A program made the translations under genes and the position numbers. Below the pieces are notes generated by a model. The model had not been told where the DNA came from and made no database searches. It saw only the letters and a list, made by a program, of their open reading frames with translations. From positions 96,001 through 160,000 of IMG/VR virus record IMGVR_UViG_3300027804_000038: a DNA stretch of 64,000 nucleotides. The stretch is one strand, 5' to 3'. Positions 1 through 64,000 of this stretch are shown here, piece after piece. This DNA is from a virus (lineage: Duplodnaviria > Caudoviricetes). Numbering within the stretch: the stretch's first letter is position 1; the number at the start of each line of letters is the position of its first letter.

Positions 1-303
1 TCCTTTAATTTGTGGAATCATGTCATCTGATGCTAAAAGTAATATGTCCCACTCGGTAAAATTTTCTAAGTCTCTATTAACCGCATGAACTTTAGATTTA
101 CTTTCCCCAACAACAACAGACACATTCGTAAAATTTTTTAATATGTCAAAAGTATCTTGATTATTCATTTCTATATCATCTCTATCGATTGATACTAAAA
201 ATTTTACATTATTAATATCGTCACATAAATCATAATATTTTTTAAAGGTATTAAAAAATTTATTTTTTCGACCTCTAGTTGGGAATTTTACTATAATCTT
301 CAT
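1..303 (-). CDS. GT-A (GT2-like) glycosyltransferase, N-terminal part; runs off the window edge
   Basis: Not in the ORF track. Manual translation from ATG at 303: MKIIVKFPTRGRKNKFF...VHAVNRDLENFTEWDILLLASDDMIPQIKG, with a GT2-like beta1 (PTRGR) and a DD motif. Overlaps the stop of the upstream ORF by 29 nt. Confidence 0.65.
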   Translation of the reverse strand, partial: MKIIVKFPTRGRKNKFFNTFKKYYDLCDDINNVKFLVSIDRDDIEMNNQDTFDILKNFTNVSVVVGESKSKVHAVNRDLENFTEWDILLLASDDMIPQIKG

Positions 304-1933
304 TGTATAAATTAATATAACTCAATTTTATGTTTTCGGAAACAATAGACGAATAAAATTTTTGTAAATCGTTTGGTACTAAATGTAATTTTTTACTAAT
401 AATGTTACCTAAATTATCTACGTCATATATCCATCCCGATTTTCCACACATCCAACCCTCGATAGTTGTTCTTCCTAATAAAATACCTGCAGTTTCGGAA
501 CATTTATGTATATATTTTTCAACTTCGGTAGTGGGCCCAAAATGTTTAACATGAGAATTTTGTAGTACTTCAGTCAAATAATCAGATTTATTCTCACCAA
601 CTAACCATAATTCCTTACCTTCATTTTTTGACACTTCTATTAAATCAAAAATTGTATTTTTCCTTAGATAATCTATTGACCCTACAAACAATATATAATT
701 TTCAGATTTAATATTTTTAGGAGTAAATTTAGTTTCGTCTATTGGGTTATAAATAATTTCAATTTTGTCTTCACTAATATCAAAGTTTTTAATAATGTGT
801 TCTTTAATTTCAGGACGAATTGCGATGTATTTTTTAATAGACGGGTGTTTTACAGGGTTTTCCAATTCAATAACTTCTGAATGGATTGTACAGACTTTGT
901 CAACTGTTGGATAAAGCATATTCATGACTTCAACTATTGGTTTGTGCTGACAATGAATTATATCAAAATGAGGAACTTCAACCTGATAAAAATTATTAGG
1001 TACTGATGGTTGAGGTCCTTTTTCAGTCATTACCATCCATTTTCCATCCCCCATTTTAAATCCTGGGGTTTCTCTAATATTTTTAACTTTAATACCTAAT
1101 TTAGTTGCCATTAAAACTAATGGACCGTTAGTTTCTGATGCAACAACAGTTACATCACAATTTAATTTAATTAAATTTTTAGCTAATTCAAAAACATACA
1201 TCTCAGACCCTGTAAATCTTTGGAAGAAAAGACAAGATATTAAAACTTTTAGTTTTGAATTTTCATCAAATCTAACCTTAGATGGTAGGGAGTCTTTATA
1301 TTTTTCTGCAAATATTTTTCTATTAATTTCCCATTGTTCATTAGTCATTCCGATTGATTTATGGGTAATTCTGATATTTGTCATTACCCCAATCTTAACT
1401 CCCTCTATGAAATTTTTATAACAAAAATTAACATCGTACATGTGAAATCCATCTACAGATTCATCAAATTTTGATTTTATTTTATTTTTGTCTATCGCTA
1501 TAAAAACACCATCAACTACAACAACTTCTTTTAATGAATTTTGTAATGATTCAGAGTATTTTGATTCCCATTTTTTACCATTATTTTCATGATTTACAAT
1601 TCCATACATCTTAGTTCTGTCTTCCCACCACGTACCACTTTTGGGTATATGAGTCGTTCCAGCCATTCCAATTATTCCGTAATCAGGATTCTTATCAAAA
1701 TTTCTAACTAATTTTGAGGCCCAATTATTAGTATCAAAATAAATGTCATCATGGCATAACACGACAACATTGTATTCAGATTCAGATATTATTTCATTAT
1801 AAACTGTAGATAAATTTTTTTCCCCATTATTAATTTTTTCAATAATCTGTATTTTTGGGTGACCTGCAATTTTTTTTAGGTATTCTTGGAAATACGGATT
1901 TGTTTTTCTTGTGCTATATCCAATTGTAATCAT
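275..1933 (-). CDS. Two-domain glycosyltransferase: GT2-like N-terminus fused to GT4/GT-B-like C-terminus
   Basis: N-terminal VVVLCHDDIYF and FHMYDVNFC (Glyco_tranf_2_5-like). C-terminal TGSEMYVFELAKNL, DIIHCQH, IIYNPIDETKF and ILFVGSI are typical of GT4. Confidence 0.75.
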   Translation of the reverse strand: MITIGYSTRKTNPYFQEYLKKIAGHPKIQIIEKINNGEKNLSTVYNEIISESEYNVVVLCHDDIYFDTNNWASKLVRNFDKNPDYGIIGMAGTTHIPKSGTWWEDRTKMYGIVNHENNGKKWESKYSESLQNSLKEVVVVDGVFIAIDKNKIKSKFDESVDGFHMYDVNFCYKNFIEGVKIGVMTNIRITHKSIGMTNEQWEINRKIFAEKYKDSLPSKVRFDENSKLKVLISCLFFQRFTGSEMYVFELAKNLIKLNCDVTVVASETNGPLVLMATKLGIKVKNIRETPGFKMGDGKWMVMTEKGPQPSVPNNFYQVEVPHFDIIHCQHKPIVEVMNMLYPTVDKVCTIHSEVIELENPVKHPSIKKYIAIRPEIKEHIIKNFDISEDKIEIIYNPIDETKFTPKNIKSENYILFVGSIDYLRKNTIFDLIEVSKNEGKELWLVGENKSDYLTEVLQNSHVKHFGPTTEVEKYIHKCSETAGILLGRTTIEGWMCGKSGWIYDVDNLGNIISKKLHLVPNDLQKFYSSIVSENIKLSYINLYNEDYSKIPN

Positions 1934-2517
1934 ATTCCTGTACTTCCAAATCCGTTATTACCTCTATCTTTTTCTTTAATAGTATCTACTTTAATTAAAT
2001 TTACCCATCTACCGCTTATACAACTTGAGAGTACCGCTTGAGCAACTTTCATACCCTTAGTTATTTTGAACTCATGATTATTGGTATTAAAAACTATAAC
2101 TTTAATTTCCCCAGTGTAACCCTCATCAACAGTACCTGGAGAATTCAAAACCATTAGTCCTTGATTAATTGCCAAACCACTTTTAGTTCTTACTTGTAGT
2201 TCATAATTTTCAGGTAAATTAACTCTAACTCCAGTAGGTACAAGTGACCTTCCTAATGGAGGTATTATTACTTCTTCTGACGAGTATAAGTCAAATCCAC
2301 TATCTGAAGGATAGTTATATGACAATTCTTTATCAGTGGATGTATATTCTATTTTTATCTTTGACATATCAGTCATATGAGATTCAAGCTCTTTTAAATC
2401 TAATCCTAATAAATCAATTATTTCATTGTAACTGTTGTACCCATCTTCATCGGATTCCAATAATTTTTTTAAATCATCTAAACCATTTAAAATGTCTTTA
2501 TTATAATTTTCATCCAT
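1930..2517 (-). CDS. dut: Trimeric dUTPase with an acidic N-terminal extension
   Basis: All five motifs present: SGFDL, RTKSGL, GTVDEGYTGEI, KVAQAV, RGNNGFGSTG. Confidence 0.95.
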   Translation of the reverse strand: MDENYNKDILNGLDDLKKLLESDEDGYNSYNEIIDLLGLDLKELESHMTDMSKIKIEYTSTDKELSYNYPSDSGFDLYSSEEVIIPPLGRSLVPTGVRVNLPENYELQVRTKSGLAINQGLMVLNSPGTVDEGYTGEIKVIVFNTNNHEFKITKGMKVAQAVLSSCISGRWVNLIKVDTIKEKDRGNNGFGSTGI

Positions 2518-3209
2518 TAAATTAACTTTTTAATTACGTTTATTAAAACCTCCACATCTTTCTCACAATAATCCTGTATTTCTTGGTATTTGTTTTCATT
2601 CCAAAAAGCATTATGAACTTTATTACCTGTTATTTCCATTGTTTTTGGACTCTCGACCCCTAAAGAAACACACATTAATTCTAAAGATGAAATCGCTCCG
2701 AATTGACCATATTGCCAAATTTCTTTAGTATCAATTGCTTTAACTTCCCACGGTTTAGTATCATAAGTTGGTAATATTTGTGACGGTTTAATTCCATTAA
2801 TTATCATTCTTTTTGCTAAAACAGGAATATCAAAATTTTTAATGTTGTGACCACACAATACAAAATCTAATTTACCAACTCTATTTAGTAGATTATTAAC
2901 ATCCTGAAGTAATTGTTTTTCATCTGAATTAAAAAATGTTTGTTTTTTAATTTCTCCTTTAGGGTCAACAAAGGCAAATGACACACATACAATTTTTGAA
3001 AACTCAGGTACTAAAGCCGCTCTATTTATAAAAATTTCTTCTTTTTCTTTAAGACTATCCTCAGGGAATCTTTTTATAAACCAATCTAGATAGTTTATAA
3101 ATTGATATTCTAATTCAGGATAATCCGTTTTAAAATTTTCATAGTTAGATGAAATACCTACAGTCTCAATGTCCAAAAAAATTATTTTTTGTAATGGTGT
3201 TTTTATCAT
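2517..3209 (-). CDS. Stand-alone DEDDy 3'-5' exonuclease (PolB-exonuclease-like)
   Basis: ExoI FLDIET, ExoII GHNIKNFDIP, ExoIII YCEKDV. Confidence 0.85.
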   Translation of the reverse strand: MIKTPLQKIIFLDIETVGISSNYENFKTDYPELEYQFINYLDWFIKRFPEDSLKEKEEIFINRAALVPEFSKIVCVSFAFVDPKGEIKKQTFFNSDEKQLLQDVNNLLNRVGKLDFVLCGHNIKNFDIPVLAKRMIINGIKPSQILPTYDTKPWEVKAIDTKEIWQYGQFGAISSLELMCVSLGVESPKTMEITGNKVHNAFWNENKYQEIQDYCEKDVEVLINVIKKLI

Positions 3210-4420
3210 AGGATTGAGTTATAAAATTCACTTCTTGTTTTAGTTACTATTGCCAAGTCGTACCTTGTTGATACGTGTTCGTAAAGTCTTTCTCCCATAT
3301 CTTTAACCATATTTGGATTTTGTACTAACTTTTTTATTGCTTTAGCCCAATCAGAATGGTTCCTATGGTCATCGACTAATATCGCATTACCGTCAACAAA
3401 TTCTCCATTCTTTAAACAATGCGTTAAATCAATGGTGTATGGACCATAGTTTGAAGCAATTAACGCTTTCTTATAAAACCCAGCCTCAATAACCTTTAGT
3501 TGAGATTTTACTTTATTAAAAATATGTGGTTTAATTGGCGCTAAAGATACGTCAAATTTAGAGTAATTTTTGGCGTAGGATGTCACAGGTTTTGTCCAAA
3601 CTCTAATGTAATTTTCATTATTTTCATTTTCAAAAGGACTCTGAACAAATTTTTCCAAATATGTTTTATATTCTGGAGTTACAATTTTATAGTTGTCTGT
3701 GAATATTTTTTCATATTCATACCAAACAGTTTCATTAGGTTTAATTGGTCTTTGTTTTTGTTCACCTGTTTGAGGATTAATTTCGGTCATAGTCCCACGA
3801 GTATCAAAACCGCAAAGGACATATTGTAATTTATCTTTTTGGTCTGATAATTTTGCAACCATACCATCCAATAACATTAAATCATGTAAGTGTGATGAAC
3901 CTCCTAACCACCCAACTCTAAGTCTTTCACTTTCAATAGTAGGTTCTTTAAACTGAGTTTCGTTTGGGTCAATTGCGTTTGGAAGAACTACTACATTCTT
4001 GTTTATTTTTCTAATTTCATCCGCATATAATTCGGTAGTAGTTGTTACGTATTTTGCAACTTTTATATTCGCAACAATTTTTTCATGGATTTTTTGTTGG
4101 AAAATTAATTGGTGTAAAGGGTGTTCCTTAGTTGGGAGCCAATAATCATCAATATCACAAATAGTTATTATACCTAAATTATTTAAAACTGGTACAAATT
4201 CAATAGACCTATCTAAGTCCTGACCTATACTGCGATGAAAATGTACTATTTGATATTGTTTCCAAAAATTTAAATCAGTAAAATCTAAATCAAATACAAT
4301 ATCTACGTGAAAATTTTCGGGATATAGTTTTTGTAAAAAAATGTGAGGGTCGATAGACCTAAATTTACCAACACCTGTTCTATCTGAAGGTATGACTAAT
4401 ACTTTGATTTTTTCTTTCAT
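3206..4420 (-). CDS. GT-B (GT4-like) glycosyltransferase
   Basis: GVGKFRSIDPH, DIDDYW, VLPNAID, VGWLGGSSHLHDL, FNKVKSQLKVIEAG, ASNYGPY. Confidence 0.8.
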   Translation of the reverse strand: MKEKIKVLVIPSDRTGVGKFRSIDPHIFLQKLYPENFHVDIVFDLDFTDLNFWKQYQIVHFHRSIGQDLDRSIEFVPVLNNLGIITICDIDDYWLPTKEHPLHQLIFQQKIHEKIVANIKVAKYVTTTTELYADEIRKINKNVVVLPNAIDPNETQFKEPTIESERLRVGWLGGSSHLHDLMLLDGMVAKLSDQKDKLQYVLCGFDTRGTMTEINPQTGEQKQRPIKPNETVWYEYEKIFTDNYKIVTPEYKTYLEKFVQSPFENENNENYIRVWTKPVTSYAKNYSKFDVSLAPIKPHIFNKVKSQLKVIEAGFYKKALIASNYGPYTIDLTHCLKNGEFVDGNAILVDDHRNHSDWAKAIKKLVQNPNMVKDMGERLYEHVSTRYDLAIVTKTRSEFYNSIL

Positions 4421-4438
4421 AATTGTGTGTATTCCACA

Positions 4439-4467
4439 ATAATAAAAATCAAAGTCTATTTAATCAA
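4439..4467 (-). promoter_or_regulatory. Sigma70-like (early/middle) promoter for the GT-exonuclease-dut operon
   Basis: Minus strand TTGATT (4467-4462), 17-nt spacer, TATTAT (4444-4439), 18 nt upstream of the ATG at 4420. Confidence 0.6.
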
Positions 4468-4477
4468 CTCTTTTAGA

Positions 4478-5074
4478 TTAAGATAATTTTTTAACTTTCA
4501 TTATTTTACCTTCAAAAATGTGTTTACCTACTCTAAATTGAAACGTTTCTTGGCTTTTAGTTTCTGATTCGGTAATAAGCCCATTTTCTCTCAAAATTTC
4601 TTCAACAGCTTCTTTAACCATTTTTTTTAAATCGCCGTTTGTACTTTGTTGATTAGAAGATGTTTTTTGAGGTTGACTATTTGGCGCTGATTTGTTATCA
4701 CCCATAAGTCTTGCAGCCTTTTCAATTAAATCGTTAGATAATGTTGGGGTGTATTGTTGTGGTTGATTTATTGGGTTTTCAATCATTAGTTTTTTAATTG
4801 CATCAGGTAATTTAGAATTTTTAATCCTTTCTTCAGTAACAACTAAAGGTTTTTGGACTGAAGAAACTGATTGAGATTCAGGTATATATTCTTCAGGTAT
4901 ATTAAATTTTGATGGTGCTGAATTAAAAGTTTCTAACTCAGGTGATGTTATGGTATTATGCGAATAATTTTCATTAACTCCTCCAGCGGCACCACTTCGA
5001 GGCATTTCATTATGTCTATCCATGATTTTTTTAGAAATCATTAATTTTTGTAAAAATTCATTTTCGTTTGTCAT
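4478..5074 (-). CDS. Hypothetical phage protein
   Basis: 198-aa ORF overlapping its neighbour (coupled start/stop); no recognised motif. Confidence 0.7.
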   Translation of the reverse strand: MTNENEFLQKLMISKKIMDRHNEMPRSGAAGGVNENYSHNTITSPELETFNSAPSKFNIPEEYIPESQSVSSVQKPLVVTEERIKNSKLPDAIKKLMIENPINQPQQYTPTLSNDLIEKAARLMGDNKSAPNSQPQKTSSNQQSTNGDLKKMVKEAVEEILRENGLITESETKSQETFQFRVGKHIFEGKIMKVKKLS

Positions 5075-5472
5075 ATCTCTTCAATATTTTCTAAGTCAAA
5101 TTTAGCACAAAGTTTAAGTCCAACCATACCTTTATCATCTGGGTTATATAATGGTCTTGGCTCATCAAAAGTGTTAGTCGGACTTACGTTATAACTACCA
5201 ATCCTATCTAATCTAAATAATCTCCATCCTGGTAATGGTTGTTCACCTTTTTGTGCGGTATATGATGCTCCCTCTCTTTCCCAAGCTCTAATAACTCTAT
5301 TTCCCGCCTTTGACACCCCAAAACAAAAAGGTTCAATAACTCTTAAACCCTTACCTCCATTATCTTCACCGTCATAGTATATGGTAACCAAATTTTTATT
5401 CTTAATAGAATTTGAAATTTGGTCCAGTGACTTTTCTAAGATAATTTGTTTTATGGTGTTGTAAAGCTTCAT
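5071..5472 (-). CDS. Stand-alone WYL-domain protein
   Basis: LVTIYY...RVIEPFCFG...IRAW...GWRLFRLDRI matches the WYL Sm/SH3-like signature; no HTH domain. Confidence 0.8.
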   Translation of the reverse strand: MKLYNTIKQIILEKSLDQISNSIKNKNLVTIYYDGEDNGGKGLRVIEPFCFGVSKAGNRVIRAWEREGASYTAQKGEQPLPGWRLFRLDRIGSYNVSPTNTFDEPRPLYNPDDKGMVGLKLCAKFDLENIEEI

Positions 5473-5762
5473 TATGATGCGGGATACTGATAAGGTTTGT
5501 CAGATTGATACTGATTTATTTTAATTTCGTTAACTCTTTCTAAAATATCGACAGAATTACCTCCATTTACCGAATCTAAGAAAACTCCTGTTCCTTTTCC
5601 TTTAATATCTCCGTCAGAGATTGCATCAGGATTAGTTGCTCCATAAGGAGGTTTTTGTTGGTTATAATCATTTTTAGTGATTAACGCTTTTCTAGCTTCA
5701 TTTGCAATTTGTGTCAACTTGTTATCGGGTTGATTCAAATCAATTGGTTCATAAGATGCCAT
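5472..5762 (-). CDS. Hypothetical phage protein
   Basis: 96-aa ORF tightly packed in the operon. Confidence 0.65.
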   Translation of the reverse strand: MASYEPIDLNQPDNKLTQIANEARKALITKNDYNQQKPPYGATNPDAISDGDIKGKGTGVFLDSVNGGNSVDILERVNEIKINQYQSDKPYQYPAS

Positions 5763-5763
5763 A

Positions 5764-6207
5764 TTAAATTATTTTTTTCATTAATTGGTTTATTATTTTT
5801 AATTCTTCAATAACTCTTTGTTCTAATCTTAAAGATGAATTATCATCCCAAGTGTCATGTCTTTCAGATGACTTTCTATGTCTTTCCGAAGGTCTTATAT
5901 CAGACCTTTTAGTATGTTTTTTTAAATGAGAATTTTCAATACCATTATCTTGTTTAATATCTTGCGACGTTGATATATTATCTCTTTCGTTTCCCAACTT
6001 AGTGTCAATCCAATTTTTAAAATACTGACCACCTAAGCTTTCAAGTTCCCCATTCTCCATTCTATTTTTTATACGTTTCAAATTTGAGTATGATATTTTT
6101 TTTGTGTCAATCAAATTTTTAATTGTAGTATTACTTGCATACTTTTCTAAAGATGAAAGTATACTATAGTCAATGTCATAATATCTACCGTATAAATTAT
6201 TATTCAC
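5764..6207 (-). CDS. Hypothetical phage protein
   Basis: 147-aa ORF overlapping the upstream gene by 8 nt. Confidence 0.65.
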   Translation of the reverse strand: MNNNLYGRYYDIDYSILSSLEKYASNTTIKNLIDTKKISYSNLKRIKNRMENGELESLGGQYFKNWIDTKLGNERDNISTSQDIKQDNGIENSHLKKHTKRSDIRPSERHRKSSERHDTWDDNSSLRLEQRVIEELKIINQLMKKII

Positions 6208-7027
6208 TTTTTTTTAGTATTTTAATTAATTCTGATGTTGAGATACCTTCTTTATCTGCTAATTTTTTTATTGATTCTAAGTTTTTTACTAATAATTTAC
6301 TTAAAGCTTTATTTTTTTTAGAAATATCTGTGTCTTTTGATTTTTTTCCTAGTAGTATATCTTCCACCATTTTAACCATTTTTTGTTTTCTTTCTTCATC
6401 TATTTTTTCTTTTTCAGATAAAGTTTGTTTTTTTGTCTTTTTAAAAGGATTTTTACCAAAGGCTCTAACTCTATCTGCGGCGTCTATAGGGTCTTCAACG
6501 CCAAGTTCATCCATGAACACTTCCATACTATCAGGACCGTTTAAGTCTTTAGTTTCTTCCCATCCAAAGGCATCCGAAAAATCAATCTCAGTAACAACGT
6601 TGTCATCATTATCATCAATACTCTCACCCCAATAAACTCGATAGCCTCTTGTTACAGGATTATTTGTTTGGTGACTCTGAGTCACTTCTTGGTCCATAGT
6701 TCCTTTAGGTGATATTTTAGGATTATATATTGGTATTTTAGAGCTTAAAAATGTTCCGTCATAATCTACTAGTTCGCCTAACTCTGACTTCAATTTTGAC
6801 AAATGTTTTTTAATTGAATCATTATCTTTAAGTTTTTTTTCTTTAAAAATTTTAGTTAGTTCTTTTTCAATTTTATTCTTATCTTTTTTATTAAATTTAA
6901 TTGAATCGTCTTTTTTTCTAGCTTCAGTTATAACATTGGAAACACTAAAATATAAGACAATATCATTTTTACCTTCTTTAAGATAAAAATAATAAGGACT
7001 TTTAAAATATTCTTTTCTAAATTCCAT
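6200..7027 (-). CDS. Hypothetical, charged protein (possible head-associated protein)
   Basis: 275-aa ORF, first gene of the leftward operon, preceded by TATTTATA on its strand. Confidence 0.7.
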   Translation of the reverse strand: MEFRKEYFKSPYYFYLKEGKNDIVLYFSVSNVITEARKKDDSIKFNKKDKNKIEKELTKIFKEKKLKDNDSIKKHLSKLKSELGELVDYDGTFLSSKIPIYNPKISPKGTMDQEVTQSHQTNNPVTRGYRVYWGESIDDNDDNVVTEIDFSDAFGWEETKDLNGPDSMEVFMDELGVEDPIDAADRVRAFGKNPFKKTKKQTLSEKEKIDEERKQKMVKMVEDILLGKKSKDTDISKKNKALSKLLVKNLESIKKLADKEGISTSELIKILKKSE

Positions 7028-7040
7028 TAAGTTTTTTATC

Positions 7041-7067
7041 TATAAATACATGGAAATGCGTATTTAT
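7041..7067. promoter_or_regulatory. Back-to-back TATTTAT late-promoter-like motifs
   Basis: TATTTATA on minus (7048-7041) before the ATG at 7027; TATTTAT on plus (7061-7067) before the in-frame ATG at 7074. Confidence 0.6.
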
Positions 7068-9200
7068 CATAAGATGTCACAACAGAATATAAGAGAATAT
7101 AATTTTAAAAAATGGTATTTAAGACCTGTGGGTCAAATGCTTGATATAAATTTAGCCTCAGACGAAAGAGACTATAATGAGGAAGTAATATTCTCAACAA
7201 AACTAATCGGACAAGACGATGGTAATCGATTACCAATTTACTTTGATTTAAATAATACAGGGTCTTCACAGCAGATTACCATAAATTATGGAGATTACAT
7301 TTTTGCAAACACTTTAGTTTCATTAAATTATTATAACCCTAATAATGAAAATTTAAATTGCTTAACTTCAAGTACTTTATGTGACATAGGATTAACAGGT
7401 ATTGATAACGGACTTGTGCCTGAAATGACTGGTGAGACCATTAATTTTACTATGGGATTATATACAGGTACCACTAAATGGAATAGGTATTATTTTGATA
7501 GAAGACAAAAATTAATTTCCATAACTGGATATACAAATTTACCAAATGAAAGATTTTCAGGAAACACAAAAGAAACAGTATATGATATGGTATCAAAAAC
7601 TGGAGCCACTGTTGGGTATTATAATCAATTATATGGTGGATTTTATCAAGGATTTTTTAAATTATTTGGATATGATTATGAAACATTTCCTGAACGGACT
7701 AATAAAGGATGGACTGTTGAAATGTTGCTTAGAGCTCGTCAGGAAGAAGAGTTTTCTCCCACATCCGCACAAACAACTTTAAATTTAACATATCCTGAAA
7801 ATAAAAATACTTTTTTTTACTTTGGGACAAGAGCGGAAAACAAATTTTATCATCACGCTTCAGGGTCTCCTTCTTCTGATACAGGGTACACTAGAGTTAC
7901 ATCATACTTGGAGGGTTGTCTAAAAACCTGTGCATGCTCAAATACAGGGGTTACAAATTCTAGATGTATTGAGGTTTACGAACCAATGTTATACACATCA
8001 GAAAGTAATTCAAATTGTAATTGTGTTTGTGAAACAACATCTGAAGTTCTTAATAATGATAAAAATCCCCTTTATGATTCGATGTCAAATTCATTTTCAT
8101 TGCGATTATCAGGTGACCCAAAAAATCCTAAAATTTGTGTTAAAGTTTTAACTTTTACAGGAGGATGTGTTACAACAGGGACTTGTCCTACAACTGGTAT
8201 AACATATCAAACAGGATATACTATAAATGAATATTGTTCATCTAATCAAATTTTTAATTATTGTGCGAATGAAAATTCTTTATTTTTAAACACTGAACAT
8301 TGGTTTTTAATTGATTGTGTATGGGAAAGAAATTCTTATTATGATACATGTGATTTATATTATAATGGTGGATTAGGACTAATATCTAAAAATGTATATG
8401 TGAATAGTTTATCTAATAATTCTGTGTTACTTATACAACCACCAATAACCCACACTGGTAATACTCCAGCTGAAACTGTTGAAATTGTAAATCTTAATGA
8501 AAGGTGGTTGATAGAAAGAGATGAAAGATTAGGTTCGTTAAAAATATTCGTAAACGGTAAATTATTTTATGTGATTAATGGATTTGAAGAAGTAATACCA
8601 AGGGGACTAAACACTGAAAAAGAAAAACAAATTGGTGTTCCGTTTAATATGTCGTGGGGAGGTGGTACACAGGGGTTAAGAGAAAGTTTAACTTTTTCTG
8701 GATGTCCAACAAGTTTAACAGGTAATACATACATACAAGACCCTGAATCAATGCCTAATCAAACATTATCAGGTACTTCTTTATCTGCCTTAACTACAAA
8801 TATATTAATAGAACCAACTTTTGGAGGTTCTTTTGATGGGGCAATATCTCAATTTAGAATGTACGTTGAACCTTTGAGTTATCCTGAGATATTACATAAT
8901 TTTGATATATTAAAAAATCAATTCGAATTGTTTGATTTCAGATGTCCTAATTGTCCAACAGGTTTAACCTATAATATAGGATATAGTGGTAATGGAACTT
9001 CAATATTATTTTCATCCACAACACTTAGTTCGTATACTTTTAATTTATCTTATTCGTCTGAGACCTACCCAAATAGATATTCGGTAGGTAGTGGATTAAC
9101 ATTTAATAATGTTATTACTCCACCATCGTATGAAAATTCATTTTATTATTTTTATTTTTCAGGGTTTGACCAAACTATAAAAGTTAATTTCACTATTTAA
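7050..9200 (+). CDS. Cys-rich virion-type protein with a LamG/concanavalin A-like domain (probable start 7074)
   Basis: GSLKIFVNG and FDGAISQFRMYVEPLSYPEILHNF are LamG-like; about 19 Cys; Thr/Gly-rich. Confidence 0.55.
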   Translation: MEMRIYHKMSQQNIREYNFKKWYLRPVGQMLDINLASDERDYNEEVIFSTKLIGQDDGNRLPIYFDLNNTGSSQQITINYGDYIFANTLVSLNYYNPNNENLNCLTSSTLCDIGLTGIDNGLVPEMTGETINFTMGLYTGTTKWNRYYFDRRQKLISITGYTNLPNERFSGNTKETVYDMVSKTGATVGYYNQLYGGFYQGFFKLFGYDYETFPERTNKGWTVEMLLRARQEEEFSPTSAQTTLNLTYPENKNTFFYFGTRAENKFYHHASGSPSSDTGYTRVTSYLEGCLKTCACSNTGVTNSRCIEVYEPMLYTSESNSNCNCVCETTSEVLNNDKNPLYDSMSNSFSLRLSGDPKNPKICVKVLTFTGGCVTTGTCPTTGITYQTGYTINEYCSSNQIFNYCANENSLFLNTEHWFLIDCVWERNSYYDTCDLYYNGGLGLISKNVYVNSLSNNSVLLIQPPITHTGNTPAETVEIVNLNERWLIERDERLGSLKIFVNGKLFYVINGFEEVIPRGLNTEKEKQIGVPFNMSWGGGTQGLRESLTFSGCPTSLTGNTYIQDPESMPNQTLSGTSLSALTTNILIEPTFGGSFDGAISQFRMYVEPLSYPEILHNFDILKNQFELFDFRCPNCPTGLTYNIGYSGNGTSILFSSTTLSSYTFNLSYSSETYPNRYSVGSGLTFNNVITPPSYENSFYYFYFSGFDQTIKVNFTI

Positions 9201-9239
9201 GAATTATTTATTTTTTTTATTTTTTAAAAAAATAAATAA

Positions 9240-10484
9240 ATGAAAATTTATATTCAAATTGCGTCATATCGTGACCCACAATTATTACCAACAATCGAAT
9301 CCGCATTAAAAAATGCAAAATTTCCTGAAAATTTAGTTTTTGGTATTGCCAGACAATATTCGGATGAGGATAAATTTGATAGGTTAGATGATTATTACAA
9401 AGATGATAGATTTAGAATAATTGATATACCTTATACTGAGTCAAAAGGAGCTTGTTGGGCTAGAAATAAAATACAACAATATTATAGCGGTGAAACCTAT
9501 ACATTACAAATTGATTCTCATATGAGATTTGCTGAAAATTGGGATTATGAGATGATTGAAATGGTAAAAGATTTACAATTAAAAGGATATAAAAAACCAT
9601 TATTAACGGGTTATGTTTCATCTTTTGACCCTGACAATGACCCCCAACTAAGGATACAAGAACCATGGAGAATGGTTTTTGATAGATTTATACCTGAAGG
9701 AGCAGTTTTCTTTTTACCTGAAACAATCCCAAATTGGAGAGATTTGAGTGGTCCTGTCCCATCAAGATTTTACTCCGCACATTTTTGTTTTACGGTTGGT
9801 GAATTCGCTAAAGAAGTCCAACATGACCCAGAATTTTATTTTCACGGTGAAGAAATTTCAATAGCCGCAAGAGCATATACACATGGTTACGATTTGTTTC
9901 ATCCTCATAAAGTTTTAATTTGGCACGAATACACTCGTAAGGGTAGAACAAAACAATGGGATGATGATAAAAATTGGGTTGAAAAAAATAATTTTTGTCA
10001 TAAGAAAAATCGTTCCCTTTTTGGAATGGACAATGAATCAGAAATGGACTTTGGTAAATACGGTTTTGGAACTGAAAGGTCACTAAGGGAATATGAAAAA
10101 TACTCAGGACTACTATTCTCAAAAAGAGCGGTTCAACAATATACAATAGACAAACACTATCCTCCAAATCCTTATAATTTTAATGATGAAGAAGAATGGA
10201 TGAACTCATTCTCAACAATATTTAAACATTGTATTGATGTATCATATAATCAAGTACCTGAAGACGATTACGATTTTTGGGTTGTTGCTTTTCACGATGA
10301 AAATGACGATACAATACATAGACAAGATATTGATGGAGAAGGCATTAAAATGTTAAAAAATGACCCTGATGGTTATTGTAAAATTTGGAGACAATTTAAT
10401 ACCGATAAAAAACCAAAGTATTGGGTTGTTTGGCCACACTCAATATCTAAAGGATGGTGTGATAGAATAACAGGTAATTTATAA
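9240..10484 (+). CDS. GT60-like polypeptide/hydroxyproline GlcNAc-transferase
   Basis: N-terminal IQIASYRD, GACWARN, LQIDSHMRF (DxH), YSAHFCF, FHGEE and WHEY are hallmarks of the Skp1 Gnt1/GT60 family. Confidence 0.8.
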   Translation: MKIYIQIASYRDPQLLPTIESALKNAKFPENLVFGIARQYSDEDKFDRLDDYYKDDRFRIIDIPYTESKGACWARNKIQQYYSGETYTLQIDSHMRFAENWDYEMIEMVKDLQLKGYKKPLLTGYVSSFDPDNDPQLRIQEPWRMVFDRFIPEGAVFFLPETIPNWRDLSGPVPSRFYSAHFCFTVGEFAKEVQHDPEFYFHGEEISIAARAYTHGYDLFHPHKVLIWHEYTRKGRTKQWDDDKNWVEKNNFCHKKNRSLFGMDNESEMDFGKYGFGTERSLREYEKYSGLLFSKRAVQQYTIDKHYPPNPYNFNDEEEWMNSFSTIFKHCIDVSYNQVPEDDYDFWVVAFHDENDDTIHRQDIDGEGIKMLKNDPDGYCKIWRQFNTDKKPKYWVVWPHSISKGWCDRITGNL

Positions 10485-10488
10485 TATT

Positions 10489-11199
10489 ATGGAATTTTGT
10501 TTTGCAACCTTTTGTTTTGGTGAAAGATACTATAATCAAGTAAATAGGTTTATTGAGGATATTGAAAAATCTGATTTTAAACCAACCTTGGTTGTTGTTA
10601 CTGACAACCCAAATAAAATTTTAAAATATGATTTTGTTAAAGTTTTTAACATTTTAGAATTTAATTCAGATTATTCAGATTATGCTAAAAATTACTACGA
10701 TTTTGATTTTTCAGTTAAAAGATATTCTGTAAGAGCTTCTTTTAATTTGGGGTATACAAATATTATTTTAGTAGATGCGGATATGAGAGTTAATTATAAT
10801 CTATTTAATATGGATACAATATATAGTTCATTTACTATAAATTCAATATTAGGTCCTGTAACTTATAATTTTACAGAACAGATTAAAACAAATAGTGAAC
10901 TTGGGGTCCGTTTTATGGAATATGAAAAATATTTTAACATAAATGTAGATAAATCTAATTTGGATTTTATGCCAGAGGATTGTGTCCAATATATAAGTTT
11001 AGATTATGAAAAATACAAACACTTTTTAGATACATGGGATAAGTGTATTGAATATAAGAAAAATAAACCTTTAAGGAATATACCCGCAGGAAACATAGAC
11101 GAAATGTGTTTTTCCGCACTAATTAATGGTATATCTGTAGGTAATAATTCAAGTAAATCTTTAAATATTGTTTATGCAGAACATGACAAATGGTACTAA
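10489..11199 (+). CDS. Putative GT-A nucleotide-sugar transferase
   Basis: VVVTDNP, FDFSVKRY, IILVDADM (DxD); lies in a glycosyltransferase operon. Confidence 0.55.
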   Translation: MEFCFATFCFGERYYNQVNRFIEDIEKSDFKPTLVVVTDNPNKILKYDFVKVFNILEFNSDYSDYAKNYYDFDFSVKRYSVRASFNLGYTNIILVDADMRVNYNLFNMDTIYSSFTINSILGPVTYNFTEQIKTNSELGVRFMEYEKYFNINVDKSNLDFMPEDCVQYISLDYEKYKHFLDTWDKCIEYKKNKPLRNIPAGNIDEMCFSALINGISVGNNSSKSLNIVYAEHDKWY

Positions 11200-12037
11200 A
11201 ATAGTTTCTTCAATATACGAATTGAATTATGTCCAACAAAGAAATGGGGAAAGATATAAAAATTTTCCACTACTTGTTGCAACAATTAAAAATTTAATTT
11301 TTCCTGAATATAACTATGTAATATATACTGATAAAAATTCATATGATAAGTTTAATTTAAAAGACGAATTTAATTACTCAAACGTAGAATTTAAATTTAA
11401 AGAATTGAACACTTCTGAAACTTGTGAATTAATTGATAAAATCAGAACTGAAGAATTATCAGGTGGGATGAATTATGATAGAATTTATTGCGTAAACAAT
11501 TATTTGGAAGTCGTTATAAACAAACTAAAATTTTTAATTGACGAATCATTTGATTGTGAATCTATTTTTTGGATTGATGCGGGTTTAATAGGTACATCAT
11601 GTCATGATGGATGGAGAGATTACATGGCACCTTTAATCAATTCTAAAAATTTTTTAGACAAAACGGTTGATAAAATCAATAAACATGGTTTCATTCATTT
11701 AAAGGGTAATTCAATTGTGATGAATTATGAAATGAAAGATAGATTTAGAGATTTATTTGGTGTAGAGTTGGATGTAGTTCCAGGTTGTTTATTTGGGGGT
11801 AAATCTGAAAAGGTTAGAAATATTTTAGATGGTTATTTAGATATTTTTGTAAGTTATTTAAAAACACATAACCAATTAATTAGTGAACAAGAAGTACTAA
11901 CCGTACTAACTCAAATTAAAAAGGAAGAATGTTATGCTTTTGAATTTGACGATTGGTTAGACTTACAAAAGTCTTTTTTGAAAATCTTAGACATTTATGA
12001 TGAATCAAAATATGTAAGGGAAAAATGTTATGTTTAA
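11168..12037 (+). CDS. HtrL/YibB-like protein (putative glycan-modifying GT-A fold)
   Basis: IFWIDAGL, PGCLFGG and SEQEVLT motifs, shared with ORF 12590. Confidence 0.55.
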   Translation: MFMQNMTNGTKIVSSIYELNYVQQRNGERYKNFPLLVATIKNLIFPEYNYVIYTDKNSYDKFNLKDEFNYSNVEFKFKELNTSETCELIDKIRTEELSGGMNYDRIYCVNNYLEVVINKLKFLIDESFDCESIFWIDAGLIGTSCHDGWRDYMAPLINSKNFLDKTVDKINKHGFIHLKGNSIVMNYEMKDRFRDLFGVELDVVPGCLFGGKSEKVRNILDGYLDIFVSYLKTHNQLISEQEVLTVLTQIKKEECYAFEFDDWLDLQKSFLKILDIYDESKYVREKCYV

Positions 12038-12593
12038 AATAAACATTGTGTGTACAACAATTGGAAGAATCACCTTACCTAGATTAATAGAATCTTTTAA
12101 GAATCAATTAAGTGAGGATGATATTTTTACTATAATTTCAGATACAAATCATTCGTATGTTGGGGAAATATTAAAATTATTTGATTTTAAGTTTAAAGTT
12201 AATCATATTATTAATGAAGGTGAAAGAATGTGGAAATACGGACACCCTTTAATTAACAAATACATTAATGAGTTGGAGGGTGATTTTATCATGTTTGCAG
12301 ATGATGACGATAGATACACTGAGAACGCTTTTAAAGTCATAAAAGAAACCATCAAAGATAAAAATACTTTATATATTTTTAAACACAATTGGTTGGGGGA
12401 TATTAATTGGAAACTTAAAGATTTTACAAGAGGTAATGTTGGTAAATGTATGGGGGTAATACCAAATACCCGTAATTTACCTAAGTTCCAAGAGGATGTT
12501 TTTGGAGATGTTATTTTTTATGAAGAAATAAGTAAAATGTTTAAAAGTGAATTTATTGATTATATAATTTATAAAGTTAGAGATACTGAATGA
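12030..12593 (+). CDS. GT2-family glycosyltransferase
   Basis: IVCTTIGR, FTIISD, FIMFADDDDRY, GDVIFY. Confidence 0.75.
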   Translation: MFKINIVCTTIGRITLPRLIESFKNQLSEDDIFTIISDTNHSYVGEILKLFDFKFKVNHIINEGERMWKYGHPLINKYINELEGDFIMFADDDDRYTENAFKVIKETIKDKNTLYIFKHNWLGDINWKLKDFTRGNVGKCMGVIPNTRNLPKFQEDVFGDVIFYEEISKMFKSEFIDYIIYKVRDTE

Positions 12594-14257
12594 AAAATAT
12601 TACTCTTGTTACAGGTCTTTGGGATATTGGTAGAGAAAATTTATCCGAGGGTTGGTCTAGACCATTTTCACATTATTTAGAAAAATTTGAACAGCTTTTA
12701 AAAGTTGAAAACAATTTAATAATTTTTGGTGAAGAAAATATTGAAGAATTTATTTGGGAAAGAAGAGAGTCTCATAATACACAGTTTATAAAAAGAGATA
12801 AACAATGGTTCATTGATAATGAATTTTTTGGAAAAATACAAAAAATAAGAAATAACCCTGACTGGTATAATCAATCTACGTGGTTAAGAGACTCAACCCA
12901 AGGAAAATTAGAGATGTATAATCCTTTAGTTATGTCTAAAATGTTTTTATTAAATGACGCTAGAATTTTAGATAAATTTGATTCCGATTTAATGTTTTGG
13001 ATTGATGCTGGATTAACAAATACTGTACATTATGGTTATTTTACTCACGATAAAGTTTTAGATAATCTACCAAAATACATTACTAAATTTTCATTTGTAT
13101 GTTTTCCATATGATGCAAATAATGAAATACATGGATTCTCATACCCAAAAATAAATGATTGGGCTGAGAATGATGTTAAAAAAGTTGCGAGGGGTGGATT
13201 TTTTGGAGGACCAAAAGATAGTATCTCAGAGGTTAATTCAATATATTATTCTTTATTAAATGACACATTAGTTAACGATTATATGGGTACGGAAGAATCA
13301 ATATTTTCAATAATGGTCTATAAAAATTCAGAAATTATAAATTATTTTGAAATAGAGTATAATGGACTATTAAGTAAATTTTTTGAAGATTTAAAAAACG
13401 ATAAATTAATAGTTAAATCTGAAAAAAAATTATCTGTTAATTTTGATATTGAAAAAACCGCATTATATGTCATAACATTTAACAGTCCTAATCAATTTGA
13501 GACTTTAATTAACTCAATGATGGAATATGATTCTGATTTTATTCACAAACCAAAAAAATTTTTATTAGATAATTCAACTGATTTGTCTACAACTGAAAGG
13601 TACTTAGAGATATGTAAAGAATACGATTTTGAACATATTAAAAAAGATAACATTGGGATTACTGGAGGTAGACAATTTATAGCTGAACATTTTTATAATA
13701 CTGAGTTAGATTATATGTTTTTCTTTGAGGATGATATGTTTTTTTATTCTAAAAAAGGTGAGGTATGTAAAAATGGGTTTAATCGGTACACAGATTCTTT
13801 ATATCAAAAAAGTTTAGAAATAATTAATAAAGAAAATTTTGATTTTATAAAATTAAACTTTACTGAATTTTATGGGGATAACAGTACACAGTGGAGTTGG
13901 TATAATGTCCCTCAAAATTTTAGAGAGTCTCATTGGCCAAAAAATAAAAAATTACCTAAAATGGGATTGGACCCAAATGCCCCAAGAACAAAATTTAATG
14001 AAATAAAATCTCATAAAGGGGTTCCATACGCATCAGGAGAAGTTTATCTATGTAATTGGCCCATATTACTATCAAAACAGGGAAACTATAAATGTTATAT
14101 TGAAACAAAATATGAACATCCTTTTGAACAAACATTAATGTCCCACAATTTCCAAGAAACTATTAAAGGAAATTTAAAACCTGGAATATTATTAATGACC
14201 CCTACCGAACATAATCGATTTGACCATTATGATTCTTCTTTAAGAAAAGAGTGTTAA
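12590..14257 (+). CDS. HtrL/YibB-like domain fused to a GT2-like domain
   Basis: N-terminal ITLVTGLWDIGR, FWIDAGL, GGFFGG, GTEESIFS; C-terminal VITFNSP, LLDNS, YMFFFEDDM. Confidence 0.65.
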   Translation: MKNITLVTGLWDIGRENLSEGWSRPFSHYLEKFEQLLKVENNLIIFGEENIEEFIWERRESHNTQFIKRDKQWFIDNEFFGKIQKIRNNPDWYNQSTWLRDSTQGKLEMYNPLVMSKMFLLNDARILDKFDSDLMFWIDAGLTNTVHYGYFTHDKVLDNLPKYITKFSFVCFPYDANNEIHGFSYPKINDWAENDVKKVARGGFFGGPKDSISEVNSIYYSLLNDTLVNDYMGTEESIFSIMVYKNSEIINYFEIEYNGLLSKFFEDLKNDKLIVKSEKKLSVNFDIEKTALYVITFNSPNQFETLINSMMEYDSDFIHKPKKFLLDNSTDLSTTERYLEICKEYDFEHIKKDNIGITGGRQFIAEHFYNTELDYMFFFEDDMFFYSKKGEVCKNGFNRYTDSLYQKSLEIINKENFDFIKLNFTEFYGDNSTQWSWYNVPQNFRESHWPKNKKLPKMGLDPNAPRTKFNEIKSHKGVPYASGEVYLCNWPILLSKQGNYKCYIETKYEHPFEQTLMSHNFQETIKGNLKPGILLMTPTEHNRFDHYDSSLRKEC

Positions 14258-14274
14258 TTCTATATTTATGTAAT

Positions 14275-14655
14275 ATGGAATTTTTCATAAAACAAGGTGC
14301 GACTTTACCGTTATTAAAAATGCAATTCTTTGAGGATGGAAAATCCTCTATGGATGATTTTAATTCTTTGGTTGAAAATTCAGCTATTTATTTTTCGATG
14401 AAAAATGCTGAGACGGGAGTATATAAATTTTTAAATAAACCTGCGGGTATTACAACGAAGACATTTATTGAACCTAATGCCAAGGTAGAATATTATATTT
14501 ACTATAAATTTTCTTCTTCAGATACTAATAAAGTTGGTAGATATGAAGGGGAATTTTTAATAGTGTCTGATGATGGTACTGCAATTCTACCAATTACTGA
14601 AAAATTATACATAAACATTGGAGAAAAATTTGTAATTAATGGACTTTTATATTAA
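14275..14655 (+). CDS. BppU-N-like small structural/adaptor protein (start reassigned from 14251 to 14275)
   Basis: MEFFIKQGATLP...YYKFSSSDTNKVGRYEGEF...ILP pattern; TATTTAT at 14263-14269 just upstream. Confidence 0.5.
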   Translation: MEFFIKQGATLPLLKMQFFEDGKSSMDDFNSLVENSAIYFSMKNAETGVYKFLNKPAGITTKTFIEPNAKVEYYIYYKFSSSDTNKVGRYEGEFLIVSDDGTAILPITEKLYINIGEKFVINGLLY

Positions 14656-15571
14656 AAAAGGAGCTTCATTACCGATATTAAAAGTCGAGATGTGTTTAGA
14701 TGGTAGAAGTGACTATCACCTTAACTCTTATATTAACAGTGAGTTACCTGTTTATTTATCATTAATTAACGAATCAAATGGTACTATTTTGTTCGCCTCA
14801 AAAGAGTGTTTTGTAACTTCTGAATTTTCTTCGTTTGAAAATAAAATGTTGTATTATATTAATTACCAATTTACTAGAAAGGAAACTAATGAAATAGGTA
14901 AATTTACAACTCAATTTTCTATATCAAGTGATAATGGTGTAGTATTACTTCCATTAAAAGAGAAGATATATGTAAACATAATTGACTCATTTTCTGTTAA
15001 TGATTTTGGAAGTCAATCAAAATATATCGTAGACTTACCATGTTGCAATCCCCCAAATCCAACACCAACCCCGACACAGACCCCAACACCTACTCAAACT
15101 CAAACACCGACACAAACTAACACTCAAACACCTACACAGACGCAAACACCTACACAAACACAAACGCAAACGCCTACACAAACCCAAACACCTACGCAGA
15201 CTAGTTCGCAGACCCCAACTCCAACATTAACCCCAACCCAAACAAATACCCCAACACCGTCAAATAGTAATTTTATTTATTCTTTTACATCAAATTCTTC
15301 AATAAATACTTTAAGGATTGACGATGTAACTTTAGGTTACTCAATTATTGTAACTACAAATACTACTTCTAATTTTATATTACCTAGTGGAAATACATAT
15401 AGAGTTAGGTTAATCTTTACCCCTGGTGGAGGTTCATCCGCAACTTTAAGATTGACTAAAAATGGAGTTGCAATATTCGATAGTACAATTCTATCACCAG
15501 GCACTCTGGATACGGGTAATTTAGTCGCAACAAATGCTCAATACATTTGTACCGCAACGATTCCAAAATAG
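14639..15571 (+). CDS. BppU-N-like paralogue plus mucin-like Thr/Pro/Gln linker plus C-terminal beta domain
   Basis: N-terminus MDFYIKKGASLPILK parallels ORF 14275; 67-aa TPTQ repeat; beta-rich C-terminus. Confidence 0.55.
   Translation: MDFYIKKGASLPILKVEMCLDGRSDYHLNSYINSELPVYLSLINESNGTILFASKECFVTSEFSSFENKMLYYINYQFTRKETNEIGKFTTQFSISSDNGVVLLPLKEKIYVNIIDSFSVNDFGSQSKYIVDLPCCNPPNPTPTPTQTPTPTQTQTPTQTNTQTPTQTQTPTQTQTQTPTQTQTPTQTSSQTPTPTLTPTQTNTPTPSNSNFIYSFTSNSSINTLRIDDVTLGYSIIVTTNTTSNFILPSGNTYRVRLIFTPGGGSSATLRLTKNGVAIFDSTILSPGTLDTGNLVATNAQYICTATIPK
15059..15259 (+). repeat. Coding tandem repeat (TPTQTQ)n, 67 aa
   Basis: Roughly every second codon is Thr; synonymous positions vary (ACA/ACC/ACT/ACG). 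Confidence 0.95.
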
Positions 15572-15600
15572 TTGACTTAAACATTTTTATTTGATATTTT
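15572..15600 (+). promoter_or_regulatory. Sigma70-like promoter for DNA polymerase
   Basis: TTGACT (15572-15577), N17, TATTTT (15595-15600), with TG at the extended -10 position. Confidence 0.55.
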
Positions 15601-15656
15601 TTAAAAAAGGTAAATTTCGACCTATAATTCGAAAGCAAATACACCAAATTTATTAA

Positions 15657-18584
15657 ATGATATCAAACGAAGAAATTGAAAATTTCCTTCAAGGAAATGA
15701 CGAAGAAAAATATATCGTCGCAATAGAATACGATTATGTAAAAGATTGTATTTGGAAAATTATTGAGCACCCAATTCACGGAAAACAAATTAAAAAAGAT
15801 ACGTTCATTCCATTCGCATGGGTTGGTGATTTACGTGGGTTAAACTTTTATCAATCCTCCAAGGCATTACAAAAAGAGGCAATGACTAAACATAAAATTG
15901 TCATTGAAAAATTAAGAACAGATGGTAACGATAGGCTTGAGAGAGGTTTAACTTTTATGGTTAAATCTTTAAACGGTTATCGTTCGCTAATACAGTTTTT
16001 TAGAGAGGGCGGTGTTGACCCGTGGGGTGAAAAAACTAAAAGTTTAGTTTTGATTTTACCCCCTGTTGAGCAATATTTGGTCGTAAAAGAAAAAAGATTA
16101 TTTAAAGGATTTGACGATTACGATAGTATTACTAGATTTGTATTCGACTTAGAGACAACTTCATTAGAACCAAAAGATGGACGTATCTTTATGATTGGTA
16201 TGAAAACAAATAAAGGTTTTCGTGAGGTAATAGAATGTGCAACAGAGGAACAAGAAAGAGAAGGTATAATTAAATTCTTCAATAGAATTGATGAATTAAA
16301 ACCAAGTATAATTGCATCTTATAATGGTTTTAACTTCGACTGGTTTTGGATATTTGAAAGGGCAAAATGTTTAAATCTTGATATTAAAAAAATTGCAAAA
16401 ACTTTAAATCCGTCAAACCAAATAAAACAATCTGAAAGTTTATTGAAATTGGCGAATGAGGTTGAGAGGTTTAACCAAACATCAATGTGGGGGTATAATG
16501 TTGTCGACACATTACATGCGGTAAGAAGAGCTCAGGCAATTAATTCAAGTATTAAATCTGCAGGTTTGAAGTATATCACTCAATATATTAAGGCTGAAGC
16601 TCCTGACCGAGTCTATATTGACCATACAGACATAGGCTCAATGTATTCCAAAAAAGAAGAATATTGGTTAAACATTCAGAATGGGAAATATAAAAAAGTA
16701 GGGTTAGACCAATCAATTGACGAATCATGCTCAAAGCACCCAAATGTTTATATTAAAACAACTGGTGATGATTTGGTTGAACGATATCTTGATGATGACT
16801 TGGAAGAAACATTAAAGGTAGATGAGGAATTCAACCAAGGCTCTTTTCTACTCGCGTCATTAGTTCCAACAACATATGAAAGGGTTTCCACTATGGGAAC
16901 CGCAACATTATGGGAAATTCAAATGAGAGCATGGTCATATAAACATAAACTAGCGATTCCTGCAAAGAATGAAAAAACAGATTTTGTAGGTGGATTATCC
17001 AGATTATTAAAAGTAGGATACTCAACTGATGTATTGAAACTTGACTTCTCGTCACTTTATCCTTCAATACAACTTGTTCACGATGTATTCCCAACCTGTG
17101 ATATTACAGGAGCGATGAAAGGAATGTTAAATTATTTTCGTAACACCCGTATTAAGTATAAAAACTTGGCTAAAGAATATTCCGAAATAGACACTAAAAA
17201 ATCTACATCATACGATAGAAAACAATTACCGATTAAGATTTTTATTAACTCGATGTTTGGAGCTCTATCAGCTCCCCAAGTATATCACTGGGGAGATATG
17301 TATATGGGTGAACAGATTACTTGTACAGGACGACAATATCTTCGTCAGATGTTACGATTCTTTATGAAACGAGGATATACCCCACTTGTATGTGATACGG
17401 ATGGTATGAACTTCTCATTACCCGAAGGTGGTGTAGACGATAGAGTGTATATCGGTAAGGGGAAAAATTGGTTAGTTAAGGAAGGTAAGGAATATAAAGG
17501 GTACGACGCAGATGTTGCCGAGTTTAATGATATGTTCATGAAAGGAGCAATGGGTCTTGACTGTGATGGTACTTGGAAATCTTGTATGAACATTGCTCGT
17601 AAGAACTATGCAACAATGGAACATAATGGTAAAATTAAACTTACAGGTAACTCAATTAAGAGTAAAAAACTTCCTCTTTATATTGAGGATTTTTTGGACA
17701 AAGGAATCAAGATGTTACTTGAAGGGAATGGACAGGACTTTGTTGAGTGGTATTATGAATACTTAGAAAAAATCTATAATAGACAGATTCCTTTAATGAA
17801 AATTGCCCAAAGAGCAAAGGTTAAATTGTCAATTGAAGATTACAAAAAACGTTCAAAAGAAAAAACCAAAGCAGGTAATGAAATGTCTCGTATGGCACAC
17901 ATGGAGCTTGCAATAAGAGATGGTATTGCGGTGAGTTTAGGTGATGTAATATTCTATGTTAATAATGGGGTTAAGGCGTCTCACGGGGATGTTCAGAAAG
18001 TAAATAAACCAAAAAAAGGATGGTCTCAAGAACAATTAGATATATTTTTCAAAACCAATGAAGATAGAAAAGAAAAGGTAAAATTTTTACAAAAAAATGG
18101 ATGGGAACAATCTTGGGGTGATGATAACTGGGTTCGTAGTAATGCGACAAACAAAGAAGCAAATACGGGAATTCCAACAGAACAGGCATATCAAATAGCA
18201 ATTTCAGATATGGTCGGTTCAGTAGTTCAACTTAATTGTTATAGATTGAATCAGTCTGAGTTAGAGTCAAACCCTGATATGTTAGGTGATTATAATGTCC
18301 CAAGAGCAATTGTTACTTTTAATAAAAGAATTGAACCATTATTAATTGTTTTTGGTGAAGAAGTAAGAAATAATTTGATTGTTGATAAACCTGAAGATAG
18401 AGGTGTGTTCACAAAAGAACAATGTAAATTAATTAATGGTGTTCCATTTGAACCTGCAGACCAAGATAGTATTGAAGATTTATTAACAATAACAGAACAA
18501 GAAAAAGTTTATTGGGATAAACGAGGTATTAATCCTGAATATATATATGAACTTGCTGAAGAAGGGTGGGAAGAAATGGTGTAA
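15657..18584 (+). CDS. polB: Family B DNA polymerase (gp43-like)
   Basis: Exo FDLET, YNGFNFD; motif A DFSSLYPS; motif B KIFINSMFG; motif C DTDG; KNYA. Confidence 0.95.
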   Translation: MISNEEIENFLQGNDEEKYIVAIEYDYVKDCIWKIIEHPIHGKQIKKDTFIPFAWVGDLRGLNFYQSSKALQKEAMTKHKIVIEKLRTDGNDRLERGLTFMVKSLNGYRSLIQFFREGGVDPWGEKTKSLVLILPPVEQYLVVKEKRLFKGFDDYDSITRFVFDLETTSLEPKDGRIFMIGMKTNKGFREVIECATEEQEREGIIKFFNRIDELKPSIIASYNGFNFDWFWIFERAKCLNLDIKKIAKTLNPSNQIKQSESLLKLANEVERFNQTSMWGYNVVDTLHAVRRAQAINSSIKSAGLKYITQYIKAEAPDRVYIDHTDIGSMYSKKEEYWLNIQNGKYKKVGLDQSIDESCSKHPNVYIKTTGDDLVERYLDDDLEETLKVDEEFNQGSFLLASLVPTTYERVSTMGTATLWEIQMRAWSYKHKLAIPAKNEKTDFVGGLSRLLKVGYSTDVLKLDFSSLYPSIQLVHDVFPTCDITGAMKGMLNYFRNTRIKYKNLAKEYSEIDTKKSTSYDRKQLPIKIFINSMFGALSAPQVYHWGDMYMGEQITCTGRQYLRQMLRFFMKRGYTPLVCDTDGMNFSLPEGGVDDRVYIGKGKNWLVKEGKEYKGYDADVAEFNDMFMKGAMGLDCDGTWKSCMNIARKNYATMEHNGKIKLTGNSIKSKKLPLYIEDFLDKGIKMLLEGNGQDFVEWYYEYLEKIYNRQIPLMKIAQRAKVKLSIEDYKKRSKEKTKAGNEMSRMAHMELAIRDGIAVSLGDVIFYVNNGVKASHGDVQKVNKPKKGWSQEQLDIFFKTNEDRKEKVKFLQKNGWEQSWGDDNWVRSNATNKEANTGIPTEQAYQIAISDMVGSVVQLNCYRLNQSELESNPDMLGDYNVPRAIVTFNKRIEPLLIVFGEEVRNNLIVDKPEDRGVFTKEQCKLINGVPFEPADQDSIEDLLTITEQEKVYWDKRGINPEYIYELAEEGWEEMV

Positions 18585-18920
18585 TTATTCTGACTTAATT
18601 CCGTCAGAAGAGACTATATACCAATTTCCAAATGAGAAGTAAATTTCAATACATGCGCCTTTTTTAATATTTACTTCAGAATATTCTTCATCAATTAAAC
18701 CAACTAATGGAGATATTTTAGTATTTGTTAATGATTTTATTGTAACATGGTCAGTTTTAGAAGAATCTAAAATTATTTGACAGTTCTCAACATCCTTAAC
18801 AATTATTAGAGATTCTCCATTTGTTGTGTATAATTGTTCAGAAACAAATGATATTTCCGAAGTCTCAATTAAAACACCTCCAATTATTCTTTGACTCGGT
18901 ATTGATTTTTGTACTGGCAT
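18585..18920 (-). CDS. Hypothetical beta-rich protein, probably virion-associated
   Basis: 111 aa, coupled to the neck gene, ends in GNWYIV. Confidence 0.55.
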   Translation of the reverse strand: MPVQKSIPSQRIIGGVLIETSEISFVSEQLYTTNGESLIIVKDVENCQIILDSSKTDHVTIKSLTNTKISPLVGLIDEEYSEVNIKKGACIEIYFSFGNWYIVSSDGIKSE

Positions 18921-20041
18921 TATATTACATATATATTTCTTGGAAATGCTCTTGTTTTAAGTTGTTTCTGTAAATTTTCGGCAATTAGAGCCTCTCTTTC
19001 CATTATTTTTTCAGGTCTTAATCTTGTTAATCTTCCGTCTGCACCAATTAATTCCTCTATTAATTTTGTTTTTTCATCTTTACCTTCAGTGGCTAAAGAA
19101 GCGTAATCCATAGTTAATTCAGAATCTGGTGTTTTTAAATTTCCTGAATATTTTCCTCTTACTTTTGACAGTGTTTCTTTACAACTTGCAACAAAATATC
19201 TTCTAACCCACTGTCTTGCTGGGTTATTTAAATCTGACCAAGACATTTCATCTAAAGGAACGTCTGATGGTAATTTTATAATATCAGGATTATCTCTTAA
19301 ACAAGAATCTCTATCCGCACCTTCAGTATCATAATACCAATACCAAACCTGACCTTTCATTAAAGATGAATTACCAAAGTCAAATTTACCACCAGGAGTT
19401 TGCATTAAATGTACTGCTTTTTTACCTTCAGGTAATGCTGTCACACGATATGTTAAATCTCCCGCAATGATTCTTTTTTGTATATTAATTTCCTGTAGTC
19501 TTAACATCATGTCAAATGCTGGCATCATAAAATAAGACCCTGTATATCCCATTTGCGAATATCCTGCTGGACCACCAAGACCATAACCGCCAAGAGCCCC
19601 AAAACTCCATGGGTCAAAGAGAACGTTTGTCATTGGTGTTGGTGTGAACCAAAGTAATTCGTTTATTTCTCTATTAGCAGGTATTTCATATATTTGTACG
19701 TTAGGTTCTAATTGTATGTAATCTTTCTTTAGTACCCACGGTCCATTATTTTGTAAGCCTACAATTTTAGAATAAGCATACTGATATCGTTGTTCGTAAT
19801 CAAAACTTCTTGTAATAAATGCAGTGGATAAAGAACTTACGTCTAAATTTAAATTATATAATGAAGTCCACTGAGATTCTATTAACCAATCTTGGATATA
19901 TTGTGAATAATCACCAATTGAGAATTCTAATATAGTGTCTAATTGCTCGTCTTCTAATTCAATTGAGCGTAAAGGAGCCCCTAATACATGACGTACTTTT
20001 GTATATAATTGACTTCTTTCTGGTTCTGCGATTATTGCCAT
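18920..20041 (-). CDS. Neck/head-completion protein (T4 gp13-like)
   Basis: VRHVLGAPLRSIELEDEQLD N-terminus and KVRGKYSGNL...ATEGKDE C-terminus resemble gp13. Confidence 0.65.
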   Translation of the reverse strand: MAIIAEPERSQLYTKVRHVLGAPLRSIELEDEQLDTILEFSIGDYSQYIQDWLIESQWTSLYNLNLDVSSLSTAFITRSFDYEQRYQYAYSKIVGLQNNGPWVLKKDYIQLEPNVQIYEIPANREINELLWFTPTPMTNVLFDPWSFGALGGYGLGGPAGYSQMGYTGSYFMMPAFDMMLRLQEINIQKRIIAGDLTYRVTALPEGKKAVHLMQTPGGKFDFGNSSLMKGQVWYWYYDTEGADRDSCLRDNPDIIKLPSDVPLDEMSWSDLNNPARQWVRRYFVASCKETLSKVRGKYSGNLKTPDSELTMDYASLATEGKDEKTKLIEELIGADGRLTRLRPEKIMEREALIAENLQKQLKTRAFPRNIYVI

Positions 20042-20080
20042 TTTGATATCTTTATTTAATAAATATCAAAATCAATTAAT

Positions 20081-20788
20081 TTATCTTTTAGATTCTATTC
20101 TTTGTTTGTAAAGTTCGTTTACAAATTTCCAATTAATAACTTCCCAAAAATTATTTATATATTCGTCTCTTTTATTCTGATACTTTAAATAGTAAGCGTG
20201 TTCCCATAAATCAAGTCCTAATATTGGAAATCCACCTCTGTCAATTATGTTCATTAATGGATTATCTTGATTCGGTGTCGTCATAATTTTTAATGACCCG
20301 TTATCTTTTACAACTAACCATACCCATCCAGACCCAAATCTTTTTCTTGCTAATTCTTCAAATTTAGTTCTAAATTTTCTATAAGTCCCAAACTGTTGTT
20401 TTATTTTTTCTAATATAGGACCATTTGGTTGTTGGTAAGTTGGAGATAACATTTTCCAAAATAACGCATGGTTAAATGCTCCCCCCGCATTATTTCTTAT
20501 TGTTTCGTTATATTTGGATATTTGTTTTATAATATTTTCTAATTCAACATCACCATAGTCTTTTTTACGTAAAGCTGAATTTAATTTTTTTACATAACCC
20601 TTATAATGTCTTTGGTAATGTATTTTCATTGTTTCAGGGTCAATGAACCTACGTAAAGAAGAATATGAATACGGTAATCTATCAATACCGATGGTTTTCA
20701 TTTCAGTTAAGAAGAATTTTAAATCACTTTCCTCCTCACCATTAATTTGATTTAATAAACTTTCAGATAATAACTTTAAAGATTTCAT
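20081..20788 (-). CDS. sod: Mn/Fe superoxide dismutase (Mn-type or cambialistic signature) with a 29-aa N-terminal extension
   Basis: Ligands HYQRHY, NHALFW, DLWEHAYY; NNAGG and NQDNP indicate Mn type. ATG at 20788 (the track starts at a TTG, 20791). Confidence 0.92.
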   Translation of the reverse strand: MKSLKLLSESLLNQINGEEESDLKFFLTEMKTIGIDRLPYSYSSLRRFIDPETMKIHYQRHYKGYVKKLNSALRKKDYGDVELENIIKQISKYNETIRNNAGGAFNHALFWKMLSPTYQQPNGPILEKIKQQFGTYRKFRTKFEELARKRFGSGWVWLVVKDNGSLKIMTTPNQDNPLMNIIDRGGFPILGLDLWEHAYYLKYQNKRDEYINNFWEVINWKFVNELYKQRIESKR

Positions 20789-20801
20789 CAATAATAAATA
20801 C

Positions 20802-22547
20802 TCATCTATTATTGATTTCTTTTAATATTTCCTCAACTATATCTATAGAACCTTCATCAGTGTCTCCCATAACAGTACCGATTATTTGTTTTTTTCTAGA
20901 TAAAATGTCATAAATTGCCCCTTCAATAGTGTTCTCAAAGATTGGGTAGTAAACCAATACGTTATTTTTTTGTCCATATCTATACGCTCTATCTTCCGCC
21001 TGTGCATGGTCAGAGGGTAAAAACGATAAATCATTCATAATTACACACTCGGCTTCTGTAAGAGTTAACCCAACCCCTGCCGCTTTTATATTACCACAAA
21101 AAACTTTAACCTTGTCGTTTGTTTGAAAATCGTCAACTGCTTTTTGTCTCGCTGGTTTAGTTGTTGAGCCGTCCAAATAAACGGACTGTTTGCCAAAATG
21201 TTCGTGAATTTTCATTAAGGGTTCCGTAAAGTTAGAAAAAATTATAACTTTTTTACCTTGTTCTAAAATGTTTTCCGCAACTTCAATAGTGGTTTTTATT
21301 TTTTCTTCAGCAATTACTTGTCTTACTTTCATCAGTTTTGAAAACTGAATTGTTAACGATTTTGATTCTTCTTTTTTATTTGAATACCAATCATAATATT
21401 CCCCCATAAGTTCTTCATATAATTTTGAACTTAGTCTTTGGTAAATTGGGGTTATTATTTTTTCAGGTAAGTCCAAAACATCGGTTTTTAGTCTTCTAAT
21501 TACATGTCTTGATGTCCTGTCCCTCAACTCCTCTAAGTTAGACGCTCCTGTAACATTCCAAACTTTTCTTTTACCAACTGTAAATTGGTATCCTGCACAG
21601 TATCTTATTGCGTATGCCATCCAGTTGGAAGCTACAGGACTTTCAATTAGATTCAATAAATTATAATAATTCATTGGTCTTGATGTCATTGGAGTTCCAG
21701 TTAACAACCAAAGTTTTGGGATTTCTTTTACGATATCGTTAATTAATTTAGTTCTTTGTGCTTGCGGGTTTGAAATATAATGAGCCTCGTCAATTACAAC
21801 TAAATCAAAATATTCTTTCATTATTACCGAATCTTTTGATTTAATTTCATGGAAATTCTTTAATATATCATAATTGACAATGTAATATTTGTGACCTTCC
21901 TCCCATTTTTTACCTTCTACAATAAAAGTAGATTCGTTGGTATATAAAGCAATTTCCCTTTTCCAATTTATTTTTAAAGTTGCTGGACAGATAATTAAAA
22001 TTTTTTTGGAACCACTCTCAATAGAAGATATTACAGTACTAGTTGTTTTTCCTAATCCCATGTCATCGGCAACTATAAACTTATCATTTTCAAGTAATTT
22101 TATTATACATTCTTTTTGATGTGATAACGGAGGTCTATGAGAGTACTTATCCCAATCAACAGAAGCCTCTCTATTTTTACCTTTTAAAATTGCACTTTTA
22201 GGTACCCAAAAATCGTGAAGAGTTTCTCCACTAAATATTTTACCCCAAATATGATAAGATTTATCTTTTTCGACTAATAATTTCTCAACGTAGATTTTAT
22301 CAGGTTCCTTAACAAATGGATTATCTTCTACAAATTTTTTAGCAAAATATTGGTCCACATCGACCCATTTTTTGGCGACTTTTGGATTAGTTTTATTATA
22401 ATTTAAAATATAATCACATTGACTTCTTGTTGGAAAAAAACTTGGATTAGATTCTTTTTGAGATTTTAATTTGAGCAAATAGTTATTGGACCCAATATAA
22501 TTGGATAGCACGTCTATTGCTTTTTGTTCGATACTTACGTTTTCCAT
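20802..22547 (-). CDS. SNF2-family (SMARCAL1/HARP-like) ATPase/helicase
   Basis: ADDMGLGKT, VIDEAH, LTGTPM, AAGVGLTL, QAEDRAYRYGQ. Confidence 0.9.
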   Translation of the reverse strand: MENVSIEQKAIDVLSNYIGSNNYLLKLKSQKESNPSFFPTRSQCDYILNYNKTNPKVAKKWVDVDQYFAKKFVEDNPFVKEPDKIYVEKLLVEKDKSYHIWGKIFSGETLHDFWVPKSAILKGKNREASVDWDKYSHRPPLSHQKECIIKLLENDKFIVADDMGLGKTTSTVISSIESGSKKILIICPATLKINWKREIALYTNESTFIVEGKKWEEGHKYYIVNYDILKNFHEIKSKDSVIMKEYFDLVVIDEAHYISNPQAQRTKLINDIVKEIPKLWLLTGTPMTSRPMNYYNLLNLIESPVASNWMAYAIRYCAGYQFTVGKRKVWNVTGASNLEELRDRTSRHVIRRLKTDVLDLPEKIITPIYQRLSSKLYEELMGEYYDWYSNKKEESKSLTIQFSKLMKVRQVIAEEKIKTTIEVAENILEQGKKVIIFSNFTEPLMKIHEHFGKQSVYLDGSTTKPARQKAVDDFQTNDKVKVFCGNIKAAGVGLTLTEAECVIMNDLSFLPSDHAQAEDRAYRYGQKNNVLVYYPIFENTIEGAIYDILSRKKQIIGTVMGDTDEGSIDIVEEILKEINNR

Positions 22548-22562
22548 AATTAGAACTAATTA

Positions 22563-22591
22563 AATATAATTCATAATTAGATATTTATCAA
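22563..22591 (-). promoter_or_regulatory. Sigma70-like promoter for the SNF2 gene, overlapping an opposite-strand TATTTAT (22582-22588)
   Basis: Minus strand TTGATA (22591-22586), N17, TATATT (22568-22563). Confidence 0.55.
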
Positions 22592-22592
22592 T

Positions 22593-23108
22593 ATGAGTCA
22601 AAGAAATGTACCTATAACAAGATTAAGTAAATTTTTTGGTGCCGAAGATTTTAGTTTGGACGTTGGTATGGGTAGGGAATGGTTAGAAGGTGATATGAAT
22701 TTTACTTTAGTATTATATTCAGTGGATAAAACTAAAACAAATATTGATGATGTATATGGAGAAGCCTTACAAGATGGGATTAAATTTAAAACTCCTGTAG
22801 AATTTAAGGCATTTGTTCAGGTAATGGCCCCTGAGAATAAAAATGTAGGAACATCTAAATTAGATTTAATGGAACCTGGTAATATAAGAATATCAGTTTA
22901 TCAGTCTCACTTAGATGAATTAGGTATTGATATACAATATGGAGATTATATTGGATACTATGAAACAGAAAACAGAGTTAGATATTATACTGTAAATAAT
23001 GATGGTAGGGTTACTTCAGATAACAAACATACTTATGCTGGGTATAAGCCATTTTATAGAACTATAGTCGCATCTTTTGTAAACAATAATGAGTTTAGAG
23101 GTTTATAA
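22593..23108 (+). CDS. Head-closure/neck protein (T4 gp14-like)
   Basis: DDVYGE, PVEFKAFV, IQYGDYI pattern and position before the gp15-like gene. Confidence 0.55.
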   Translation: MSQRNVPITRLSKFFGAEDFSLDVGMGREWLEGDMNFTLVLYSVDKTKTNIDDVYGEALQDGIKFKTPVEFKAFVQVMAPENKNVGTSKLDLMEPGNIRISVYQSHLDELGIDIQYGDYIGYYETENRVRYYTVNNDGRVTSDNKHTYAGYKPFYRTIVASFVNNNEFRGL

Positions 23109-23121
23109 AAATAATGGTAAT

Positions 23122-23580
23122 ATGAAAATACTAATAACTGAAAGACAACAAAATTTAATTATTGAAAACGAATTAAATGATAACCCAAAAGAATTTTTGG
23201 GGGAAAGAGTTATGGTATATTATAATTTACATAAACACACGTTTTCTGTTACATATAAATCTAAAGTAATTATTCATGCGGATTACGTTAAATTAAAAGA
23301 TGTGGAATTTAGAGTTAGAGTTGGAGGTAAAGAAAGGGTTAGGTCTGAAAAAAGTAAAAATGTACATGCCTTTGTAATTGGTAATTTAGTTGATTATTGC
23401 GAATATCCTTGTGAAAATATGCCTAGTGAAAGTAACAGTAAGGTTGTAACGTATAATCCATACAAATATGATAGTTTTGTATATAAAGATACTGAAGAAC
23501 CTATATATCGTGCTAAAGAGGTTGATATGGTTAATCAAAAAAATAAATTATTTGTTATTAACGAAATTGTAAAATACTAA
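23122..23580 (+). CDS. Conserved-looking hypothetical phage protein (start probably 23122 rather than 23089)
   Basis: VYYNLHKHTFSV...KNVHAFVIG...VTYNPYKYDSF; N-terminal leader MKILITE. Confidence 0.65.
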   Translation: MKILITERQQNLIIENELNDNPKEFLGERVMVYYNLHKHTFSVTYKSKVIIHADYVKLKDVEFRVRVGGKERVRSEKSKNVHAFVIGNLVDYCEYPCENMPSESNSKVVTYNPYKYDSFVYKDTEEPIYRAKEVDMVNQKNKLFVINEIVKY

Positions 23581-23581
23581 T

Positions 23582-24643
23582 ATGGCTTTACCAAAAAAAA
23601 TTAAAAAAAATATAAATTTAACTAATCCTAAGACAGGTTTTGCCAGACGAGAAGAATTGGTTGACATTATAAATGAAAATGGTACTTATTTACCTAAATC
23701 AATTCTACATGCCGATTTAGATAGAGGTTTTTTAGATTTTGTAAAAAATGATTTAGAAATATCAACGGACAGTGGAAAAAAAGTTCCTGTAATTGATATT
23801 ATTATTACAACTCAAAATTGGGCACAGTTTACACAAACATGGAATTTTAATGATTTAGATAAAAACGTTTTACCTCCATTTGTAACAACAGTAAGAACCC
23901 CTGAAGTTAAATACGGTACCTTACCATCATTAAGATGGAATATACCTAATAGAAAACAATATTTTTATGCTGCAGTACCAAATTTTAATAATGGTAGAAA
24001 GGGAGTTGATATATACACAATACCACAACCAGTTCCTGTAGATATAAAATATTCAGTTAGGATAGTTTGCAATAGAATGAGAGAATTAAATTCTTTTAAC
24101 AAAAAAGTTATTGAGACATTCGCATCTAGACAAGCATATACTGTTGTTAAAGGTAATTACATCCCAATAATTTTAGATGAAATTCAAGACGAGTCAGTAA
24201 TGGACTTAGAAAAAAGAAAATTGTATATACAGACCTATAATTTTACTCTACAGGGTTTTTTAATTGATGAGAATGAATTTGAAGTGAAGCCTGCGGTTAG
24301 TAGAGCTTTTACAATAATGGAAATTAATACTGGTAAAACTAGGTCTAAAAAACCTAAAGCACAACCTGAAAATATTAATATTATACCTTTTAACATTAAT
24401 TTTCCATTGTCTACAACGGCATTTACCTACACTTTTGAATATAATTCAAACTTAACACAAGACGGGATATCAAACATTTCAAACTACGATGTTTATATTA
24501 ATAACTTGTATTATGGTAGTAATATTCTGAGCAGTACAGGTAATACAATTCAGGTTAACACAAATGATGTTCTAACTATTAATATAACAAAGACAAATGC
24601 TTTAGACCCATCTATATTACAATGGACATCTAAAATAGTTTAA
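23582..24643 (+). CDS. Tail terminator/sheath stabiliser (T4 gp15-like)
   Basis: PVPVDIKYSVRIVCNRMRELN pattern and position between neck and sheath. Confidence 0.55.
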   Translation: MALPKKIKKNINLTNPKTGFARREELVDIINENGTYLPKSILHADLDRGFLDFVKNDLEISTDSGKKVPVIDIIITTQNWAQFTQTWNFNDLDKNVLPPFVTTVRTPEVKYGTLPSLRWNIPNRKQYFYAAVPNFNNGRKGVDIYTIPQPVPVDIKYSVRIVCNRMRELNSFNKKVIETFASRQAYTVVKGNYIPIILDEIQDESVMDLEKRKLYIQTYNFTLQGFLIDENEFEVKPAVSRAFTIMEINTGKTRSKKPKAQPENINIIPFNINFPLSTTAFTYTFEYNSNLTQDGISNISNYDVYINNLYYGSNILSSTGNTIQVNTNDVLTINITKTNALDPSILQWTSKIV

Positions 24644-24789
24644 TTTTCACCATAGATATCTTTTTTCTCAGAACAATTTTCAATTATTAAATTTTCTAAA
24701 AATTTATGAATCTTTAGTCCTTTTTTAGTGCAATAGGTTTTTAGTATTTTGTGAGATTCTTCAGATATCTTCAAATTCTTTATTTTCAT
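24640..24789 (-). CDS. Small ribbon-helix-helix-like DNA-binding protein, 49 aa
   Basis: MKIKNLKISEESHKILKTYCTKKGLKIHKFLENLI: alternating strand followed by two helices. ATG at 24789, TATTTAT 35 nt upstream. Confidence 0.6.
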   Translation of the reverse strand: MKIKNLKISEESHKILKTYCTKKGLKIHKFLENLIIENCSEKKDIYGEN

Positions 24790-24824
24790 GGTAGAATTAA
24801 GGCAGAATAAATTCTTACTTATTG

Positions 24825-24874
24825 ATAAATAGATGTGCCACACTAAAATTTTTGCGATTTTTTGCAATATTTAT
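24825..24874. promoter_or_regulatory. Divergent TATTTAT pair (RHH gene / tail sheath)
   Basis: Minus motif at 24831-24825 and plus motif at 24868-24874, each 35 nt from its ATG. Confidence 0.55.
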
Positions 24875-24909
24875 CGTTAAAATAAATCAGTTAAAAAAAA
24901 ATTAAATTA

Positions 24910-27900
24910 ATGGCTACATCAAACAAAGTTTTTGTTTCTCCAGGTGTTTACACATCTGAAAGAGACTTATCATTTGTGGCACAAAGTGTTGGTGTAACAA
25001 CTTTAGGTATTGTTGGGGAGACACAAAAAGGACCCGCTTTTGAACCTATTTTTGTGACTAACTATGATGAGTTCCAATCGTATTTTGGAGGTACCTCACC
25101 TGAAAAATTTGTGAACACGCAAATACCTAAATATGAAGCGGCATATATTGCTAAATCATATTTACAACAATCTAACCAATTATTTGTAACAAGAATATTG
25201 GGGTTATCGGGATATGACGCTGGTCCGTCATGGTCTATTAAAACAATTGCGAATGTTGATTGTAATACAATAGGATTTAACGGTACTGCAACAACATCTT
25301 CATTTACTTTTACAGGAACAAGTGCGTCAACATCATCAATTACACTAACAAGTGTTCCATCCCCAATCTCATCTATTATTAATGATGTCTATACAGAATT
25401 TGATGGAGGAACTTCAAGTATTTCTGAGCAAATTCAAACTCAGTTATTGAATGTTATGAGGTCAACAGGTACTTCTGCAACTTCAATATACTACTTTGGA
25501 GCTATGTCAGGAGCGTCAATAACTGCGGCAATAGGGTCAGGATATACATCACCAACAAATGTTTATTCAGTATCCTCAATTACTGCAGAAACTATTGATT
25601 ACTGTTCAGGTTTAAATGACGCATGGTACTATTCACAGTTTAGTCCCGTTGGTACTACTTCATATTCAGGATTTTCGTTTAATACTTATGTCACTAAATT
25701 AGCTGCTTTAGGTACGCCAGGTCAATATTCAGGTATAGTAACAACTACTGTTAATACTTTTTCAGGTACCCCTTACACTAATTACAGTGATTTAGTAATT
25801 GCAACATTACGTTCAAGAGGTATTACTAATTACAGTTCAACACAATCAGGACCTTTATACCAAGTTAGTGCAACTTCGGCAGTTACTATGGTTTGTACAG
25901 GTTCTTATTCAGGAGTTAGTGAAAATCCGTTTAATACATTTGTAATTTCAGGTGTGACATACCAAGGTTCTAATTTCTCATTTGAGACTTCTTTTGAGAT
26001 TGCTAATTCTAATTATATTACTAAGGTATTTGGTTCAGGTAATTTTGATAAAGACAGAACAGAAGTTCCTTTGTTTGTTGAAGAGCGTTACCAAACCTTA
26101 TTACAATATGGTTATAATAAAGGATATATTAGAGGTTTAAGTTGTTCTTTAGAGTCTTTACCTGAAGCTAGAAACTTAGACACTTCATCAATAGCCAATT
26201 ATTTAGAAAGATATCAAACAGCATTCTCACCATGGGTAGTTTCAGAATTACGTGGTAATAAAGTTTATGAATTGTTTAGATTTGTAACAATATCTGACGG
26301 AGACGCTGCGAACAGAGAAGTTAAAGTTTCTTTAGCAAATATGTCATTTAATAACCAAACATTTGACGTAATAGTTAGAGATTATTATGATAACGACTCA
26401 AATCCTGTGGTACTTGAGAAATTCACTAACTGTACTATGGACCCTGATTTGAATAGTTATATAGCTAAAAAAATCGGTTCGACTGACGGTGAATACGCAA
26501 TACTTTCTAAGTATATAATGGTTGAAATGAACTATGATGCACCGATAGACGCACTTCCATGTGGTTTTGAAGGTTACATTATTAGAACTTATGGAGGAGC
26601 AACTTCACCATTCCCTGTATACAAAACTAAGTATGATTTCCCAGGTGAAGTAATTTATAACCCTCCATTTGGTAACACTAATGGTACTGACGATTCTGTT
26701 ACAAGTTCTGGAGATAATGTTAGAAGAACTTACTTAGGATTCTCAACTTCATTAGGGTTTGATTCTGACTTCTTTGAATATAAAGGTAAACAAGTTCCAA
26801 CTTCTTGGAGTTGTTCAGAACAAGATTACAGTAATTGGGGTGACTTAACTAAAGGTTTCCACATGGATAGTGGAGCAACTGCGGTTACGATATCTTCAAC
26901 ATACTCAACATCAGGTCAATCGGCCTTTGAAGTCGGAGATTCATCATTCTCTCAAGAACCAACAAGTTCAAGCGACCCATATTACAGACTTTATTCTCGT
27001 AAATTCACTGTGTGTGTTTACGGTGGTTTTGACGGATGGGATATCTATAGAGAATACAGAACAAATGAAGATAGATTCATCCTTGGTGAATCAGGATATT
27101 TAGCGGGAGCACAAGCAGGTTGTTCACCTTACACAAACGCAACTGGATGGGGGGCGTTTAAGAGAATCACTGTTGGTGATAACGTAGTTGATTGGGCAAA
27201 TACTGACTATTACGCTTACTTATTAGGTATTAGAAGTTTTGAAAATCCTGAAGTTACTAACATAAACGTTTTAGTTACTCCTGGTATTGACTTTGTTAAT
27301 AACTCAAACTTAACTGAGGCGACTATTGATATGGTTGAAAACGATAGAGCGGATTCAATCTATATTGTAACTAGTCCTGACTTTGACCTATACCAACCAT
27401 CAACTTCTATGGATAACTTAATCTATCCTCAAGAAGCGGTTGATAATTTAGAAACAACAGGTATAGATTCTAACTACACCGCAACTTACTATCCTTGGGT
27501 TCTTACTCGTGATACGGTTAATAACACTCAAATCTATATTCCAGCAACCGCAGAAGTTACAAGAAACTTGGCGTTAACTGACAATATTGCATTCCCTTGG
27601 TTCGCAACTGCGGGATACACAAGAGGTGTTGTAAACGCAATCAGAGCAAGAAAACGTTTAACTCAAGAAGATAGAGATACTCTATACAAAGGAAGAATTA
27701 ACCCGATTGCAACATTCAACGATGTTGGTACTGTAATATGGGGTAATAAAACACTTCAAATTAGAGAGTCGGCTCTTGATAGAATAAATGTTAGAAGATT
27801 GTTGTTACAAGCTCGTAAATTGATTTCAGCGGTGGCTGTAAGATTATTGTTTGAACAAAATGATAACGTAGTTAGACAACAATTTTTAGACTCAGTTAAT

Positions 27901-28089
27901 CCAATATTAGACGCTATTAGAAGAGATAGAGGATTATATGACTTTAGAGTTACCGTACAAAATACACCTGAAGATTTGGATAATAACCAATTAGTTGGTA
28001 AAATTTACATAAAACCAACAAAATCTTTAGAATTTATTGATATTGAATTCTTAATTACTCCTACAGGTGCTAGTTTTGAAGATATCTAA
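24910..28089 (+). CDS. Contractile tail sheath protein with large Ser/Thr-rich insertions
   Basis: FVSPGVYTSERD N-terminus; TYYPWV, PWFATAGYTRG, LYKGRINPI, WGNKTLQ, RINVRRL, IYIKPTKSLEFIDIEF. Confidence 0.95.
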   Translation: MATSNKVFVSPGVYTSERDLSFVAQSVGVTTLGIVGETQKGPAFEPIFVTNYDEFQSYFGGTSPEKFVNTQIPKYEAAYIAKSYLQQSNQLFVTRILGLSGYDAGPSWSIKTIANVDCNTIGFNGTATTSSFTFTGTSASTSSITLTSVPSPISSIINDVYTEFDGGTSSISEQIQTQLLNVMRSTGTSATSIYYFGAMSGASITAAIGSGYTSPTNVYSVSSITAETIDYCSGLNDAWYYSQFSPVGTTSYSGFSFNTYVTKLAALGTPGQYSGIVTTTVNTFSGTPYTNYSDLVIATLRSRGITNYSSTQSGPLYQVSATSAVTMVCTGSYSGVSENPFNTFVISGVTYQGSNFSFETSFEIANSNYITKVFGSGNFDKDRTEVPLFVEERYQTLLQYGYNKGYIRGLSCSLESLPEARNLDTSSIANYLERYQTAFSPWVVSELRGNKVYELFRFVTISDGDAANREVKVSLANMSFNNQTFDVIVRDYYDNDSNPVVLEKFTNCTMDPDLNSYIAKKIGSTDGEYAILSKYIMVEMNYDAPIDALPCGFEGYIIRTYGGATSPFPVYKTKYDFPGEVIYNPPFGNTNGTDDSVTSSGDNVRRTYLGFSTSLGFDSDFFEYKGKQVPTSWSCSEQDYSNWGDLTKGFHMDSGATAVTISSTYSTSGQSAFEVGDSSFSQEPTSSSDPYYRLYSRKFTVCVYGGFDGWDIYREYRTNEDRFILGESGYLAGAQAGCSPYTNATGWGAFKRITVGDNVVDWANTDYYAYLLGIRSFENPEVTNINVLVTPGIDFVNNSNLTEATIDMVENDRADSIYIVTSPDFDLYQPSTSMDNLIYPQEAVDNLETTGIDSNYTATYYPWVLTRDTVNNTQIYIPATAEVTRNLALTDNIAFPWFATAGYTRGVVNAIRARKRLTQEDRDTLYKGRINPIATFNDVGTVIWGNKTLQIRESALDRINVRRLLLQARKLISAVAVRLLFEQNDNVVRQQFLDSVNPILDAIRRDRGLYDFRVTVQNTPEDLDNNQLVGKIYIKPTKSLEFIDIEFLITPTGASFEDI

Positions 28090-28107
28090 TAAAAACAAGA
28101 TAAAAAT

Positions 28108-28140
28108 AAAAACCCTCAGAAATGGGGGTTTTTTGTTTTT
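28108..28140 (+). terminator. Intrinsic terminator after the sheath gene
   Basis: AAAAACCCTCA-GAAA-TGGGGGTTTTT followed by T-rich sequence. Confidence 0.85.
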
Positions 28141-28155
28141 AATATATTTATGAAT

Positions 28156-28974
28156 ATGAAATTAATTATTGTTGAAGGATTTAGAGATGAAATAACCCCA
28201 GACATGAAGTATTATGCTTTTGATTGGGATGATAATATTATGTTCATGCCAACCAAAATAATTTTAAAAACCGAAGATGGTAGTGAAATTGGTATGGGGA
28301 CCGAAGATTTTGCCGAACATAGGGTAGATATTGGTAAAAATCCATTTGAATATAAAGGTGAAACAATTGTAGGATTTGCTGAAAATCCTTTTAGGAATTT
28401 TGGGGTGTCTGGAGATAAAAAATTTATAATTGATTCATTATTATCTAAAACAGGTCCAGCTTGGGATGATTTTGTTGAGTGTATTAACGGTGGTTCAATA
28501 TTCTCAATAATAACTGCTAGAGGACATTCACCAGAGACTTTAAAACAGTCAGTTAAAAACTTAATTGAGGTTAACTATAAAGGTCTTTCAAAAAAAGAAT
28601 TAGTTAAAAATTTAAGAAAATATAGAGAAATATATGGTGAAGAGGACATGTCAGATTTAGAACTTATAAATGAGTATCTTGATATGTGTAAATTTTATCC
28701 TGTAACGTATGGAGAAGGTTCCGCACAAAATCCTGAAGAAGGCAAAGTTAAGGCAATTAAAGAATTCTCAAAGTACGTGATGGAATTAGCGAAAGAATTA
28801 CACCAAACACCTTATTTTAAGAATGATGTATCTAACAATTTTATACCACAAATAGGATTTTCAGATGATGATTTAAGAAATTTAGCTAAGATGAAAAGTG
28901 CTTTAAAAGATGACCCAGAAAATATTGTACAATTATATTCAACACATGGAGGAGAAAAAAAGAAGTATGATTAA
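28156..28974 (+). CDS. HAD-superfamily phosphatase-like protein (start probably 28156)
   Basis: Motif I FDWDDN, motif II IITARG, motif III Lys (EGKVKA), motif IV GFSDDD. Confidence 0.65.
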   Translation: MKLIIVEGFRDEITPDMKYYAFDWDDNIMFMPTKIILKTEDGSEIGMGTEDFAEHRVDIGKNPFEYKGETIVGFAENPFRNFGVSGDKKFIIDSLLSKTGPAWDDFVECINGGSIFSIITARGHSPETLKQSVKNLIEVNYKGLSKKELVKNLRKYREIYGEEDMSDLELINEYLDMCKFYPVTYGEGSAQNPEEGKVKAIKEFSKYVMELAKELHQTPYFKNDVSNNFIPQIGFSDDDLRNLAKMKSALKDDPENIVQLYSTHGGEKKKYD

Positions 28975-29090
28975 TAAATTTAACTGGTCTTAATGCAATA
29001 TTCATTTAAAAAAACTTCAAAGTAAATAGAAAAATTTTAAAACGATACTATTTATATAAAAAATAAAAGAGAAATTAAAAACAAAATAAT

Positions 29091-29579
29091 ATGGCTGATT
29101 TACTAATGAAAATGCCCATACCTTATGAACCAAAAAAACAAAACAGGTTTATTTTAAGGTTTCCTTCTGAACTTGGAATTAACGAGTGGTTTGTTGAGTC
29201 GGCATCAAGACCAAAAATTACCATCGCTTCTAATGCAATTCCTTTCTTGAACACTGAAAGATATGTTGCTGGTAAGTATACATGGAACACTATTTCAGTT
29301 ACTTTCCGCGACCCAATCGGTCCTTCAGCCGCTCAGGCACTTATGGAATGGGTTCGTTTACACGCTGAATCTGTAACAGGACGTATGGGTTACGCTGCGG
29401 GATACAAAAAAGACATTGATTTAGAAATGTTAGACCCAACAGGAGTTGTAGTTGAAAAATGGAAATTAATTGGTACTTTTTTAACTGATGTTGACTTTAG
29501 TTCAGTCGCTTATACATCCGATGATTTAGTTAAAATCACCGCAACATTAAGACCTGACTATTGCGTATTATTATACTAA
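29091..29579 (+). CDS. Tail tube protein (gp19-like)
   Basis: PKKQNRF, RPKITI, AGKYTWNTISVTFRD, VEKWKLIGTF, ITATLRPD. Confidence 0.9.
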   Translation: MADLLMKMPIPYEPKKQNRFILRFPSELGINEWFVESASRPKITIASNAIPFLNTERYVAGKYTWNTISVTFRDPIGPSAAQALMEWVRLHAESVTGRMGYAAGYKKDIDLEMLDPTGVVVEKWKLIGTFLTDVDFSSVAYTSDDLVKITATLRPDYCVLLY

Positions 29580-29602
29580 TAATAAAATAAAATACTATTT
29601 AC

Positions 29603-29630
29603 AAATCCACACTTGTTGTGGATTTTTTAT
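29603..29630 (+). terminator. Intrinsic terminator after the tube gene
   Basis: AAATCCACA-loop-TGTGGATTT followed by a T tract; coordinates approximate. Confidence 0.75.
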
Positions 29631-29643
29631 TTAAAATATAATT

Positions 29644-30396
29644 ATGAACGAAAATATTGCGGGACAAGATAATTTTAGTTTACCACATGATGTGGTATTG
29701 TTACCATCACAAGGTAAATTTTACAAAAATAAGAAAAAAAGTGTTAAAGTTGGTTTTTTGACTGCCTCTGATGAAAATTTGTTAGCTAACGTTGGTAAAA
29801 TTACAGGTGAACAGTTATTATCACAACTCATTAGAAATAAATTATATGAACCTGAATTAAATCCAAATGATTTACTTGAAGGTGATATTGAGGCGATTTT
29901 ATTATTTTTAAGAAATACTTCTTTTGGACCTGAATATAATTTTTCACTGACTGACCCAGAAACAGGTCAACCTTTTAAGACTTCTGTGGTATTAGATGAA
30001 TTAAATTTTATTAAATCAAAAATTGAACCTTCATCTGACGGAACATTTGAAACTAAGTTACCTAAAACTGGCTCTGTTATTAAATTAAAACCGCTAACTT
30101 ACGGTGAAAAAATAGAAATTGAAAAAATGGTTGATTCATATCCACAAGGTATGGTGGCTCCTAAAGTTACTTGGAGATTAATGAAACAAATCATTGAAGT
30201 AAACGGTGACCAATCTAAGGAAGTAATTTCCAAATTTATTGAATCTATGCCAATTATGGATTCAAAATACATTACAAACTTTTTAAGTGAGAATGAACCA
30301 AGAATTGATTTAATGAGAGAAATTACAGCCCCGTCAGGAAAAAAGGTTAATGCGAGAGTATCCTTTGGGGCGGAGTTTTTTCGTCCTTTCTTCTGA
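29644..30396 (+). CDS. Tail/baseplate assembly chaperone (gp26-like)
   Basis: LPSQGKFY, LTASDENLL, GDIEAILLFLRNTSFG; lies between tube and tape measure. Confidence 0.65.
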   Translation: MNENIAGQDNFSLPHDVVLLPSQGKFYKNKKKSVKVGFLTASDENLLANVGKITGEQLLSQLIRNKLYEPELNPNDLLEGDIEAILLFLRNTSFGPEYNFSLTDPETGQPFKTSVVLDELNFIKSKIEPSSDGTFETKLPKTGSVIKLKPLTYGEKIEIEKMVDSYPQGMVAPKVTWRLMKQIIEVNGDQSKEVISKFIESMPIMDSKYITNFLSENEPRIDLMREITAPSGKKVNARVSFGAEFFRPFF

Positions 30397-30544
30397 TTAT
30401 ATAGAAAATCTATTAGACCAATACTATCTTATGGGGAAATTTCTAAACACCTCATACTCTGATTTTTTAATTATACCAACATACCAAAGAAACTTTTTGG
30501 TTAATAAAATAATTGAAAGAAATACGCCAAAAACAGATAGTTAA
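30350..30544 (+). CDS. Small gp51-like / G-T-type chaperone extension in the +1 frame
   Basis: YLMGKFLNTSYSDFLIIPTYQRNFLV resembles chaperone extensions; overlaps the previous ORF by 47 nt. Confidence 0.5.
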   Translation: MREYPLGRSFFVLSSDYIENLLDQYYLMGKFLNTSYSDFLIIPTYQRNFLVNKIIERNTPKTDS

Positions 30545-30568
30545 TTATTTATATTAAAAATATAATAT

Positions 30569-32563
30569 ATGTTTTTAGGCCCACCAGACCAATCCTCTTC
30601 AGAGTTATCAGGTAAAGATTTACTAAAAACCCTAACAGGGTTTAGAGCCGCTGAAGATTTGGCGTCGTCCTTTACAAGTGCTTTAGGGATTGTATCTGAA
30701 ATAGATAAAGAATTCGCAAAAGTTGTCTCAAAAATGGGAGTGGGTGATACCATGACCCAAGCTATTAAAAAGAATTTAGCTGAAGGTGCATTTGAGGCAC
30801 TTAAACTTGGGGGTTCTTTTGAAGACGCTGAGAAAATACAACAAAATTTTTTAGATACGTATGGTAGAAATGTAGTACTACAAGGTAAATTAACGGGAGA
30901 CATCCTTGCAACCTCTAAAGTAACAGGTGTTTTGGGTGATGCGTTAATGTCGTCATTTGCAGATGCTGGTATGTCAGCAAAAGATATTACAAAAGAAATG
31001 TCAACAGTAGTAGACGTTTCTAATAGTTTAGGGGTTAACGCTCAGGCAGTTTCTAGTAAGGTCACAAGTAATTTAGAAAAATTAAACAGATACGGATTCA
31101 CCAATGGGGTAGAAGGTTTAGCTAAAATGGCCGCTAGAGCGACAACCCTTAGGGTGGATATGGATACCACTTTTAATTTGGCCGAAAAATTATATTCACC
31201 TGAATCGGCAATTGATTTAGCTAGTTCATTACAAAGACTTGGAGCAGCATCAACAGAATTAACGGACCCATTAAGATTAATGGATTTGGCTCAAAATAAT
31301 GTACCTGAGTTACAAAATCAACTTGGGGAAATGTTTAAAACATACACATATTTTGATGAAAAAACTAAAAAGTTCCAAATTATGCCGAACGCAAGAAGGC
31401 AGTTAAGGGAAATTAGTACTGAATTAAGTATACCTATTGACCAAATAGAAAAGTTTGCTTTTGGAACTGCGGATTTAGATAAAAAATTATCTGAAATATC
31501 TTTTGGTGGGTTAGACATTGGGGAAGACACTAAAGAGATGATTGCTAATATGGCGACATTAGGTGAAGGAGGAGAGTATGAAATTACAACTAAAAATGGA
31601 GATGTACAAACCTTAGATAAATTTCTACAGTCATATCAAGGTAAAGAAGACGAATTAAAAAAATATTTTAAAGACCAAGAAGCTGAAGCGGCAAAAACAC
31701 CTGAAGAAAAAATGAGAGAAATTGCAACAAGTCAACTTGGTAAACTAGGTGAAATTGAGGCATCATCCAAAGCTCTTGCCGCAGCATTTGGTTTAAGTGT
31801 TGAAAAATCAGGCGCGGGAGATAAATTATTAGAAGCTGCAAAATCAGAATACGCCTCTCAAGCTGACACACTAATGAAGGCTATTGGACCTGACTCTGAA
31901 ATAGTTAAAGGGTTATCAAATATTGGTAAAGACATACCTCAGTTAATTGAAAAATTAACATCAGGTGATTTTATGGGTGCTTTAGATATGTTAAAAACAT
32001 CAGGAGGTATTGCGGTTGATAGCATTAATACAGCGGTTGATACGGTATTACAAGGTATTGGAGATAAATATGGGGTTAATTTAACCGATTTAAAAAATAA
32101 TATTGTTGATACCATTAAGGGAGGTTTCGGAACTGCAACAACTGCTTTATCAACTTTTACAGACGCTATAAATGGGACTAAATCTGTATGGGAATCAATA
32201 ACTGGATTTCTAAAAGAAAATTTACCTATTTTTACTGAAGACATGTATCTTGACCCAAAATCACAAACTTTTATTCAAACTGATTTTGGTAAAATAATTC
32301 CTGATGTTAATGATGCGGTATTGGCGGCGCCAAAAACACAAATCAATTCTATTCTTGAAGGTAACTCACCTACTTCAAGTGCTATGGCAAGTGTTGGAGG
32401 AAACTTCAATCATACCTTTACAGTTAACGTAACTGGATTATCAGGAACAAATAACCAAGAATTGGAAACTAAATTAGTACAAATGTTAACCGTAAATAAC
32501 ACAGTCCAAAGAGCGGTTGAACAAAGTATGAAGAATGTAAATTTTGGTCTAAATCAGGATTAA
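30569..32563 (+). CDS. Tape measure protein
   Basis: Helical, Ala/Gly/Leu/Lys-rich, follows tube and chaperones. Confidence 0.75.
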   Translation: MFLGPPDQSSSELSGKDLLKTLTGFRAAEDLASSFTSALGIVSEIDKEFAKVVSKMGVGDTMTQAIKKNLAEGAFEALKLGGSFEDAEKIQQNFLDTYGRNVVLQGKLTGDILATSKVTGVLGDALMSSFADAGMSAKDITKEMSTVVDVSNSLGVNAQAVSSKVTSNLEKLNRYGFTNGVEGLAKMAARATTLRVDMDTTFNLAEKLYSPESAIDLASSLQRLGAASTELTDPLRLMDLAQNNVPELQNQLGEMFKTYTYFDEKTKKFQIMPNARRQLREISTELSIPIDQIEKFAFGTADLDKKLSEISFGGLDIGEDTKEMIANMATLGEGGEYEITTKNGDVQTLDKFLQSYQGKEDELKKYFKDQEAEAAKTPEEKMREIATSQLGKLGEIEASSKALAAAFGLSVEKSGAGDKLLEAAKSEYASQADTLMKAIGPDSEIVKGLSNIGKDIPQLIEKLTSGDFMGALDMLKTSGGIAVDSINTAVDTVLQGIGDKYGVNLTDLKNNIVDTIKGGFGTATTALSTFTDAINGTKSVWESITGFLKENLPIFTEDMYLDPKSQTFIQTDFGKIIPDVNDAVLAAPKTQINSILEGNSPTSSAMASVGGNFNHTFTVNVTGLSGTNNQELETKLVQMLTVNNTVQRAVEQSMKNVNFGLNQD

Positions 32564-32599
32564 AAATTTTTTTTTCTCTATTTATAATAAAAATAGTAT

Positions 32600-35500
32600 A
32601 TGTCAAATTTGTTATCATTTGCGGGTTCTGAAGGATTTAGGAAAACACTTATTGCTAAAAATTTGGCGCCATATCAGGTACCTGGCGGATTTACATCATC
32701 TAACGGACCACAAACATACGAAGTTGTTTTGTCTGATAACACTCCAGTAGATACCCCAAATGTGTATCAAGATGTTTTTGAAGAAGCTAATGATGCCACA
32801 AAAAGTAATGTGTATGGTCAAGGTATAAAGGTTGATATTGCAGAATTATTAAACCTTAATTCAGGTTCAGTATCTATGCAACAACAAGGTAATTCTAATT
32901 TACAATTAGAATCTAATGTGCAACAACAAAATTATACAACTTCAGATACTAAATTAGAATTAATAAATGAATTTTTTATAGATAACAATGAAGTTGTAAA
33001 TAGATTCATTCCTGAAAACGGTTACCAAGATTTGTACGTGGTAACTGATAATATATTACCAAAAAACACACCAGTTGGTGTTTATCCAAAGTTTCAGATA
33101 GGTGAGTTTAATTTATCAGACATTATAACAGGTGATTATAATCTATCACAAGATTCTTATTTACAACAAATATCTGTACAATACTTGTTAGATGCATTTC
33201 AAGTAAGAATTGCTAGAGAGATTGAAAAAAATACAATAGGTAGAGTTAATCTTGATGCGTTTAGAGACCCATTTAGTGTTGCGTTATTGGCTTCAGGACA
33301 GGAACCTTTAATATATAAAAATTATACCATAACAGTTCCTGATGGAATATTTGACCAAGCTAAATTTTTCTTAACTAAAATTACAGGGACTTATGTACCG
33401 ACTTCGCCTATTGAAGGGGAGTATACCTCGGACCCTGAGAGACAAAAAACTAAGGTAGGACAATTAATTGAAAATGTTGCGAATAGAATATATAAACCCG
33501 CAAACCCAAATAATAATCCATCTATAAAATTTTTAAATAACACTGGTAGTGGACAAAAATCCGTGTTATTTACAAGTTTAGGTTATAACAGGTTTAAACC
33601 AGCATACGAAGAAAACAAAACACAAATAGGTTTAGTTATTGATAATCTTTTTAATAAAGATAATTCTATAACAAATTTTTATGTTGGTAGTGAAACTAAT
33701 GAACCAAGTCAGGTAACGTCACCAGTTAATTTATCACCAAAAGATGCTTATAATAATCAAACAAATACTATTGTTTTTGGACCTGATAAGTTATCACAAC
33801 TATACGAAGGAGACCAATTAGATAACTATAAATTTGGTTTAAATGGTAATGCCTACACCGATGAACCAAGAACTGATGGAGGATTTACTTGGACATCTTT
33901 AAAAAATAATCAAGACGCTGGTAAGAATGTCGGTAGAGGTGGTGAAAGTTTTGGAACTAATAATAATTTTAATTCTATTAGTTCATATTTTCAGTCATCT
34001 GAATCAGTTAATGTTGAATTCAAACCTGGGTCAATATTAGATGAAACACAAAGAATTATAGATTCAGCGCCTGCTAGTGGTAAAGAAAGATTACAACATG
34101 TTGGAAATGCTATGAACCAAATATCTAAAGTTTTTAATGATGGATATAAAGAATTAACTAAAGGTTCAAAAGTATTAAAGTATGTTAATAAAAACGGAAG
34201 AGAGGTTGGTGAAGAATATTGTAGAGTATTCGCTAAAGACAGACCATATCTTACATATGGTGATTTACAAGCAACTGTTGCTAATGCGGATGGAGTTGAA
34301 ACTAACGGTAATATAAGAAAGTTTAGTTATTCTGTACTTGACAGTACGTACAATTTAAATATTGCCCCTTTAAAAGGTCAAGATTCTACAAATATTAGAG
34401 ATAATAAAGTAAAAAAATACATGTTTTCTATTGAAAACTTGGCATGGAGAAATACTCCAGAGTTTACTGATTTACCTGATTGTGAAAAAGGTCCTAATGG
34501 TGGTAGAATAATGTGGTTTCCACCTTATAATTTATCTCTTGGACAAGAATCAAGTACTCCTAAATTTAATGCTACTAATTTTTTAGGTAGACCTGAACCA
34601 ATATATACCTATGAAAATACTGATAGAGGTAGTAGTATTAGTTTTGATATTGTTGTAGACCACCCATCTGTTTTAAATTTAATTGTAAAAAATGAATTAG
34701 CTAAAGAAAATGGACAAACGGTTAACCAAGTTGTTGCATCATTTTTCGCTGGATGTAAAAAATATGATATATATGAATTGGCTAGAAAATTTAATACTAT
34801 AAGTAAATCAACTATTGAAGAATTATATCAGGAAGTACTACAAAGTAATCAAACAACAAATGAGGATAAAAAAGCAGCTTTTAATGGATTGGCAAACGGA
34901 GGTCAATCTCCACAAGTATCTGAAGAAAATACAGAATTTCCATTTGATTATACAAATTTAGGATTTTACTTTGATGAATACTCACCAACGCAAGGAACAA
35001 TACCTTACAATGTTTTATTAGATGGATATCTAAATGAAAAGGGAGAATACTTGAATCAAAACGAACAATCTGAAACTGAAACAATACAAATCAATCAATT
35101 TTTTGACATTATTGATGAAAATTATGCATCGATTCAAAACTTATTACTTAATATTTCAACAACCCTAAACAATAACCAAGGGGTAGTAACAATATATTTA
35201 AATGGAACAAAACCACCACAAACAGTATCTTCGCCAAATGATTGGTTTGAATCAGTTAAGTTATATATATTAAATTTTCAATTACCTGAATCTAATAATA
35301 TTACTTTACAAAATTTTTATGAAAAAAATAAATTGTTCATTAAACAAGAAGATTTAGGTACTGTACAAAATGCAGAAATAAAAAGTTCAACACCTATTGA
35401 TACAATTAATTGTGGTGTATTACCAGTTGACGAATTTGGAAATACTGCGGATAAAAAATATTCATTAACTGCTGCCGCTTGTAGGGCGGTAAGAATTAAA

Positions 35501-37429
35501 AAAATAACATTAGAACCAAACACCCCACAAGGACAAACCGATGGTAATACTGATAACAACAATATACCAAATCAACAATCTTTGAATGGAATTAAACCAC
35601 AACAACAGATTGATTTAACAACAAAATCTAAAGGTATTAGTAAAAGAATCCTTAGGGAACTTTTGACTGAGTGCAATTATTTTGAAATGGTTAAGTCTAC
35701 AGACCCTATAATATATGATTCATTTAAGAATAAAATAAAATACTTTAACCCAGCTTTTCACGCTATAACACCTGAAGGTTTAAACTCAAGATTAACTTTT
35801 CTACAACAATGTGCAAGACCAGGTAGAACTATTGCGGTAAATCAAGGGAACGGGCAAGAATCGATAATTAATGATTCTTTTAATACCAATTTTGGAACAC
35901 CACCAATATTGGTACTTAGGATTGGTGATTTTTATCACACTAAAATAGTACCAAATTCGCTGACTATTCAGTACGAAAATTTGTTTGACCTAAATCCTGA
36001 AGGTATCGGAGTCCAACCAATGATTGCAAAAGTAACTTTAGGATTTAGCATGATTGGAGGACATGGATTAAAAGAACCCGTTGAAAGATTACAAAATGCA
36101 TTGTCTTTTAATTATTATGCTAATACTGAGGTTTATGATGAAAGAGCCGAAGCAACTGAAGATACAACTGCGGTTGATAATGCATTATTGTCCGCAATTA
36201 ATAATGAAGAACCTATTATTACTGTTAATAATGTTGGTAGTACAACAATAAATGATGGAGGTAATACAATTGGTAATATACTTTCAGCATCAACTTCAAC
36301 TGGTGGAGTACAAAATGGTACTATTGAATACAAAACATTTTTTAATTCATTTGTTGGACAAACACAAGACTATTTTAATGGAATAACAGAAAGTTTAAAA
36401 AATATTTCATCTGAGTTTAATTTAGGGGTTTTACAACAAATAAACACCGAAAAAAAATATTATTTAGGTAGTACTGTTACTAATTCAGGTAGTACAATGA
36501 CACGTATTTTTGGTAAACCCATAAAATGGGAGTATTATTTGCAACAAGTTGCAAATCAATTTATTGAGGATATTGATAATGATGATGAGAAAATAATTGA
36601 TATATTAAAAACACCTGGAAATTCATCTCAAACAGTTACTAACTCTAACATTAATAAAATTAAAAATAATTATAAAAATTTTATTAATACTTACGTTAAT
36701 AACGAATTTACAAGCATTGCAACATCCATACAAACTACAACAGAAACTCAAGTTAATTACATACAAAATACAAGAAAAATGGATTTTATAAGTATGAGTG
36801 GAGATGGTAAAGTGTTAAATGATGGTACTCCAAAAATATATGTATTAAGTGGAACTACTGAAAACGGAAATGACACATTCAACGACTTCCAAACTGACTA
36901 CAGTAATATTGTAAATTCTCTAAATTCGTATTATAACTATTTAAATGGTACTTTAATTTATACTGTAACACAATCAACTATATTTAGTGCAATAACTGCT
37001 AATATGATTGCTAAAACTGAAACTGAAAAACGAGCATATATTTTATTATCTAAAGTTATTCTTGATGAAAATAGTAGAACAAATTTTGTGGATGAATTAA
37101 TTAAAAATATAACAGACGAGACACAAAAAAATTATGCAAAAGAACAAATAACTTTATATGTTAATAATTCGTATTATAATTTGTTTAGTGATGAAAAAAC
37201 TGCTGAAACTACAAAAGTTGATAATTTAATTAGTAATGAATCGTATCAACAGTACGCACAGTTTAATCCACAAATTAATGGAGTTAGTTTAACCGACAAA
37301 GAAAGAGTTATGAGTTTTGTAACTTCAGGAGGAACAGATTTCCAAAAAACAGAACTTAAAGATATATATGCGACAGTTAACAGTAATAATGATGACATGT
37401 TTAATGGAAAAAAACAATTTAATGGATAA
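32600..37429 (+). CDS. Large baseplate/tube-initiator protein (1609 aa)
   Basis: Two tube-initiator-like segments (WFPPYNL...FLGRPEPIYTY...ISFDIVVDHP; PILVLRIGDFYHTKIV...LTIQYE); position after the tape measure. Confidence 0.6.
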   Translation: MSNLLSFAGSEGFRKTLIAKNLAPYQVPGGFTSSNGPQTYEVVLSDNTPVDTPNVYQDVFEEANDATKSNVYGQGIKVDIAELLNLNSGSVSMQQQGNSNLQLESNVQQQNYTTSDTKLELINEFFIDNNEVVNRFIPENGYQDLYVVTDNILPKNTPVGVYPKFQIGEFNLSDIITGDYNLSQDSYLQQISVQYLLDAFQVRIAREIEKNTIGRVNLDAFRDPFSVALLASGQEPLIYKNYTITVPDGIFDQAKFFLTKITGTYVPTSPIEGEYTSDPERQKTKVGQLIENVANRIYKPANPNNNPSIKFLNNTGSGQKSVLFTSLGYNRFKPAYEENKTQIGLVIDNLFNKDNSITNFYVGSETNEPSQVTSPVNLSPKDAYNNQTNTIVFGPDKLSQLYEGDQLDNYKFGLNGNAYTDEPRTDGGFTWTSLKNNQDAGKNVGRGGESFGTNNNFNSISSYFQSSESVNVEFKPGSILDETQRIIDSAPASGKERLQHVGNAMNQISKVFNDGYKELTKGSKVLKYVNKNGREVGEEYCRVFAKDRPYLTYGDLQATVANADGVETNGNIRKFSYSVLDSTYNLNIAPLKGQDSTNIRDNKVKKYMFSIENLAWRNTPEFTDLPDCEKGPNGGRIMWFPPYNLSLGQESSTPKFNATNFLGRPEPIYTYENTDRGSSISFDIVVDHPSVLNLIVKNELAKENGQTVNQVVASFFAGCKKYDIYELARKFNTISKSTIEELYQEVLQSNQTTNEDKKAAFNGLANGGQSPQVSEENTEFPFDYTNLGFYFDEYSPTQGTIPYNVLLDGYLNEKGEYLNQNEQSETETIQINQFFDIIDENYASIQNLLLNISTTLNNNQGVVTIYLNGTKPPQTVSSPNDWFESVKLYILNFQLPESNNITLQNFYEKNKLFIKQEDLGTVQNAEIKSSTPIDTINCGVLPVDEFGNTADKKYSLTAAACRAVRIKKITLEPNTPQGQTDGNTDNNNIPNQQSLNGIKPQQQIDLTTKSKGISKRILRELLTECNYFEMVKSTDPIIYDSFKNKIKYFNPAFHAITPEGLNSRLTFLQQCARPGRTIAVNQGNGQESIINDSFNTNFGTPPILVLRIGDFYHTKIVPNSLTIQYENLFDLNPEGIGVQPMIAKVTLGFSMIGGHGLKEPVERLQNALSFNYYANTEVYDERAEATEDTTAVDNALLSAINNEEPIITVNNVGSTTINDGGNTIGNILSASTSTGGVQNGTIEYKTFFNSFVGQTQDYFNGITESLKNISSEFNLGVLQQINTEKKYYLGSTVTNSGSTMTRIFGKPIKWEYYLQQVANQFIEDIDNDDEKIIDILKTPGNSSQTVTNSNINKIKNNYKNFINTYVNNEFTSIATSIQTTTETQVNYIQNTRKMDFISMSGDGKVLNDGTPKIYVLSGTTENGNDTFNDFQTDYSNIVNSLNSYYNYLNGTLIYTVTQSTIFSAITANMIAKTETEKRAYILLSKVILDENSRTNFVDELIKNITDETQKNYAKEQITLYVNNSYYNLFSDEKTAETTKVDNLISNESYQQYAQFNPQINGVSLTDKERVMSFVTSGGTDFQKTELKDIYATVNSNNDDMFNGKKQFNG

Positions 37430-37749
37430 TGAATGAATATTTTAATAGATATAACAATTTAATTGTTAATGGAGAACAAATTGTAATACCATACGTTTCT
37501 TTACCTGCAAAAAGTACAGATAAAGTTTATATATATCGAGAAGGGGTATCTAGGTTAGACAAAGTATCCCAATCATATTATGATTCTCCTTATTTTGGAT
37601 GGTTAATTTTATTAGCTAATGGGCAATATGGTGGTTCAGAAATTAATATACCAAATAACGCAACCTTAAAAATACCATTTCCTTTAACAACATCTCTATT
37701 AGATTATAAATCAGCATTAGATAACTATTTCTATTATTATGGCAAGTAA
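37429..37749 (+). CDS. LysM/gpX-like baseplate protein
   Basis: RLDKVSQSYYDSPYFGWLILLAN...LKIP. Confidence 0.75.
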   Translation: MNEYFNRYNNLIVNGEQIVIPYVSLPAKSTDKVYIYREGVSRLDKVSQSYYDSPYFGWLILLANGQYGGSEINIPNNATLKIPFPLTTSLLDYKSALDNYFYYYGK

Positions 37750-40700
37750 AAACACTAATATATATGTTGAATCAGATTTTAATAATATTTTCATTGTAAA
37801 CCCAAATAAAGTTATTAATGATGATGGAACTGTTGACGATAGATTTGTAAAACAAGAAGACCTTGTTATGTATGCCAACTTGGAGTGTAGTTTACAACCA
37901 AGAAGTAGACTAATTGTTGGTGAAGATAGTCAAAGTTTACAAACAATACAAATTGCTTCTGTTAATTTTTTAAAACCTGGAAATAAAAAATATTTAACAA
38001 CAGATTGGACGGATTTACAAACCAAAAACATACAAGAAAATAATAACATTAATAGTGAATTACTTGGTATTACAAATATTTCATATAAAGTAGGGCCTAG
38101 TTTTGTTCCGACAATTACTGTATCATTAGAAGATATTAGAGGTAGGGCTTTATTTGAATCAGGTAACGACTCAATATACTCAGTATTTTTTAATTTACCT
38201 TACCCAACCTTTTATTTAACTATGAAAGGGTATTACGGTAAAGCAGTTAGATATCCTTTAATCTTACAAAAATTTCATGGGAGCTTTGACCAATCAAGTG
38301 GTAATTTTTTAATAACTTTAAATTTTATAGGATATAAATTTAATGTATTGACAGATGTTGCCCAAGGGTATCTAATGGCAACTCCACAAATGTACACTAA
38401 AAGGTATCTACAAAATATACAAACTTCATCTTCTTCACAAGTAGATGCGTCAGTTGGTACGATTAATAACAACGACTCTCCTGTTAATTCTATAATAACA
38501 CAAGAGGGATACGAAAAAATAAAAGAAGTCTATAAATTATATAAGAGTAAAGGATTAATATCTCAGGATTTTCCAGAATTAACAGTACAACAATTAATAA
38601 ATAAATTAGAAAATTTTGAAAAAAGTGTATTAGATAATTTTGGACAAATCTCAGTTGAGGAATTAACAAATGCTAAAACATATGAAAGTATTTTAGATGA
38701 TTTTAATAGAGAGGTTTTTACTGCAAAATCACCTAAATCATGGTTTAATAAGAATTTGGACAGTAAAAATTTTTATATTGTAAAAGATTTTGATGGAAAA
38801 TCATATAAAGCATACACTTATAAACCTGAAATTATAGAGTTTAGCTCTACTGTAAAAGAATTAGATACGTTAATTGATGAAAAAAATAATAAGTTAAATG
38901 ACGTACCAACGTTTGGGAAAAATGGTAAAAGATATAAAATTGCAAAAAAAGTTAAAAACACTAATGTTTATAGAATACCGCCAATATTGATTGCGGATGT
39001 TGATAAAACAGAAACTGCTAAACAAAGATTTAATACTCAAAATCCGTCAAGTACTCAAATTAACTCTATTGATAATGAGTTAAATAAAATACAAGAAAAA
39101 ATAGATAACGAACAAAAAAAGGCTTCTCAAAATTTACCGAATACTGAACAGTTTTTTTTCATTTTAGAGGGAGAAAAATACTTCAACGGAACCATCAACG
39201 AGATAAAAAAAGAATTACAAGGATATAAAAATAAGATTGAATCAAATTTAACTGAAGAGATGATTAAATTATTAGAATCATCTAAAGGTATAGGATTTAA
39301 TCCTACTATTCGTAATGTTTTAGCGGTTATCATGGCATCTACAGACGCTTTTTTAAGATTAATGAATGATGTACATAAAAAGGCTTTTGAAAATAGAAAT
39401 AATCTTAAAAAGAAACAGGCAGTATCTGCTGATGTAAAAAACGAACCTGATTCACCTGTATATCCATGGCCTCAATATTCTAAAATTATTGACATTGATG
39501 GATGTCAACAAAAGTTTGAAATAAAATATCCTGGTGACCCTGAATATATTTCAGAGACGGGAGCCAATGATTACCAAGCTTGGCCCGAAGTAGAATTTGT
39601 TGAGGAATTTATTAAAGGATACTTACAAAGACAAATACCACCCGTTGTTTCGGCGGACGAAGAAAATTCATTAACTGCTATTAATAGATTGTTAGTTTCG
39701 GCATTTGACACACCCTCAAATATCTCATATTCAGATTTACAAATAATACCATTTTTATATGAGATATGGGAAAGAATAGAATCAATTGCTAATTACCAAG
39801 GGTTTGTTAGAAACACTCAATTTACAACTATTTTAAATTCAATTCAGGCATTTGAGGCTTCAAATATAATAAAAGGGTTAGGAATAAACTCACCACAATT
39901 AATACAAATATTAAAATTCACAGGATTTAATCCAAATACTTATTTTGAATATCTTAGAGACGTATCAAACGGAGGTACTGGACAATATTGGCAAAAATTA
40001 ATAAGAGGAAGAATAAACACTCCATACTTAGAATCTGAAATAAATAATAGTTCTAAAATTATTAATGTTGATTTGCCAATAATTAATACTTCTGTCGTTA
40101 CTAATGATAATGAAGATGTTAAATTACCTTTAACAAATTATGTGAATTCCACAAAAACTAACTTTGAAGAGTTTACTGATATATACCCTTTTACCGATGA
40201 AGAATGGAGAAGTAATAATTTAGTTAATTCTATTTTTGGTAAAAAATATACTAATTTTAATAATACAGAACAAACTTTATTCTTTAATAATTTTACAAAT
40301 AAAATATCTAATTATAATTCTGAAAAAATTATTGACAACACAGGTAACAGTTTAGAAAATAGGCCATTTACCACCTTCAAATTTATGACAAATAAAATTG
40401 ATTTTCCAGTTGCTCAGTATAGTTTTGAAGAATTTTACAATAGTAGAACTCCTTCAGATTTTAATTTAACTGAGGGATATGTACAATATGATGGGTATAA
40501 CGGATTAGTTGGTAATAACCAAACTACAAGTATTTTAAACACGCCATTTTTTGTTAAAGCCATCCAAGACGGAGCTGAAAAAGAAAGACAAAATATTGAA
40601 AATCCTTATATTGAAGCGTCTTATTACTTTTTAAATAGTTTACCACTGTCAACTACAAAAGAAACTTTAATATCTAAGATAGGTAATAATGAGATTGTTA

Positions 40701-43700
40701 ATGGATATTTGGCTCCAACTTTTAAAAAGTTTGGTACTGTAAACTCAATACCTAAATTGTGGGTTTGTAGAGTAGGGTCTATATGGCATAGATATAAAAC
40801 TTTCATTAATAGTGGGTATGACATTTTATCAAATACATTAGTTAATTATTCTTATTTGACTAACTTTGACCCAGTAAATTTTGATTCACAAACTACTTAC
40901 AGTTTAACCGCAAACTCAACTACTTATGATATATTTTTAGCTAAAAATATATTAGATGATAGTGGGCAGACTGTTGATTTAATGAATGTTGGGTTTTACC
41001 CCAAGACCCTAAATGACTTTTATAGATTCTATAATGGAATTGATTTATATAGAAGTAATACAACAATACAAGAAGATATTCAAAAAGCAATTAATAATGG
41101 TGATTTAATTTTAATTGACGGATTTGATTCTGATATATCGGTTGGGACTGGAACTACAGATAATGGAAATTCCTATAACTCTTCATTTATTAATACTTTT
41201 AGTGTTTTATTTAAAAACAAACTACCAAATCAATCTAGCGGAAATAATTACTTTACCGCCCCATCATTTGGTAGTAGACAAAATCAAACATTATCTGAAT
41301 GTTTTAACCAAAATGGTTTACAAATTCCATTATATCTAAACCAATCTATTTTCGATGGTTCAGTAAGAGTTAATTGGGGGATGCCTAATTTTGGTTATTT
41401 TGACAGTGATAATATAAATTTTTGTAACCCAACAGAGTATCCTAAAAATATATTTACAGGAAACACCACTCAAAATCCATTCTCATTACTTAATGATAAT
41501 TCTTATTACTCACAAATAGATGATTTATTTTCCGTATTCACAAAAGAAGAACTTGATTTGTTTGAGGGCGAATTTTTAAATTTTACAAAAAGTAATTTAA
41601 GTACAACCGACTCATTTAATTTACAAAATATAATGAGACAATCTATGAATGGTAATTTTTATAATCCATCAGAGACTGACGGTGATAAAATAGTTGAGGA
41701 CGCACAAAACCTACAAAATAAAACTTTTAATCAAAACATTTCAAATTTCGTATCTCAAAATTTAATTTTCCAAAAAGGCAACCCAACTAATTTTGATAAA
41801 ACTACTTTTAGTTATTTTTCATCAAACCCTTTATCTGATGTATTAACTAATGTAAAAAAATATACCGATGAAACTCCTGATTCATTACCTAAGAATGGTG
41901 GAGCGGTAACATTATCTGAGTCTAAGTCAAATTATCCTGAAGAATGGAAAATACTTGAATTATATGTTGGATTTTCAACCATTAGCGGATTTACGTATTC
42001 AGATAATGGTTCGTATATTACTGATTTCTTTATTGATAATAATATTGCTTTCAATATTGAAAATATTGAAATATTTTCCGACATAATAAAAATATATGCG
42101 ACTAGAAAATATGCGAATTTAAATGGAGCTACCGAATTTAATTTTAAATCAGAAATTGATGATTATTTAAATAGATTGGTATTTTTAAGAAACAATATAT
42201 TTGAAGGAGTTTTTTCAAAAATACAAAAATCTTTACCAAGTTTTAATTTAGATACTGATACTTTAGATACATCGGCAACGCAAGGTATGCAGACTAAGGT
42301 TGAGTATTATGAATTGTTTAAAGCGATAAACGACAAGTGGATTGCGGGTAATAACTATAACTCGGAAACACTATTTGAAGATTTTTTATTTTTAGATAGG
42401 GCAAACAGAAATGTTGGTGACAAAGTTATTGTGGATGTTTTTAAAGTTAAAAATTATTTAAAAAGTAATCAAAAGGCAAATGTATACACAATTGCCTCAT
42501 CAATAATACAAGACCATAATTTTGTAATTTTTTCAATACCATCGTATGTTAATTTTTACAATGTACAAACGCCAGGTCAGGACCCACAAGCTGAAAACGA
42601 GTTTGAATTTGCTAATAAATTATTCGGACAGTATACGGAAGTAGACTATCAATCGTCTAAACCTAAAATAGTTTGTCTATATTCTGAAAAACCATCAGAA
42701 CAGTTGAACAATCAGGGAAAATTTAATGGTTATAATGACGATTCTTTTAATCTTGGACTTTCAACAAACAACCCTTTAATTGAGTGTCAAACAAGTAAAG
42801 AAACAACTAATGACTATGGGTTATCAAATAAAGTTGTTGGATTTTCAGTAGACTTTGGATTACAAAACCAAGGAGTTTTTGAAAATGTACAAGTTTCACA
42901 AGATTTGGGTAAGGCGACTTCAGAATCATTACAGATGGAATATGATATGGCTAATTTATCAAAAGGGGTTAAGTCATCAACTCAAAATGTTTCCTTATAT
43001 AACATATATAAAAATAGAAGTTATAAAGCGACCGTTACGGCATTTGGTAATGCAATTATACAACCAACCATGTATTTTGTTCTTAGAAATGTACCATTAT
43101 TTTCTGGTCCTTATTTAATTGATGAAGTTTCCCATGTTATAACAAATGGAAATTTTAAAACTACATTTACAGGAACAAGACAGAGGATATATACTCTACC
43201 ACTACAAAATCAATTACTTGAGGTAATAAGAAATTCATTTATAACTAAATTAATTAATGATGCGGTTAATAAAAAAGAAGTTAATAAAGGATTAACGTCT
43301 AATATTATAACTGAAAAGAATGATATTTCTAATAGTATTTCCGCAGAACTCACGGTATCTCCTAATCAGACGTGTACCCCTATAAGTGATTACAGTACGT
43401 ATGAAAACATTCTTCCTGTTGAATTTATTAGTGATTTTGTAACAATAAAAAATTCAGTTGTAAGTTCATTGTCATCTAAATCGGACGCCGCTAATATGAA
43501 TAAAGTTGTGTTTACTTTATTTTATTTGGCAACCGCTAATTCTGATGGATTTAAGTATTACAATTATAATTTGGCAACAATACCTTTAGGTGGTAGTATT
43601 AGTAAATGGGGAGGCGACCTACCAAAATTATTTAATCAACAATATACATGTTTAACAAGTGCAGATAATCAAAGTACATCTTATGCAACATTCCCATCAG

Positions 43701-43951
43701 TAACAAATTGTGTTAATTTCTGTTACGATAAATATAAAGATTATTTCACTGTGGGTATTACTGATTTTGAAGACGAAAATGTCTTCGTATCAGGTTTTAC
43801 TAAAACATGGATAGAAAGATTCCCACAGGATAGATTATCTGAAACACCAAATATATATGATAATTATAGAACTGGTAATACAACACAATTTAATTATCTA
43901 AAAACAAAAGTTACAGATTGTTATAATATAATGAAATCTATGGGTATTTGA
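37739..43951 (+). CDS. Baseplate hub protein (gp27/gpD-like) with very large insertions (2070 aa)
   Basis: ITVSLEDIRGRALF near the N-terminus; ATVTAFGNAIIQPTMYF...GPYLIDEVSHVI...FKTTFTG hub signature. Confidence 0.65.
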   Translation: MASKNTNIYVESDFNNIFIVNPNKVINDDGTVDDRFVKQEDLVMYANLECSLQPRSRLIVGEDSQSLQTIQIASVNFLKPGNKKYLTTDWTDLQTKNIQENNNINSELLGITNISYKVGPSFVPTITVSLEDIRGRALFESGNDSIYSVFFNLPYPTFYLTMKGYYGKAVRYPLILQKFHGSFDQSSGNFLITLNFIGYKFNVLTDVAQGYLMATPQMYTKRYLQNIQTSSSSQVDASVGTINNNDSPVNSIITQEGYEKIKEVYKLYKSKGLISQDFPELTVQQLINKLENFEKSVLDNFGQISVEELTNAKTYESILDDFNREVFTAKSPKSWFNKNLDSKNFYIVKDFDGKSYKAYTYKPEIIEFSSTVKELDTLIDEKNNKLNDVPTFGKNGKRYKIAKKVKNTNVYRIPPILIADVDKTETAKQRFNTQNPSSTQINSIDNELNKIQEKIDNEQKKASQNLPNTEQFFFILEGEKYFNGTINEIKKELQGYKNKIESNLTEEMIKLLESSKGIGFNPTIRNVLAVIMASTDAFLRLMNDVHKKAFENRNNLKKKQAVSADVKNEPDSPVYPWPQYSKIIDIDGCQQKFEIKYPGDPEYISETGANDYQAWPEVEFVEEFIKGYLQRQIPPVVSADEENSLTAINRLLVSAFDTPSNISYSDLQIIPFLYEIWERIESIANYQGFVRNTQFTTILNSIQAFEASNIIKGLGINSPQLIQILKFTGFNPNTYFEYLRDVSNGGTGQYWQKLIRGRINTPYLESEINNSSKIINVDLPIINTSVVTNDNEDVKLPLTNYVNSTKTNFEEFTDIYPFTDEEWRSNNLVNSIFGKKYTNFNNTEQTLFFNNFTNKISNYNSEKIIDNTGNSLENRPFTTFKFMTNKIDFPVAQYSFEEFYNSRTPSDFNLTEGYVQYDGYNGLVGNNQTTSILNTPFFVKAIQDGAEKERQNIENPYIEASYYFLNSLPLSTTKETLISKIGNNEIVNGYLAPTFKKFGTVNSIPKLWVCRVGSIWHRYKTFINSGYDILSNTLVNYSYLTNFDPVNFDSQTTYSLTANSTTYDIFLAKNILDDSGQTVDLMNVGFYPKTLNDFYRFYNGIDLYRSNTTIQEDIQKAINNGDLILIDGFDSDISVGTGTTDNGNSYNSSFINTFSVLFKNKLPNQSSGNNYFTAPSFGSRQNQTLSECFNQNGLQIPLYLNQSIFDGSVRVNWGMPNFGYFDSDNINFCNPTEYPKNIFTGNTTQNPFSLLNDNSYYSQIDDLFSVFTKEELDLFEGEFLNFTKSNLSTTDSFNLQNIMRQSMNGNFYNPSETDGDKIVEDAQNLQNKTFNQNISNFVSQNLIFQKGNPTNFDKTTFSYFSSNPLSDVLTNVKKYTDETPDSLPKNGGAVTLSESKSNYPEEWKILELYVGFSTISGFTYSDNGSYITDFFIDNNIAFNIENIEIFSDIIKIYATRKYANLNGATEFNFKSEIDDYLNRLVFLRNNIFEGVFSKIQKSLPSFNLDTDTLDTSATQGMQTKVEYYELFKAINDKWIAGNNYNSETLFEDFLFLDRANRNVGDKVIVDVFKVKNYLKSNQKANVYTIASSIIQDHNFVIFSIPSYVNFYNVQTPGQDPQAENEFEFANKLFGQYTEVDYQSSKPKIVCLYSEKPSEQLNNQGKFNGYNDDSFNLGLSTNNPLIECQTSKETTNDYGLSNKVVGFSVDFGLQNQGVFENVQVSQDLGKATSESLQMEYDMANLSKGVKSSTQNVSLYNIYKNRSYKATVTAFGNAIIQPTMYFVLRNVPLFSGPYLIDEVSHVITNGNFKTTFTGTRQRIYTLPLQNQLLEVIRNSFITKLINDAVNKKEVNKGLTSNIITEKNDISNSISAELTVSPNQTCTPISDYSTYENILPVEFISDFVTIKNSVVSSLSSKSDAANMNKVVFTLFYLATANSDGFKYYNYNLATIPLGGSISKWGGDLPKLFNQQYTCLTSADNQSTSYATFPSVTNCVNFCYDKYKDYFTVGITDFEDENVFVSGFTKTWIERFPQDRLSETPNIYDNYRTGNTTQFNYLKTKVTDCYNIMKSMGI

Positions 43952-43991
43952 TTTATTTAATTTATCGTATATTTATATAAAAAATAATAAC

Positions 43992-44216
43992 ATGGACGTA
44001 AAACAATTGTTAGATAACTATTTAGGAAGAAAAACTAGAATCACTGAAAAAGATGCTGGTAATGGATTTAAAGAAGTGTGTGATTTAGACACTGGTGACT
44101 GTTACACAATAAGAATGAAAGATGGTCTTATTGAAAGAGTTGACAATACTTATATGTCAAATAAAAAAATTAACGTTGAAACGACAACTGGAATAAAACA
44201 ACTTTTAAACGGATAA
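43992..44216 (+). CDS. Hypothetical protein
   Basis: 74-aa ORF with TATTTAT at 43970-43976. Confidence 0.7.
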   Translation: MDVKQLLDNYLGRKTRITEKDAGNGFKEVCDLDTGDCYTIRMKDGLIERVDNTYMSNKKINVETTTGIKQLLNG

Positions 44217-44220
44217 AAAA

Positions 44221-44883
44221 ATGGGAGTTTCTGAAAAAATTCTATTAGAAATAGAGAAATATAATAAGATTAATAAATATATCTCTGAGCAAGAGGCTCC
44301 TGCTGATATTCCGCCACCACCACCCGCAGGTGATTTACCTCCAGCTCCTGACGCAGGTGCAACACCTCCACCTCCAGCTGAAGGTGGTGCTGAGACACCT
44401 ACAACTACAGAACCACAACCTGTAGATGTTGCTTCTGACCCAGACGTTGAAAAGGTTGGTGAGGAAAAAGAAGAAGAAAATACTGAGGAATTAGAGATAA
44501 CTGATTTAGTTAAATCACAAAAAAATATTGAAGATAAACAAACTGAATATTTTGAAAATTTATTCAGTCAATTATCAAACCTTGAGGATAAGCTAAAAGA
44601 TATGGATTCTGTAATGGAAAGACTTAATAGTATTGAGTCAAAGATAGAAAACTACAGACCAAAAAGTGCTCAAGAAAAATTAGAATTAAGAAGTTTAGAT
44701 TCTGGTCCGTTTAACCAAAAATTAACAGATTTTTTCACAGACAAACAAGAAGACATCAAAAAAACAGGTAAAAACGAATACGTTTTAACTACCGATGATG
44801 TTGAAGATTTTTCACCTTCTGATATTAAAAATACTTTTACTCAGTACGGTGATAATAACGAATATATGTCAATTAAGAATTAA
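44221..44883 (+). CDS. Acidic, Pro-rich plus coiled-coil protein (possible scaffold/core protein)
   Basis: PPPPPAGDLPPAPDAGATPPPP, then heptad-like LSNLEDKLKDMDSVMERLNSIE. Confidence 0.6.
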   Translation: MGVSEKILLEIEKYNKINKYISEQEAPADIPPPPPAGDLPPAPDAGATPPPPAEGGAETPTTTEPQPVDVASDPDVEKVGEEKEEENTEELEITDLVKSQKNIEDKQTEYFENLFSQLSNLEDKLKDMDSVMERLNSIESKIENYRPKSAQEKLELRSLDSGPFNQKLTDFFTDKQEDIKKTGKNEYVLTTDDVEDFSPSDIKNTFTQYGDNNEYMSIKN

Positions 44884-44891
44884 TAACTTAT

Positions 44892-44920
44892 TTGACTTTT
44901 ACGGCTGACACTATTACTAT
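44892..44920 (+). promoter_or_regulatory. Sigma70-like promoter for the replication operon
   Basis: TTGACT (44892-44897), N17, TACTAT (44915-44920). Confidence 0.7.
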
Positions 44921-44950
44921 TGTTTATTAACTATTAATTTTTATATTTTT

Positions 44951-45793
44951 ATGGCGACAAATTCATTAGATGCTGTTCTCGCTCAGTATGAAAAAGCGAA
45001 AAGTGGAGGAAACTCTCAAAACAAAATGTCTCAAGAAGACAGAATGAAAAAATATTTTGCGGCTATTCTAACGCAAAATGAAACATCAGGACAAAAACGT
45101 CTTCGTATTCTACCAACACCTGACGGTTCTTCACCGTTCAAAGAAGTTTGGTATCACGAAGTTCAAGTCGAGGGTAAATGGAATAAAATCTATGACCCAG
45201 GAAAGAACGACAACGAGCGTTCACCTTTGACTGAAATTCACGACGAATTAATGTCAACAGGTAAAGAGTCTGATAAAGAACTTGCAAAATCTTATAAACC
45301 ACGTAAATTCTACATCGTTAAGGTTATTGACCGTGATAACGAAGCGGATGGTGTTAAGTTTTGGAGATTTAAGCACAACTACAAGAACGAAGGTATCTTG
45401 GATAAAATCATCCCTATTTGGAAAGCTAAAGGTGATATTACTGACCCTGAAAAAGGACGTGACATTATCTTGGAACTTACAAAAGCTAAAACTCCAAAAG
45501 GAGCAACCTACACAGTAATTCAAACTATTATGTATGATGACCCTTGTCCTGTTCACGCAGATGCAGAAACTGCGAAAACTTGGATTGAAGACCCACTTAC
45601 ATGGGCGGATGTTTATTCTAAGAAACCTGTTGAGTACTTGGAAGCAATTGCTCGTGGAGAGACCCCAAGATGGTCACAAGAATTAGGTAAATATGTTTAT
45701 GGTAACGAAGCGTCTGAAATGAGTATGGGTGGAGGTTCATCATATTCTGACCCACAGGCAGATGCTGAGCCAGATGGTGATTTACCATTCTAA
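44951..45793 (+). CDS. Single-stranded DNA-binding protein (T4 gp32-like)
   Basis: RLRILP, FKEVWYH, GRDIIL, acidic tail ending DGDLPF. Confidence 0.8.
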   Translation: MATNSLDAVLAQYEKAKSGGNSQNKMSQEDRMKKYFAAILTQNETSGQKRLRILPTPDGSSPFKEVWYHEVQVEGKWNKIYDPGKNDNERSPLTEIHDELMSTGKESDKELAKSYKPRKFYIVKVIDRDNEADGVKFWRFKHNYKNEGILDKIIPIWKAKGDITDPEKGRDIILELTKAKTPKGATYTVIQTIMYDDPCPVHADAETAKTWIEDPLTWADVYSKKPVEYLEAIARGETPRWSQELGKYVYGNEASEMSMGGGSSYSDPQADAEPDGDLPF

Positions 45794-45799
45794 TTTATA

Positions 45800-45838
45800 A
45801 AAGGTTGGACACTATCATGGACAAAGTGTCCAACCTTT
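45800..45838. terminator. Perfect 14-bp inverted repeat between SSB and RecA (terminator/attenuator or operator)
   Basis: AAAGGTTGGACACT - 11 nt - AGTGTCCAACCTTT, followed by GTTATTTTT. Confidence 0.6.
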
Positions 45839-45877
45839 GTTATTTTTAATACAAACAATTTAAACGCATAGACACTT

Positions 45878-46876
45878 ATGGCAATAAAGAAAAAAGAATT
45901 TTCTCTTGATGCAATCAAAAACAAATATTCTACAAAAACTAAATACAAGGATACGGAGTTCTATGAAGTCGATGAAGCTTTCCATAGTTCTTGTGGTCTA
46001 CCTGGCCCTGCTTTGGGGAACATCAATATGTTCTTGGGGCACTCAAATTCTTCCAAAACGACCGCTCTTGTCAAAGCGGCTGTGTCTGCTCAAAAGAAGG
46101 GGCATTTGCCTGTTTTCATTATCACCGAGAAAAAATGGTCATGGGAACACGCCGTTGAGTTAGGACTTCAAGCAGAAATGATTGATGGTGAGTGGGATGG
46201 TAATTTTATATTTAATGATAATTTTGATTACATTGAGCAGGCAACTGACTATATTAACGAATTATTAGATGAACAAGAAAAAGGTAATATTCCATATTCA
46301 TTATGTTTTCTATGGGATTCTGTAGGTTCTATTCCTTGTAAAATGACATTTGACGGTAAAGGTGGAAAGCAACATAACGCATCTACTTTGGCCGATAAAA
46401 TTGGTATGGGTATTCACGCTCGTATTACTAAATCTAAAAAAGAAGATTACCCATATTATAACACTATGGTTGTGGTTAACCAACCTTGGGTGGAACTTCC
46501 TGACAATCCATTTGGACAACCACAAATCAAGGCAAAAGGTGGTGAGGCTCTTTGGTTAGCGTCAGCTTTGGTTTTCCTTTTTGGAAATCAAAAAAATGCT
46601 GGTATTAATCACATTACGGCAACTAAAAATGGTAGAACGGTATCTTACGCTATCAGAACTAAAATCTCTGTTTTAAAGAACCATATTAATGGATTAGGGT
46701 ATAAAGATGGTAAGATTATTGCAACACCACAAGGGTATATCTCAGACACTAAAGAGGCATTAGAAGAATACAAAAAACAATATTCACAATATTGGAACGC
46801 GATTCTTTCAGGTACTGGTGAAATTACTCTTGATGAATCTGAAGAATCATTTGAAACTGAAAACGAACCATTTTAA
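45878..46876 (+). CDS. uvsX: RecA/UvsX-like recombinase with a variant Walker A
   Basis: GHSNSSKTT, ITEKK, FLWDSVG, VVVNQPW, KAKGGEAL, KNH. Confidence 0.85.
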   Translation: MAIKKKEFSLDAIKNKYSTKTKYKDTEFYEVDEAFHSSCGLPGPALGNINMFLGHSNSSKTTALVKAAVSAQKKGHLPVFIITEKKWSWEHAVELGLQAEMIDGEWDGNFIFNDNFDYIEQATDYINELLDEQEKGNIPYSLCFLWDSVGSIPCKMTFDGKGGKQHNASTLADKIGMGIHARITKSKKEDYPYYNTMVVVNQPWVELPDNPFGQPQIKAKGGEALWLASALVFLFGNQKNAGINHITATKNGRTVSYAIRTKISVLKNHINGLGYKDGKIIATPQGYISDTKEALEEYKKQYSQYWNAILSGTGEITLDESEESFETENEPF

Positions 46877-46886
46877 TTAATAGTTT

Positions 46887-47891
46887 GTGAAGAAGACTCT
46901 CCTTGTAGACGGAAATAATTTAATGAAGATTGGATTTCACGGTGTGAAGGATTACTTTCACAACGGAGAGCATATCGGAGCGATTTATCACTTCATTAAT
47001 ACTTTAAGAAAGTTTATTGAAGAACAAAATTTCGATAAAGTAGTTGTATTTTGGGATGGTGAAGACTCCACAAGTATTCGTGGAGTCCTTTACCCAAAAT
47101 ACAAACAAAACAGAAAATTAGTTATGGAGGACGCAATATTCATGTCCTACCTAAAACAAAAAAATCGTATCAAACAATACCTTGAAGAAATCTATGTAAG
47201 ACAGATTGAAATATCAGGACGAGAAGCTGATGATTTAATTGCTTACTATTGTCAGGTTTCTGATAATGAAGATAAACTAATTTTTTCATCAGACAGGGAT
47301 TTAACACAACTTATATCTGAAAGAGTATCATTATACTCGCCATCATTAAAAACTACATTTAAAAACGGGGATAAGATTAAATTTGATGATTTTTATTTTC
47401 CTCATTATAATGTTAAAACCTTAAAAATTATGACTGGTGATAAAAGTGATAATATTGAAGGAATTTATCTTTTGGGTGAGAAAACATTAGTTAAATTTTT
47501 TCCTGAGATGCTTGAAAAACCAACATCTTATAACGATATTTTAACAAGAGCAGAAGAACTTTTAAAAGAACAAAAAGATAATCAAACTTTAAAAAATCTT
47601 CTAACAGGAAAAACAAAGTCAGGTATATACGAAAACGAATATTATGTGGTCAATGAACAGATTGTTGATTTATCAAACCCACTCCTTAAAGACGAGGACA
47701 AACAAGAAATCTCTCAAATTGTTAACGAAACATTAGAAACTGAAGGTAGAAGTTATAAAAACGTTATTCGATACATGGTCGAAGACGGGATATTTAAATA
47801 CCTACCTAAAGGAGATGATTCGTGGACATATTTTTTAAAACCATTTATGAAACTAACAAGAAAAGAAAAAAAACAAAAAAACAAAAATTAA
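46887..47891 (+). CDS. 5'-3' exonuclease/flap endonuclease (T4 RNase H / PolI N-terminal-like)
   Basis: LLVDGNN, FWDG, YKQNR, EADDLI, SSDRDLTQL, GDKSDNIEG; GTG start. Confidence 0.9.
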   Translation: MKKTLLVDGNNLMKIGFHGVKDYFHNGEHIGAIYHFINTLRKFIEEQNFDKVVVFWDGEDSTSIRGVLYPKYKQNRKLVMEDAIFMSYLKQKNRIKQYLEEIYVRQIEISGREADDLIAYYCQVSDNEDKLIFSSDRDLTQLISERVSLYSPSLKTTFKNGDKIKFDDFYFPHYNVKTLKIMTGDKSDNIEGIYLLGEKTLVKFFPEMLEKPTSYNDILTRAEELLKEQKDNQTLKNLLTGKTKSGIYENEYYVVNEQIVDLSNPLLKDEDKQEISQIVNETLETEGRSYKNVIRYMVEDGIFKYLPKGDDSWTYFLKPFMKLTRKEKKQKNKN

Positions 47892-47895
47892 TTTT

Positions 47896-48348
47896 ATGAA
47901 AGAACAGAATGACATTACAAAACTTGAGTTTTTAATGACCGTAAATGACAATTTCATTGTCCAAAGATTTTTTAATGTTAAGGATTACAATCCTAAGGCA
48001 AAAAACTCTAGAGAGTTGATTGATAACATTGAATATTTTATTGAAGAGTTGAAATATAATCTGAAAATGAAATCAGTTATTTATATGACAGACAATTCAT
48101 TTGAAATTATGGAAAACCCTGAAATTTTAGAAACCTCTTTTACAGACGGACCTGAAACTTTTAACCTTTATTTGAAACATAATGGAGTGACAATGTGTCA
48201 TTACACATTTGACGCTAAACCGTACCCCCCAAAGGTTAGATATACCGTAGACGTACGCCCATACCTAAAAGGTATCCTTAATTCATTGACTGACATTTTT
48301 TCAGATAAAAATTTAACATATAATTACCTAGGATACTCTTTGGTTTAA
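47896..48348 (+). CDS. Hypothetical protein in the replication operon
   Basis: 150-aa ORF between the exonuclease and the helicase. Confidence 0.7.
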   Translation: MKEQNDITKLEFLMTVNDNFIVQRFFNVKDYNPKAKNSRELIDNIEYFIEELKYNLKMKSVIYMTDNSFEIMENPEILETSFTDGPETFNLYLKHNGVTMCHYTFDAKPYPPKVRYTVDVRPYLKGILNSLTDIFSDKNLTYNYLGYSLV

Positions 48349-48375
48349 TAGTATTTAATTTTAAAAGAGGTAATT

Positions 48376-49749
48376 ATGGCGGACAAAAATTTTGATTATT
48401 TAGGAAATACTTTCCAACAACAACTTATAAATCAGATAGTTTCTGATAAGAATTTTGCACACTCAATTCTTGAAGTTTTAGAATCTAGTTATTTTGAAAA
48501 CAAGTATTATAAATTAATAATACAGATGATTAAAGAATACTATTCTAAATTTGAATGTCCCCCTAACTTTGAAACGCTTTTACAAATAGTTAAATCTGAG
48601 ATTAAACAAGAATTACTACTTAAAATAGTAATTGATACAATTAATGAAATTAAAAATGTATCTGAAGAAGGCGTAACATTTGTCCAAGAGAAGGCTCTGA
48701 AATTCTGTAAACAACAAGAACTTCAGAAGGTAATGACTAAAGCCCAAAAAATTATTGATTCTGGTGAGTTTGAAAATTATGACACACTTGAAGAAATGGT
48801 TAGAGAGGCTTTACAGGTTGGGGTGGTTGATAAAGATACAGGAGATGTATTTGAAAATTTGGACCAAGTTTTGGATGATGATTATAGACATCCAATACCT
48901 ATGGGAATTCCAGGTATTGACAATCTATTAAAGGGCGGACTAGCAAAAGGTGAAATAGGTGTGATACTCGCTCCAACGGGAGTAGGTAAAACAAGTTTAA
49001 CTACAAAGATTGCGAATCACGCATTTAATATGGGGTTCAATGTTTTACAGATATTTTTTGAGGATAACCCAAAGATTATACAAAGAAAACATTTTACACT
49101 TTGGACTGGAATTGCTCCTGATTTGTTAGGTGAACACAAAGAAGAGGTTTTGAATAAAGTTCGTGAAGTTGAAGAAAGGATGAAAAACAAGTTAATTTTG
49201 AAAAAACTTCCATCTGATACTCTTACAATGACACAAATTAAAAATCAAATTAGAAAGATGATAGCTGATGGAATTAAAATTGACGTTATTATCTTAGATT
49301 ATATTGATTGTGTAACACCTGAAAAAAATATGGATGACGAATGGAAATCCGAAGGTTCAGTAATGAGAGCTTTTGAAGCTATGTGTCACGAATTGCATAT
49401 CGCAGGTTGGACCGCAACACAAGGTAATAGAAGTTCAATTTCATCTGAAGTTGTAACAACAGACCAAATGGGGGGTTCAATTAAAAAGGCCCAAGTTGGT
49501 CACGTTATTATATCAGTGGCTAAAACATTACAACAAAAGGAACTTAAACTTGCGACAATTGCAATCACAAAATCACGTATCGGTAAGGACGGAGTAATTT
49601 TTGAAAATTGTAAATTTGACAATGAATTACTAGTTATTGATACCGAAAGTTCTATGACTTTCCTTGGGTTTGAAGAAAATAAGGAACAAAAGAATAGAGA
49701 TAGAATTAAAGAATTAATGGAGAAAAAAAGACAACAACAAAATAATTAA
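48376..49749 (+). CDS. Replicative DnaB-like helicase (gp41-like)
   Basis: [28 protein letters not shown]; GAGG Shine-Dalgarno upstream. Confidence 0.9.
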
Positions 49750-49753
49750 TAAT

Positions 49754-50701
49754 ATGGAAAAAATATTAGTAGAAAATCCAAATAGATTTGTTATCTTCCC
49801 AATTCAATATAACGATATATGGGAATATTATAAAATGCACCAAGCGGCTTTTTGGACCGCAGAAGAAATAGACTTAAGCGGTGACATTAGAGATTGGGAA
49901 AATTTATCAGAAAATGAACAATATTTTATCAAAAATGTTCTATCATTTTTCGCGGCTTCAGATGGAATCGTAAATGAAAATTTAGCTGAAAATTTTTACA
50001 GAGAAGTTCAATACCCCGAAGCTAAATTTTTCTATGGGATGCAACTTGCGATGGAAAACATTCATAGTTTAATGTATTCATTATTGATTGATACATACAT
50101 CTCAAATGAAGATGAAAAACATAAATGTTTTACCGCATTAGATAACCTACCTGCAGTACAGAAAAAAGCTAAATGGGCTTTGGATTGGATTGAAAATGCG
50201 TCATTCCAAGAGAGATTGGTGGCATTTGCGGCTGTTGAGGGTATCTTCTTTTCAGGTTCATTCTGTTCTATTTTCTGGTTGAAATCAAGAGGTATTATGC
50301 AAGGATTGTGTAATGCTAACGCTTTGATTTTCAAAGATGAAAACCTACACTGTGATTTTGCAATTCATTTGTTAAATAATCACGTTGAGAACAAACCAAG
50401 TGAAAAAAGAATTAAAGAAATTCTACTTTCAGCACTTGAGATTGAAAAAGAATTTATCACTGAATCACTACCTGTTTCTTTAATTGGTATGAACCAAAAC
50501 TTAATGAAACAATATCTTGAGTTTGTGGTTGATGGTTTACTTGTTAAAATGGGTTGTAAAAAACAATTTAACGTTGAACAACCATTTAAATTTATGGAAC
50601 AAATTGCCGTTGAAACAAAGGGTAATTTCTTTGAATCCAGAACAGTTGAATACCAAAAAGCAAAGTTAAATGAGACCCTCTCCTTTACTGATGACTTTTA
50701 A
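49754..50701 (+). CDS. nrdB: Class Ia ribonucleotide reductase beta subunit
   Basis: [24 protein letters not shown] (radical Tyr), [15 protein letters not shown]. Confidence 0.95.
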
Positions 50702-50720
50702 TTTACTATCTTTTTAAACT

Positions 50721-53153
50721 ATGATGTCACTAAGAATTAAAAAACGTAGCGGTGAAGACGCTTCCTTTAACCCGCAGAAAATTTATAATAGAATTAAGAG
50801 AGCCTCAAAAGGTCTTAACGTTAATTCTGATGAAATTTTTATTAAAGTAATAACCTCAGTACCAACTGAAGGTGTAATAACTACAAAAGAATTAGATAAG
50901 TTAATTTATGAAATTGCCGCGGCATTTACAGGTAGTCATCATGATTATTCTAGACTAGCTTCCTCAGTCGCTATCTCATCTTATCATAAAGAAACAGACT
51001 CAAGTTTCTCAAATGTAATGCATACTTTACATGTTGACGGAATCATTAATGATAAGTTAATGGAGATAATTGAAAACTATGGTCCGTCAAATATTGATAA
51101 TATTATTAATCATGATAATGACTATAACTTTGATTATTTTGCTTGGCGTTCATTACAAGAGATGTATCTTTTAAAATTACCAAATGGTAAAGTAGTTGAA
51201 AGACCCCAACACATGTATATGCGTGTCGCTCTTTGGATTACAAAATCATTTGAGGAGGCAGTTGAATATTATACTGCGTTATCTGAACAAAGAATTTCTC
51301 CCGCAACACCAATAATGATTAATGCGGGAACAAAAGTTCCACAGTTAGCTTCTTGTGTTTTAAAATATAATGATGAAGATTCTCGTAAAGGTCTATTAGA
51401 TACTATGAGAGATATATCTACTTACTCTTCAGATGCCGCAGGTATTGGACTTTGCATGTCAAATATTCGTAGTAAAGAAAGTAGAATTAATTCATCAGGT
51501 GGATTTGCAGGTGGTTTATTAAAGTATTTGAAGATTGTTAACGAGTCACTTCGTTTCTTTAATCAACAAGGTCGTAGACCAGGTTCTGCGGCAATCTATT
51601 TGGAACCTTGGCATAAAGATATCTTTGATTTGTTAGATATTAAAAAGAACACAGGTGCTGAGGAATTAAGAGCTCGTGATTTGTTTACCGCACTTTGGAT
51701 TCCCGATAATTTCATGAGAGCGGTTAAGAATAATGAAGATTGGTATTTGTTCTGTCCTAATGATATTAAGAAATCTGGTATTAAAGCATTACAAGAGTGT
51801 TATGGGGATGAATACGAATCTAACTACAATAAGGCTGTTGAATTAGGTATCGGTAAAAAAGTTAAGGCTCAAGAAATTTGGAATAAAATTATTGAATCTC
51901 AGATTGAAACAGGAGTTCCTTACTTATGTTCTAAAGATAATGCTAACAAAAAGACCAACCATCAAAATATAGGTGTAATCAAACAATCAAATCTTTGTAA
52001 TGAGATTTACCAATATACTGACGAAGATACTACTGCAATCTGCACATTATCATCTATGGTATTAAAAAACTTTGTTAAGGATGGAGAGTTTGACCACAAA
52101 TTACTATATGAAGAAACTCGTAAAGTAGTTAGAGCGTTAAATAAAGTTGTTGATATTAACAACTACTCAACAGAAAAAGGATTGAAAGGTGGATTAGCTC
52201 AAAGAGCAATTGCTATTGGAACTCAAGGACTTGCGGACGTATTTTATTTGATGGATTATATCTTCACATCTGATGAAGCTCGTAAGTTGAACAAAGACAT
52301 TTTTGAAACAATTTATTTCGCAGCAATCACTGAAAGTAATAAATTGTGTATTGATGGATTATACCAACCGTACTCTCACTTTGAAGGGTCACCAATGTCA
52401 CAAGGAGTATTCCAATTTGATATGTGGGGATTGAAAGAAGATGAGTTATCAGGAAGATGGCCTTGGGGAATTCTTAAACAAAATGTTAGTAAGTATGGTG
52501 TTTGTAACTCATTATTCACGGCTCAAATGCCTGTTGCATCTTCAGCTAAGATTACAGGGTCATATGAAATGACTGAACCAGCTCACTCAGCTATTTTTAA
52601 CAGACGTGTGGTTGGTGGTGAGATTATGATTGTTAACAAATACTTGATTAACGACTTTGAAAAAATTGGAATTTGGTGTGAGGATTTGAAGAACGAAATC
52701 ATTATGAACGAAGGTTCAATCCAAAACATCAACTTCAATAACTACCTTGACCAAGAAGATAAGAAGTACAATTCAAAAGTTAAAAGAATTGAACACTTGA
52801 TTAACAAGTATAAAACAATTTGGGAAATCTCACAAAAGTCATTGATTGAAATGGCCGCAGACAGAGCTCCGTTTATTGACCAATCACAATCAATGAATAT
52901 CTATATGGGTAACCCAACATTGTCAAAGATTTCATCATCACATTTTTACGGATGGGAAAAGGGATTAAAAACACTTTGTTATTATGTTAGAACAAAGGCA
53001 ATCTCAACAGGAGCGAAACATTTGGCGGTTGACATCTCAAAAGTACAAAAACCAAATCCAACACCTGAACCACCAAAGGTAGATTACTCTTATATGAATT
53101 TACCTCCAAAACCTGAAAATAGTGAATTTGATTGTTTTGGATGTTCATCTTAA
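50721..53153 (+). CDS. nrdA: Class Ia ribonucleotide reductase alpha subunit with ATP cone
   Basis: N-terminal IKKRSG cone, ASCVL, SNLCNEI, CTLSS, YYVR, C-terminal CFGC. Confidence 0.95.
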   Translation: MMSLRIKKRSGEDASFNPQKIYNRIKRASKGLNVNSDEIFIKVITSVPTEGVITTKELDKLIYEIAAAFTGSHHDYSRLASSVAISSYHKETDSSFSNVMHTLHVDGIINDKLMEIIENYGPSNIDNIINHDNDYNFDYFAWRSLQEMYLLKLPNGKVVERPQHMYMRVALWITKSFEEAVEYYTALSEQRISPATPIMINAGTKVPQLASCVLKYNDEDSRKGLLDTMRDISTYSSDAAGIGLCMSNIRSKESRINSSGGFAGGLLKYLKIVNESLRFFNQQGRRPGSAAIYLEPWHKDIFDLLDIKKNTGAEELRARDLFTALWIPDNFMRAVKNNEDWYLFCPNDIKKSGIKALQECYGDEYESNYNKAVELGIGKKVKAQEIWNKIIESQIETGVPYLCSKDNANKKTNHQNIGVIKQSNLCNEIYQYTDEDTTAICTLSSMVLKNFVKDGEFDHKLLYEETRKVVRALNKVVDINNYSTEKGLKGGLAQRAIAIGTQGLADVFYLMDYIFTSDEARKLNKDIFETIYFAAITESNKLCIDGLYQPYSHFEGSPMSQGVFQFDMWGLKEDELSGRWPWGILKQNVSKYGVCNSLFTAQMPVASSAKITGSYEMTEPAHSAIFNRRVVGGEIMIVNKYLINDFEKIGIWCEDLKNEIIMNEGSIQNINFNNYLDQEDKKYNSKVKRIEHLINKYKTIWEISQKSLIEMAADRAPFIDQSQSMNIYMGNPTLSKISSSHFYGWEKGLKTLCYYVRTKAISTGAKHLAVDISKVQKPNPTPEPPKVDYSYMNLPPKPENSEFDCFGCSS

Positions 53154-53168
53154 AATATCCGATGTGTT

Positions 53169-53197
53169 ATCCCGAGCTAGGTCGGGGTTTTTTATTT
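53169..53197 (+). terminator. Intrinsic terminator after nrdA
   Basis: ATCCCGA-GCTAGG-TCGGGGT followed by TTTTTATTTT. Confidence 0.8.
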
Positions 53198-53218
53198 TTA
53201 AGGTATTTATATGTTACC

Positions 53219-53998
53219 ATGGACAATTTAATTAGAGAAGAAATAGAAAAAATAAAAAAAATTATGATTTCAGAAGAACTGGTTCAAAAAAATGGATACA
53301 GCTCTTTAAAAGAAACCATTGATATTTTATCAAAAAAAAATAAAGTATTATTATTAAGTTGTTCCAATAGATTTAATTGGGATGAAGATAATATTGATGT
53401 ACCTAAATCTAAAATATTAGCATCATATATTAATGAAGAATTAAAAGACAATTCTGTTTTAATTGACATTACTGAATTAAAAATTTTCCCATGTGAAGGT
53501 AATGTTTCCAGAAAAGATGGTAATAGTTGTGGTATTATGAAATCATTATTAAAAGATGATAAAAAAAATCCATCAGGATACCATAGATGTTGGGCTAGTT
53601 TAAATAATAAAACAGATGAACTTTGGAAAATTTCTAAAGAACTTTTTGAGTCTGACACAGTGATTTTTTTTAGTTCAGTTAGATGGGGTCAAACAAATAT
53701 GTACTACCAAAATCTAATTGAAAGATTAACTTGGATTGAAAATAGACATGCGTCATTAGGTGAAAAAAATATTGTAGAAAATATTGAAAGTGGTTTCATA
53801 TGTGTGGGACAAAATTGGAACGGAGAAAACGTAACAGATACCCAAAAACAAGTTCATGAATTTTATGGGTTCAAACCGAATAATAAATTATATTGGAATT
53901 GGCAATACACCAAAGACAAAAACGATGAAACTTTAAAATCCTATAAAGAAAGTTATAAAAAATTCTATAAAGATTTCAAAATAGATGAAGAAGACTGA
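53219..53998 (+). CDS. Flavodoxin-like FMN-binding protein (NADPH-dependent FMN reductase / Isf-like), start probably 53219
   Basis: KVLLLSCSNR, PCEG...SC...HRCW, SDTVIFFSSVRWG, LIERL; TATTTAT at 53204-53210. Confidence 0.7.
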   Translation: MDNLIREEIEKIKKIMISEELVQKNGYSSLKETIDILSKKNKVLLLSCSNRFNWDEDNIDVPKSKILASYINEELKDNSVLIDITELKIFPCEGNVSRKDGNSCGIMKSLLKDDKKNPSGYHRCWASLNNKTDELWKISKELFESDTVIFFSSVRWGQTNMYYQNLIERLTWIENRHASLGEKNIVENIESGFICVGQNWNGENVTDTQKQVHEFYGFKPNNKLYWNWQYTKDKNDETLKSYKESYKKFYKDFKIDEED

Positions 53999-54161
53999 TA
54001 TCGGGTATTTCAAATACGAAAGTAGTATACCAAAAAAACTTACTGAAATACCTTATTATCCAATTAATGATATTATACTTAATAGTTTAGAACACATCAA
54101 ATATGAGTTTGAAAATAATGTACAAAAAAAAATAAATGGGAAATTAGTGGTTTTGATTTAA
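53985..54161 (+). CDS. Small hypothetical protein, 58 aa (below the track threshold)
   Basis: Manual translation MKKTDIGYFKYESSIPKK...KLVVLI; overlaps the flavoprotein stop and fills the gap. Confidence 0.45.
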   Translation: MKKTDIGYFKYESSIPKKLTEIPYYPINDIILNSLEHIKYEFENNVQKKINGKLVVLI

Positions 54162-54177
54162 TAACTATTTATTTAAT

Positions 54178-54639
54178 ATGGCTAACGGTAAAACATATGG
54201 TATTAATTTCCCATTTAGAGATTCTTTTAATGGGAAATATCTTGATTTATCTGACTACGCTAATGAGGAGATAAGAAGTGATTTAATTCATTTATTATTG
54301 ACTAGAAAGGGGGCGAGATATTTTTTACCTGATTTTGGAACAAGATTATATGAATATATTTTTGAACCATTAGATGGACCGACATTCAACGAAATCGAGG
54401 CAGAAATTAGAGATTCTGTTGAAAAGTACATTCCTAATTTATTAGTTAATTCTATTAATGTTTTTGCAGCAACAGATGAAGAAGGGACTGATGTCGTAAC
54501 TACCGAGGGTAATGTTGATACTAGAACTTATAATTTACCTGGAAGAGCTGAAAGAGAATACACCGCTAAAGTTAGAATTGAATATACTATTACAAATGAT
54601 GTATTTAATTCTAAAGATTTTGTAATTATTAATATATAA
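54178..54639 (+). CDS. Baseplate wedge subunit (gp25-like)
   Basis: YGINFPF, LLLTRKGARYFLPDFGTRLYEYIFEP. Confidence 0.9.
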   Translation: MANGKTYGINFPFRDSFNGKYLDLSDYANEEIRSDLIHLLLTRKGARYFLPDFGTRLYEYIFEPLDGPTFNEIEAEIRDSVEKYIPNLLVNSINVFAATDEEGTDVVTTEGNVDTRTYNLPGRAEREYTAKVRIEYTITNDVFNSKDFVIINI

Positions 54640-54640
54640 G

Positions 54641-56479
54641 ATGGCAAACAAACAGATTTCATATACAACTCGTGATTTTGAAAACATTCGAGAAGAATTA
54701 GTAAATTATACTAAAACTTACTATCCTGAACTTATAGGTAATTTTAATGACGCTGCGATATTCAGTGTATTCATGGATTTAAATGCTGCGGTTACTGATA
54801 ACCTACATTTTCATATTGATAGGGCGATTCAAGAAACAGTATTGCAATACGCTCAACAAAGGTCTTCAATATACAATATTGCGAGAACGTACGGGTTAAA
54901 AATACCAGGTTTAAGACCTTCAGTTGCTTTAGTTGATTTTTCTATAACAGTGCCACCATTTGGAGATAAAGAAGATTTAAGATATTGTGGTATTTTAAGA
55001 AGAGGAAGTCAAGTCCAAGGTTCAGGGCAAGTATTTGAAGCGGCGTATGACATTGATTTTGCGTCACCATTTAATAATGAAGGTTACCCAAATAGATTAA
55101 AAATACCTAATTATAATGCGAGTAATCAAATTATTAATTACACTATAGTTAAAAGAGAACCTGTAATTAATGGAGTTACGAAGGTTTTTAGAAAAACAAT
55201 AACTAATGCGGAATCTAGACCTTTTTTTGAAATATTTTTACCTGAAAAAAATGTGTTAGGCGTAACTAGTGTTCTTCTTAAAGATGGTACTAATTATTCT
55301 AATGTACCCTCGGCTCAAGAATTTTTAGGTGTTGCAAATAAATGGTATGAAGTACAAGCTTTGGCTGAGGATAGAATTTTTATAGAAGACCCTACTAAAA
55401 CTTCAGACACGCCAGGAGTTAAAGTTGGTAAATATATTCAGACTAATACTAGATTTATAACTGAGTATACTCCAGAAGGGTTTATGAAATTAACTTTTGG
55501 TGGGGGTAATACATCTACAGATGAATTATTAAGAGAGTTTGCAAGAAATGGAACACCGTTAGACTTATCAAAATACCAAAATAATTTCTCATTAGGGTCA
55601 ACATTAAAGGCTAATTCAACACTGTTTATTCAGTATAGAGTCGGAGGAGGTTTAGGGACTAATTTAGGTATTAACACATTGAATCAAATTGGAACTATAA
55701 ATTTTAATGTTAATGGACCCTCACAAACTATTAATACAAGTGTAATAACATCATTAAATTGTAATAACGTAACTGCCGCAGTTGGAGGCTCTAACGCACC
55801 GACAACAGAAGAAGTTAGAAATTATGTTACATTTAATTTTGCCGCTCAAAATAGAGCGGTTACAGTTAGTGACTACGAAGCATTAATACGTAAAATGCCC
55901 TCACAATTCGGAGCTCCTGCAAAAGTGGCAATTACTGAAGAAGATAATAAGATTAAAATTAATATATTGTCTTATGATATTAATGGTAAATTAACACCAT
56001 TAGTTTCAAATACCCTTAAAAGTAATTTGGCTAATTATTTGTCAAACTATAGAATGATGAATGATTACATATTCATATCAAGTGCTAGTGTTATTGACTT
56101 ATCATTCCAAATATATGTTACTTTAGACGCTACTCAAAATCAGGGGGCGGTAATTTCAAATATAATTACTAGAGTATCCAATTATATGAATCCTGTTAAT
56201 CGTGAGATGGGACAAAATGTTAATGTTGCTGAAATAAGACAATTAATACAAAGTGAAAATGGAGTAATAACATTATCAAAGATTGATGTGTTTAACAAGG
56301 TTGGAGGATTATATTCTTCATCTGAAACTTCACAATCATATTCTGACTCTGCAACCAAACAAATAGGGTTAATTAATGAGACTATTTTTGCTGAACCAAG
56401 TCAGATATATCAAGTAAGATTTCCTCAAAATGACATAACTGTAAGTGTGCTTAACTTACAAACTGTTAACTTCTCATAA
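54641..56479 (+). CDS. Baseplate wedge protein (gp6 / baseplate J-like)
   Basis: YTTRDFENIR, ETVLQYAQQRSSI, AAQNRAVTVSDYEAL. Confidence 0.85.
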   Translation: MANKQISYTTRDFENIREELVNYTKTYYPELIGNFNDAAIFSVFMDLNAAVTDNLHFHIDRAIQETVLQYAQQRSSIYNIARTYGLKIPGLRPSVALVDFSITVPPFGDKEDLRYCGILRRGSQVQGSGQVFEAAYDIDFASPFNNEGYPNRLKIPNYNASNQIINYTIVKREPVINGVTKVFRKTITNAESRPFFEIFLPEKNVLGVTSVLLKDGTNYSNVPSAQEFLGVANKWYEVQALAEDRIFIEDPTKTSDTPGVKVGKYIQTNTRFITEYTPEGFMKLTFGGGNTSTDELLREFARNGTPLDLSKYQNNFSLGSTLKANSTLFIQYRVGGGLGTNLGINTLNQIGTINFNVNGPSQTINTSVITSLNCNNVTAAVGGSNAPTTEEVRNYVTFNFAAQNRAVTVSDYEALIRKMPSQFGAPAKVAITEEDNKIKINILSYDINGKLTPLVSNTLKSNLANYLSNYRMMNDYIFISSASVIDLSFQIYVTLDATQNQGAVISNIITRVSNYMNPVNREMGQNVNVAEIRQLIQSENGVITLSKIDVFNKVGGLYSSSETSQSYSDSATKQIGLINETIFAEPSQIYQVRFPQNDITVSVLNLQTVNFS

Positions 56480-56543
56480 TATAGTTAAGTCTTATCATTT
56501 ATTTTTTAAAAATAGTGAGTAAACTATTTATTAAAAAAAATAT

Positions 56544-59500
56544 ATGTCAAATTCTTATAGGATTAGAACTGAAGTTGGTGTTGATAAGTACCTACAAGTT
56601 AAATTAGAACAAGATTATGACCAACTTGATATATTATCGTTTTCTATTTTTCCAAACGATGTTTATACAAGGAATTGTCCTGATTTTGGAGTAGTTTGCG
56701 GTAGGGTATTTTGTAACAAAGGATTTGGTTTACCAAATGCTAAAGTTGCAATTTTTATACCTATATCAGATGAAGATGAATTAAATCCAATAATCTCTAC
56801 TCTATACCCTTATAAGAGTTTTGAAGATTTAAATGAAGATGGTTATAAGTATAATTTATTACCGTACACTAAATCACACTCTGGTCACGTTCCTGTTGGT
56901 ACATTTCCTGAGAGAGAAGACGTATTATTAGATTCTTCAGTAATTGAGGTTTATGACAAATACTATAAGTTTACTGTAAAGACAAATGATTCAGGTGACT
57001 TCATGATTTTTGGGGTACCTGTTGGTCAGCATAACTTATTTATGCAGATTGATTTATCTGATATTGGGGAATTTTCTTTAACCCCACAAGATTTAATTAG
57101 AATTGGAAGAGCAACTGAAAGTCAAGTTAATGGTGCTTCTTTTAAGTTTTCTGAAAATTATAGTGAGTTACCACAAATTGTAACATTACAAAAAATAATA
57201 CAAGTTGCCCCTTTTTATGGTCAACCTGATATCTGTGATTACTATATAGTTAGAGCGGACTTCGATTTAACAACAGAGTCTTCAATTACTCTTGAACCTA
57301 CAGCAGTGTTCATGGGGTCCCTAATTTCGACTAATGACAGAAAGAAAATAAAAAGGACTTGTAAAACACCTGCTAAAGCTGGTTGGTTATGTGATTTAAT
57401 TACAGGTCCAGGTCAAATAGAAACTATTAGACAAACAGTTGATTCTGATGTAGATGGAAGACCAGTACTTGAAGACTTTAGATTAGAAAATGACGGTAAA
57501 ATAATTGATGATAATGGAACATGGGTTGTTGAAGTCCCAATGAACTTAGAATATGTGTATACGGATGAATACGGCAATAGGTTAGTTTCAAATGACCCAA
57601 CAGTAGGAGTACCGACAAAAGGTAAGTATAGATTTAAAATAAAATGGCAACAATCCCCAAAACTCTCAGAGGAAAATAAAAGAGGATATTTTTTAGTTCC
57701 AAATATTAAAGAGTATGGTTGGGAATCATCTAGTAATGACCCATCTAACCAAAGTATTGCTAGTGGTAGTATTACTTTAAACCATAATTCTGACCCACAA
57801 GAATTAGTATTTGGTGCGCAATTTAATGATAATGCGATTAATATTAATAATTCCCAAAACGTACAAAGTTATGAAATTTTGGTTAATGACGTTGTAGTAC
57901 CTGAATATCAAACAACAATACCAATATGTAATTTAGATAGTGGTGACATTGTAAAGATAAGATACACATTAACCGATACATCTGTTGATGGTGAATTATT
58001 TGTTACTATTTTAACAGAAAGTCAATGGTTACAACAATGTTCATACGCTTATAGTTTAAGTTGGGAAGATTATGGTAATGACTTAATGGTTAATGAAGCC
58101 ATTAACTGTGAGGATAGATTTTTTGAATTACAATATAATAAAGTTTACACCGTTTCACAATTATTAGATAGGGTAACTAGACAGAAATTTCCATATGCCC
58201 CACAAAAATCTATACAAATTAAACACATCACAGATTCAAAGTGTGAGGGAGATTACAACCCATTCCCAACTAATGACGCTTATTTTAGATATGATTTTAT
58301 TTATCTTGCATTAACATTAATTCTCACAATTTTAAAATTTGTTCTTGTACCTCTTGTAGTTATAGTACACGTTTTGGCTTTTTTATGGCCAATATTTGCA
58401 ATTATTATAATCGTTATTAGTGTAATTGCGAACATCGTAATAGCTATTTGTAATGGTATAAATAGTGTTGCTGGATTATTAGGGTTAAGTTTTGATTGCC
58501 CATCACCGATACCAATTGATAGTGAAATATTTAGTAATAATCCTTTTAAGAATATAAAATTACCTTTATTTTTATATACTGAAGATGGATGTGAAAGATG
58601 CAGATGTAATATTGATGGTGTTGATGTTAGTGATAACGCATATTCCGACAGTTTAAGTCAATGGACTGCTCAAAATTCATTACAAAATACTTCTAATCTT
58701 ATTGATTTTACTTCATTGAATAGTTACGGAAATGTTAATTATATACAATCTGTTTTGTTGGCTGGGTCTAATGACCCTGATAGACCTTGTATTGATAGAG
58801 TTCCTTATTATAATAATAATAGTGCAACATATTATATATCATCAAGTTTACCTATTGCGGAAAGATTAAATTTATTTAATACTAAGGCTAAGTATTTTGA
58901 TAATACTAATAGTAATTTAAGTCCTGGAAATACAGGATGGAATCAAATAAAAGTTACTTGGTTTCCTGAAGCTAACGGTAATTTAAATCACTTTGACAAT
59001 ACATTAGTATTGTTAATCGAAACTACAGGATTTAGTAGAGGTGATATTATATCTTTCCAAAATCCTGCTATGTCAAATGATATTAACGCTAATAATATAA
59101 CAGGTGCAACATCAATACCCGAAACGATAACTGTTAGATATGCTAACCCTGTTTTTGGCTTAGGTGAATCCCAAGTTACGTACGCGATGCCTTGGTATAG
59201 CGAAGAACAAAGAGAATTAACTAGAACTACGTGTTTTAAGGCGGATATTGAGTATTTCCAAGTACTTGATATAGTTGACTTTGATACTTATAAATCAAAC
59301 GCTAATCCACTTTCGAATAATGATAATCGATTTTCATTACCTTGGAGATTTTTAGATTCCTCACATATTTTTAATGGAGATGTTGGGGTTAATGGAACCT
59401 CTAGTTGGGGATTTGATAACTCAATGGCATATTTTACTGAAAGTACAGAAAATGCCAATGCCGCTATAGAAGCTTGTAGATATGGGGTATTCCATAAATA

Positions 59501-62171
59501 TGGTAGTAATTTAGATGCGTTATCGTATAATACATTTACTGGCTCAACAACAAGAAAGTTATTAATATTACAAAGAGGAGTTGATGTACATTCTCCACCA
59601 ATATCTCAAAAAATTGATTTGTCTAGATTATATGGATATCCAAATTACGGGGCACAAAATAATCAGTTTGTAATTGAGGGTAATTTTAGAATGAATATAC
59701 CAATACAGGACGGGTCACCTCAAAATGTGTCTGGATTAAAACTACCAAGACACAATCAAATACTAACAAATTCTGATGATAGTGAGGGTATTGGTATTTT
59801 TTATGACAGTTATTTATTTAATTATTCAAATAACTTTAGTGCTTTTACAACCACACTACCTAATTATTATTCGGCTTTAGATATAAATGCTTATTGGAAT
59901 TCGGGTGTATGGAACCCTGGTTGTTCAGGACCCACAAATATGGTTGAACCAAGTTCTGAAAACACTGTTTCTCAGCAATATATGGTTATTGACATACATA
60001 ATGGTTTTGGTGTTAATTTTAGTAGATATAAAGCGACTAGTGATTCTGCGAGATGCACTAGGTGCTTTCCAATTAATGCTGGACCTATTGCCGATTGTTA
60101 TTTTAACGGTGACGAAATTGCTTCTTATGGTTGGTACCGAAATGTTGGTCAAATTGGTAGTGATTACATTTATAATTCAGAAACCAATAGGGTTTCAGGA
60201 TACTGGATTGATAGTAATAAAAAAGAATATGTTGAAGGTGGGTCGGCTATGGGATTTAGATGGAGTAATAGTTATCCTGGTGGCGCTAGATTATATAGTT
60301 CTGGATATCAGGGGGGATATCCTAATGCTACTTGGTGTGGTTATTCTAATAACAACGAATGTGATGGTGCAATAGCACATTCGTTAGGTAATGTTTTATA
60401 TTTATCTCCAGCATACGCCGCATTTCCTGAAGTACAAACTGGGCCTCAAGATTATGTAACACCTAATCATCAAATATCTGTAAACAATAGACATAAAATT
60501 GTTTTTAGAACAGATAGATTGCCGACTTCAACAACCCTAAGTACAAATGGTAATGGTAATGGATTTTTATTACATCAAAACCCAACCTTTGCAATATTTA
60601 AATTCGGTACAGGATGTACGTACGTTCAACAAGGTGGTGAACCAGCGAATCAAATTAATTCTGTTGATATTGATTATAATACTTTACCTGGAGGTGAAGA
60701 CGGGGCTATTGCTAATATATCACAGTCATTAAGTGAATGTAGTAAAGCTGTAGATTTAAATAGTTATGGTGTTGAAAATAATCAACCTGTTATTTATGAC
60801 CTTGACCCTTATAGTAAACAAAATAAATACTTATGGTTTAATAGAGGTGAAGGGTGTTACAATTTAGTTTCAAGACCTATATTATCATTATTTAGAAAAG
60901 ACATTCCTGGAGACCCTGATGGTAGAGGTTATAGCGATATCGCAATGGTGGTTGAATGGGTTCAAAGATTAAAACTTAATTTTGCACTTTGTTTTGACGT
61001 AATATCCCACACGTATTCTAATAATTGGATAAACGGTACATTATATGCGTACTCTTTCCAAAACACAACGTTTTTTGATAGTCAAAACCAACCATATAGG
61101 TTATATTGTAAAGATACTATTTATTTTAATGACTCAATAAATAATTACTTCTACAGGAGCAGTCCATATGATGGTATTAATTTTATAGGTAAAGAGGCTT
61201 TACCAAACTCAAGCCCATCATCAGTTTACGGTAATTTCAAAAATTTATTATACCCAACGACAATATTAGACATTGGGCCAAAAGTTGAATTTATACAAGA
61301 ATTAGTTAGTTCGGATGAATATGATGGATACATAATAAATCAGGTGCCATCAACATCATTTAAAAATGTTAGTGATATTCTTAATTTATTTGTTTTAAGT
61401 CGATTAATAAACACTACATTTATTCAAACATTAATTCCTTCTACTGCAGATGATGGTAATGAGGAAGGTGGTGACGACCCATCAGTCGGAGCATTTTTCG
61501 CAAACAAAAGATGGAAAAATGGGGCATTGTATTTTAACGGGTTAATACCTGGAGTGATTGATGCTGATTATAGTCAGTTAATATCTATTAATTCTGAATT
61601 TGGACTTACTGAGTATTCTAGTGAAAGTTATGATAACACTTCTGTTGTATTTTTAGAGGATGATTTAGGTAATAGTGTATTCGGACTTTTACTTACTGGG
61701 GACACCCAAGCTAGAGATTACGTATCTCCAAGAAGAACTATATGGAATCAAAACGCAGTTGTACCTGGAACTCAGGCTGATTTTACCTACATACCAACTA
61801 AAACCCAAGTAGTACCTTTTTATCAGTGGGAGATTAATTACCAAAATAACACACCGTCAATTTTTGGATATCAGTCTAATAATTATTTAACAAATACTGG
61901 AGCGTTTTTCTCATACAAGTACCAAGGATTAGATAGGTTTAATCCTTCTTCGGAGTACTTTGAACCTGATGGTAATTTAATACGTAATTTCAGAGGGTAT
62001 ATTGTTAATTTTGATACAAATGGTAACCCAACATATAACTACTCTCAGTCACCAAACAGTCCTGTAACTTTTGGTTCTCCGTTTAATTTCTATTTTGGAT
62101 TAAAAGTTGGGGGTAGTGCTATGGATAGATTTATAACTAAATATGTAAACACAAATGAAGTGATAATATGA
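56544..62171 (+). CDS. Very large Cys-rich baseplate/tail-associated protein with an internal hydrophobic hairpin (1875 aa)
   Basis: N-terminal Ig-like segment (GVVCGRV...PNAKVAIF...TNDSGDFMIFGVPVG); follows the wedge genes; about 66-aa hydrophobic stretch. Confidence 0.55.
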   Translation: MSNSYRIRTEVGVDKYLQVKLEQDYDQLDILSFSIFPNDVYTRNCPDFGVVCGRVFCNKGFGLPNAKVAIFIPISDEDELNPIISTLYPYKSFEDLNEDGYKYNLLPYTKSHSGHVPVGTFPEREDVLLDSSVIEVYDKYYKFTVKTNDSGDFMIFGVPVGQHNLFMQIDLSDIGEFSLTPQDLIRIGRATESQVNGASFKFSENYSELPQIVTLQKIIQVAPFYGQPDICDYYIVRADFDLTTESSITLEPTAVFMGSLISTNDRKKIKRTCKTPAKAGWLCDLITGPGQIETIRQTVDSDVDGRPVLEDFRLENDGKIIDDNGTWVVEVPMNLEYVYTDEYGNRLVSNDPTVGVPTKGKYRFKIKWQQSPKLSEENKRGYFLVPNIKEYGWESSSNDPSNQSIASGSITLNHNSDPQELVFGAQFNDNAININNSQNVQSYEILVNDVVVPEYQTTIPICNLDSGDIVKIRYTLTDTSVDGELFVTILTESQWLQQCSYAYSLSWEDYGNDLMVNEAINCEDRFFELQYNKVYTVSQLLDRVTRQKFPYAPQKSIQIKHITDSKCEGDYNPFPTNDAYFRYDFIYLALTLILTILKFVLVPLVVIVHVLAFLWPIFAIIIIVISVIANIVIAICNGINSVAGLLGLSFDCPSPIPIDSEIFSNNPFKNIKLPLFLYTEDGCERCRCNIDGVDVSDNAYSDSLSQWTAQNSLQNTSNLIDFTSLNSYGNVNYIQSVLLAGSNDPDRPCIDRVPYYNNNSATYYISSSLPIAERLNLFNTKAKYFDNTNSNLSPGNTGWNQIKVTWFPEANGNLNHFDNTLVLLIETTGFSRGDIISFQNPAMSNDINANNITGATSIPETITVRYANPVFGLGESQVTYAMPWYSEEQRELTRTTCFKADIEYFQVLDIVDFDTYKSNANPLSNNDNRFSLPWRFLDSSHIFNGDVGVNGTSSWGFDNSMAYFTESTENANAAIEACRYGVFHKYGSNLDALSYNTFTGSTTRKLLILQRGVDVHSPPISQKIDLSRLYGYPNYGAQNNQFVIEGNFRMNIPIQDGSPQNVSGLKLPRHNQILTNSDDSEGIGIFYDSYLFNYSNNFSAFTTTLPNYYSALDINAYWNSGVWNPGCSGPTNMVEPSSENTVSQQYMVIDIHNGFGVNFSRYKATSDSARCTRCFPINAGPIADCYFNGDEIASYGWYRNVGQIGSDYIYNSETNRVSGYWIDSNKKEYVEGGSAMGFRWSNSYPGGARLYSSGYQGGYPNATWCGYSNNNECDGAIAHSLGNVLYLSPAYAAFPEVQTGPQDYVTPNHQISVNNRHKIVFRTDRLPTSTTLSTNGNGNGFLLHQNPTFAIFKFGTGCTYVQQGGEPANQINSVDIDYNTLPGGEDGAIANISQSLSECSKAVDLNSYGVENNQPVIYDLDPYSKQNKYLWFNRGEGCYNLVSRPILSLFRKDIPGDPDGRGYSDIAMVVEWVQRLKLNFALCFDVISHTYSNNWINGTLYAYSFQNTTFFDSQNQPYRLYCKDTIYFNDSINNYFYRSSPYDGINFIGKEALPNSSPSSVYGNFKNLLYPTTILDIGPKVEFIQELVSSDEYDGYIINQVPSTSFKNVSDILNLFVLSRLINTTFIQTLIPSTADDGNEEGGDDPSVGAFFANKRWKNGALYFNGLIPGVIDADYSQLISINSEFGLTEYSSESYDNTSVVFLEDDLGNSVFGLLLTGDTQARDYVSPRRTIWNQNAVVPGTQADFTYIPTKTQVVPFYQWEINYQNNTPSIFGYQSNNYLTNTGAFFSYKYQGLDRFNPSSEYFEPDGNLIRNFRGYIVNFDTNGNPTYNYSQSPNSPVTFGSPFNFYFGLKVGGSAMDRFITKYVNTNEVII

Positions 62172-63943
62172 GCGATTTAGGTAGTATAAATTTTGTAAAA
62201 GGTAGTTTAAGGTATAAAGGTGCCGTTGAGGAAGGTATTGATTTAACAATACCGCTAAGTGGTAAAATAAAAGAATTAGATGAATTTGAAAGAAATATAT
62301 CGGCTAGTTTAGGTGAGGTTTATAATATGGAAAGACAAAAGTCTACCTTATTTGTACCGACATGTAAATTCCAAGTTATTTTTTCAAATTCATATACAGG
62401 ACTAACACAAACACCTTTTAATCCTTATCCTCCATTTAATAATAATTTATATTATTTTGATGAGTTAAATTATAAACAGTTACAATTATTACAACCAAAC
62501 ACAATTGCTTGGGCGGGTTACCCACAGTATAATGAATTTAATTTTATCAGAACTGATTATAATATAGAAGGATACACTGCCCCACCACAATATCATGTTT
62601 ATTCTGAACCCATGGAGGCGACAAGATATAATTGGTATTTTTATTTAACATATACCAATTCAAGTGACGACAGTAGATTTTTACAATATGAGTTTTCTGA
62701 TGGACAAATTATTAATTGGCAACCAAAGAATGGAATACCGTACCAAATGACTCAAACAACATTCAACGGTAAAAATGTTTGGAAGTTTAAATGTCCAGTA
62801 AACCATAATTTAAAAGTTGGTGAATACGTTGAGTTAGATTTTGATATACAGGGAGTGGTAAGATTCCAAGTGTATACCTTAGGCGACGAGATTTATGGTT
62901 CAGAAGATAAGATTTTTAATATTTTAGATGTTGGTTTTCCTACATCACCTTCACCAGGATTTGGATTAAATAACATTGGTCAATTTAAAAGAATTGTTAA
63001 TAATGATAATCCAATTGAAAGTAAATCAGAATATTATGTTAGAAAACACAAAGTATTAACTAATTACACAGGTTCGGTTGTTACTAATTCAGGGTTTGAA
63101 CAAAACGCATTTAGAACCACCAAAAAATACGAATCAAAAGAATTAACACCTAATTTTTTAGCAAGAACTTCTATAAAAGAGGGTTCACAGTCCTATAATA
63201 TATCATTTCAAGAAACACTTAATATAAATGGATTATATGATAATAAAAATAGACCTATAAGTGAATTATTTGTAACTGTAGTTAATAGAGGTTATTTTGG
63301 ATATTTTAATAAACCATTCCCGACAGGTACAGGTAACGCATTAAAAGAAGGATGGGCATTTAATATTTCATCTGAAACAACAAATTGGTGGAACCGAAAT
63401 AATATAAATTCTGAAGTCAATTTGGGTACAAATTATTTTAGCCCAATAATACCTGGATACCAAAATAGATTTTTTTGGTCAAATGATTCTTATGAAATAG
63501 GTGATGAGATTTATGGTGACTTATGTGAGTGGAATAATATTACACAACAAGAAACAGTAATATCTAAATACTACCAAAAATTCACATATAATCCTGACAA
63601 TTTTAATATTGGTGGTAGTATAGATAACCCATTAGGGTATTATTATAATCCTCATTATAATATTAAAATTAAAGATTTTTCTGACTATATAGAAGAAAGC
63701 TCTACAATAAACGTTGTAGACATCCCAAACTATGCGTATTACTCACAATATGAAAATAGATTTATATGGAGAGATATGTATTCTTATGGTTTTATTGATT
63801 CTGACGGTAATGGTGTTGATTATCCATTTATGAATAACAAACACTATCCTTATGAAAATTTTATTTTTAGGATAATACCTGAAGGCTCAAATATTACACA
63901 AATAAGCACAATAGAAATACCTATAATAGATGATTGTGAATAA
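62168..63943 (+). CDS. Hypothetical structural protein (591 aa)
   Basis: Tyr/Asn/Phe-rich, coupled to neighbours in the baseplate operon. Confidence 0.55.
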   Translation: MSDLGSINFVKGSLRYKGAVEEGIDLTIPLSGKIKELDEFERNISASLGEVYNMERQKSTLFVPTCKFQVIFSNSYTGLTQTPFNPYPPFNNNLYYFDELNYKQLQLLQPNTIAWAGYPQYNEFNFIRTDYNIEGYTAPPQYHVYSEPMEATRYNWYFYLTYTNSSDDSRFLQYEFSDGQIINWQPKNGIPYQMTQTTFNGKNVWKFKCPVNHNLKVGEYVELDFDIQGVVRFQVYTLGDEIYGSEDKIFNILDVGFPTSPSPGFGLNNIGQFKRIVNNDNPIESKSEYYVRKHKVLTNYTGSVVTNSGFEQNAFRTTKKYESKELTPNFLARTSIKEGSQSYNISFQETLNINGLYDNKNRPISELFVTVVNRGYFGYFNKPFPTGTGNALKEGWAFNISSETTNWWNRNNINSEVNLGTNYFSPIIPGYQNRFFWSNDSYEIGDEIYGDLCEWNNITQQETVISKYYQKFTYNPDNFNIGGSIDNPLGYYYNPHYNIKIKDFSDYIEESSTINVVDIPNYAYYSQYENRFIWRDMYSYGFIDSDGNGVDYPFMNNKHYPYENFIFRIIPEGSNITQISTIEIPIIDDCE

Positions 63944-64000
63944 AATAAAATTAACCCCATCATTTAATGATAGAACTGTCCAAATTCCTATTGGTCAAAA
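63936..64000 (+). CDS. Start of the next gene, truncated by the window
   Basis: GTG AAT AAA... gives MNKIKLTPSFNDRTVQIPIGQ, overlapping the previous stop. Confidence 0.45.
   Translation, partial: MNKIKLTPSFNDRTVQIPIGQ

Follow-up and report, generated by a model that had tools for sequence, protein, structure and literature searches.

Between about 40 and 55 ORFs in the genome of an uncultured T4-like lake phage bear N-terminal leaders that belong to a few recurring classes and end in a conserved Glu, and, by analogy with T4, we give slight preference to the view that these leaders are capsid-targeting propeptides clipped off by a protease. The genome comprises 293,850 bp (~294 kb), and its source would be a T4-like jumbo myovirus infecting freshwater Bacteroidota. 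A preliminary description of a 64-kb window of this genome had called attention to six proteins with short Glu-ending leaders and had proposed a T4-like packaging mechanism for them.

Leader classes and late promoter motif

The idea of a shared I/L-x-E leader held only in a modified form. In this AT-rich genome, the frequency of the bare motif at N-termini is close to that expected by chance: of 213 ORFs of at least 150 aa, 69 (32%) have I/L-x-E within their first 20 residues, vs 21-27% of internal windows. In contrast, the similarity of whole N-termini is far above background: among 49,105 non-paralogous ORF pairs, 74 pairs of N-terminal 28-mers reach a score of at least 40 (ungapped BLOSUM62, paralogous pairs left out) vs 4-5 in the internal, C-terminal and shuffled controls, and at a score of at least 45 there are 40 N-terminal pairs vs 0-2. 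One connected component contains 38 proteins, each with at least two non-paralogous partners, and 18 further proteins are linked to this core leader set at a decoy rate of ~1%.

The motifs start exactly at the Met, even where the longest ORF begins farther upstream. They fall into at least five classes, mostly of 13-30 residues and many of them bipartite with two Glu sites, and within every ortholog family their terminal Glu is invariant or almost invariant. The leaders are translated and under selection at the peptide level; identical leader residues are encoded by differing codons in 44% of pairs, near the 50% expected at random. When eight LTESDLxRIVKRVIxE leaders were combined into an HMM, it was significant only for its own seeds; the classes are too short and diverse for a single profile and we therefore used pairwise N-terminal scores with controls. 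A genome scan with a motif HMM was suggested in the preliminary description; an HMM of the flavoprotein leader (see below) matches other N-termini of the genome.

The proteins behind the leaders are unrelated and include a superoxide dismutase (SOD), a polyphosphate kinase 2 (PPK2), a phage lysozyme, an M23 peptidase, LRR proteins, an L5 gp82-like protein and a WYL-domain protein; some are as small as 40-100 residues. Pfam and PHROG searches of the small leader proteins gave no family model spanning the leader. The wall hydrolases among the carriers could be parts of the tail or baseplate instead of head cargo. Altogether, the leader set is far larger than the six proteins first noticed, and we found no paper in the literature describing a leader system at such a scale.

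A second feature common to these genes is the heptamer TATTTAT, which is 10-fold enriched upstream of ORFs genome-wide. It precedes genes of the terminase, portal, protease, scaffold, sheath, tube and baseplate, and none of the replication genes of the genome. It is also found in front of 22 of the 38 leader genes and 70 of the 352 others (Fisher p = 1.6e-6); leader and virion genes have this late-type promoter motif in common.

Six leader proteins of the window

The six proteins, their leaders and their promoter motifs are the following:

5071..5472, minus strand: stand-alone WYL-domain protein, 133 aa, Pfam WYL borderline
5434..5472, minus strand: WYL leader, residues 1-13, MKLYNTIKQIILE, then K
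7042..7048, minus strand: TATTTAT heading the five-gene WYL operon (7027 to 4478)
20081..20788, minus strand: Fe/Mn superoxide dismutase with leader, 235 aa from ATG 20788, Pfam Sod_Fe_N and Sod_Fe_C
20702..20788, minus strand: SOD leader, residues 1-29, two hydrophobic-x-Glu sites (LSE9 and LTE29)
20794..20800, minus strand: TATTTAT of SOD, 5 nt before the SOD ATG
22582-22588: TATTTAT leading the ORF 23122 operon
23122..23580, plus strand: ORF 23122, L5 gp82-like (PF25735), 152 aa, all orthologs starting at the same Met
23122..23166, plus strand: ORF 23122 leader, residues 1-15, MKILITE RQQNLIIE, then N; main leader component
28145..28151, plus strand: TATTTAT in front of the HAD gene
28156..28974, plus strand: HAD-like phosphatase candidate, 272 aa from the second ATG, DxD motif FDWDDN
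28156..28176, plus strand: HAD leader, residues 1-7, MKLIIVE, then G
43970-43976: TATTTAT leading the ORF 44221 operon
44221..44883, plus strand: ORF 44221, 220 aa, conserved N-terminal helix, Pro-rich linker and coiled-coil-like C-terminal half
44221..44289, plus strand: ORF 44221 leader, residues 1-23, containing KILLE and ending YISE, then Q
53204..53210, plus strand: TATTTAT of the flavoprotein, after a terminator-like hairpin (~53168-53200)
53219..53998, plus strand: flavodoxin/FMN-reductase-like protein, 259 aa, Atlas neighbours carry PF03358
53219..53275, plus strand: flavoprotein leader, residues 1-19, MDNLIREEIEKIKKIMISE, ending ISE, then E

All six N-termini quoted in the preliminary description are present in the sequence, with starts backed by orthologs and by the spacing to TATTTAT. 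Its assignment of an own TATTTAT to SOD, HAD and flavoprotein, and of TATTTAT-led operons to WYL and ORF 44221, was likewise correct. The six leaders represent several classes and not one motif: ORF 23122 and the WYL protein clearly share theirs with other proteins, the evidence is weaker for the flavoprotein, which belongs to a smaller class, whereas in the pairwise test the leaders of SOD, HAD and ORF 44221 have no significant similarity to other N-termini of the genome.

For the SOD, both domains are full length (Sod_Fe_N, E 1.8e-21; Sod_Fe_C, E 9.8e-41) and the protein aligns over its entire length with solved SODs (best E 4.7e-63). Residue 5 of the solved cellular enzymes aligns to residue 35 of the phage protein, which therefore has a 30-residue extension that they do not have; its N-terminus reads MKSLKLLSE...FFLTE, followed by MKTIG. 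The leader thus lies outside the enzyme fold, and the check named beforehand, its absence from cellular homologues, turned out as predicted for the solved cellular SODs. It is kept in more than 100 metagenomic relatives, with Glu29 invariant in 19 of 19 aligned relatives, and only Met1 and the junction Glu are invariant throughout the leader. As close relatives have the junction FFINE followed by Ala at the position of Met30, this Met is no alternative start; the 29 upstream residues are also conserved, and TATTTAT lies 5 nt ahead of the first ATG.

Among the proteins with links to other leaders, ORF 23122 has 15 partners scoring at least 33 vs ~1 expected, and many of its orthologs have a zinc-ribbon module inserted between leader and core. 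The WYL leader is kept in 11 viral orthologs with an invariant Glu13 and has six links to the core leader set (decoy rate ~1%). The protein itself reaches a Pfam WYL score of 21.6 bits, just under the cut-off of 21.8, and its AlphaFold model, of moderate confidence (mean pLDDT 70), matches the WYL domains of PafBC, BrxR, CapW and DriD with a probability of 1.00, so that the model indicates a ligand-binding WYL fold. The flavoprotein leader precedes the core motif KVLLLSCS by ~40 residues and is retained in 80 viral orthologs, e.g. as MSNIIQEEIEKIRKMMLLEE and MNLQENIQRIREMMIAEE; JGI names its relatives "multimeric flavodoxin WrbA".

The leaders of ORF 44221 and HAD are conserved yet idiosyncratic. 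In ORF 44221 the pattern KILEEIxRYxxINxYIxEQ is conserved in ~80 viral loci, followed by a hypervariable linker, and the protein has a weak local match (E 0.001) to a 422-aa Pro-rich protein adjoining the head module. In HAD, Glu7 is conserved in at least 90% of 21 orthologs, and distant orthologs have leaders of 15-20 residues ahead of the same x-E-G-F; with only seven residues, this leader is the weakest of the six cases. ATG 28150 was rejected as the HAD start, as the orthologs do not have this first Met and begin at the Met of 28156, and TATTTAT overlaps 28150. In the AlphaFold models, residues 1-12 of WYL (pLDDT <50, unpacked) and 1-16 of HAD (unstructured) stand apart from the fold, a common and unspecific feature of N-termini with low pLDDT.

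The designation of the six as unrelated enzymes is justified for SOD. We treat the HAD-like and flavodoxin/FMN-reductase-like assignments as leads: the best fold matches of the former are weak, yet all belong to the HAD superfamily, and homologue searches with both proteins returned only close relatives from viral or uncharacterised metagenome contigs. In contrast, the WYL protein has a ligand-binding fold, and neither ORF 23122 nor ORF 44221 has a known activity.

Head module and destination of the leader proteins

The T4 analogy stood up to the tests that can be made on the sequence, which concerned a gp21-family protease, an MCP propeptide ending in LINE, the selection on the leader peptides, their conserved Glu, the lack of the SOD leader in cellular SODs and the promoter motif of virion genes. 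The head module is T4-like, with a T4-type portal, TerL and a gp23-like MCP. The prohead protease of the T4 gp21 type (Peptidase_S77, PF03420, genome positions 66961-67680) passes the Pfam cut-off with an E-value of 6.6e-26 and aligns with the T4 gp21 structure 5JBL (E 1.9e-16); its His96 and Ser159 align with Ala residues of the crystallised chain, which we take, partly by inference, as inactivating mutations. In the MCP, the first 60 residues are near-identical in five relatives (75-83% identity overall) and end in L-I-N-E (Glu60), followed by a variable S/A-rich stretch. Since the T4 capsid cleavage position maps onto the region of this boundary, Glu60 is a putative cleavage site. Five near-complete relatives have sizes of 242-309 kb. 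Counts of L/I-x-E in head proteins contribute little: third among 300 is a 236-aa protein encoded between the portal and the protease, with 11 sites vs 4.3 expected, and the acidic scaffold protein has no more sites than its composition predicts. A complex prediction for the prohead protease and the SOD leader (residues 1-45), both supplied as alignments, returned "no answer" with a score of 0.04, a result that weighs in neither direction.

In the mechanism we propose, portable propeptides of ~7-30 residues would be attached to ~40-55 otherwise unrelated late proteins, each with an amphipathic segment after the Met and with a hydrophobic-hydrophobic-x-Glu site at its end and often also within. 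In analogy to the T4 capsid targeting sequence (CTS), the propeptide would dock the protein onto the scaffolding core during prohead assembly, and the gp21-type protease would cut after the Glu, as it presumably does behind L-I-N-E60 of the capsid protein. Once mature, the protein would stay in the head and exit together with the DNA. We infer the docking and cleavage as well as the stay in the capsid and the injection; the action against oxidative stress or host defence suggested in the preliminary description would be a hypothesis, as would any other function in the newly infected cell. SOD and ORF 23122 probably fit this scheme, and for the WYL protein and the flavoprotein the chances are evenly balanced. 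ORF 44221 falls somewhat below that, as it may be a core or structural protein, and HAD is more doubtful still.

The leaders could also be real portable tags with another destination or reader, either the assembly of tail, baseplate or neck or a Clp/Hsp100-type AAA+ ATPase, with the terminal Glu serving another purpose. A two-ring ATPase of this type, ClpB/ClpA-like, is encoded at genome positions 52130-54175 and adjoins the head module. Besides, three leader genes of the window lie among neck and tail genes (SOD adjoins a neck gene, ORF 23122 precedes the sheath gene and HAD lies between the sheath and tube genes), and a lysozyme and an M23 peptidase would suit tail-tip enzymes. However, the recognised tail, sheath, tube and baseplate proteins do not have such a leader, and an invariant Glu after two hydrophobic residues is what a T4-type protease site and the end of the MCP propeptide look like. 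To our knowledge, no Clp recognition motif resembles these leaders, and we regard another destination as unlikely.

Still less probable are propeptides that the prohead protease or some other protease removes and that inhibit or regulate enzymes working in the late-infected cell, or link parts of polyproteins. Such a role would suit the SOD leader in the relatives P0100 and P0111, where it connects a zincin-like domain to SOD as an internal linker and thus works away from the N-terminus. It is at odds with the cargo of 40-100 residues, which has no obvious need of a pro-segment, and with the T4 gp21 protease being active inside the prohead (PMC5694885), so that its substrates must be there. 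Lowest of all we rank the view that nothing functional is shared and that the similarity reflects AT-rich N-terminal composition (Met-Lys followed by Ile/Leu/Lys/Glu-rich helices) together with hidden paralogy of fast-evolving small proteins. It could account for I/L-x-E in one third of all N-termini, for the many small, unannotated leader proteins and for the three window proteins that have no significant link to other leaders. It does not agree with the shuffled N-termini of equal composition, which give 4 high-scoring pairs vs 74 observed, nor with leaders on folds of clearly independent origin, with a SOD leader invariant only at its first Met and junction Glu, and with the association of leader genes with the late promoter motif.

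Relation to known packaging systems and implications

[quoted passage not shown] The leaders resemble it as tags directly after the Met that end in hydrophobic-x-Glu and sit on otherwise unrelated proteins, and the two phages also have in common the T4-type portal and terminase, a protease of the gp21 family, late-gene-linked expression and a gp23-like capsid protein whose propeptide ends in Glu. In T4, the CTS of IPI, IPII, IPIII and Alt is removed by the gp21 prohead protease (PMC9026906, PMC3012670), and IPIII needs no more than its first 10 residues to be targeted to the capsid (PMC9026906, PMC5694885, PMC3012670). An Asp at CTS position 10 prevents processing of T4 proteins but leaves their targeting intact (PMC9026906). 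The ip loci of T-even phages belong to the part of the genome with fast turnover. Several cleavage sites per propeptide are known from T4, phiKZ and SPN3US (PMC9026906, PMC5694885, PMC3012670). In contrast to the handful of T4 carriers with the near-identical 10-mer MKTYQEFIAE (PMC8442874), there are ~40-55 carriers of at least five classes here, with leaders mostly of 13-30 residues that often have two Glu sites and are known from sequence alone, and with cargo that comprises, among others, wall hydrolases and enzymes that originate from cells (SOD, PPK2, flavodoxin-like, HAD-like). Apart from Met-Lys and the hydrophobic-x-Glu end, we found no similarity of the leaders to MKTYQEFIAE (PMC8442874), which speaks against homology and not against the same mode of action.

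In phiKZ, 201phi2-1 and SPN3US, a protease related to gp21 cleaves the propeptides of inner-body and ejection proteins at S/A-x-E (PMC5694885, PMC10052503). Likenesses to these jumbo phages are the many packaged proteins, multi-site propeptides, conserved N-termini of paralogs and cutting after Glu, packaging and cleavage being predicted in our case. However, their propeptides mostly exceed 100 residues, have a small P3 residue and operate in phages without a T4-like scaffold, whereas the leaders described here are short and, as in T4, hydrophobic at P3 and P4. A short portable peptide on unrelated enzymes also recalls encapsulins, in which cargo-loading peptides send such enzymes, some of them with redox activity, into a shell of the HK97 fold. 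These peptides are usually C-terminal and uncleaved, and the shell is non-viral.

Taken further, a freshwater T4-like jumbo lineage would load ~50 proteins into its capsid via interchangeable, often bipartite propeptides, a reading that we put forward tentatively and rate a little below even. Its cargo would include a MnSOD, a flavodoxin-like reductase, PPK2, a HAD phosphatase, a WYL sensor domain and wall hydrolases, and this packaged proteome, built on the logic of the T4 CTS, would match the inner body of phiKZ in scale. If so, the leaders would also be new tags, longer than the known ones, with which foreign proteins could be loaded into T4-like capsids.

If the leaders are indeed capsid addresses, the proteins co-injected with the DNA would become predictable from sequence alone in a large group of uncultured jumbo phages, and the injected set would include tools of counter-defence and host takeover for the first minutes of infection. 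Such a cargo would be unusual, as it is predicted to contain a superoxide dismutase, a polyphosphate kinase 2 and a flavodoxin-like reductase as well as a free WYL domain like those that serve as sensors in the BREX and CBASS regulators of the host; each of them suggests a testable function in early infection.

The bare Glu motif and the leader families

The preliminary description had proposed that unrelated, TATTTAT-led enzymes encoded in the window carry Glu-ending leaders, are packaged in the head and are injected. All N-termini that it quoted are present in the sequence, and the I/L-x-E ending is found in all six leaders concerned (SOD, WYL, the HAD-like protein, the L5 gp82-like ORF 23122, ORF 44221 and the flavodoxin-like flavoprotein). 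As worded, however, this motif is close to chance: it lies within residues 1-20 in 32% of ORFs of at least 150 aa versus 21-27% of internal windows. Six matches in about 60 genes would be expected by chance. NrdB, encoded in the same window, starts with MEKILVE too, with nothing special behind it.

A survey of every N-terminus in the genome (293,850 bp, G+C 30%; the 64-kb window is its positions 96001-160000) revealed the following recurrent leader classes:

MKYLITESQ(L/I), found on many small proteins
MKKvvRLTESDLxRIVKRVIxE(E/N/S)
M(S/G)K(R/K)F(I/V)(I/L)TE(E/S)EKxxI..LYG
hydrophobic-hydrophobic-x-E-(I/V)-x-(R/K)-(I/F)-(K/R)-E-I-(M/L)-G..hydrophobic-x-E
MNLQExIRKVLKEE

Similarity was also scored with no motif presupposed, by ungapped BLOSUM62 comparison of N-terminal 28-mers in 49,105 ORF pairs with no paralogy beyond residue 40. 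Control segments were taken from inside the proteins, from their C-termini and from N-termini shuffled at constant composition. A score of at least 40 was reached by 74 N-terminal pairs versus 4-5 in the controls, and at least 45 by 40 pairs versus 0-2. At a score of at least 38, one connected component comprises 54 candidate N-termini, some being alternative in-frame Met starts of one ORF; 38 of its proteins have at least two non-paralogous partners, and 18 further proteins are each linked to at least four members of this core (decoy rate, about 1%). Apart from it stands a second component, an ordinary signal-peptide family. Around seven proteins at genome 238-275 kb open with signal peptides of the classical hydrophobic kind, which end in (F/L)SQ or a similar sequence; these phage proteins are secreted or lipoprotein-like and form a set separate from the Glu-ending leaders.

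Where the longest ORF starts further upstream, the leader motif still begins exactly at an in-frame Met. The cargo behind the leaders is unrelated (polyphosphate kinase 2, phage lysozyme, M23 peptidase, a tail-lysozyme-like protein, LRR proteins and many orphans), and no Pfam or PHROG model spans the leader in the leader proteins searched. Codons for the same residue in two leaders differ in 44% of cases versus 50% expected with random codon choice; therefore, it is the peptide that is conserved and not a nucleotide signal.

Leaders of the individual window proteins

The longest SOD ORF opens at TTG, and the gene start is the ATG at 20788, one codon later; for the HAD-like gene it is the second ATG (28156). 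Orthologs of each gene start at the corresponding Met, and TATTTAT ends 5 nt upstream of both ATGs. Since residue 5 of solved cellular Fe/Mn SODs (~200 residues) aligns to residue 35 of the phage enzyme, the latter has 30 extra N-terminal residues, an extension kept in more than 100 metagenomic relatives at 62-97% identity. Among 19 aligned relatives, Met1 and the junction Glu29 are the only invariant leader residues, the junction reading hydrophobic-hydrophobic-x-E and then (M/A)-K-x-I-G-I. A hidden start at the Met behind Glu29 was rejected because the closest relatives carry Ala there. Near relatives start with MKYLNIITES or MKSLNLITEN and belong to the MKYLITES class. In some SOD relatives an N-terminal zincin-like (HEWxHE) domain is present and the "leader" is an internal linker, while others have a C-terminal extension, a domain of ~150 residues. 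The linkers of the fused relatives P0100, P0111, P0090 and P0031 contain hydrophobic-x-Glu sites, and judged from their sequences these proteins look like polyproteins.

ORF 23122 is a full member of the main leader family. Many of its orthologs (e.g. L274, L277, L285) have a CxxC...CxxC zinc-ribbon insert between leader and core, and the leader is therefore a separate module; the window copy (23122-23580) has no such insert. The WYL protein, modelled with a WYL fold like that of PafBC, BrxR, CapW and DriD, has a conserved leader MKLYNxhKxhhxE (h, hydrophobic) with invariant Glu13, unpacked in the model over residues 1-12 and linked to six core leaders. One further gene of this operon may carry a C-terminal propeptide by analogy with T4 Alt:

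4478-5074 (-), last gene of the WYL operon, with a leader-like N-terminus ..FLQKLMISKKIMD.. and a second, internal leader-like stretch KKMVKEAVEEILRENGLITE|SETK, 26 residues from the C-terminal end

In about 80 ORF 44221 orthologs KILEEIxRYxxINxYIxEQ is conserved and the Pro/Ala-rich linker behind it is hypervariable; this protein may be a core or structural component and not cargo.

The flavoprotein starts at 53219, 8 nt past TATTTAT, and 80 viral orthologs retain a leader of 20 residues on the pattern of MSNIIQEEIEKIRKMMLLEE or MNLQENIQRIREMMIAEE. When an HMM of these leaders was run against the six-frame genome translation, the top 25 matches included MNLQEQISRMQSMM twice, MNLQEHI(R/K)K twice and the PPK2 leader, and most of these N-terminal matches aligned from Met. 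For the HAD-like protein, whose leader has no significant similarity to other leaders of the same genome, close orthologs begin MK-x-x-(L/I)-x-E-G-F and distant ones have leaders of 15-20 residues such as MFKKVLKEFLEEKLLRE ahead of the same G-F. Glu7 is conserved in at least 90% of orthologs, and residues 1-16 are unstructured in the model (mean pLDDT 80).

Putative late expression of the leader genes

All promoter statements of the preliminary description hold for the window genes. Of all 7-mers upstream of ORFs, TATTTAT shows the strongest enrichment (10-fold over background), and it lies 10-25 nt ahead of the start codon. The window encodes:

Virion: long tail sheath, tube, tape-measure-like and very large baseplate or fibre proteins
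Baseplate: gp25-like and gp6-like proteins
Replication: family B DNA polymerase; gp32-like, UvsX-like, RNase H-like and DnaB-like proteins
Nucleotide metabolism: class I ribonucleotide reductase

Every virion operon of the window is TATTTAT-led (neck, sheath, tube, tape measure, baseplate, BppU-like genes) and none of its replication or nucleotide-metabolism genes has the element ahead, so that we read TATTTAT as a putative late promoter element. It lies within 45 nt of 22 of the 38 leader genes versus 70 of 352 other ORFs (odds ratio 5.5, p = 1.6e-6), and most leader genes without their own copy are located behind a gene that has one. The flavoprotein gene adjoins nrdAB and has its own TATTTAT, which follows a terminator-like hairpin behind nrdA:

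53168-53200 (+), G+C-rich hairpin then T run, between nrdA and the flavoprotein promoter

This element looks like an intrinsic terminator that would divide early or middle from late transcription. Genome-wide, two distances from the first base of TATTTAT to the start codon are preferred, 10-14 nt and 20-24 nt; examples in the window are:

20794-20788 (-), TATTTAT to start
28145-28158 (+), TATTTAT to start
53204-53221 (+), TATTTAT to start

In the shorter class only ~5 nt separate motif and ATG, too few to accommodate a Shine-Dalgarno site, so that many late transcripts would have little or no 5' untranslated region. Two further genes have N-terminal extensions:

1930-2517 (-), dUTPase, extension of ~50 residues that contains LLES and LKELES
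genome 25806-26906 (L004:5806-6906), outside the window, polyphosphate kinase 2 (PF03976, E 2e-72)

The dUTPase has no TATTTAT upstream and is therefore probably outside the late leader set. The kinase extension (~120 residues) opens with a class-D leader, MRKLLTEVEKIKEIMGVSLNES, and the gene has its own TATTTAT.

Predicted head maturation and capsid targeting

A T4-type head module lies outside the window at genome 59-72 kb:

Large terminase
Portal (PF07230, E 5e-76)
236-aa protein, rich in L/I-x-E
Genome 66961-67680 (L002:11961-12680), gp21-family prohead protease (PF03420, E 6e-25)
Scaffold-like protein, 484 aa, very acidic
gp23-like major capsid protein (MCP), 609 aa

Directly upstream, a two-ring Clp/Hsp100-type AAA+ ATPase (AAA, AAA_lid_9, AAA_2 and ClpB_D2-small domains) is encoded at genome 52130-54175 (-) (L005:12130-14175), which could be a candidate reader of N-terminal tags.

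MCP residues 1-60 are nearly identical in five relatives, the MCPs being only 75-83% identical overall. (H/F)-L-I-N-E closes this N-terminus, and between it and the conserved fold lies a Ser/Ala/Gly stretch that varies. HMMER aligned T4 gp23 residue 93 to MCP residue 72, which places the T4 cleavage position, Glu65, in this part of the MCP; we infer that the MCP would be matured after Glu60. The same four-residue pattern closes many leaders (VINE, IINE, LVNE, VISE, VIKE) and recurs where leader and SOD meet in close relatives (FFINE|A). The prohead protease, which aligned to the T4 gp21 structure 5JBL at E 2e-16, has a conserved hydrophobic-x-E near both of its own ends (ILIE19 and ENLxE213), in six related phages ~19 residues from the N-terminus and ~26 from the C-terminus. 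These sites would fit self-processing at both ends and recall what PMC9026906 and PMC5694885 discuss on autoprocessing of gp21.

The N-terminal ten residues of T4 IPIII are enough for foreign proteins to be loaded into the head. The capsid targeting sequence (CTS) has separable determinants for targeting and for processing, and changing the terminal Glu to Asp blocks cutting while loading is kept; review authors have suggested that the CTS is a general route by which diverse proteins are loaded in T4-like phages (PMC9026906; also PMC3012670, PMC5694885). Multi-site propeptides are documented for T4 gp23, phiKZ and SPN3US (PMC5694885). The leaders would follow the same logic but differ from the T4 CTS in scale, with about fifty carriers, in form, being longer, in several classes and often with two Glu sites, and in cargo, which includes enzymes of cellular origin. 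Our literature search found no paper on such an expansion.

The observation of shared Glu-ending leaders is thus partly confirmed, in that the N-termini and TATTTAT stand and bare I/L-x-E is weak as a common denominator, and their reading as predicted capsid-targeting peptides is partly supported. If these proteins are packaged, one may speculate that SOD acts against an oxidative burst, that the free WYL domain is a decoy for host WYL sensors, and that PPK2 and the reductase serve early metabolism.

Follow-up and report, generated by a model that had tools for sequence, protein, structure and literature searches.

The characterised GT60 enzymes named in PMC8724618 and PMC9472816 all glycosylate polypeptide. 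The pp-alphaGlcNAcTs of Dictyostelium and T. cruzi belong to this family (PMC8724618), and T. cruzi TcOGNT1 forms GlcNAc-alpha-1-O-Thr on mucins (PMC9472816). The phage enzyme that we describe here is of the same family (PF11397) and has the same DxH motif. Its proposed acceptors are likewise proteins, as Thr in mucin-like proteins is for TcOGNT1 (PMC9472816), and the first sugar would likewise be lengthened by further transferases. By contrast with the protist enzymes, it is encoded by a bacteriophage, many bacteria have homologues of it, it is soluble and presumably resides in the cytoplasm rather than the Golgi, and it carries an additional conserved C-terminal domain of ~120 aa; its activity is inferred. 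We know of no HtrL plus GT-A partner enzyme in the protist pathways, whereas one pairs with the phage GT60.

Freeman et al. 2023 reportedly described virion glycosylation in mycobacteriophages Che8, Corndog and Myrna. According to papers that cite this study, transferases encoded by these phages modify their own virion proteins in the host cytoplasm, as proposed here. In the Che8-type F1 phage WIVsmall, an HtrL/YibB-annotated gene also has glycosyltransferase genes close by. By the same accounts, capsid and tail-tube subunits are modified at their C-termini, and not on long Thr/Pro stalks, and a GT60 initiator has not been reported; the present phage has far more enzymes (~15 glycosyltransferase-like genes) and a nucleotide-sugar pathway. 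In the serine-rich-repeat adhesins of Gram-positive cocci, GtfA/GtfB start O-GlcNAc in the cytoplasm on a long Ser/Thr repeat, and the glycan is then extended stepwise by several GT-A and GT-D enzymes whose genes lie next to that of the substrate. A GT-D-like gene (a weak match) in the island adjacent to our locus recalls this arrangement, but the adhesin initiator is a GT4 (GT-B) GtfA/B pair and the substrate is exported via SecA2/Y2, whereas the phage initiator is a GT60 and its product would stay on the virion. For Mimivirus fibrils and the chlorovirus capsid, virus-encoded nucleotide-sugar synthesis (amino-deoxy sugars, acetyl- and methyltransferases) and many glycosyltransferases build host-independent glycans on virion surface proteins. 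The phage similarly has nucleotide-sugar genes together with many glycosyltransferases; the giant viruses, however, infect eukaryotes and use a different initiating chemistry, and to our knowledge a combination of Thr/Pro tracts with GT60 has not been described for them.

We analysed a 64,000-nucleotide stretch (the window) of the genome of an uncultured freshwater, contractile-tailed jumbo phage. We think it reasonably probable, in the absence of biochemical data, that the locus encodes a cytoplasmic mucin-type protein O-glycosylation system expressed with the structural genes.

Glycosyltransferase-like genes and the adjoining sugar island

Profile, BLASTP and structure searches confirmed the run of five consecutive glycosyltransferase-like genes that a sequence-only reading had noted; they lie at 9240-14257 and encode soluble proteins. 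The gene order is GT60, ORF3, ORF4, ORF5, ORF6 and then the paralogue pair ORF7 and ORF8 (Table 1). PolB adjoins this locus.

Table 1. Positions of the locus, its upstream motifs and neighbouring features in the window
Feature	Position	Strand	Description
Window end of leftward glycan island (~20 kb)	275..4420	-	GT2_5+GT4 fusion and GT1-like gene (context)
ORF1	7050..9200	+	716 aa, Cys-rich, immediately 5' of GT60; possible LamG-like appendage protein (context)
TATTTAT, late-type upstream motif	9205..9211	+	Precedes glycosyltransferase operon; position confirmed
GT60/PF11397	9240..10484	+	414 aa; polypeptide alpha-GlcNAc-transferase-like; proposed initiating enzyme
ORF3	10489..11199	+	236 aa; GT-A fold, GT6-like retaining-type glycosyltransferase; variable cassette
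ORF4	11168..12037	+	~287 aa; HtrL/YibB-like; variable cassette
ORF5	12030..12593	+	187 aa; small GT2-family enzyme; variable cassette
ORF6	12590..14257	+	555 aa; HtrL/YibB-like N half and GT-A-like C half; conserved GT60 partner
TATTTAT, late-type motif	14263..14269	+	5 nt 5' of ORF7 start; position confirmed
ORF7	14275..14655	+	126 aa; bare Ig-like, BppU-N-like domain; true start ATG 14275
ORF8	14639..15571	+	310 aa; proposed glycan acceptor

The identity of the proposed initiator held in a profile search (PF11397, E 1.9e-68, 231.9 bits against a cut-off of 21). The protein also matched phrog_24687 (E 1.4e-170), and its DxH motif (D92, H94) was invariant among homologues down to 28% identity. 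The HtrL/YibB assignment was upheld as well: ORF6 matched PF09612 (HtrL_YibB; E 5.7e-17) and TIGR02192 (E 7e-21), and ORF4, without a Pfam match, aligned with the HtrL half of ORF6 by BLASTP (E 1e-6), with a WIDAGL motif common to both. Further ORF4 matches were the XacN1 gene annotated ORF332 and, in many ORF6 homologues, the HtrL domain. Full-length ORF6 homologues lay near GT60 in XacN1 (43% identity) and RAS14 (40%). Of 80 bacterial loci, 24 had an ORF6 homologue within 8 kb of GT60, often as its immediate neighbour. ORF3 had no Pfam match; its AF2 model (pLDDT 89) showed a GT-A fold whose best PDB matches in Foldseek were the GT6 enzymes ABO GTA/GTB, alpha3GalT and BoGT6a (E ~1e-6). Its DxD motif was invariant, and the gene occurred in only ~20 of 80 relatives. 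ORF5 matched PF00535 at 25.5 bits (cut-off 23.3), resembled PglI weakly and contains a DDDD motif.

About nine further glycosyltransferase-like genes adjoin the locus, and we counted ~15 overall. The island genes inside the window are interleaved with dUTPase and 3'-5' exonuclease genes. Upstream, beyond the window, the island contains Gmd, FdtA, two DegT, SDR, PglD-like acetyltransferase and methyltransferase genes, together with GT2, GT8 and GT-D-like genes, the last on a weak match. We detected no TM segment in any of the seven locus proteins, which would therefore act in the cytoplasm, the site of virion assembly. No membrane or export component was found, in a TM scan that covered the locus proteins and left the island unsearched for flippase, polymerase and lipid-carrier genes; nor did we find a prolyl hydroxylase.

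O-antigen and capsule loci typically contain GT2, GT8 and GT4 enzymes and Gmd, FdtA and DegT pathways, and in E. coli and Acinetobacter the LPS/LOS core loci include HtrL/YibB-family genes. The cluster might instead make or alter a non-protein glycan, such as host LPS, capsule, cell-wall polysaccharide or a soluble oligosaccharide, with a block to superinfection or a remodelled host surface as conceivable outcomes. We consider this improbable, given that all locus proteins lack a TM segment, that the genes bear the structural-gene motif and not an early one, and that no polysaccharide-making GT60 is among the characterised enzymes in PMC8724618 and PMC9472816. It would also leave the linkage to TP repeats unexplained.

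Upstream motif and expression timing

TATTTAT, which had been noted upstream of both the glycosyltransferase block and the paralogue pair, was found at both positions. It occurs within 60 nt upstream of 90 of the phage's 327 genes, mostly 10-30 nt from the ATG, and 8-mers containing it were 11-17x enriched upstream of genes. It is a real motif, not a chance AT-rich word, and is specific to structural genes: it precedes sheath, tube, adaptor and baseplate genes and is absent before the replication genes PolB, helicases, UvsX, RNR and dUTPase. The description of the locus as late agrees with this distribution, since the glycosyltransferase and paralogue units have the motif in common with structural genes and not with replication genes. 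Late expression of both units is thus supported as a prediction from the motif only, with no RNA data.

The motif also bears on whether the transferases hypermodify the phage DNA. In T-even phages, glycosylated modified bases protect DNA from host restriction, and a similar function here would be in keeping with PolB abutting the locus, with the position of the XacN1 GT60-ORF6 module near genes annotated as DNA polymerase and RNase H, and with the dUTPase and exonuclease genes interleaved in the second glycosyltransferase operon. The C half of ORF6 also weakly matched a TET-associated glycosyltransferase family (E 0.048) and beta-glucosyl-HMC alpha-glucosyltransferase (E 0.0012). However, the structural-gene motif is on the glycosyltransferase operon and not on PolB, and the sole thymidylate-synthase-family gene is a canonical ThyA (344 bits, above the equivalog cut-off). 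We found no second thymidylate-synthase copy that might serve as a dCMP/dUMP hydroxymethylase, no TET/JBP, no ThyX and no hydroxymethyl-pyrimidine pathway, and chromosomal GT60 homologues in bacteria lie beside VgrG and other TP-tract proteins. DNA hypermodification therefore appears very unlikely.

ORF7, ORF8 and the Thr/Pro/Gln tract

ORF8 consists of an Ig-like N-domain (aa 1-120), a disordered tract (aa 137-207) and a small beta-rich C-domain (aa 212-310). The description of ORF7 and ORF8 as two BppU-like paralogues was borne out as to paralogy, with ORF7 and the ORF8 N-domain showing 37% identity (E 4e-26). The BppU label has structural support only, and that marginal over the generic Ig fold: neither protein had a Pfam match, hence none to BppU. 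The best VIA matches of the Ig-like domain were 6v8i_BJ (Z 8.6), 4v96_AA (Z 8.0), a 299-residue chain that we take to be TP901-1 BppU, and 3uh8_A (Z 7.3), the N-domain of TP901-1 ORF48, and BFVD matches were annotated 'BppU domain protein'. The domain thus appears to have the topology of the Ig-like N-domains of TP901-1 BppU and the 80alpha, NF5 and Douge baseplate proteins (Z 7.3-8.6), at scores only just above those of generic Ig domains, and ORF8 repeats their succession of N-domain, linker and distal domain. Unlike them, ORF8 comes from a contractile-tailed jumbo phage, shows no sequence-level match to BppU and has a Thr/Pro/Gln tract as its linker. In almost all of the 80 relatives, ORF7 was kept 3' of the gene homologous to ORF6.

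A TPTQ repeat had been noted in one paralogue, and it is present in ORF8 (nt 15047-15259); its length, given as 67 aa, measured 71 aa, comprising 32 Thr (45%), 17 Pro and 15 Gln. The AF2 model gave pLDDT ~90 for the N-domain and <50 for the linker, which is disordered in the model. Mixed synonymous codons encode the tract, indicating that the peptide itself is under selection. The genome encodes at least four TP-tract proteins, ORF8 among them. ORF1 had no match in Pfam or PHROG, and a language-model search yielded LamG/ConA-like clusters as a lead only; its homologues contain TP segments in some relatives, and giant TP-rich ORFs occupy its slot in others.

Pairing of GT60 with Thr/Pro-rich proteins

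The sequence-only reading would have been refuted had GT60 and TP-repeat proteins been unlinked in relatives. We tested this in four ways, and they did not prove unlinked. Of 80 related phage loci, 74 had T/P-rich ORFs beside GT60; as a rule these ORFs directly adjoined GT60 or were fused to the Ig domain, and most of these loci had an ORF7/8-type domain fused to a T/P tract. The order GT60, variable cassette, ORF6, Ig-domain gene was kept in the 80 relatives; because most represent one abundant lineage, this synteny is not independent evidence. TPTxTPT sites numbered 21, 51 and 22 in GT60-positive phages, the last two counts being those of the distant phages XacN1 and RAS14, respectively; the five GT60-negative jumbo phages examined had 0 each. 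No TP ORF lay within 9 kb of the GT60-ORF6 module in XacN1 or RAS14, and XacN1 has a short TPTPTPT in one giant protein. Among 39 viral records selected solely by TP-repeat pattern, 14 contained GT60, in at least five lineages; five of these copies showed 60, 44, 35, 33 and 30% identity to the GT60 of this phage, and PT-repeat ORFs again flank GT60 in the 44%-identity lineage.

In bacteria, a TP-rich ORF lay within 8 kb of GT60 at 19 of 62 loci and in 0 of 40 matched control windows drawn from the same genomes (Fisher p = 3e-5), and the loci with this association span many phyla. Ten of the TP-rich neighbours were scanned; three were VgrG spikes carrying (PT)n tracts and a fourth was a tail-sheath-like protein, VgrG and sheath being parts of contractile machines assembled in the cytoplasm.

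On the other hand, ~70% of bacterial GT60 loci had no TP-rich neighbour, and there are complete phage genomes with TP-rich linkers and no GT60. As cited in PMC12619734 and PMC12363180, phage virion glycosylation has been proven only in Che8, Corndog and Myrna, where it is on capsid and tail-tube subunits. The cluster could instead glycosylate folded virion proteins, such as those of the capsid or tail tube, or act on host proteins in the course of takeover; the TP tracts would then be plain unglycosylated linkers that share a hypervariable appendage region. This remains possible but is, in our view, unlikely: the association of GT60 with TP proteins extends across many bacterial phyla and several lineages of phage, with none of the 40 control windows showing a TP-rich ORF, TcOGNT1 acts on Thr of mucin-like proteins (PMC9472816), and relatives fuse the T/P tract directly to the conserved Ig-domain gene 3' of the glycosyltransferase operon.

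Taking these results together, the sequence-only reading is supported at the genomic level only, and no element of it was contradicted. Without biochemical or proteomic evidence, the acceptor residue (Thr), donor sugar (GlcNAc) and location on the virion (the tail) are all inferred. In the glycosylation system that we favour, soluble GT60 would start the chain with a HexNAc (most likely alpha-GlcNAc, donated by host UDP-GlcNAc), attached to the hydroxyl groups of Thr within disordered Thr/Pro tracts. These tracts would belong to virion appendage proteins, namely the neighbouring ORF8 and probably the other TP-tract proteins of the genome. The conserved partner ORF6 would add the next sugar or sugars, and the lineage-variable ORF3-ORF5 (GT6-like, HtrL-like and GT2) would diversify the chain, perhaps with unusual sugars from the nucleotide-sugar island. 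No sugar has been demonstrated; nevertheless, because the pairing of enzyme and stalk recurs in distant phages and in type VI secretion spikes, the phage probably glycosylates its own appendages. Flexible stalks, running from a BppU-like anchor domain at the baseplate to variable distal domains, would thereby bear a glycan brush, which may plausibly stiffen the stalks and protect them from proteases, or mask or tune adsorption.

The glycosyltransferase genes and their genome

As the sequence-only reading had described, five consecutive glycosyltransferase-like genes were present on the plus strand at 9240-14257, encoding six glycosyltransferase-like domains. The same reading had assigned the first of them to glycosyltransferase family GT60, and profile searches bore this out: the protein scored 231.9 bits against PF11397, far over the cut-off of 21 (E = 1.9e-68; match confirmed on the genome), and matched phrog_24687 with E = 1.4e-170. 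Its DxH metal-binding motif, D92-S-H94, lies inside a conserved LQ[IL]D[SA]H block, and D92 and H94 were invariant in an alignment reaching down to 28% identity. Judged from its sequence, the protein appears to meet the expectation of a GT-A core with a DxH motif. No solved relative was available for comparison, since a phmmer search against PDB sequences returned nothing at E <= 0.01.

The sequence of ORF3 matched neither Pfam nor NCBIfam. Its model (pLDDT 89) has a GT-A fold with best structural matches in GT6 (E ~1e-6, TM ~0.5-0.6), and its DxD motif was invariant. Because fold and motif are present but a family sequence match is absent, the model supports calling ORF3 GT6-like, not a GT6 member. 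ORF5 exceeded the PF00535 (GT2) cut-off only marginally (25.5 bits, cut-off 23.3), with a DDDD motif visible in its sequence. In ORF6, an HtrL/YibB domain (PF09612, 62.6 bits, cut-off 24.1, E = 5.7e-17) is joined to a second, GT-A-like half; its match to TIGR02192 (E = 7e-21) fell under the cut-off of that equivalog. ORF4 had no Pfam match but hit the HtrL domain of ORF6 by BLASTP (E = 1e-6) and is therefore, as far as sequence comparison can tell, a divergent HtrL/YibB relative. Thus, the HtrL/YibB identification proposed earlier rests on a family profile for ORF6 and on BLASTP alone for ORF4. With these qualifications, the families and folds of the enzymes are established. None of the five has a hydrophobic segment able to span a membrane, and no transmembrane segment was found in the examined proteins of the locus.

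Directly preceding GT60 is ORF1, which encodes a Cys-rich protein of 716 aa without a Pfam or PHROG match. A language-model search with ORF1 led to LamG/ConA-like lectin clusters, and in relatives its slot is taken by giant Thr/Pro-rich (TP-rich) ORFs of up to ~3,300 aa.

The window covers positions 96001-160000 of an IMG/VR record of 293,850 bp, rated complete by CheckV; its G+C content is ~30%. Genes for a tail sheath, tail tube, baseplate wedge and head-tail adaptor inside the window indicate a contractile tail. Near-identical DNA occurred in the metagenomes of 12 studies (freshwater, lake and estuary), and more than 7,400 metagenome protein clusters matched the phage's GT60; a megablast search found no DNA-level match to the locus among isolated phages. 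Contigs with close GT60 copies had been assigned to metagenome-assembled genomes (MAGs) of Saprospiraceae, Chitinophagia and other Bacteroidota, which gives only a weak hint of the host. Contigs carrying GT60 genes 64-70% identical to the phage's (extracted loci L219-L222, L223, which is a 230-kb contig in a Saprospiraceae MAG, and L224) were placed in Bacteroidota MAGs and also in Melainabacteria and Alphaproteobacteria MAGs. They probably represent phage sequences that were caught up in the binning, and the 230-kb contig has the look of a nearly complete relative of the window's phage.

Divergent from ORF1 and GT60 runs a transcription unit of ~20 kb, whose contents were confirmed by Pfam. 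Its sugar and tailoring genes encode Gmd (396 bits), FdtA, two DegT aminotransferases, an SDR, a PglD-like acetyltransferase, and FkbM-type and other methyltransferases, and its glycosyltransferases comprise GT2, GT8 and GT-D-like genes, a GT2_5+GT4 fusion and a GT1-like gene. For a phage, the sugar-gene set of this island is unusually large. Island and locus combined, the phage thus has ~15 glycosyltransferase-like genes and an amino-deoxy sugar pathway. Genes for PhoH, dUTPase and a 3'-5' exonuclease are interleaved with those of the island. A cluster that modifies host polysaccharide or LPS could account for the HtrL, GT2, GT8 and sugar-pathway content, but would not fit the soluble proteins, the structural-gene motif or the linkage to TP tracts described below.

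Positions of the features discussed in the text
Feature	Position	Strand	Remarks
ORF1	window 7050-9200	+	
GT60	window 9240-10484	+	
ORF3	window 10489-11199	+	
ORF4	window 11168-12037	+	
ORF5	window 12030-12593	+	
ORF6	window 12590-14257	+	
ORF7	window 14275-14655		true start ATG 14275
ORF8	window 14639-15571		
TATTTAT(A/T), further example	upstream of window 18920-20041	-	
TATTTAT(A/T), further example	upstream of window 24910		
TATTTAT(A/T), further example	upstream of window 29091		
TATTTAT(A/T), further example	upstream of window 54178		
Leftward glycan island	window 1-4420 plus ~16 kb upstream; genome 80332-100420	-	locus L213; Pfam
Further TPTxTPT-tract protein	genome 61011-63662	+	outside window; 883 aa, Leu/Asn-rich repetitive C-terminal part
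Further TPTxTPT-tract protein	genome 168069-169091	+	outside window
Further TPTxTPT-tract protein	genome 180912-183656	-	outside window; 914 aa, several tracts
ThyA	genome 269134-270246	+	locus L085
XacN1 GT60 module	AP018399.1 213153-232496		locus L083
GT60 fusion gene	L216:8493-10952	-	record G013, 311 kb
VgrG spike, long perfect (PT)n	L247:10270-13131	-	1-4 kb from GT60 homologue
VgrG spike, long perfect (PT)n	L281:13078-15573	-	1-4 kb from GT60 homologue
VgrG spike, long perfect (PT)n	L262:13052-15535	-	1-4 kb from GT60 homologue
Azospirillum tail-sheath-like protein, TP tract	L283:11070-13175	+	near GT60

The paralogue pair and the TATTTAT motif

The products of ORF7 (126 aa) and ORF8 (310 aa) share 37% identity over ~120 residues. 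ORF8 additionally contains a tract of 71 residues (32 Thr, 17 Pro and 15 Gln), which is encoded by mixed synonymous codons and disordered in the model, followed by a small beta-rich domain (aa 212-310) that was modelled with low confidence and gave no informative structural match. Its N-terminal domain, modelled from an alignment of 47 homologues, is an Ig-like sandwich (pLDDT ~90). Neither protein had a Pfam match at E <= 0.1, leaving the BppU_N profile unmatched, and a profile of the ORF7/ORF8 family found only low-complexity TP matches among PDB sequences. A Foldseek search of the PDB with the ORF8 model returned generic Ig domains only, at E > 1e-3, so that baseplate proteins surfaced only in a wider VIA search independent of Foldseek. 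Its best chains were 6v8i_BJ (80alpha baseplate; Z 8.6), 4v96_AA (Z 8.0), a 299-residue chain that we take to be TP901-1 BppU, and 3uh8_A (TP901-1 ORF48 N-domain; Z 7.3), along with NF5 and Douge baseplate proteins. Unrelated Ig domains reached Z 6.5-8 in this search, leaving only a small margin. In BFVD, several models were annotated 'BppU domain protein'. Given the small margin and the lack of a Pfam match, 'BppU-like' is a reasonable reading of the predicted structure and not a family assignment. The pair had been described as two BppU-like paralogues behind the glycosyltransferase block; their paralogy, architecture and position are established, and the likeness to BppU is structural only, without support from a sequence profile.

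Three further proteins of the phage carry long tracts of the pattern TPTxTPT (see table) and are likely additional glycan acceptors. In the 883-aa protein, whose gene stands behind a late-motif gene, the C-terminal part looks LRR-like by eye, and the 914-aa protein ends in a repetitive Gly/Asn/Thr-rich part.

Among 327 crude gene calls, 90 had TATTTAT in the 60 nt upstream, where it usually stood 10-30 nt from the ATG, and octamers containing it were 11-17 times over-represented upstream; the motif is no accident of AT-richness. Genes of the window with the motif in front include those for the adaptor, sheath, tube and baseplate wedge and several giant ORFs; the motif was not found before PolB, two helicases, UvsX, RNR, dUTPase or the exonuclease, so its bias toward structural genes is real. 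Copies at 9205, before the GT60 operon, and at 14263, before ORF7/ORF8, matched those already picked out in the sequence-only reading; the operon and the pair therefore share this structural-gene-specific signal. The description of the region as a late locus is upheld on the same grounds, without RNA evidence, as no RNA run contained the locus. Only 5 nt separate the motif from the start of ORF7, and spacing this tight implies that late mRNAs have very short leaders or lack a leader altogether. Scans for sigma-70 promoters and terminators showed no enrichment over shuffled sequences.

GT60 is associated with Thr/Pro-tract proteins in phages and bacteria

Unlinking of GT60 and TP-repeat genes in relatives had been named beforehand as an outcome that would refute the proposed system; the linkage held in phages and in bacteria. 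For close relatives, we examined 80 IMG/VR loci with GT60 70-80% identical, counting as TP-rich any ORF with at least 16 Thr plus Pro in 30 residues. Gene order was kept, with GT60 followed by variable genes, then ORF6, the Ig-domain gene or genes and PolB, and this synteny is well established. ORF3-ORF5 were present in only ~20 of the 80 loci and therefore form an exchangeable cassette. TP-rich ORFs occurred in 74 out of 80 loci, usually ending just before GT60 or fused behind an ORF7/ORF8-type domain. Because these loci represent one lineage, they demonstrate conservation, not independence.

Only 4 of 50,697 isolated phage records had GT60 matches. Two distant cultured phages, XacN1 of Xanthomonas and RAS14 of Stenotrophomonas, encode GT60 at 48% and 46% identity, respectively; both also have an ORF4-like gene and an ORF6 homologue that matches over its full length (43% and 40%). 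No adjacent TP-rich ORF was found within 9 kb of the GT60 module in either phage. TPTxTPT-coding sites numbered 51 in XacN1, 22 in RAS14 and 21 in the window's genome; those of XacN1 fall in large genes just 3' of the tail-sheath genes and in one paralogous gene family. Neither TPTxTPT sites nor PF11397 were detected in phiKZ, G, RSL1, GAP32 and P-SSM2 (1.6 Mb in total). The XacN1 module lies near annotated DNA polymerase and RNase H genes. Between its GT60 and ORF6 homologue is an annotated carbamoyltransferase, which hints at carbamoylated glycans in XacN1, and a GT9-annotated gene is nearby.

We also sampled in reverse, picking 39 IMG/VR records solely by the pattern (TPTx)2TPT. PF11397 was found in 14 of them, and in 10 of the 16 records of at least 100 kb. 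Nine of the 14 carriers belonged to the window phage's lineage (68-75% identity); in the other five, GT60 was 60, 44, 35, 33 and 30% identical, and in the lineage at 44% PT-repeat ORFs again flank GT60. In the IMG/VR record G013, GT60 is fused into a protein of 820 aa, of which it makes up the first 300 residues, and a T-rich ORF of 477 aa lies 3.6 kb away.

A profile search of GTDB genomes identified at least 557 GT60 loci in many phyla, with carriers including Burkholderiaceae, Acidobacteriota, Verrucomicrobiota, Gemmatimonadota and Bacteroidota. An ORF6 homologue, often the immediate neighbour, was near GT60 in 24 of 80 retained loci. TP-rich ORFs lay within 8 kb in 24 out of 80 loci (19 out of 62 among those of at least 12 kb). 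As controls, 40 equally sized windows were drawn at a distance of 80-160 kb in 27 of these genomes, and not one had a TP-rich ORF (Fisher p = 3e-5 over all loci; 7/27 versus 0/40, p = 0.001, for the matched set). GT60 is thus statistically associated with Thr/Pro-tract proteins in both phages and bacteria. When ten of the bacterial TP-rich neighbours were scanned against Pfam, three proved to be VgrG spikes with (PT)n tracts, from Ralstonia, Paraburkholderia and Achromobacter, and one was the tail-sheath-like protein of Azospirillum; the remainder include proteins with LamG, BNR/fn3 or glycoside-hydrolase-like domains. Well beyond the phage lineage, then, the pairing is seen again on contractile machines that assemble in the cytoplasm, which suggests that contractile injection systems carry unrecognised glycosylation.

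These bacterial contexts, together with the motif pattern, also argue against the possibility that the transferases glycosylate phage DNA, in the manner of T-even or TET-associated systems. We disfavour that explanation, which lacks its prerequisite: the sole PF00303 match in the genome is a canonical ThyA (NF002496, 344 bits, cut-off 325), and neither TET/JBP nor ThyX was found. The ThyA is long (371-380 aa) and probably carries an insertion, because its profile match is split in two.

Proposed mechanism and its implications

GT60 enzymes are described as protist polypeptide alpha-GlcNAc-transferases, and TcOGNT1 of T. cruzi forms GlcNAc-alpha-1-O-Thr on mucins (PMC8724618, PMC9472816). Virion glycosylation of mycobacteriophages is established on the capsid and tail tube, according to work cited in PMC12619734 and PMC12363180. 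We found no literature tying GT60 or PF11397 to bacteriophages. To our knowledge, glycosylation of phage-particle proteins is known from a few mycobacteriophages only, and we know of mucin-type O-glycan initiation by GT60 only in protists. The family has so far been regarded as a protist invention and traced to the last eukaryotic common ancestor. The closest functional analogue known to us is the cytoplasmic glycosylation of serine-rich-repeat adhesins.

We propose that the phage, which is uncultured, performs mucin-type O-glycosylation of Thr/Pro stalks in the cytoplasm. GT60 would transfer HexNAc to Thr residues of the tracts and ORF6 would act second, while ORF3-ORF5 and the sugar island may diversify the glycan; ORF8 would be located on the baseplate or tail, with the glycan protecting or tuning the stalk. 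For the transfer of alpha-GlcNAc from UDP-GlcNAc to polypeptide Thr, the support is indirect only, namely the linkage to TP tracts in phages and bacteria. Initiation on hydroxyproline, as on Skp1, is unlikely and was set aside: the genome has no PF13640 prolyl hydroxylase, which favours Thr over hydroxyproline as the acceptor. Protein glycosylation at sites outside the tracts remains the most serious alternative. The proposed modification of Thr in the tracts is coherent and withstood every computational attempt to break it, and we lean toward it while stressing that no experiment stands behind it.

A broader reading is possible, and we hold it to be doubtful as a whole: that mucin-type O-glycosylation started by GT60 is old and widespread among prokaryotes and phages, where it coats Thr/Pro stalks on contractile machines assembled in the cytoplasm (baseplate appendages of phages, VgrG spikes of the T6SS, and sheath-like proteins), that GT60 has a bacterial or phage reservoir or origin, and that the variable cassette and the ~20-kb island generate strain-specific virion glycan 'serotypes'.

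If the proposal is true, an abundant group of freshwater jumbo phages coats its appendage stalks with self-made glycans, which would affect adsorption, protease resistance and recognition by hosts and grazers. The pairing of GT60 with tracts on T6SS VgrG would mean that a major bacterial weapon is modified in a way that has gone unrecognised, and the origin of eukaryotic mucin-type initiation would be reopened as a question.
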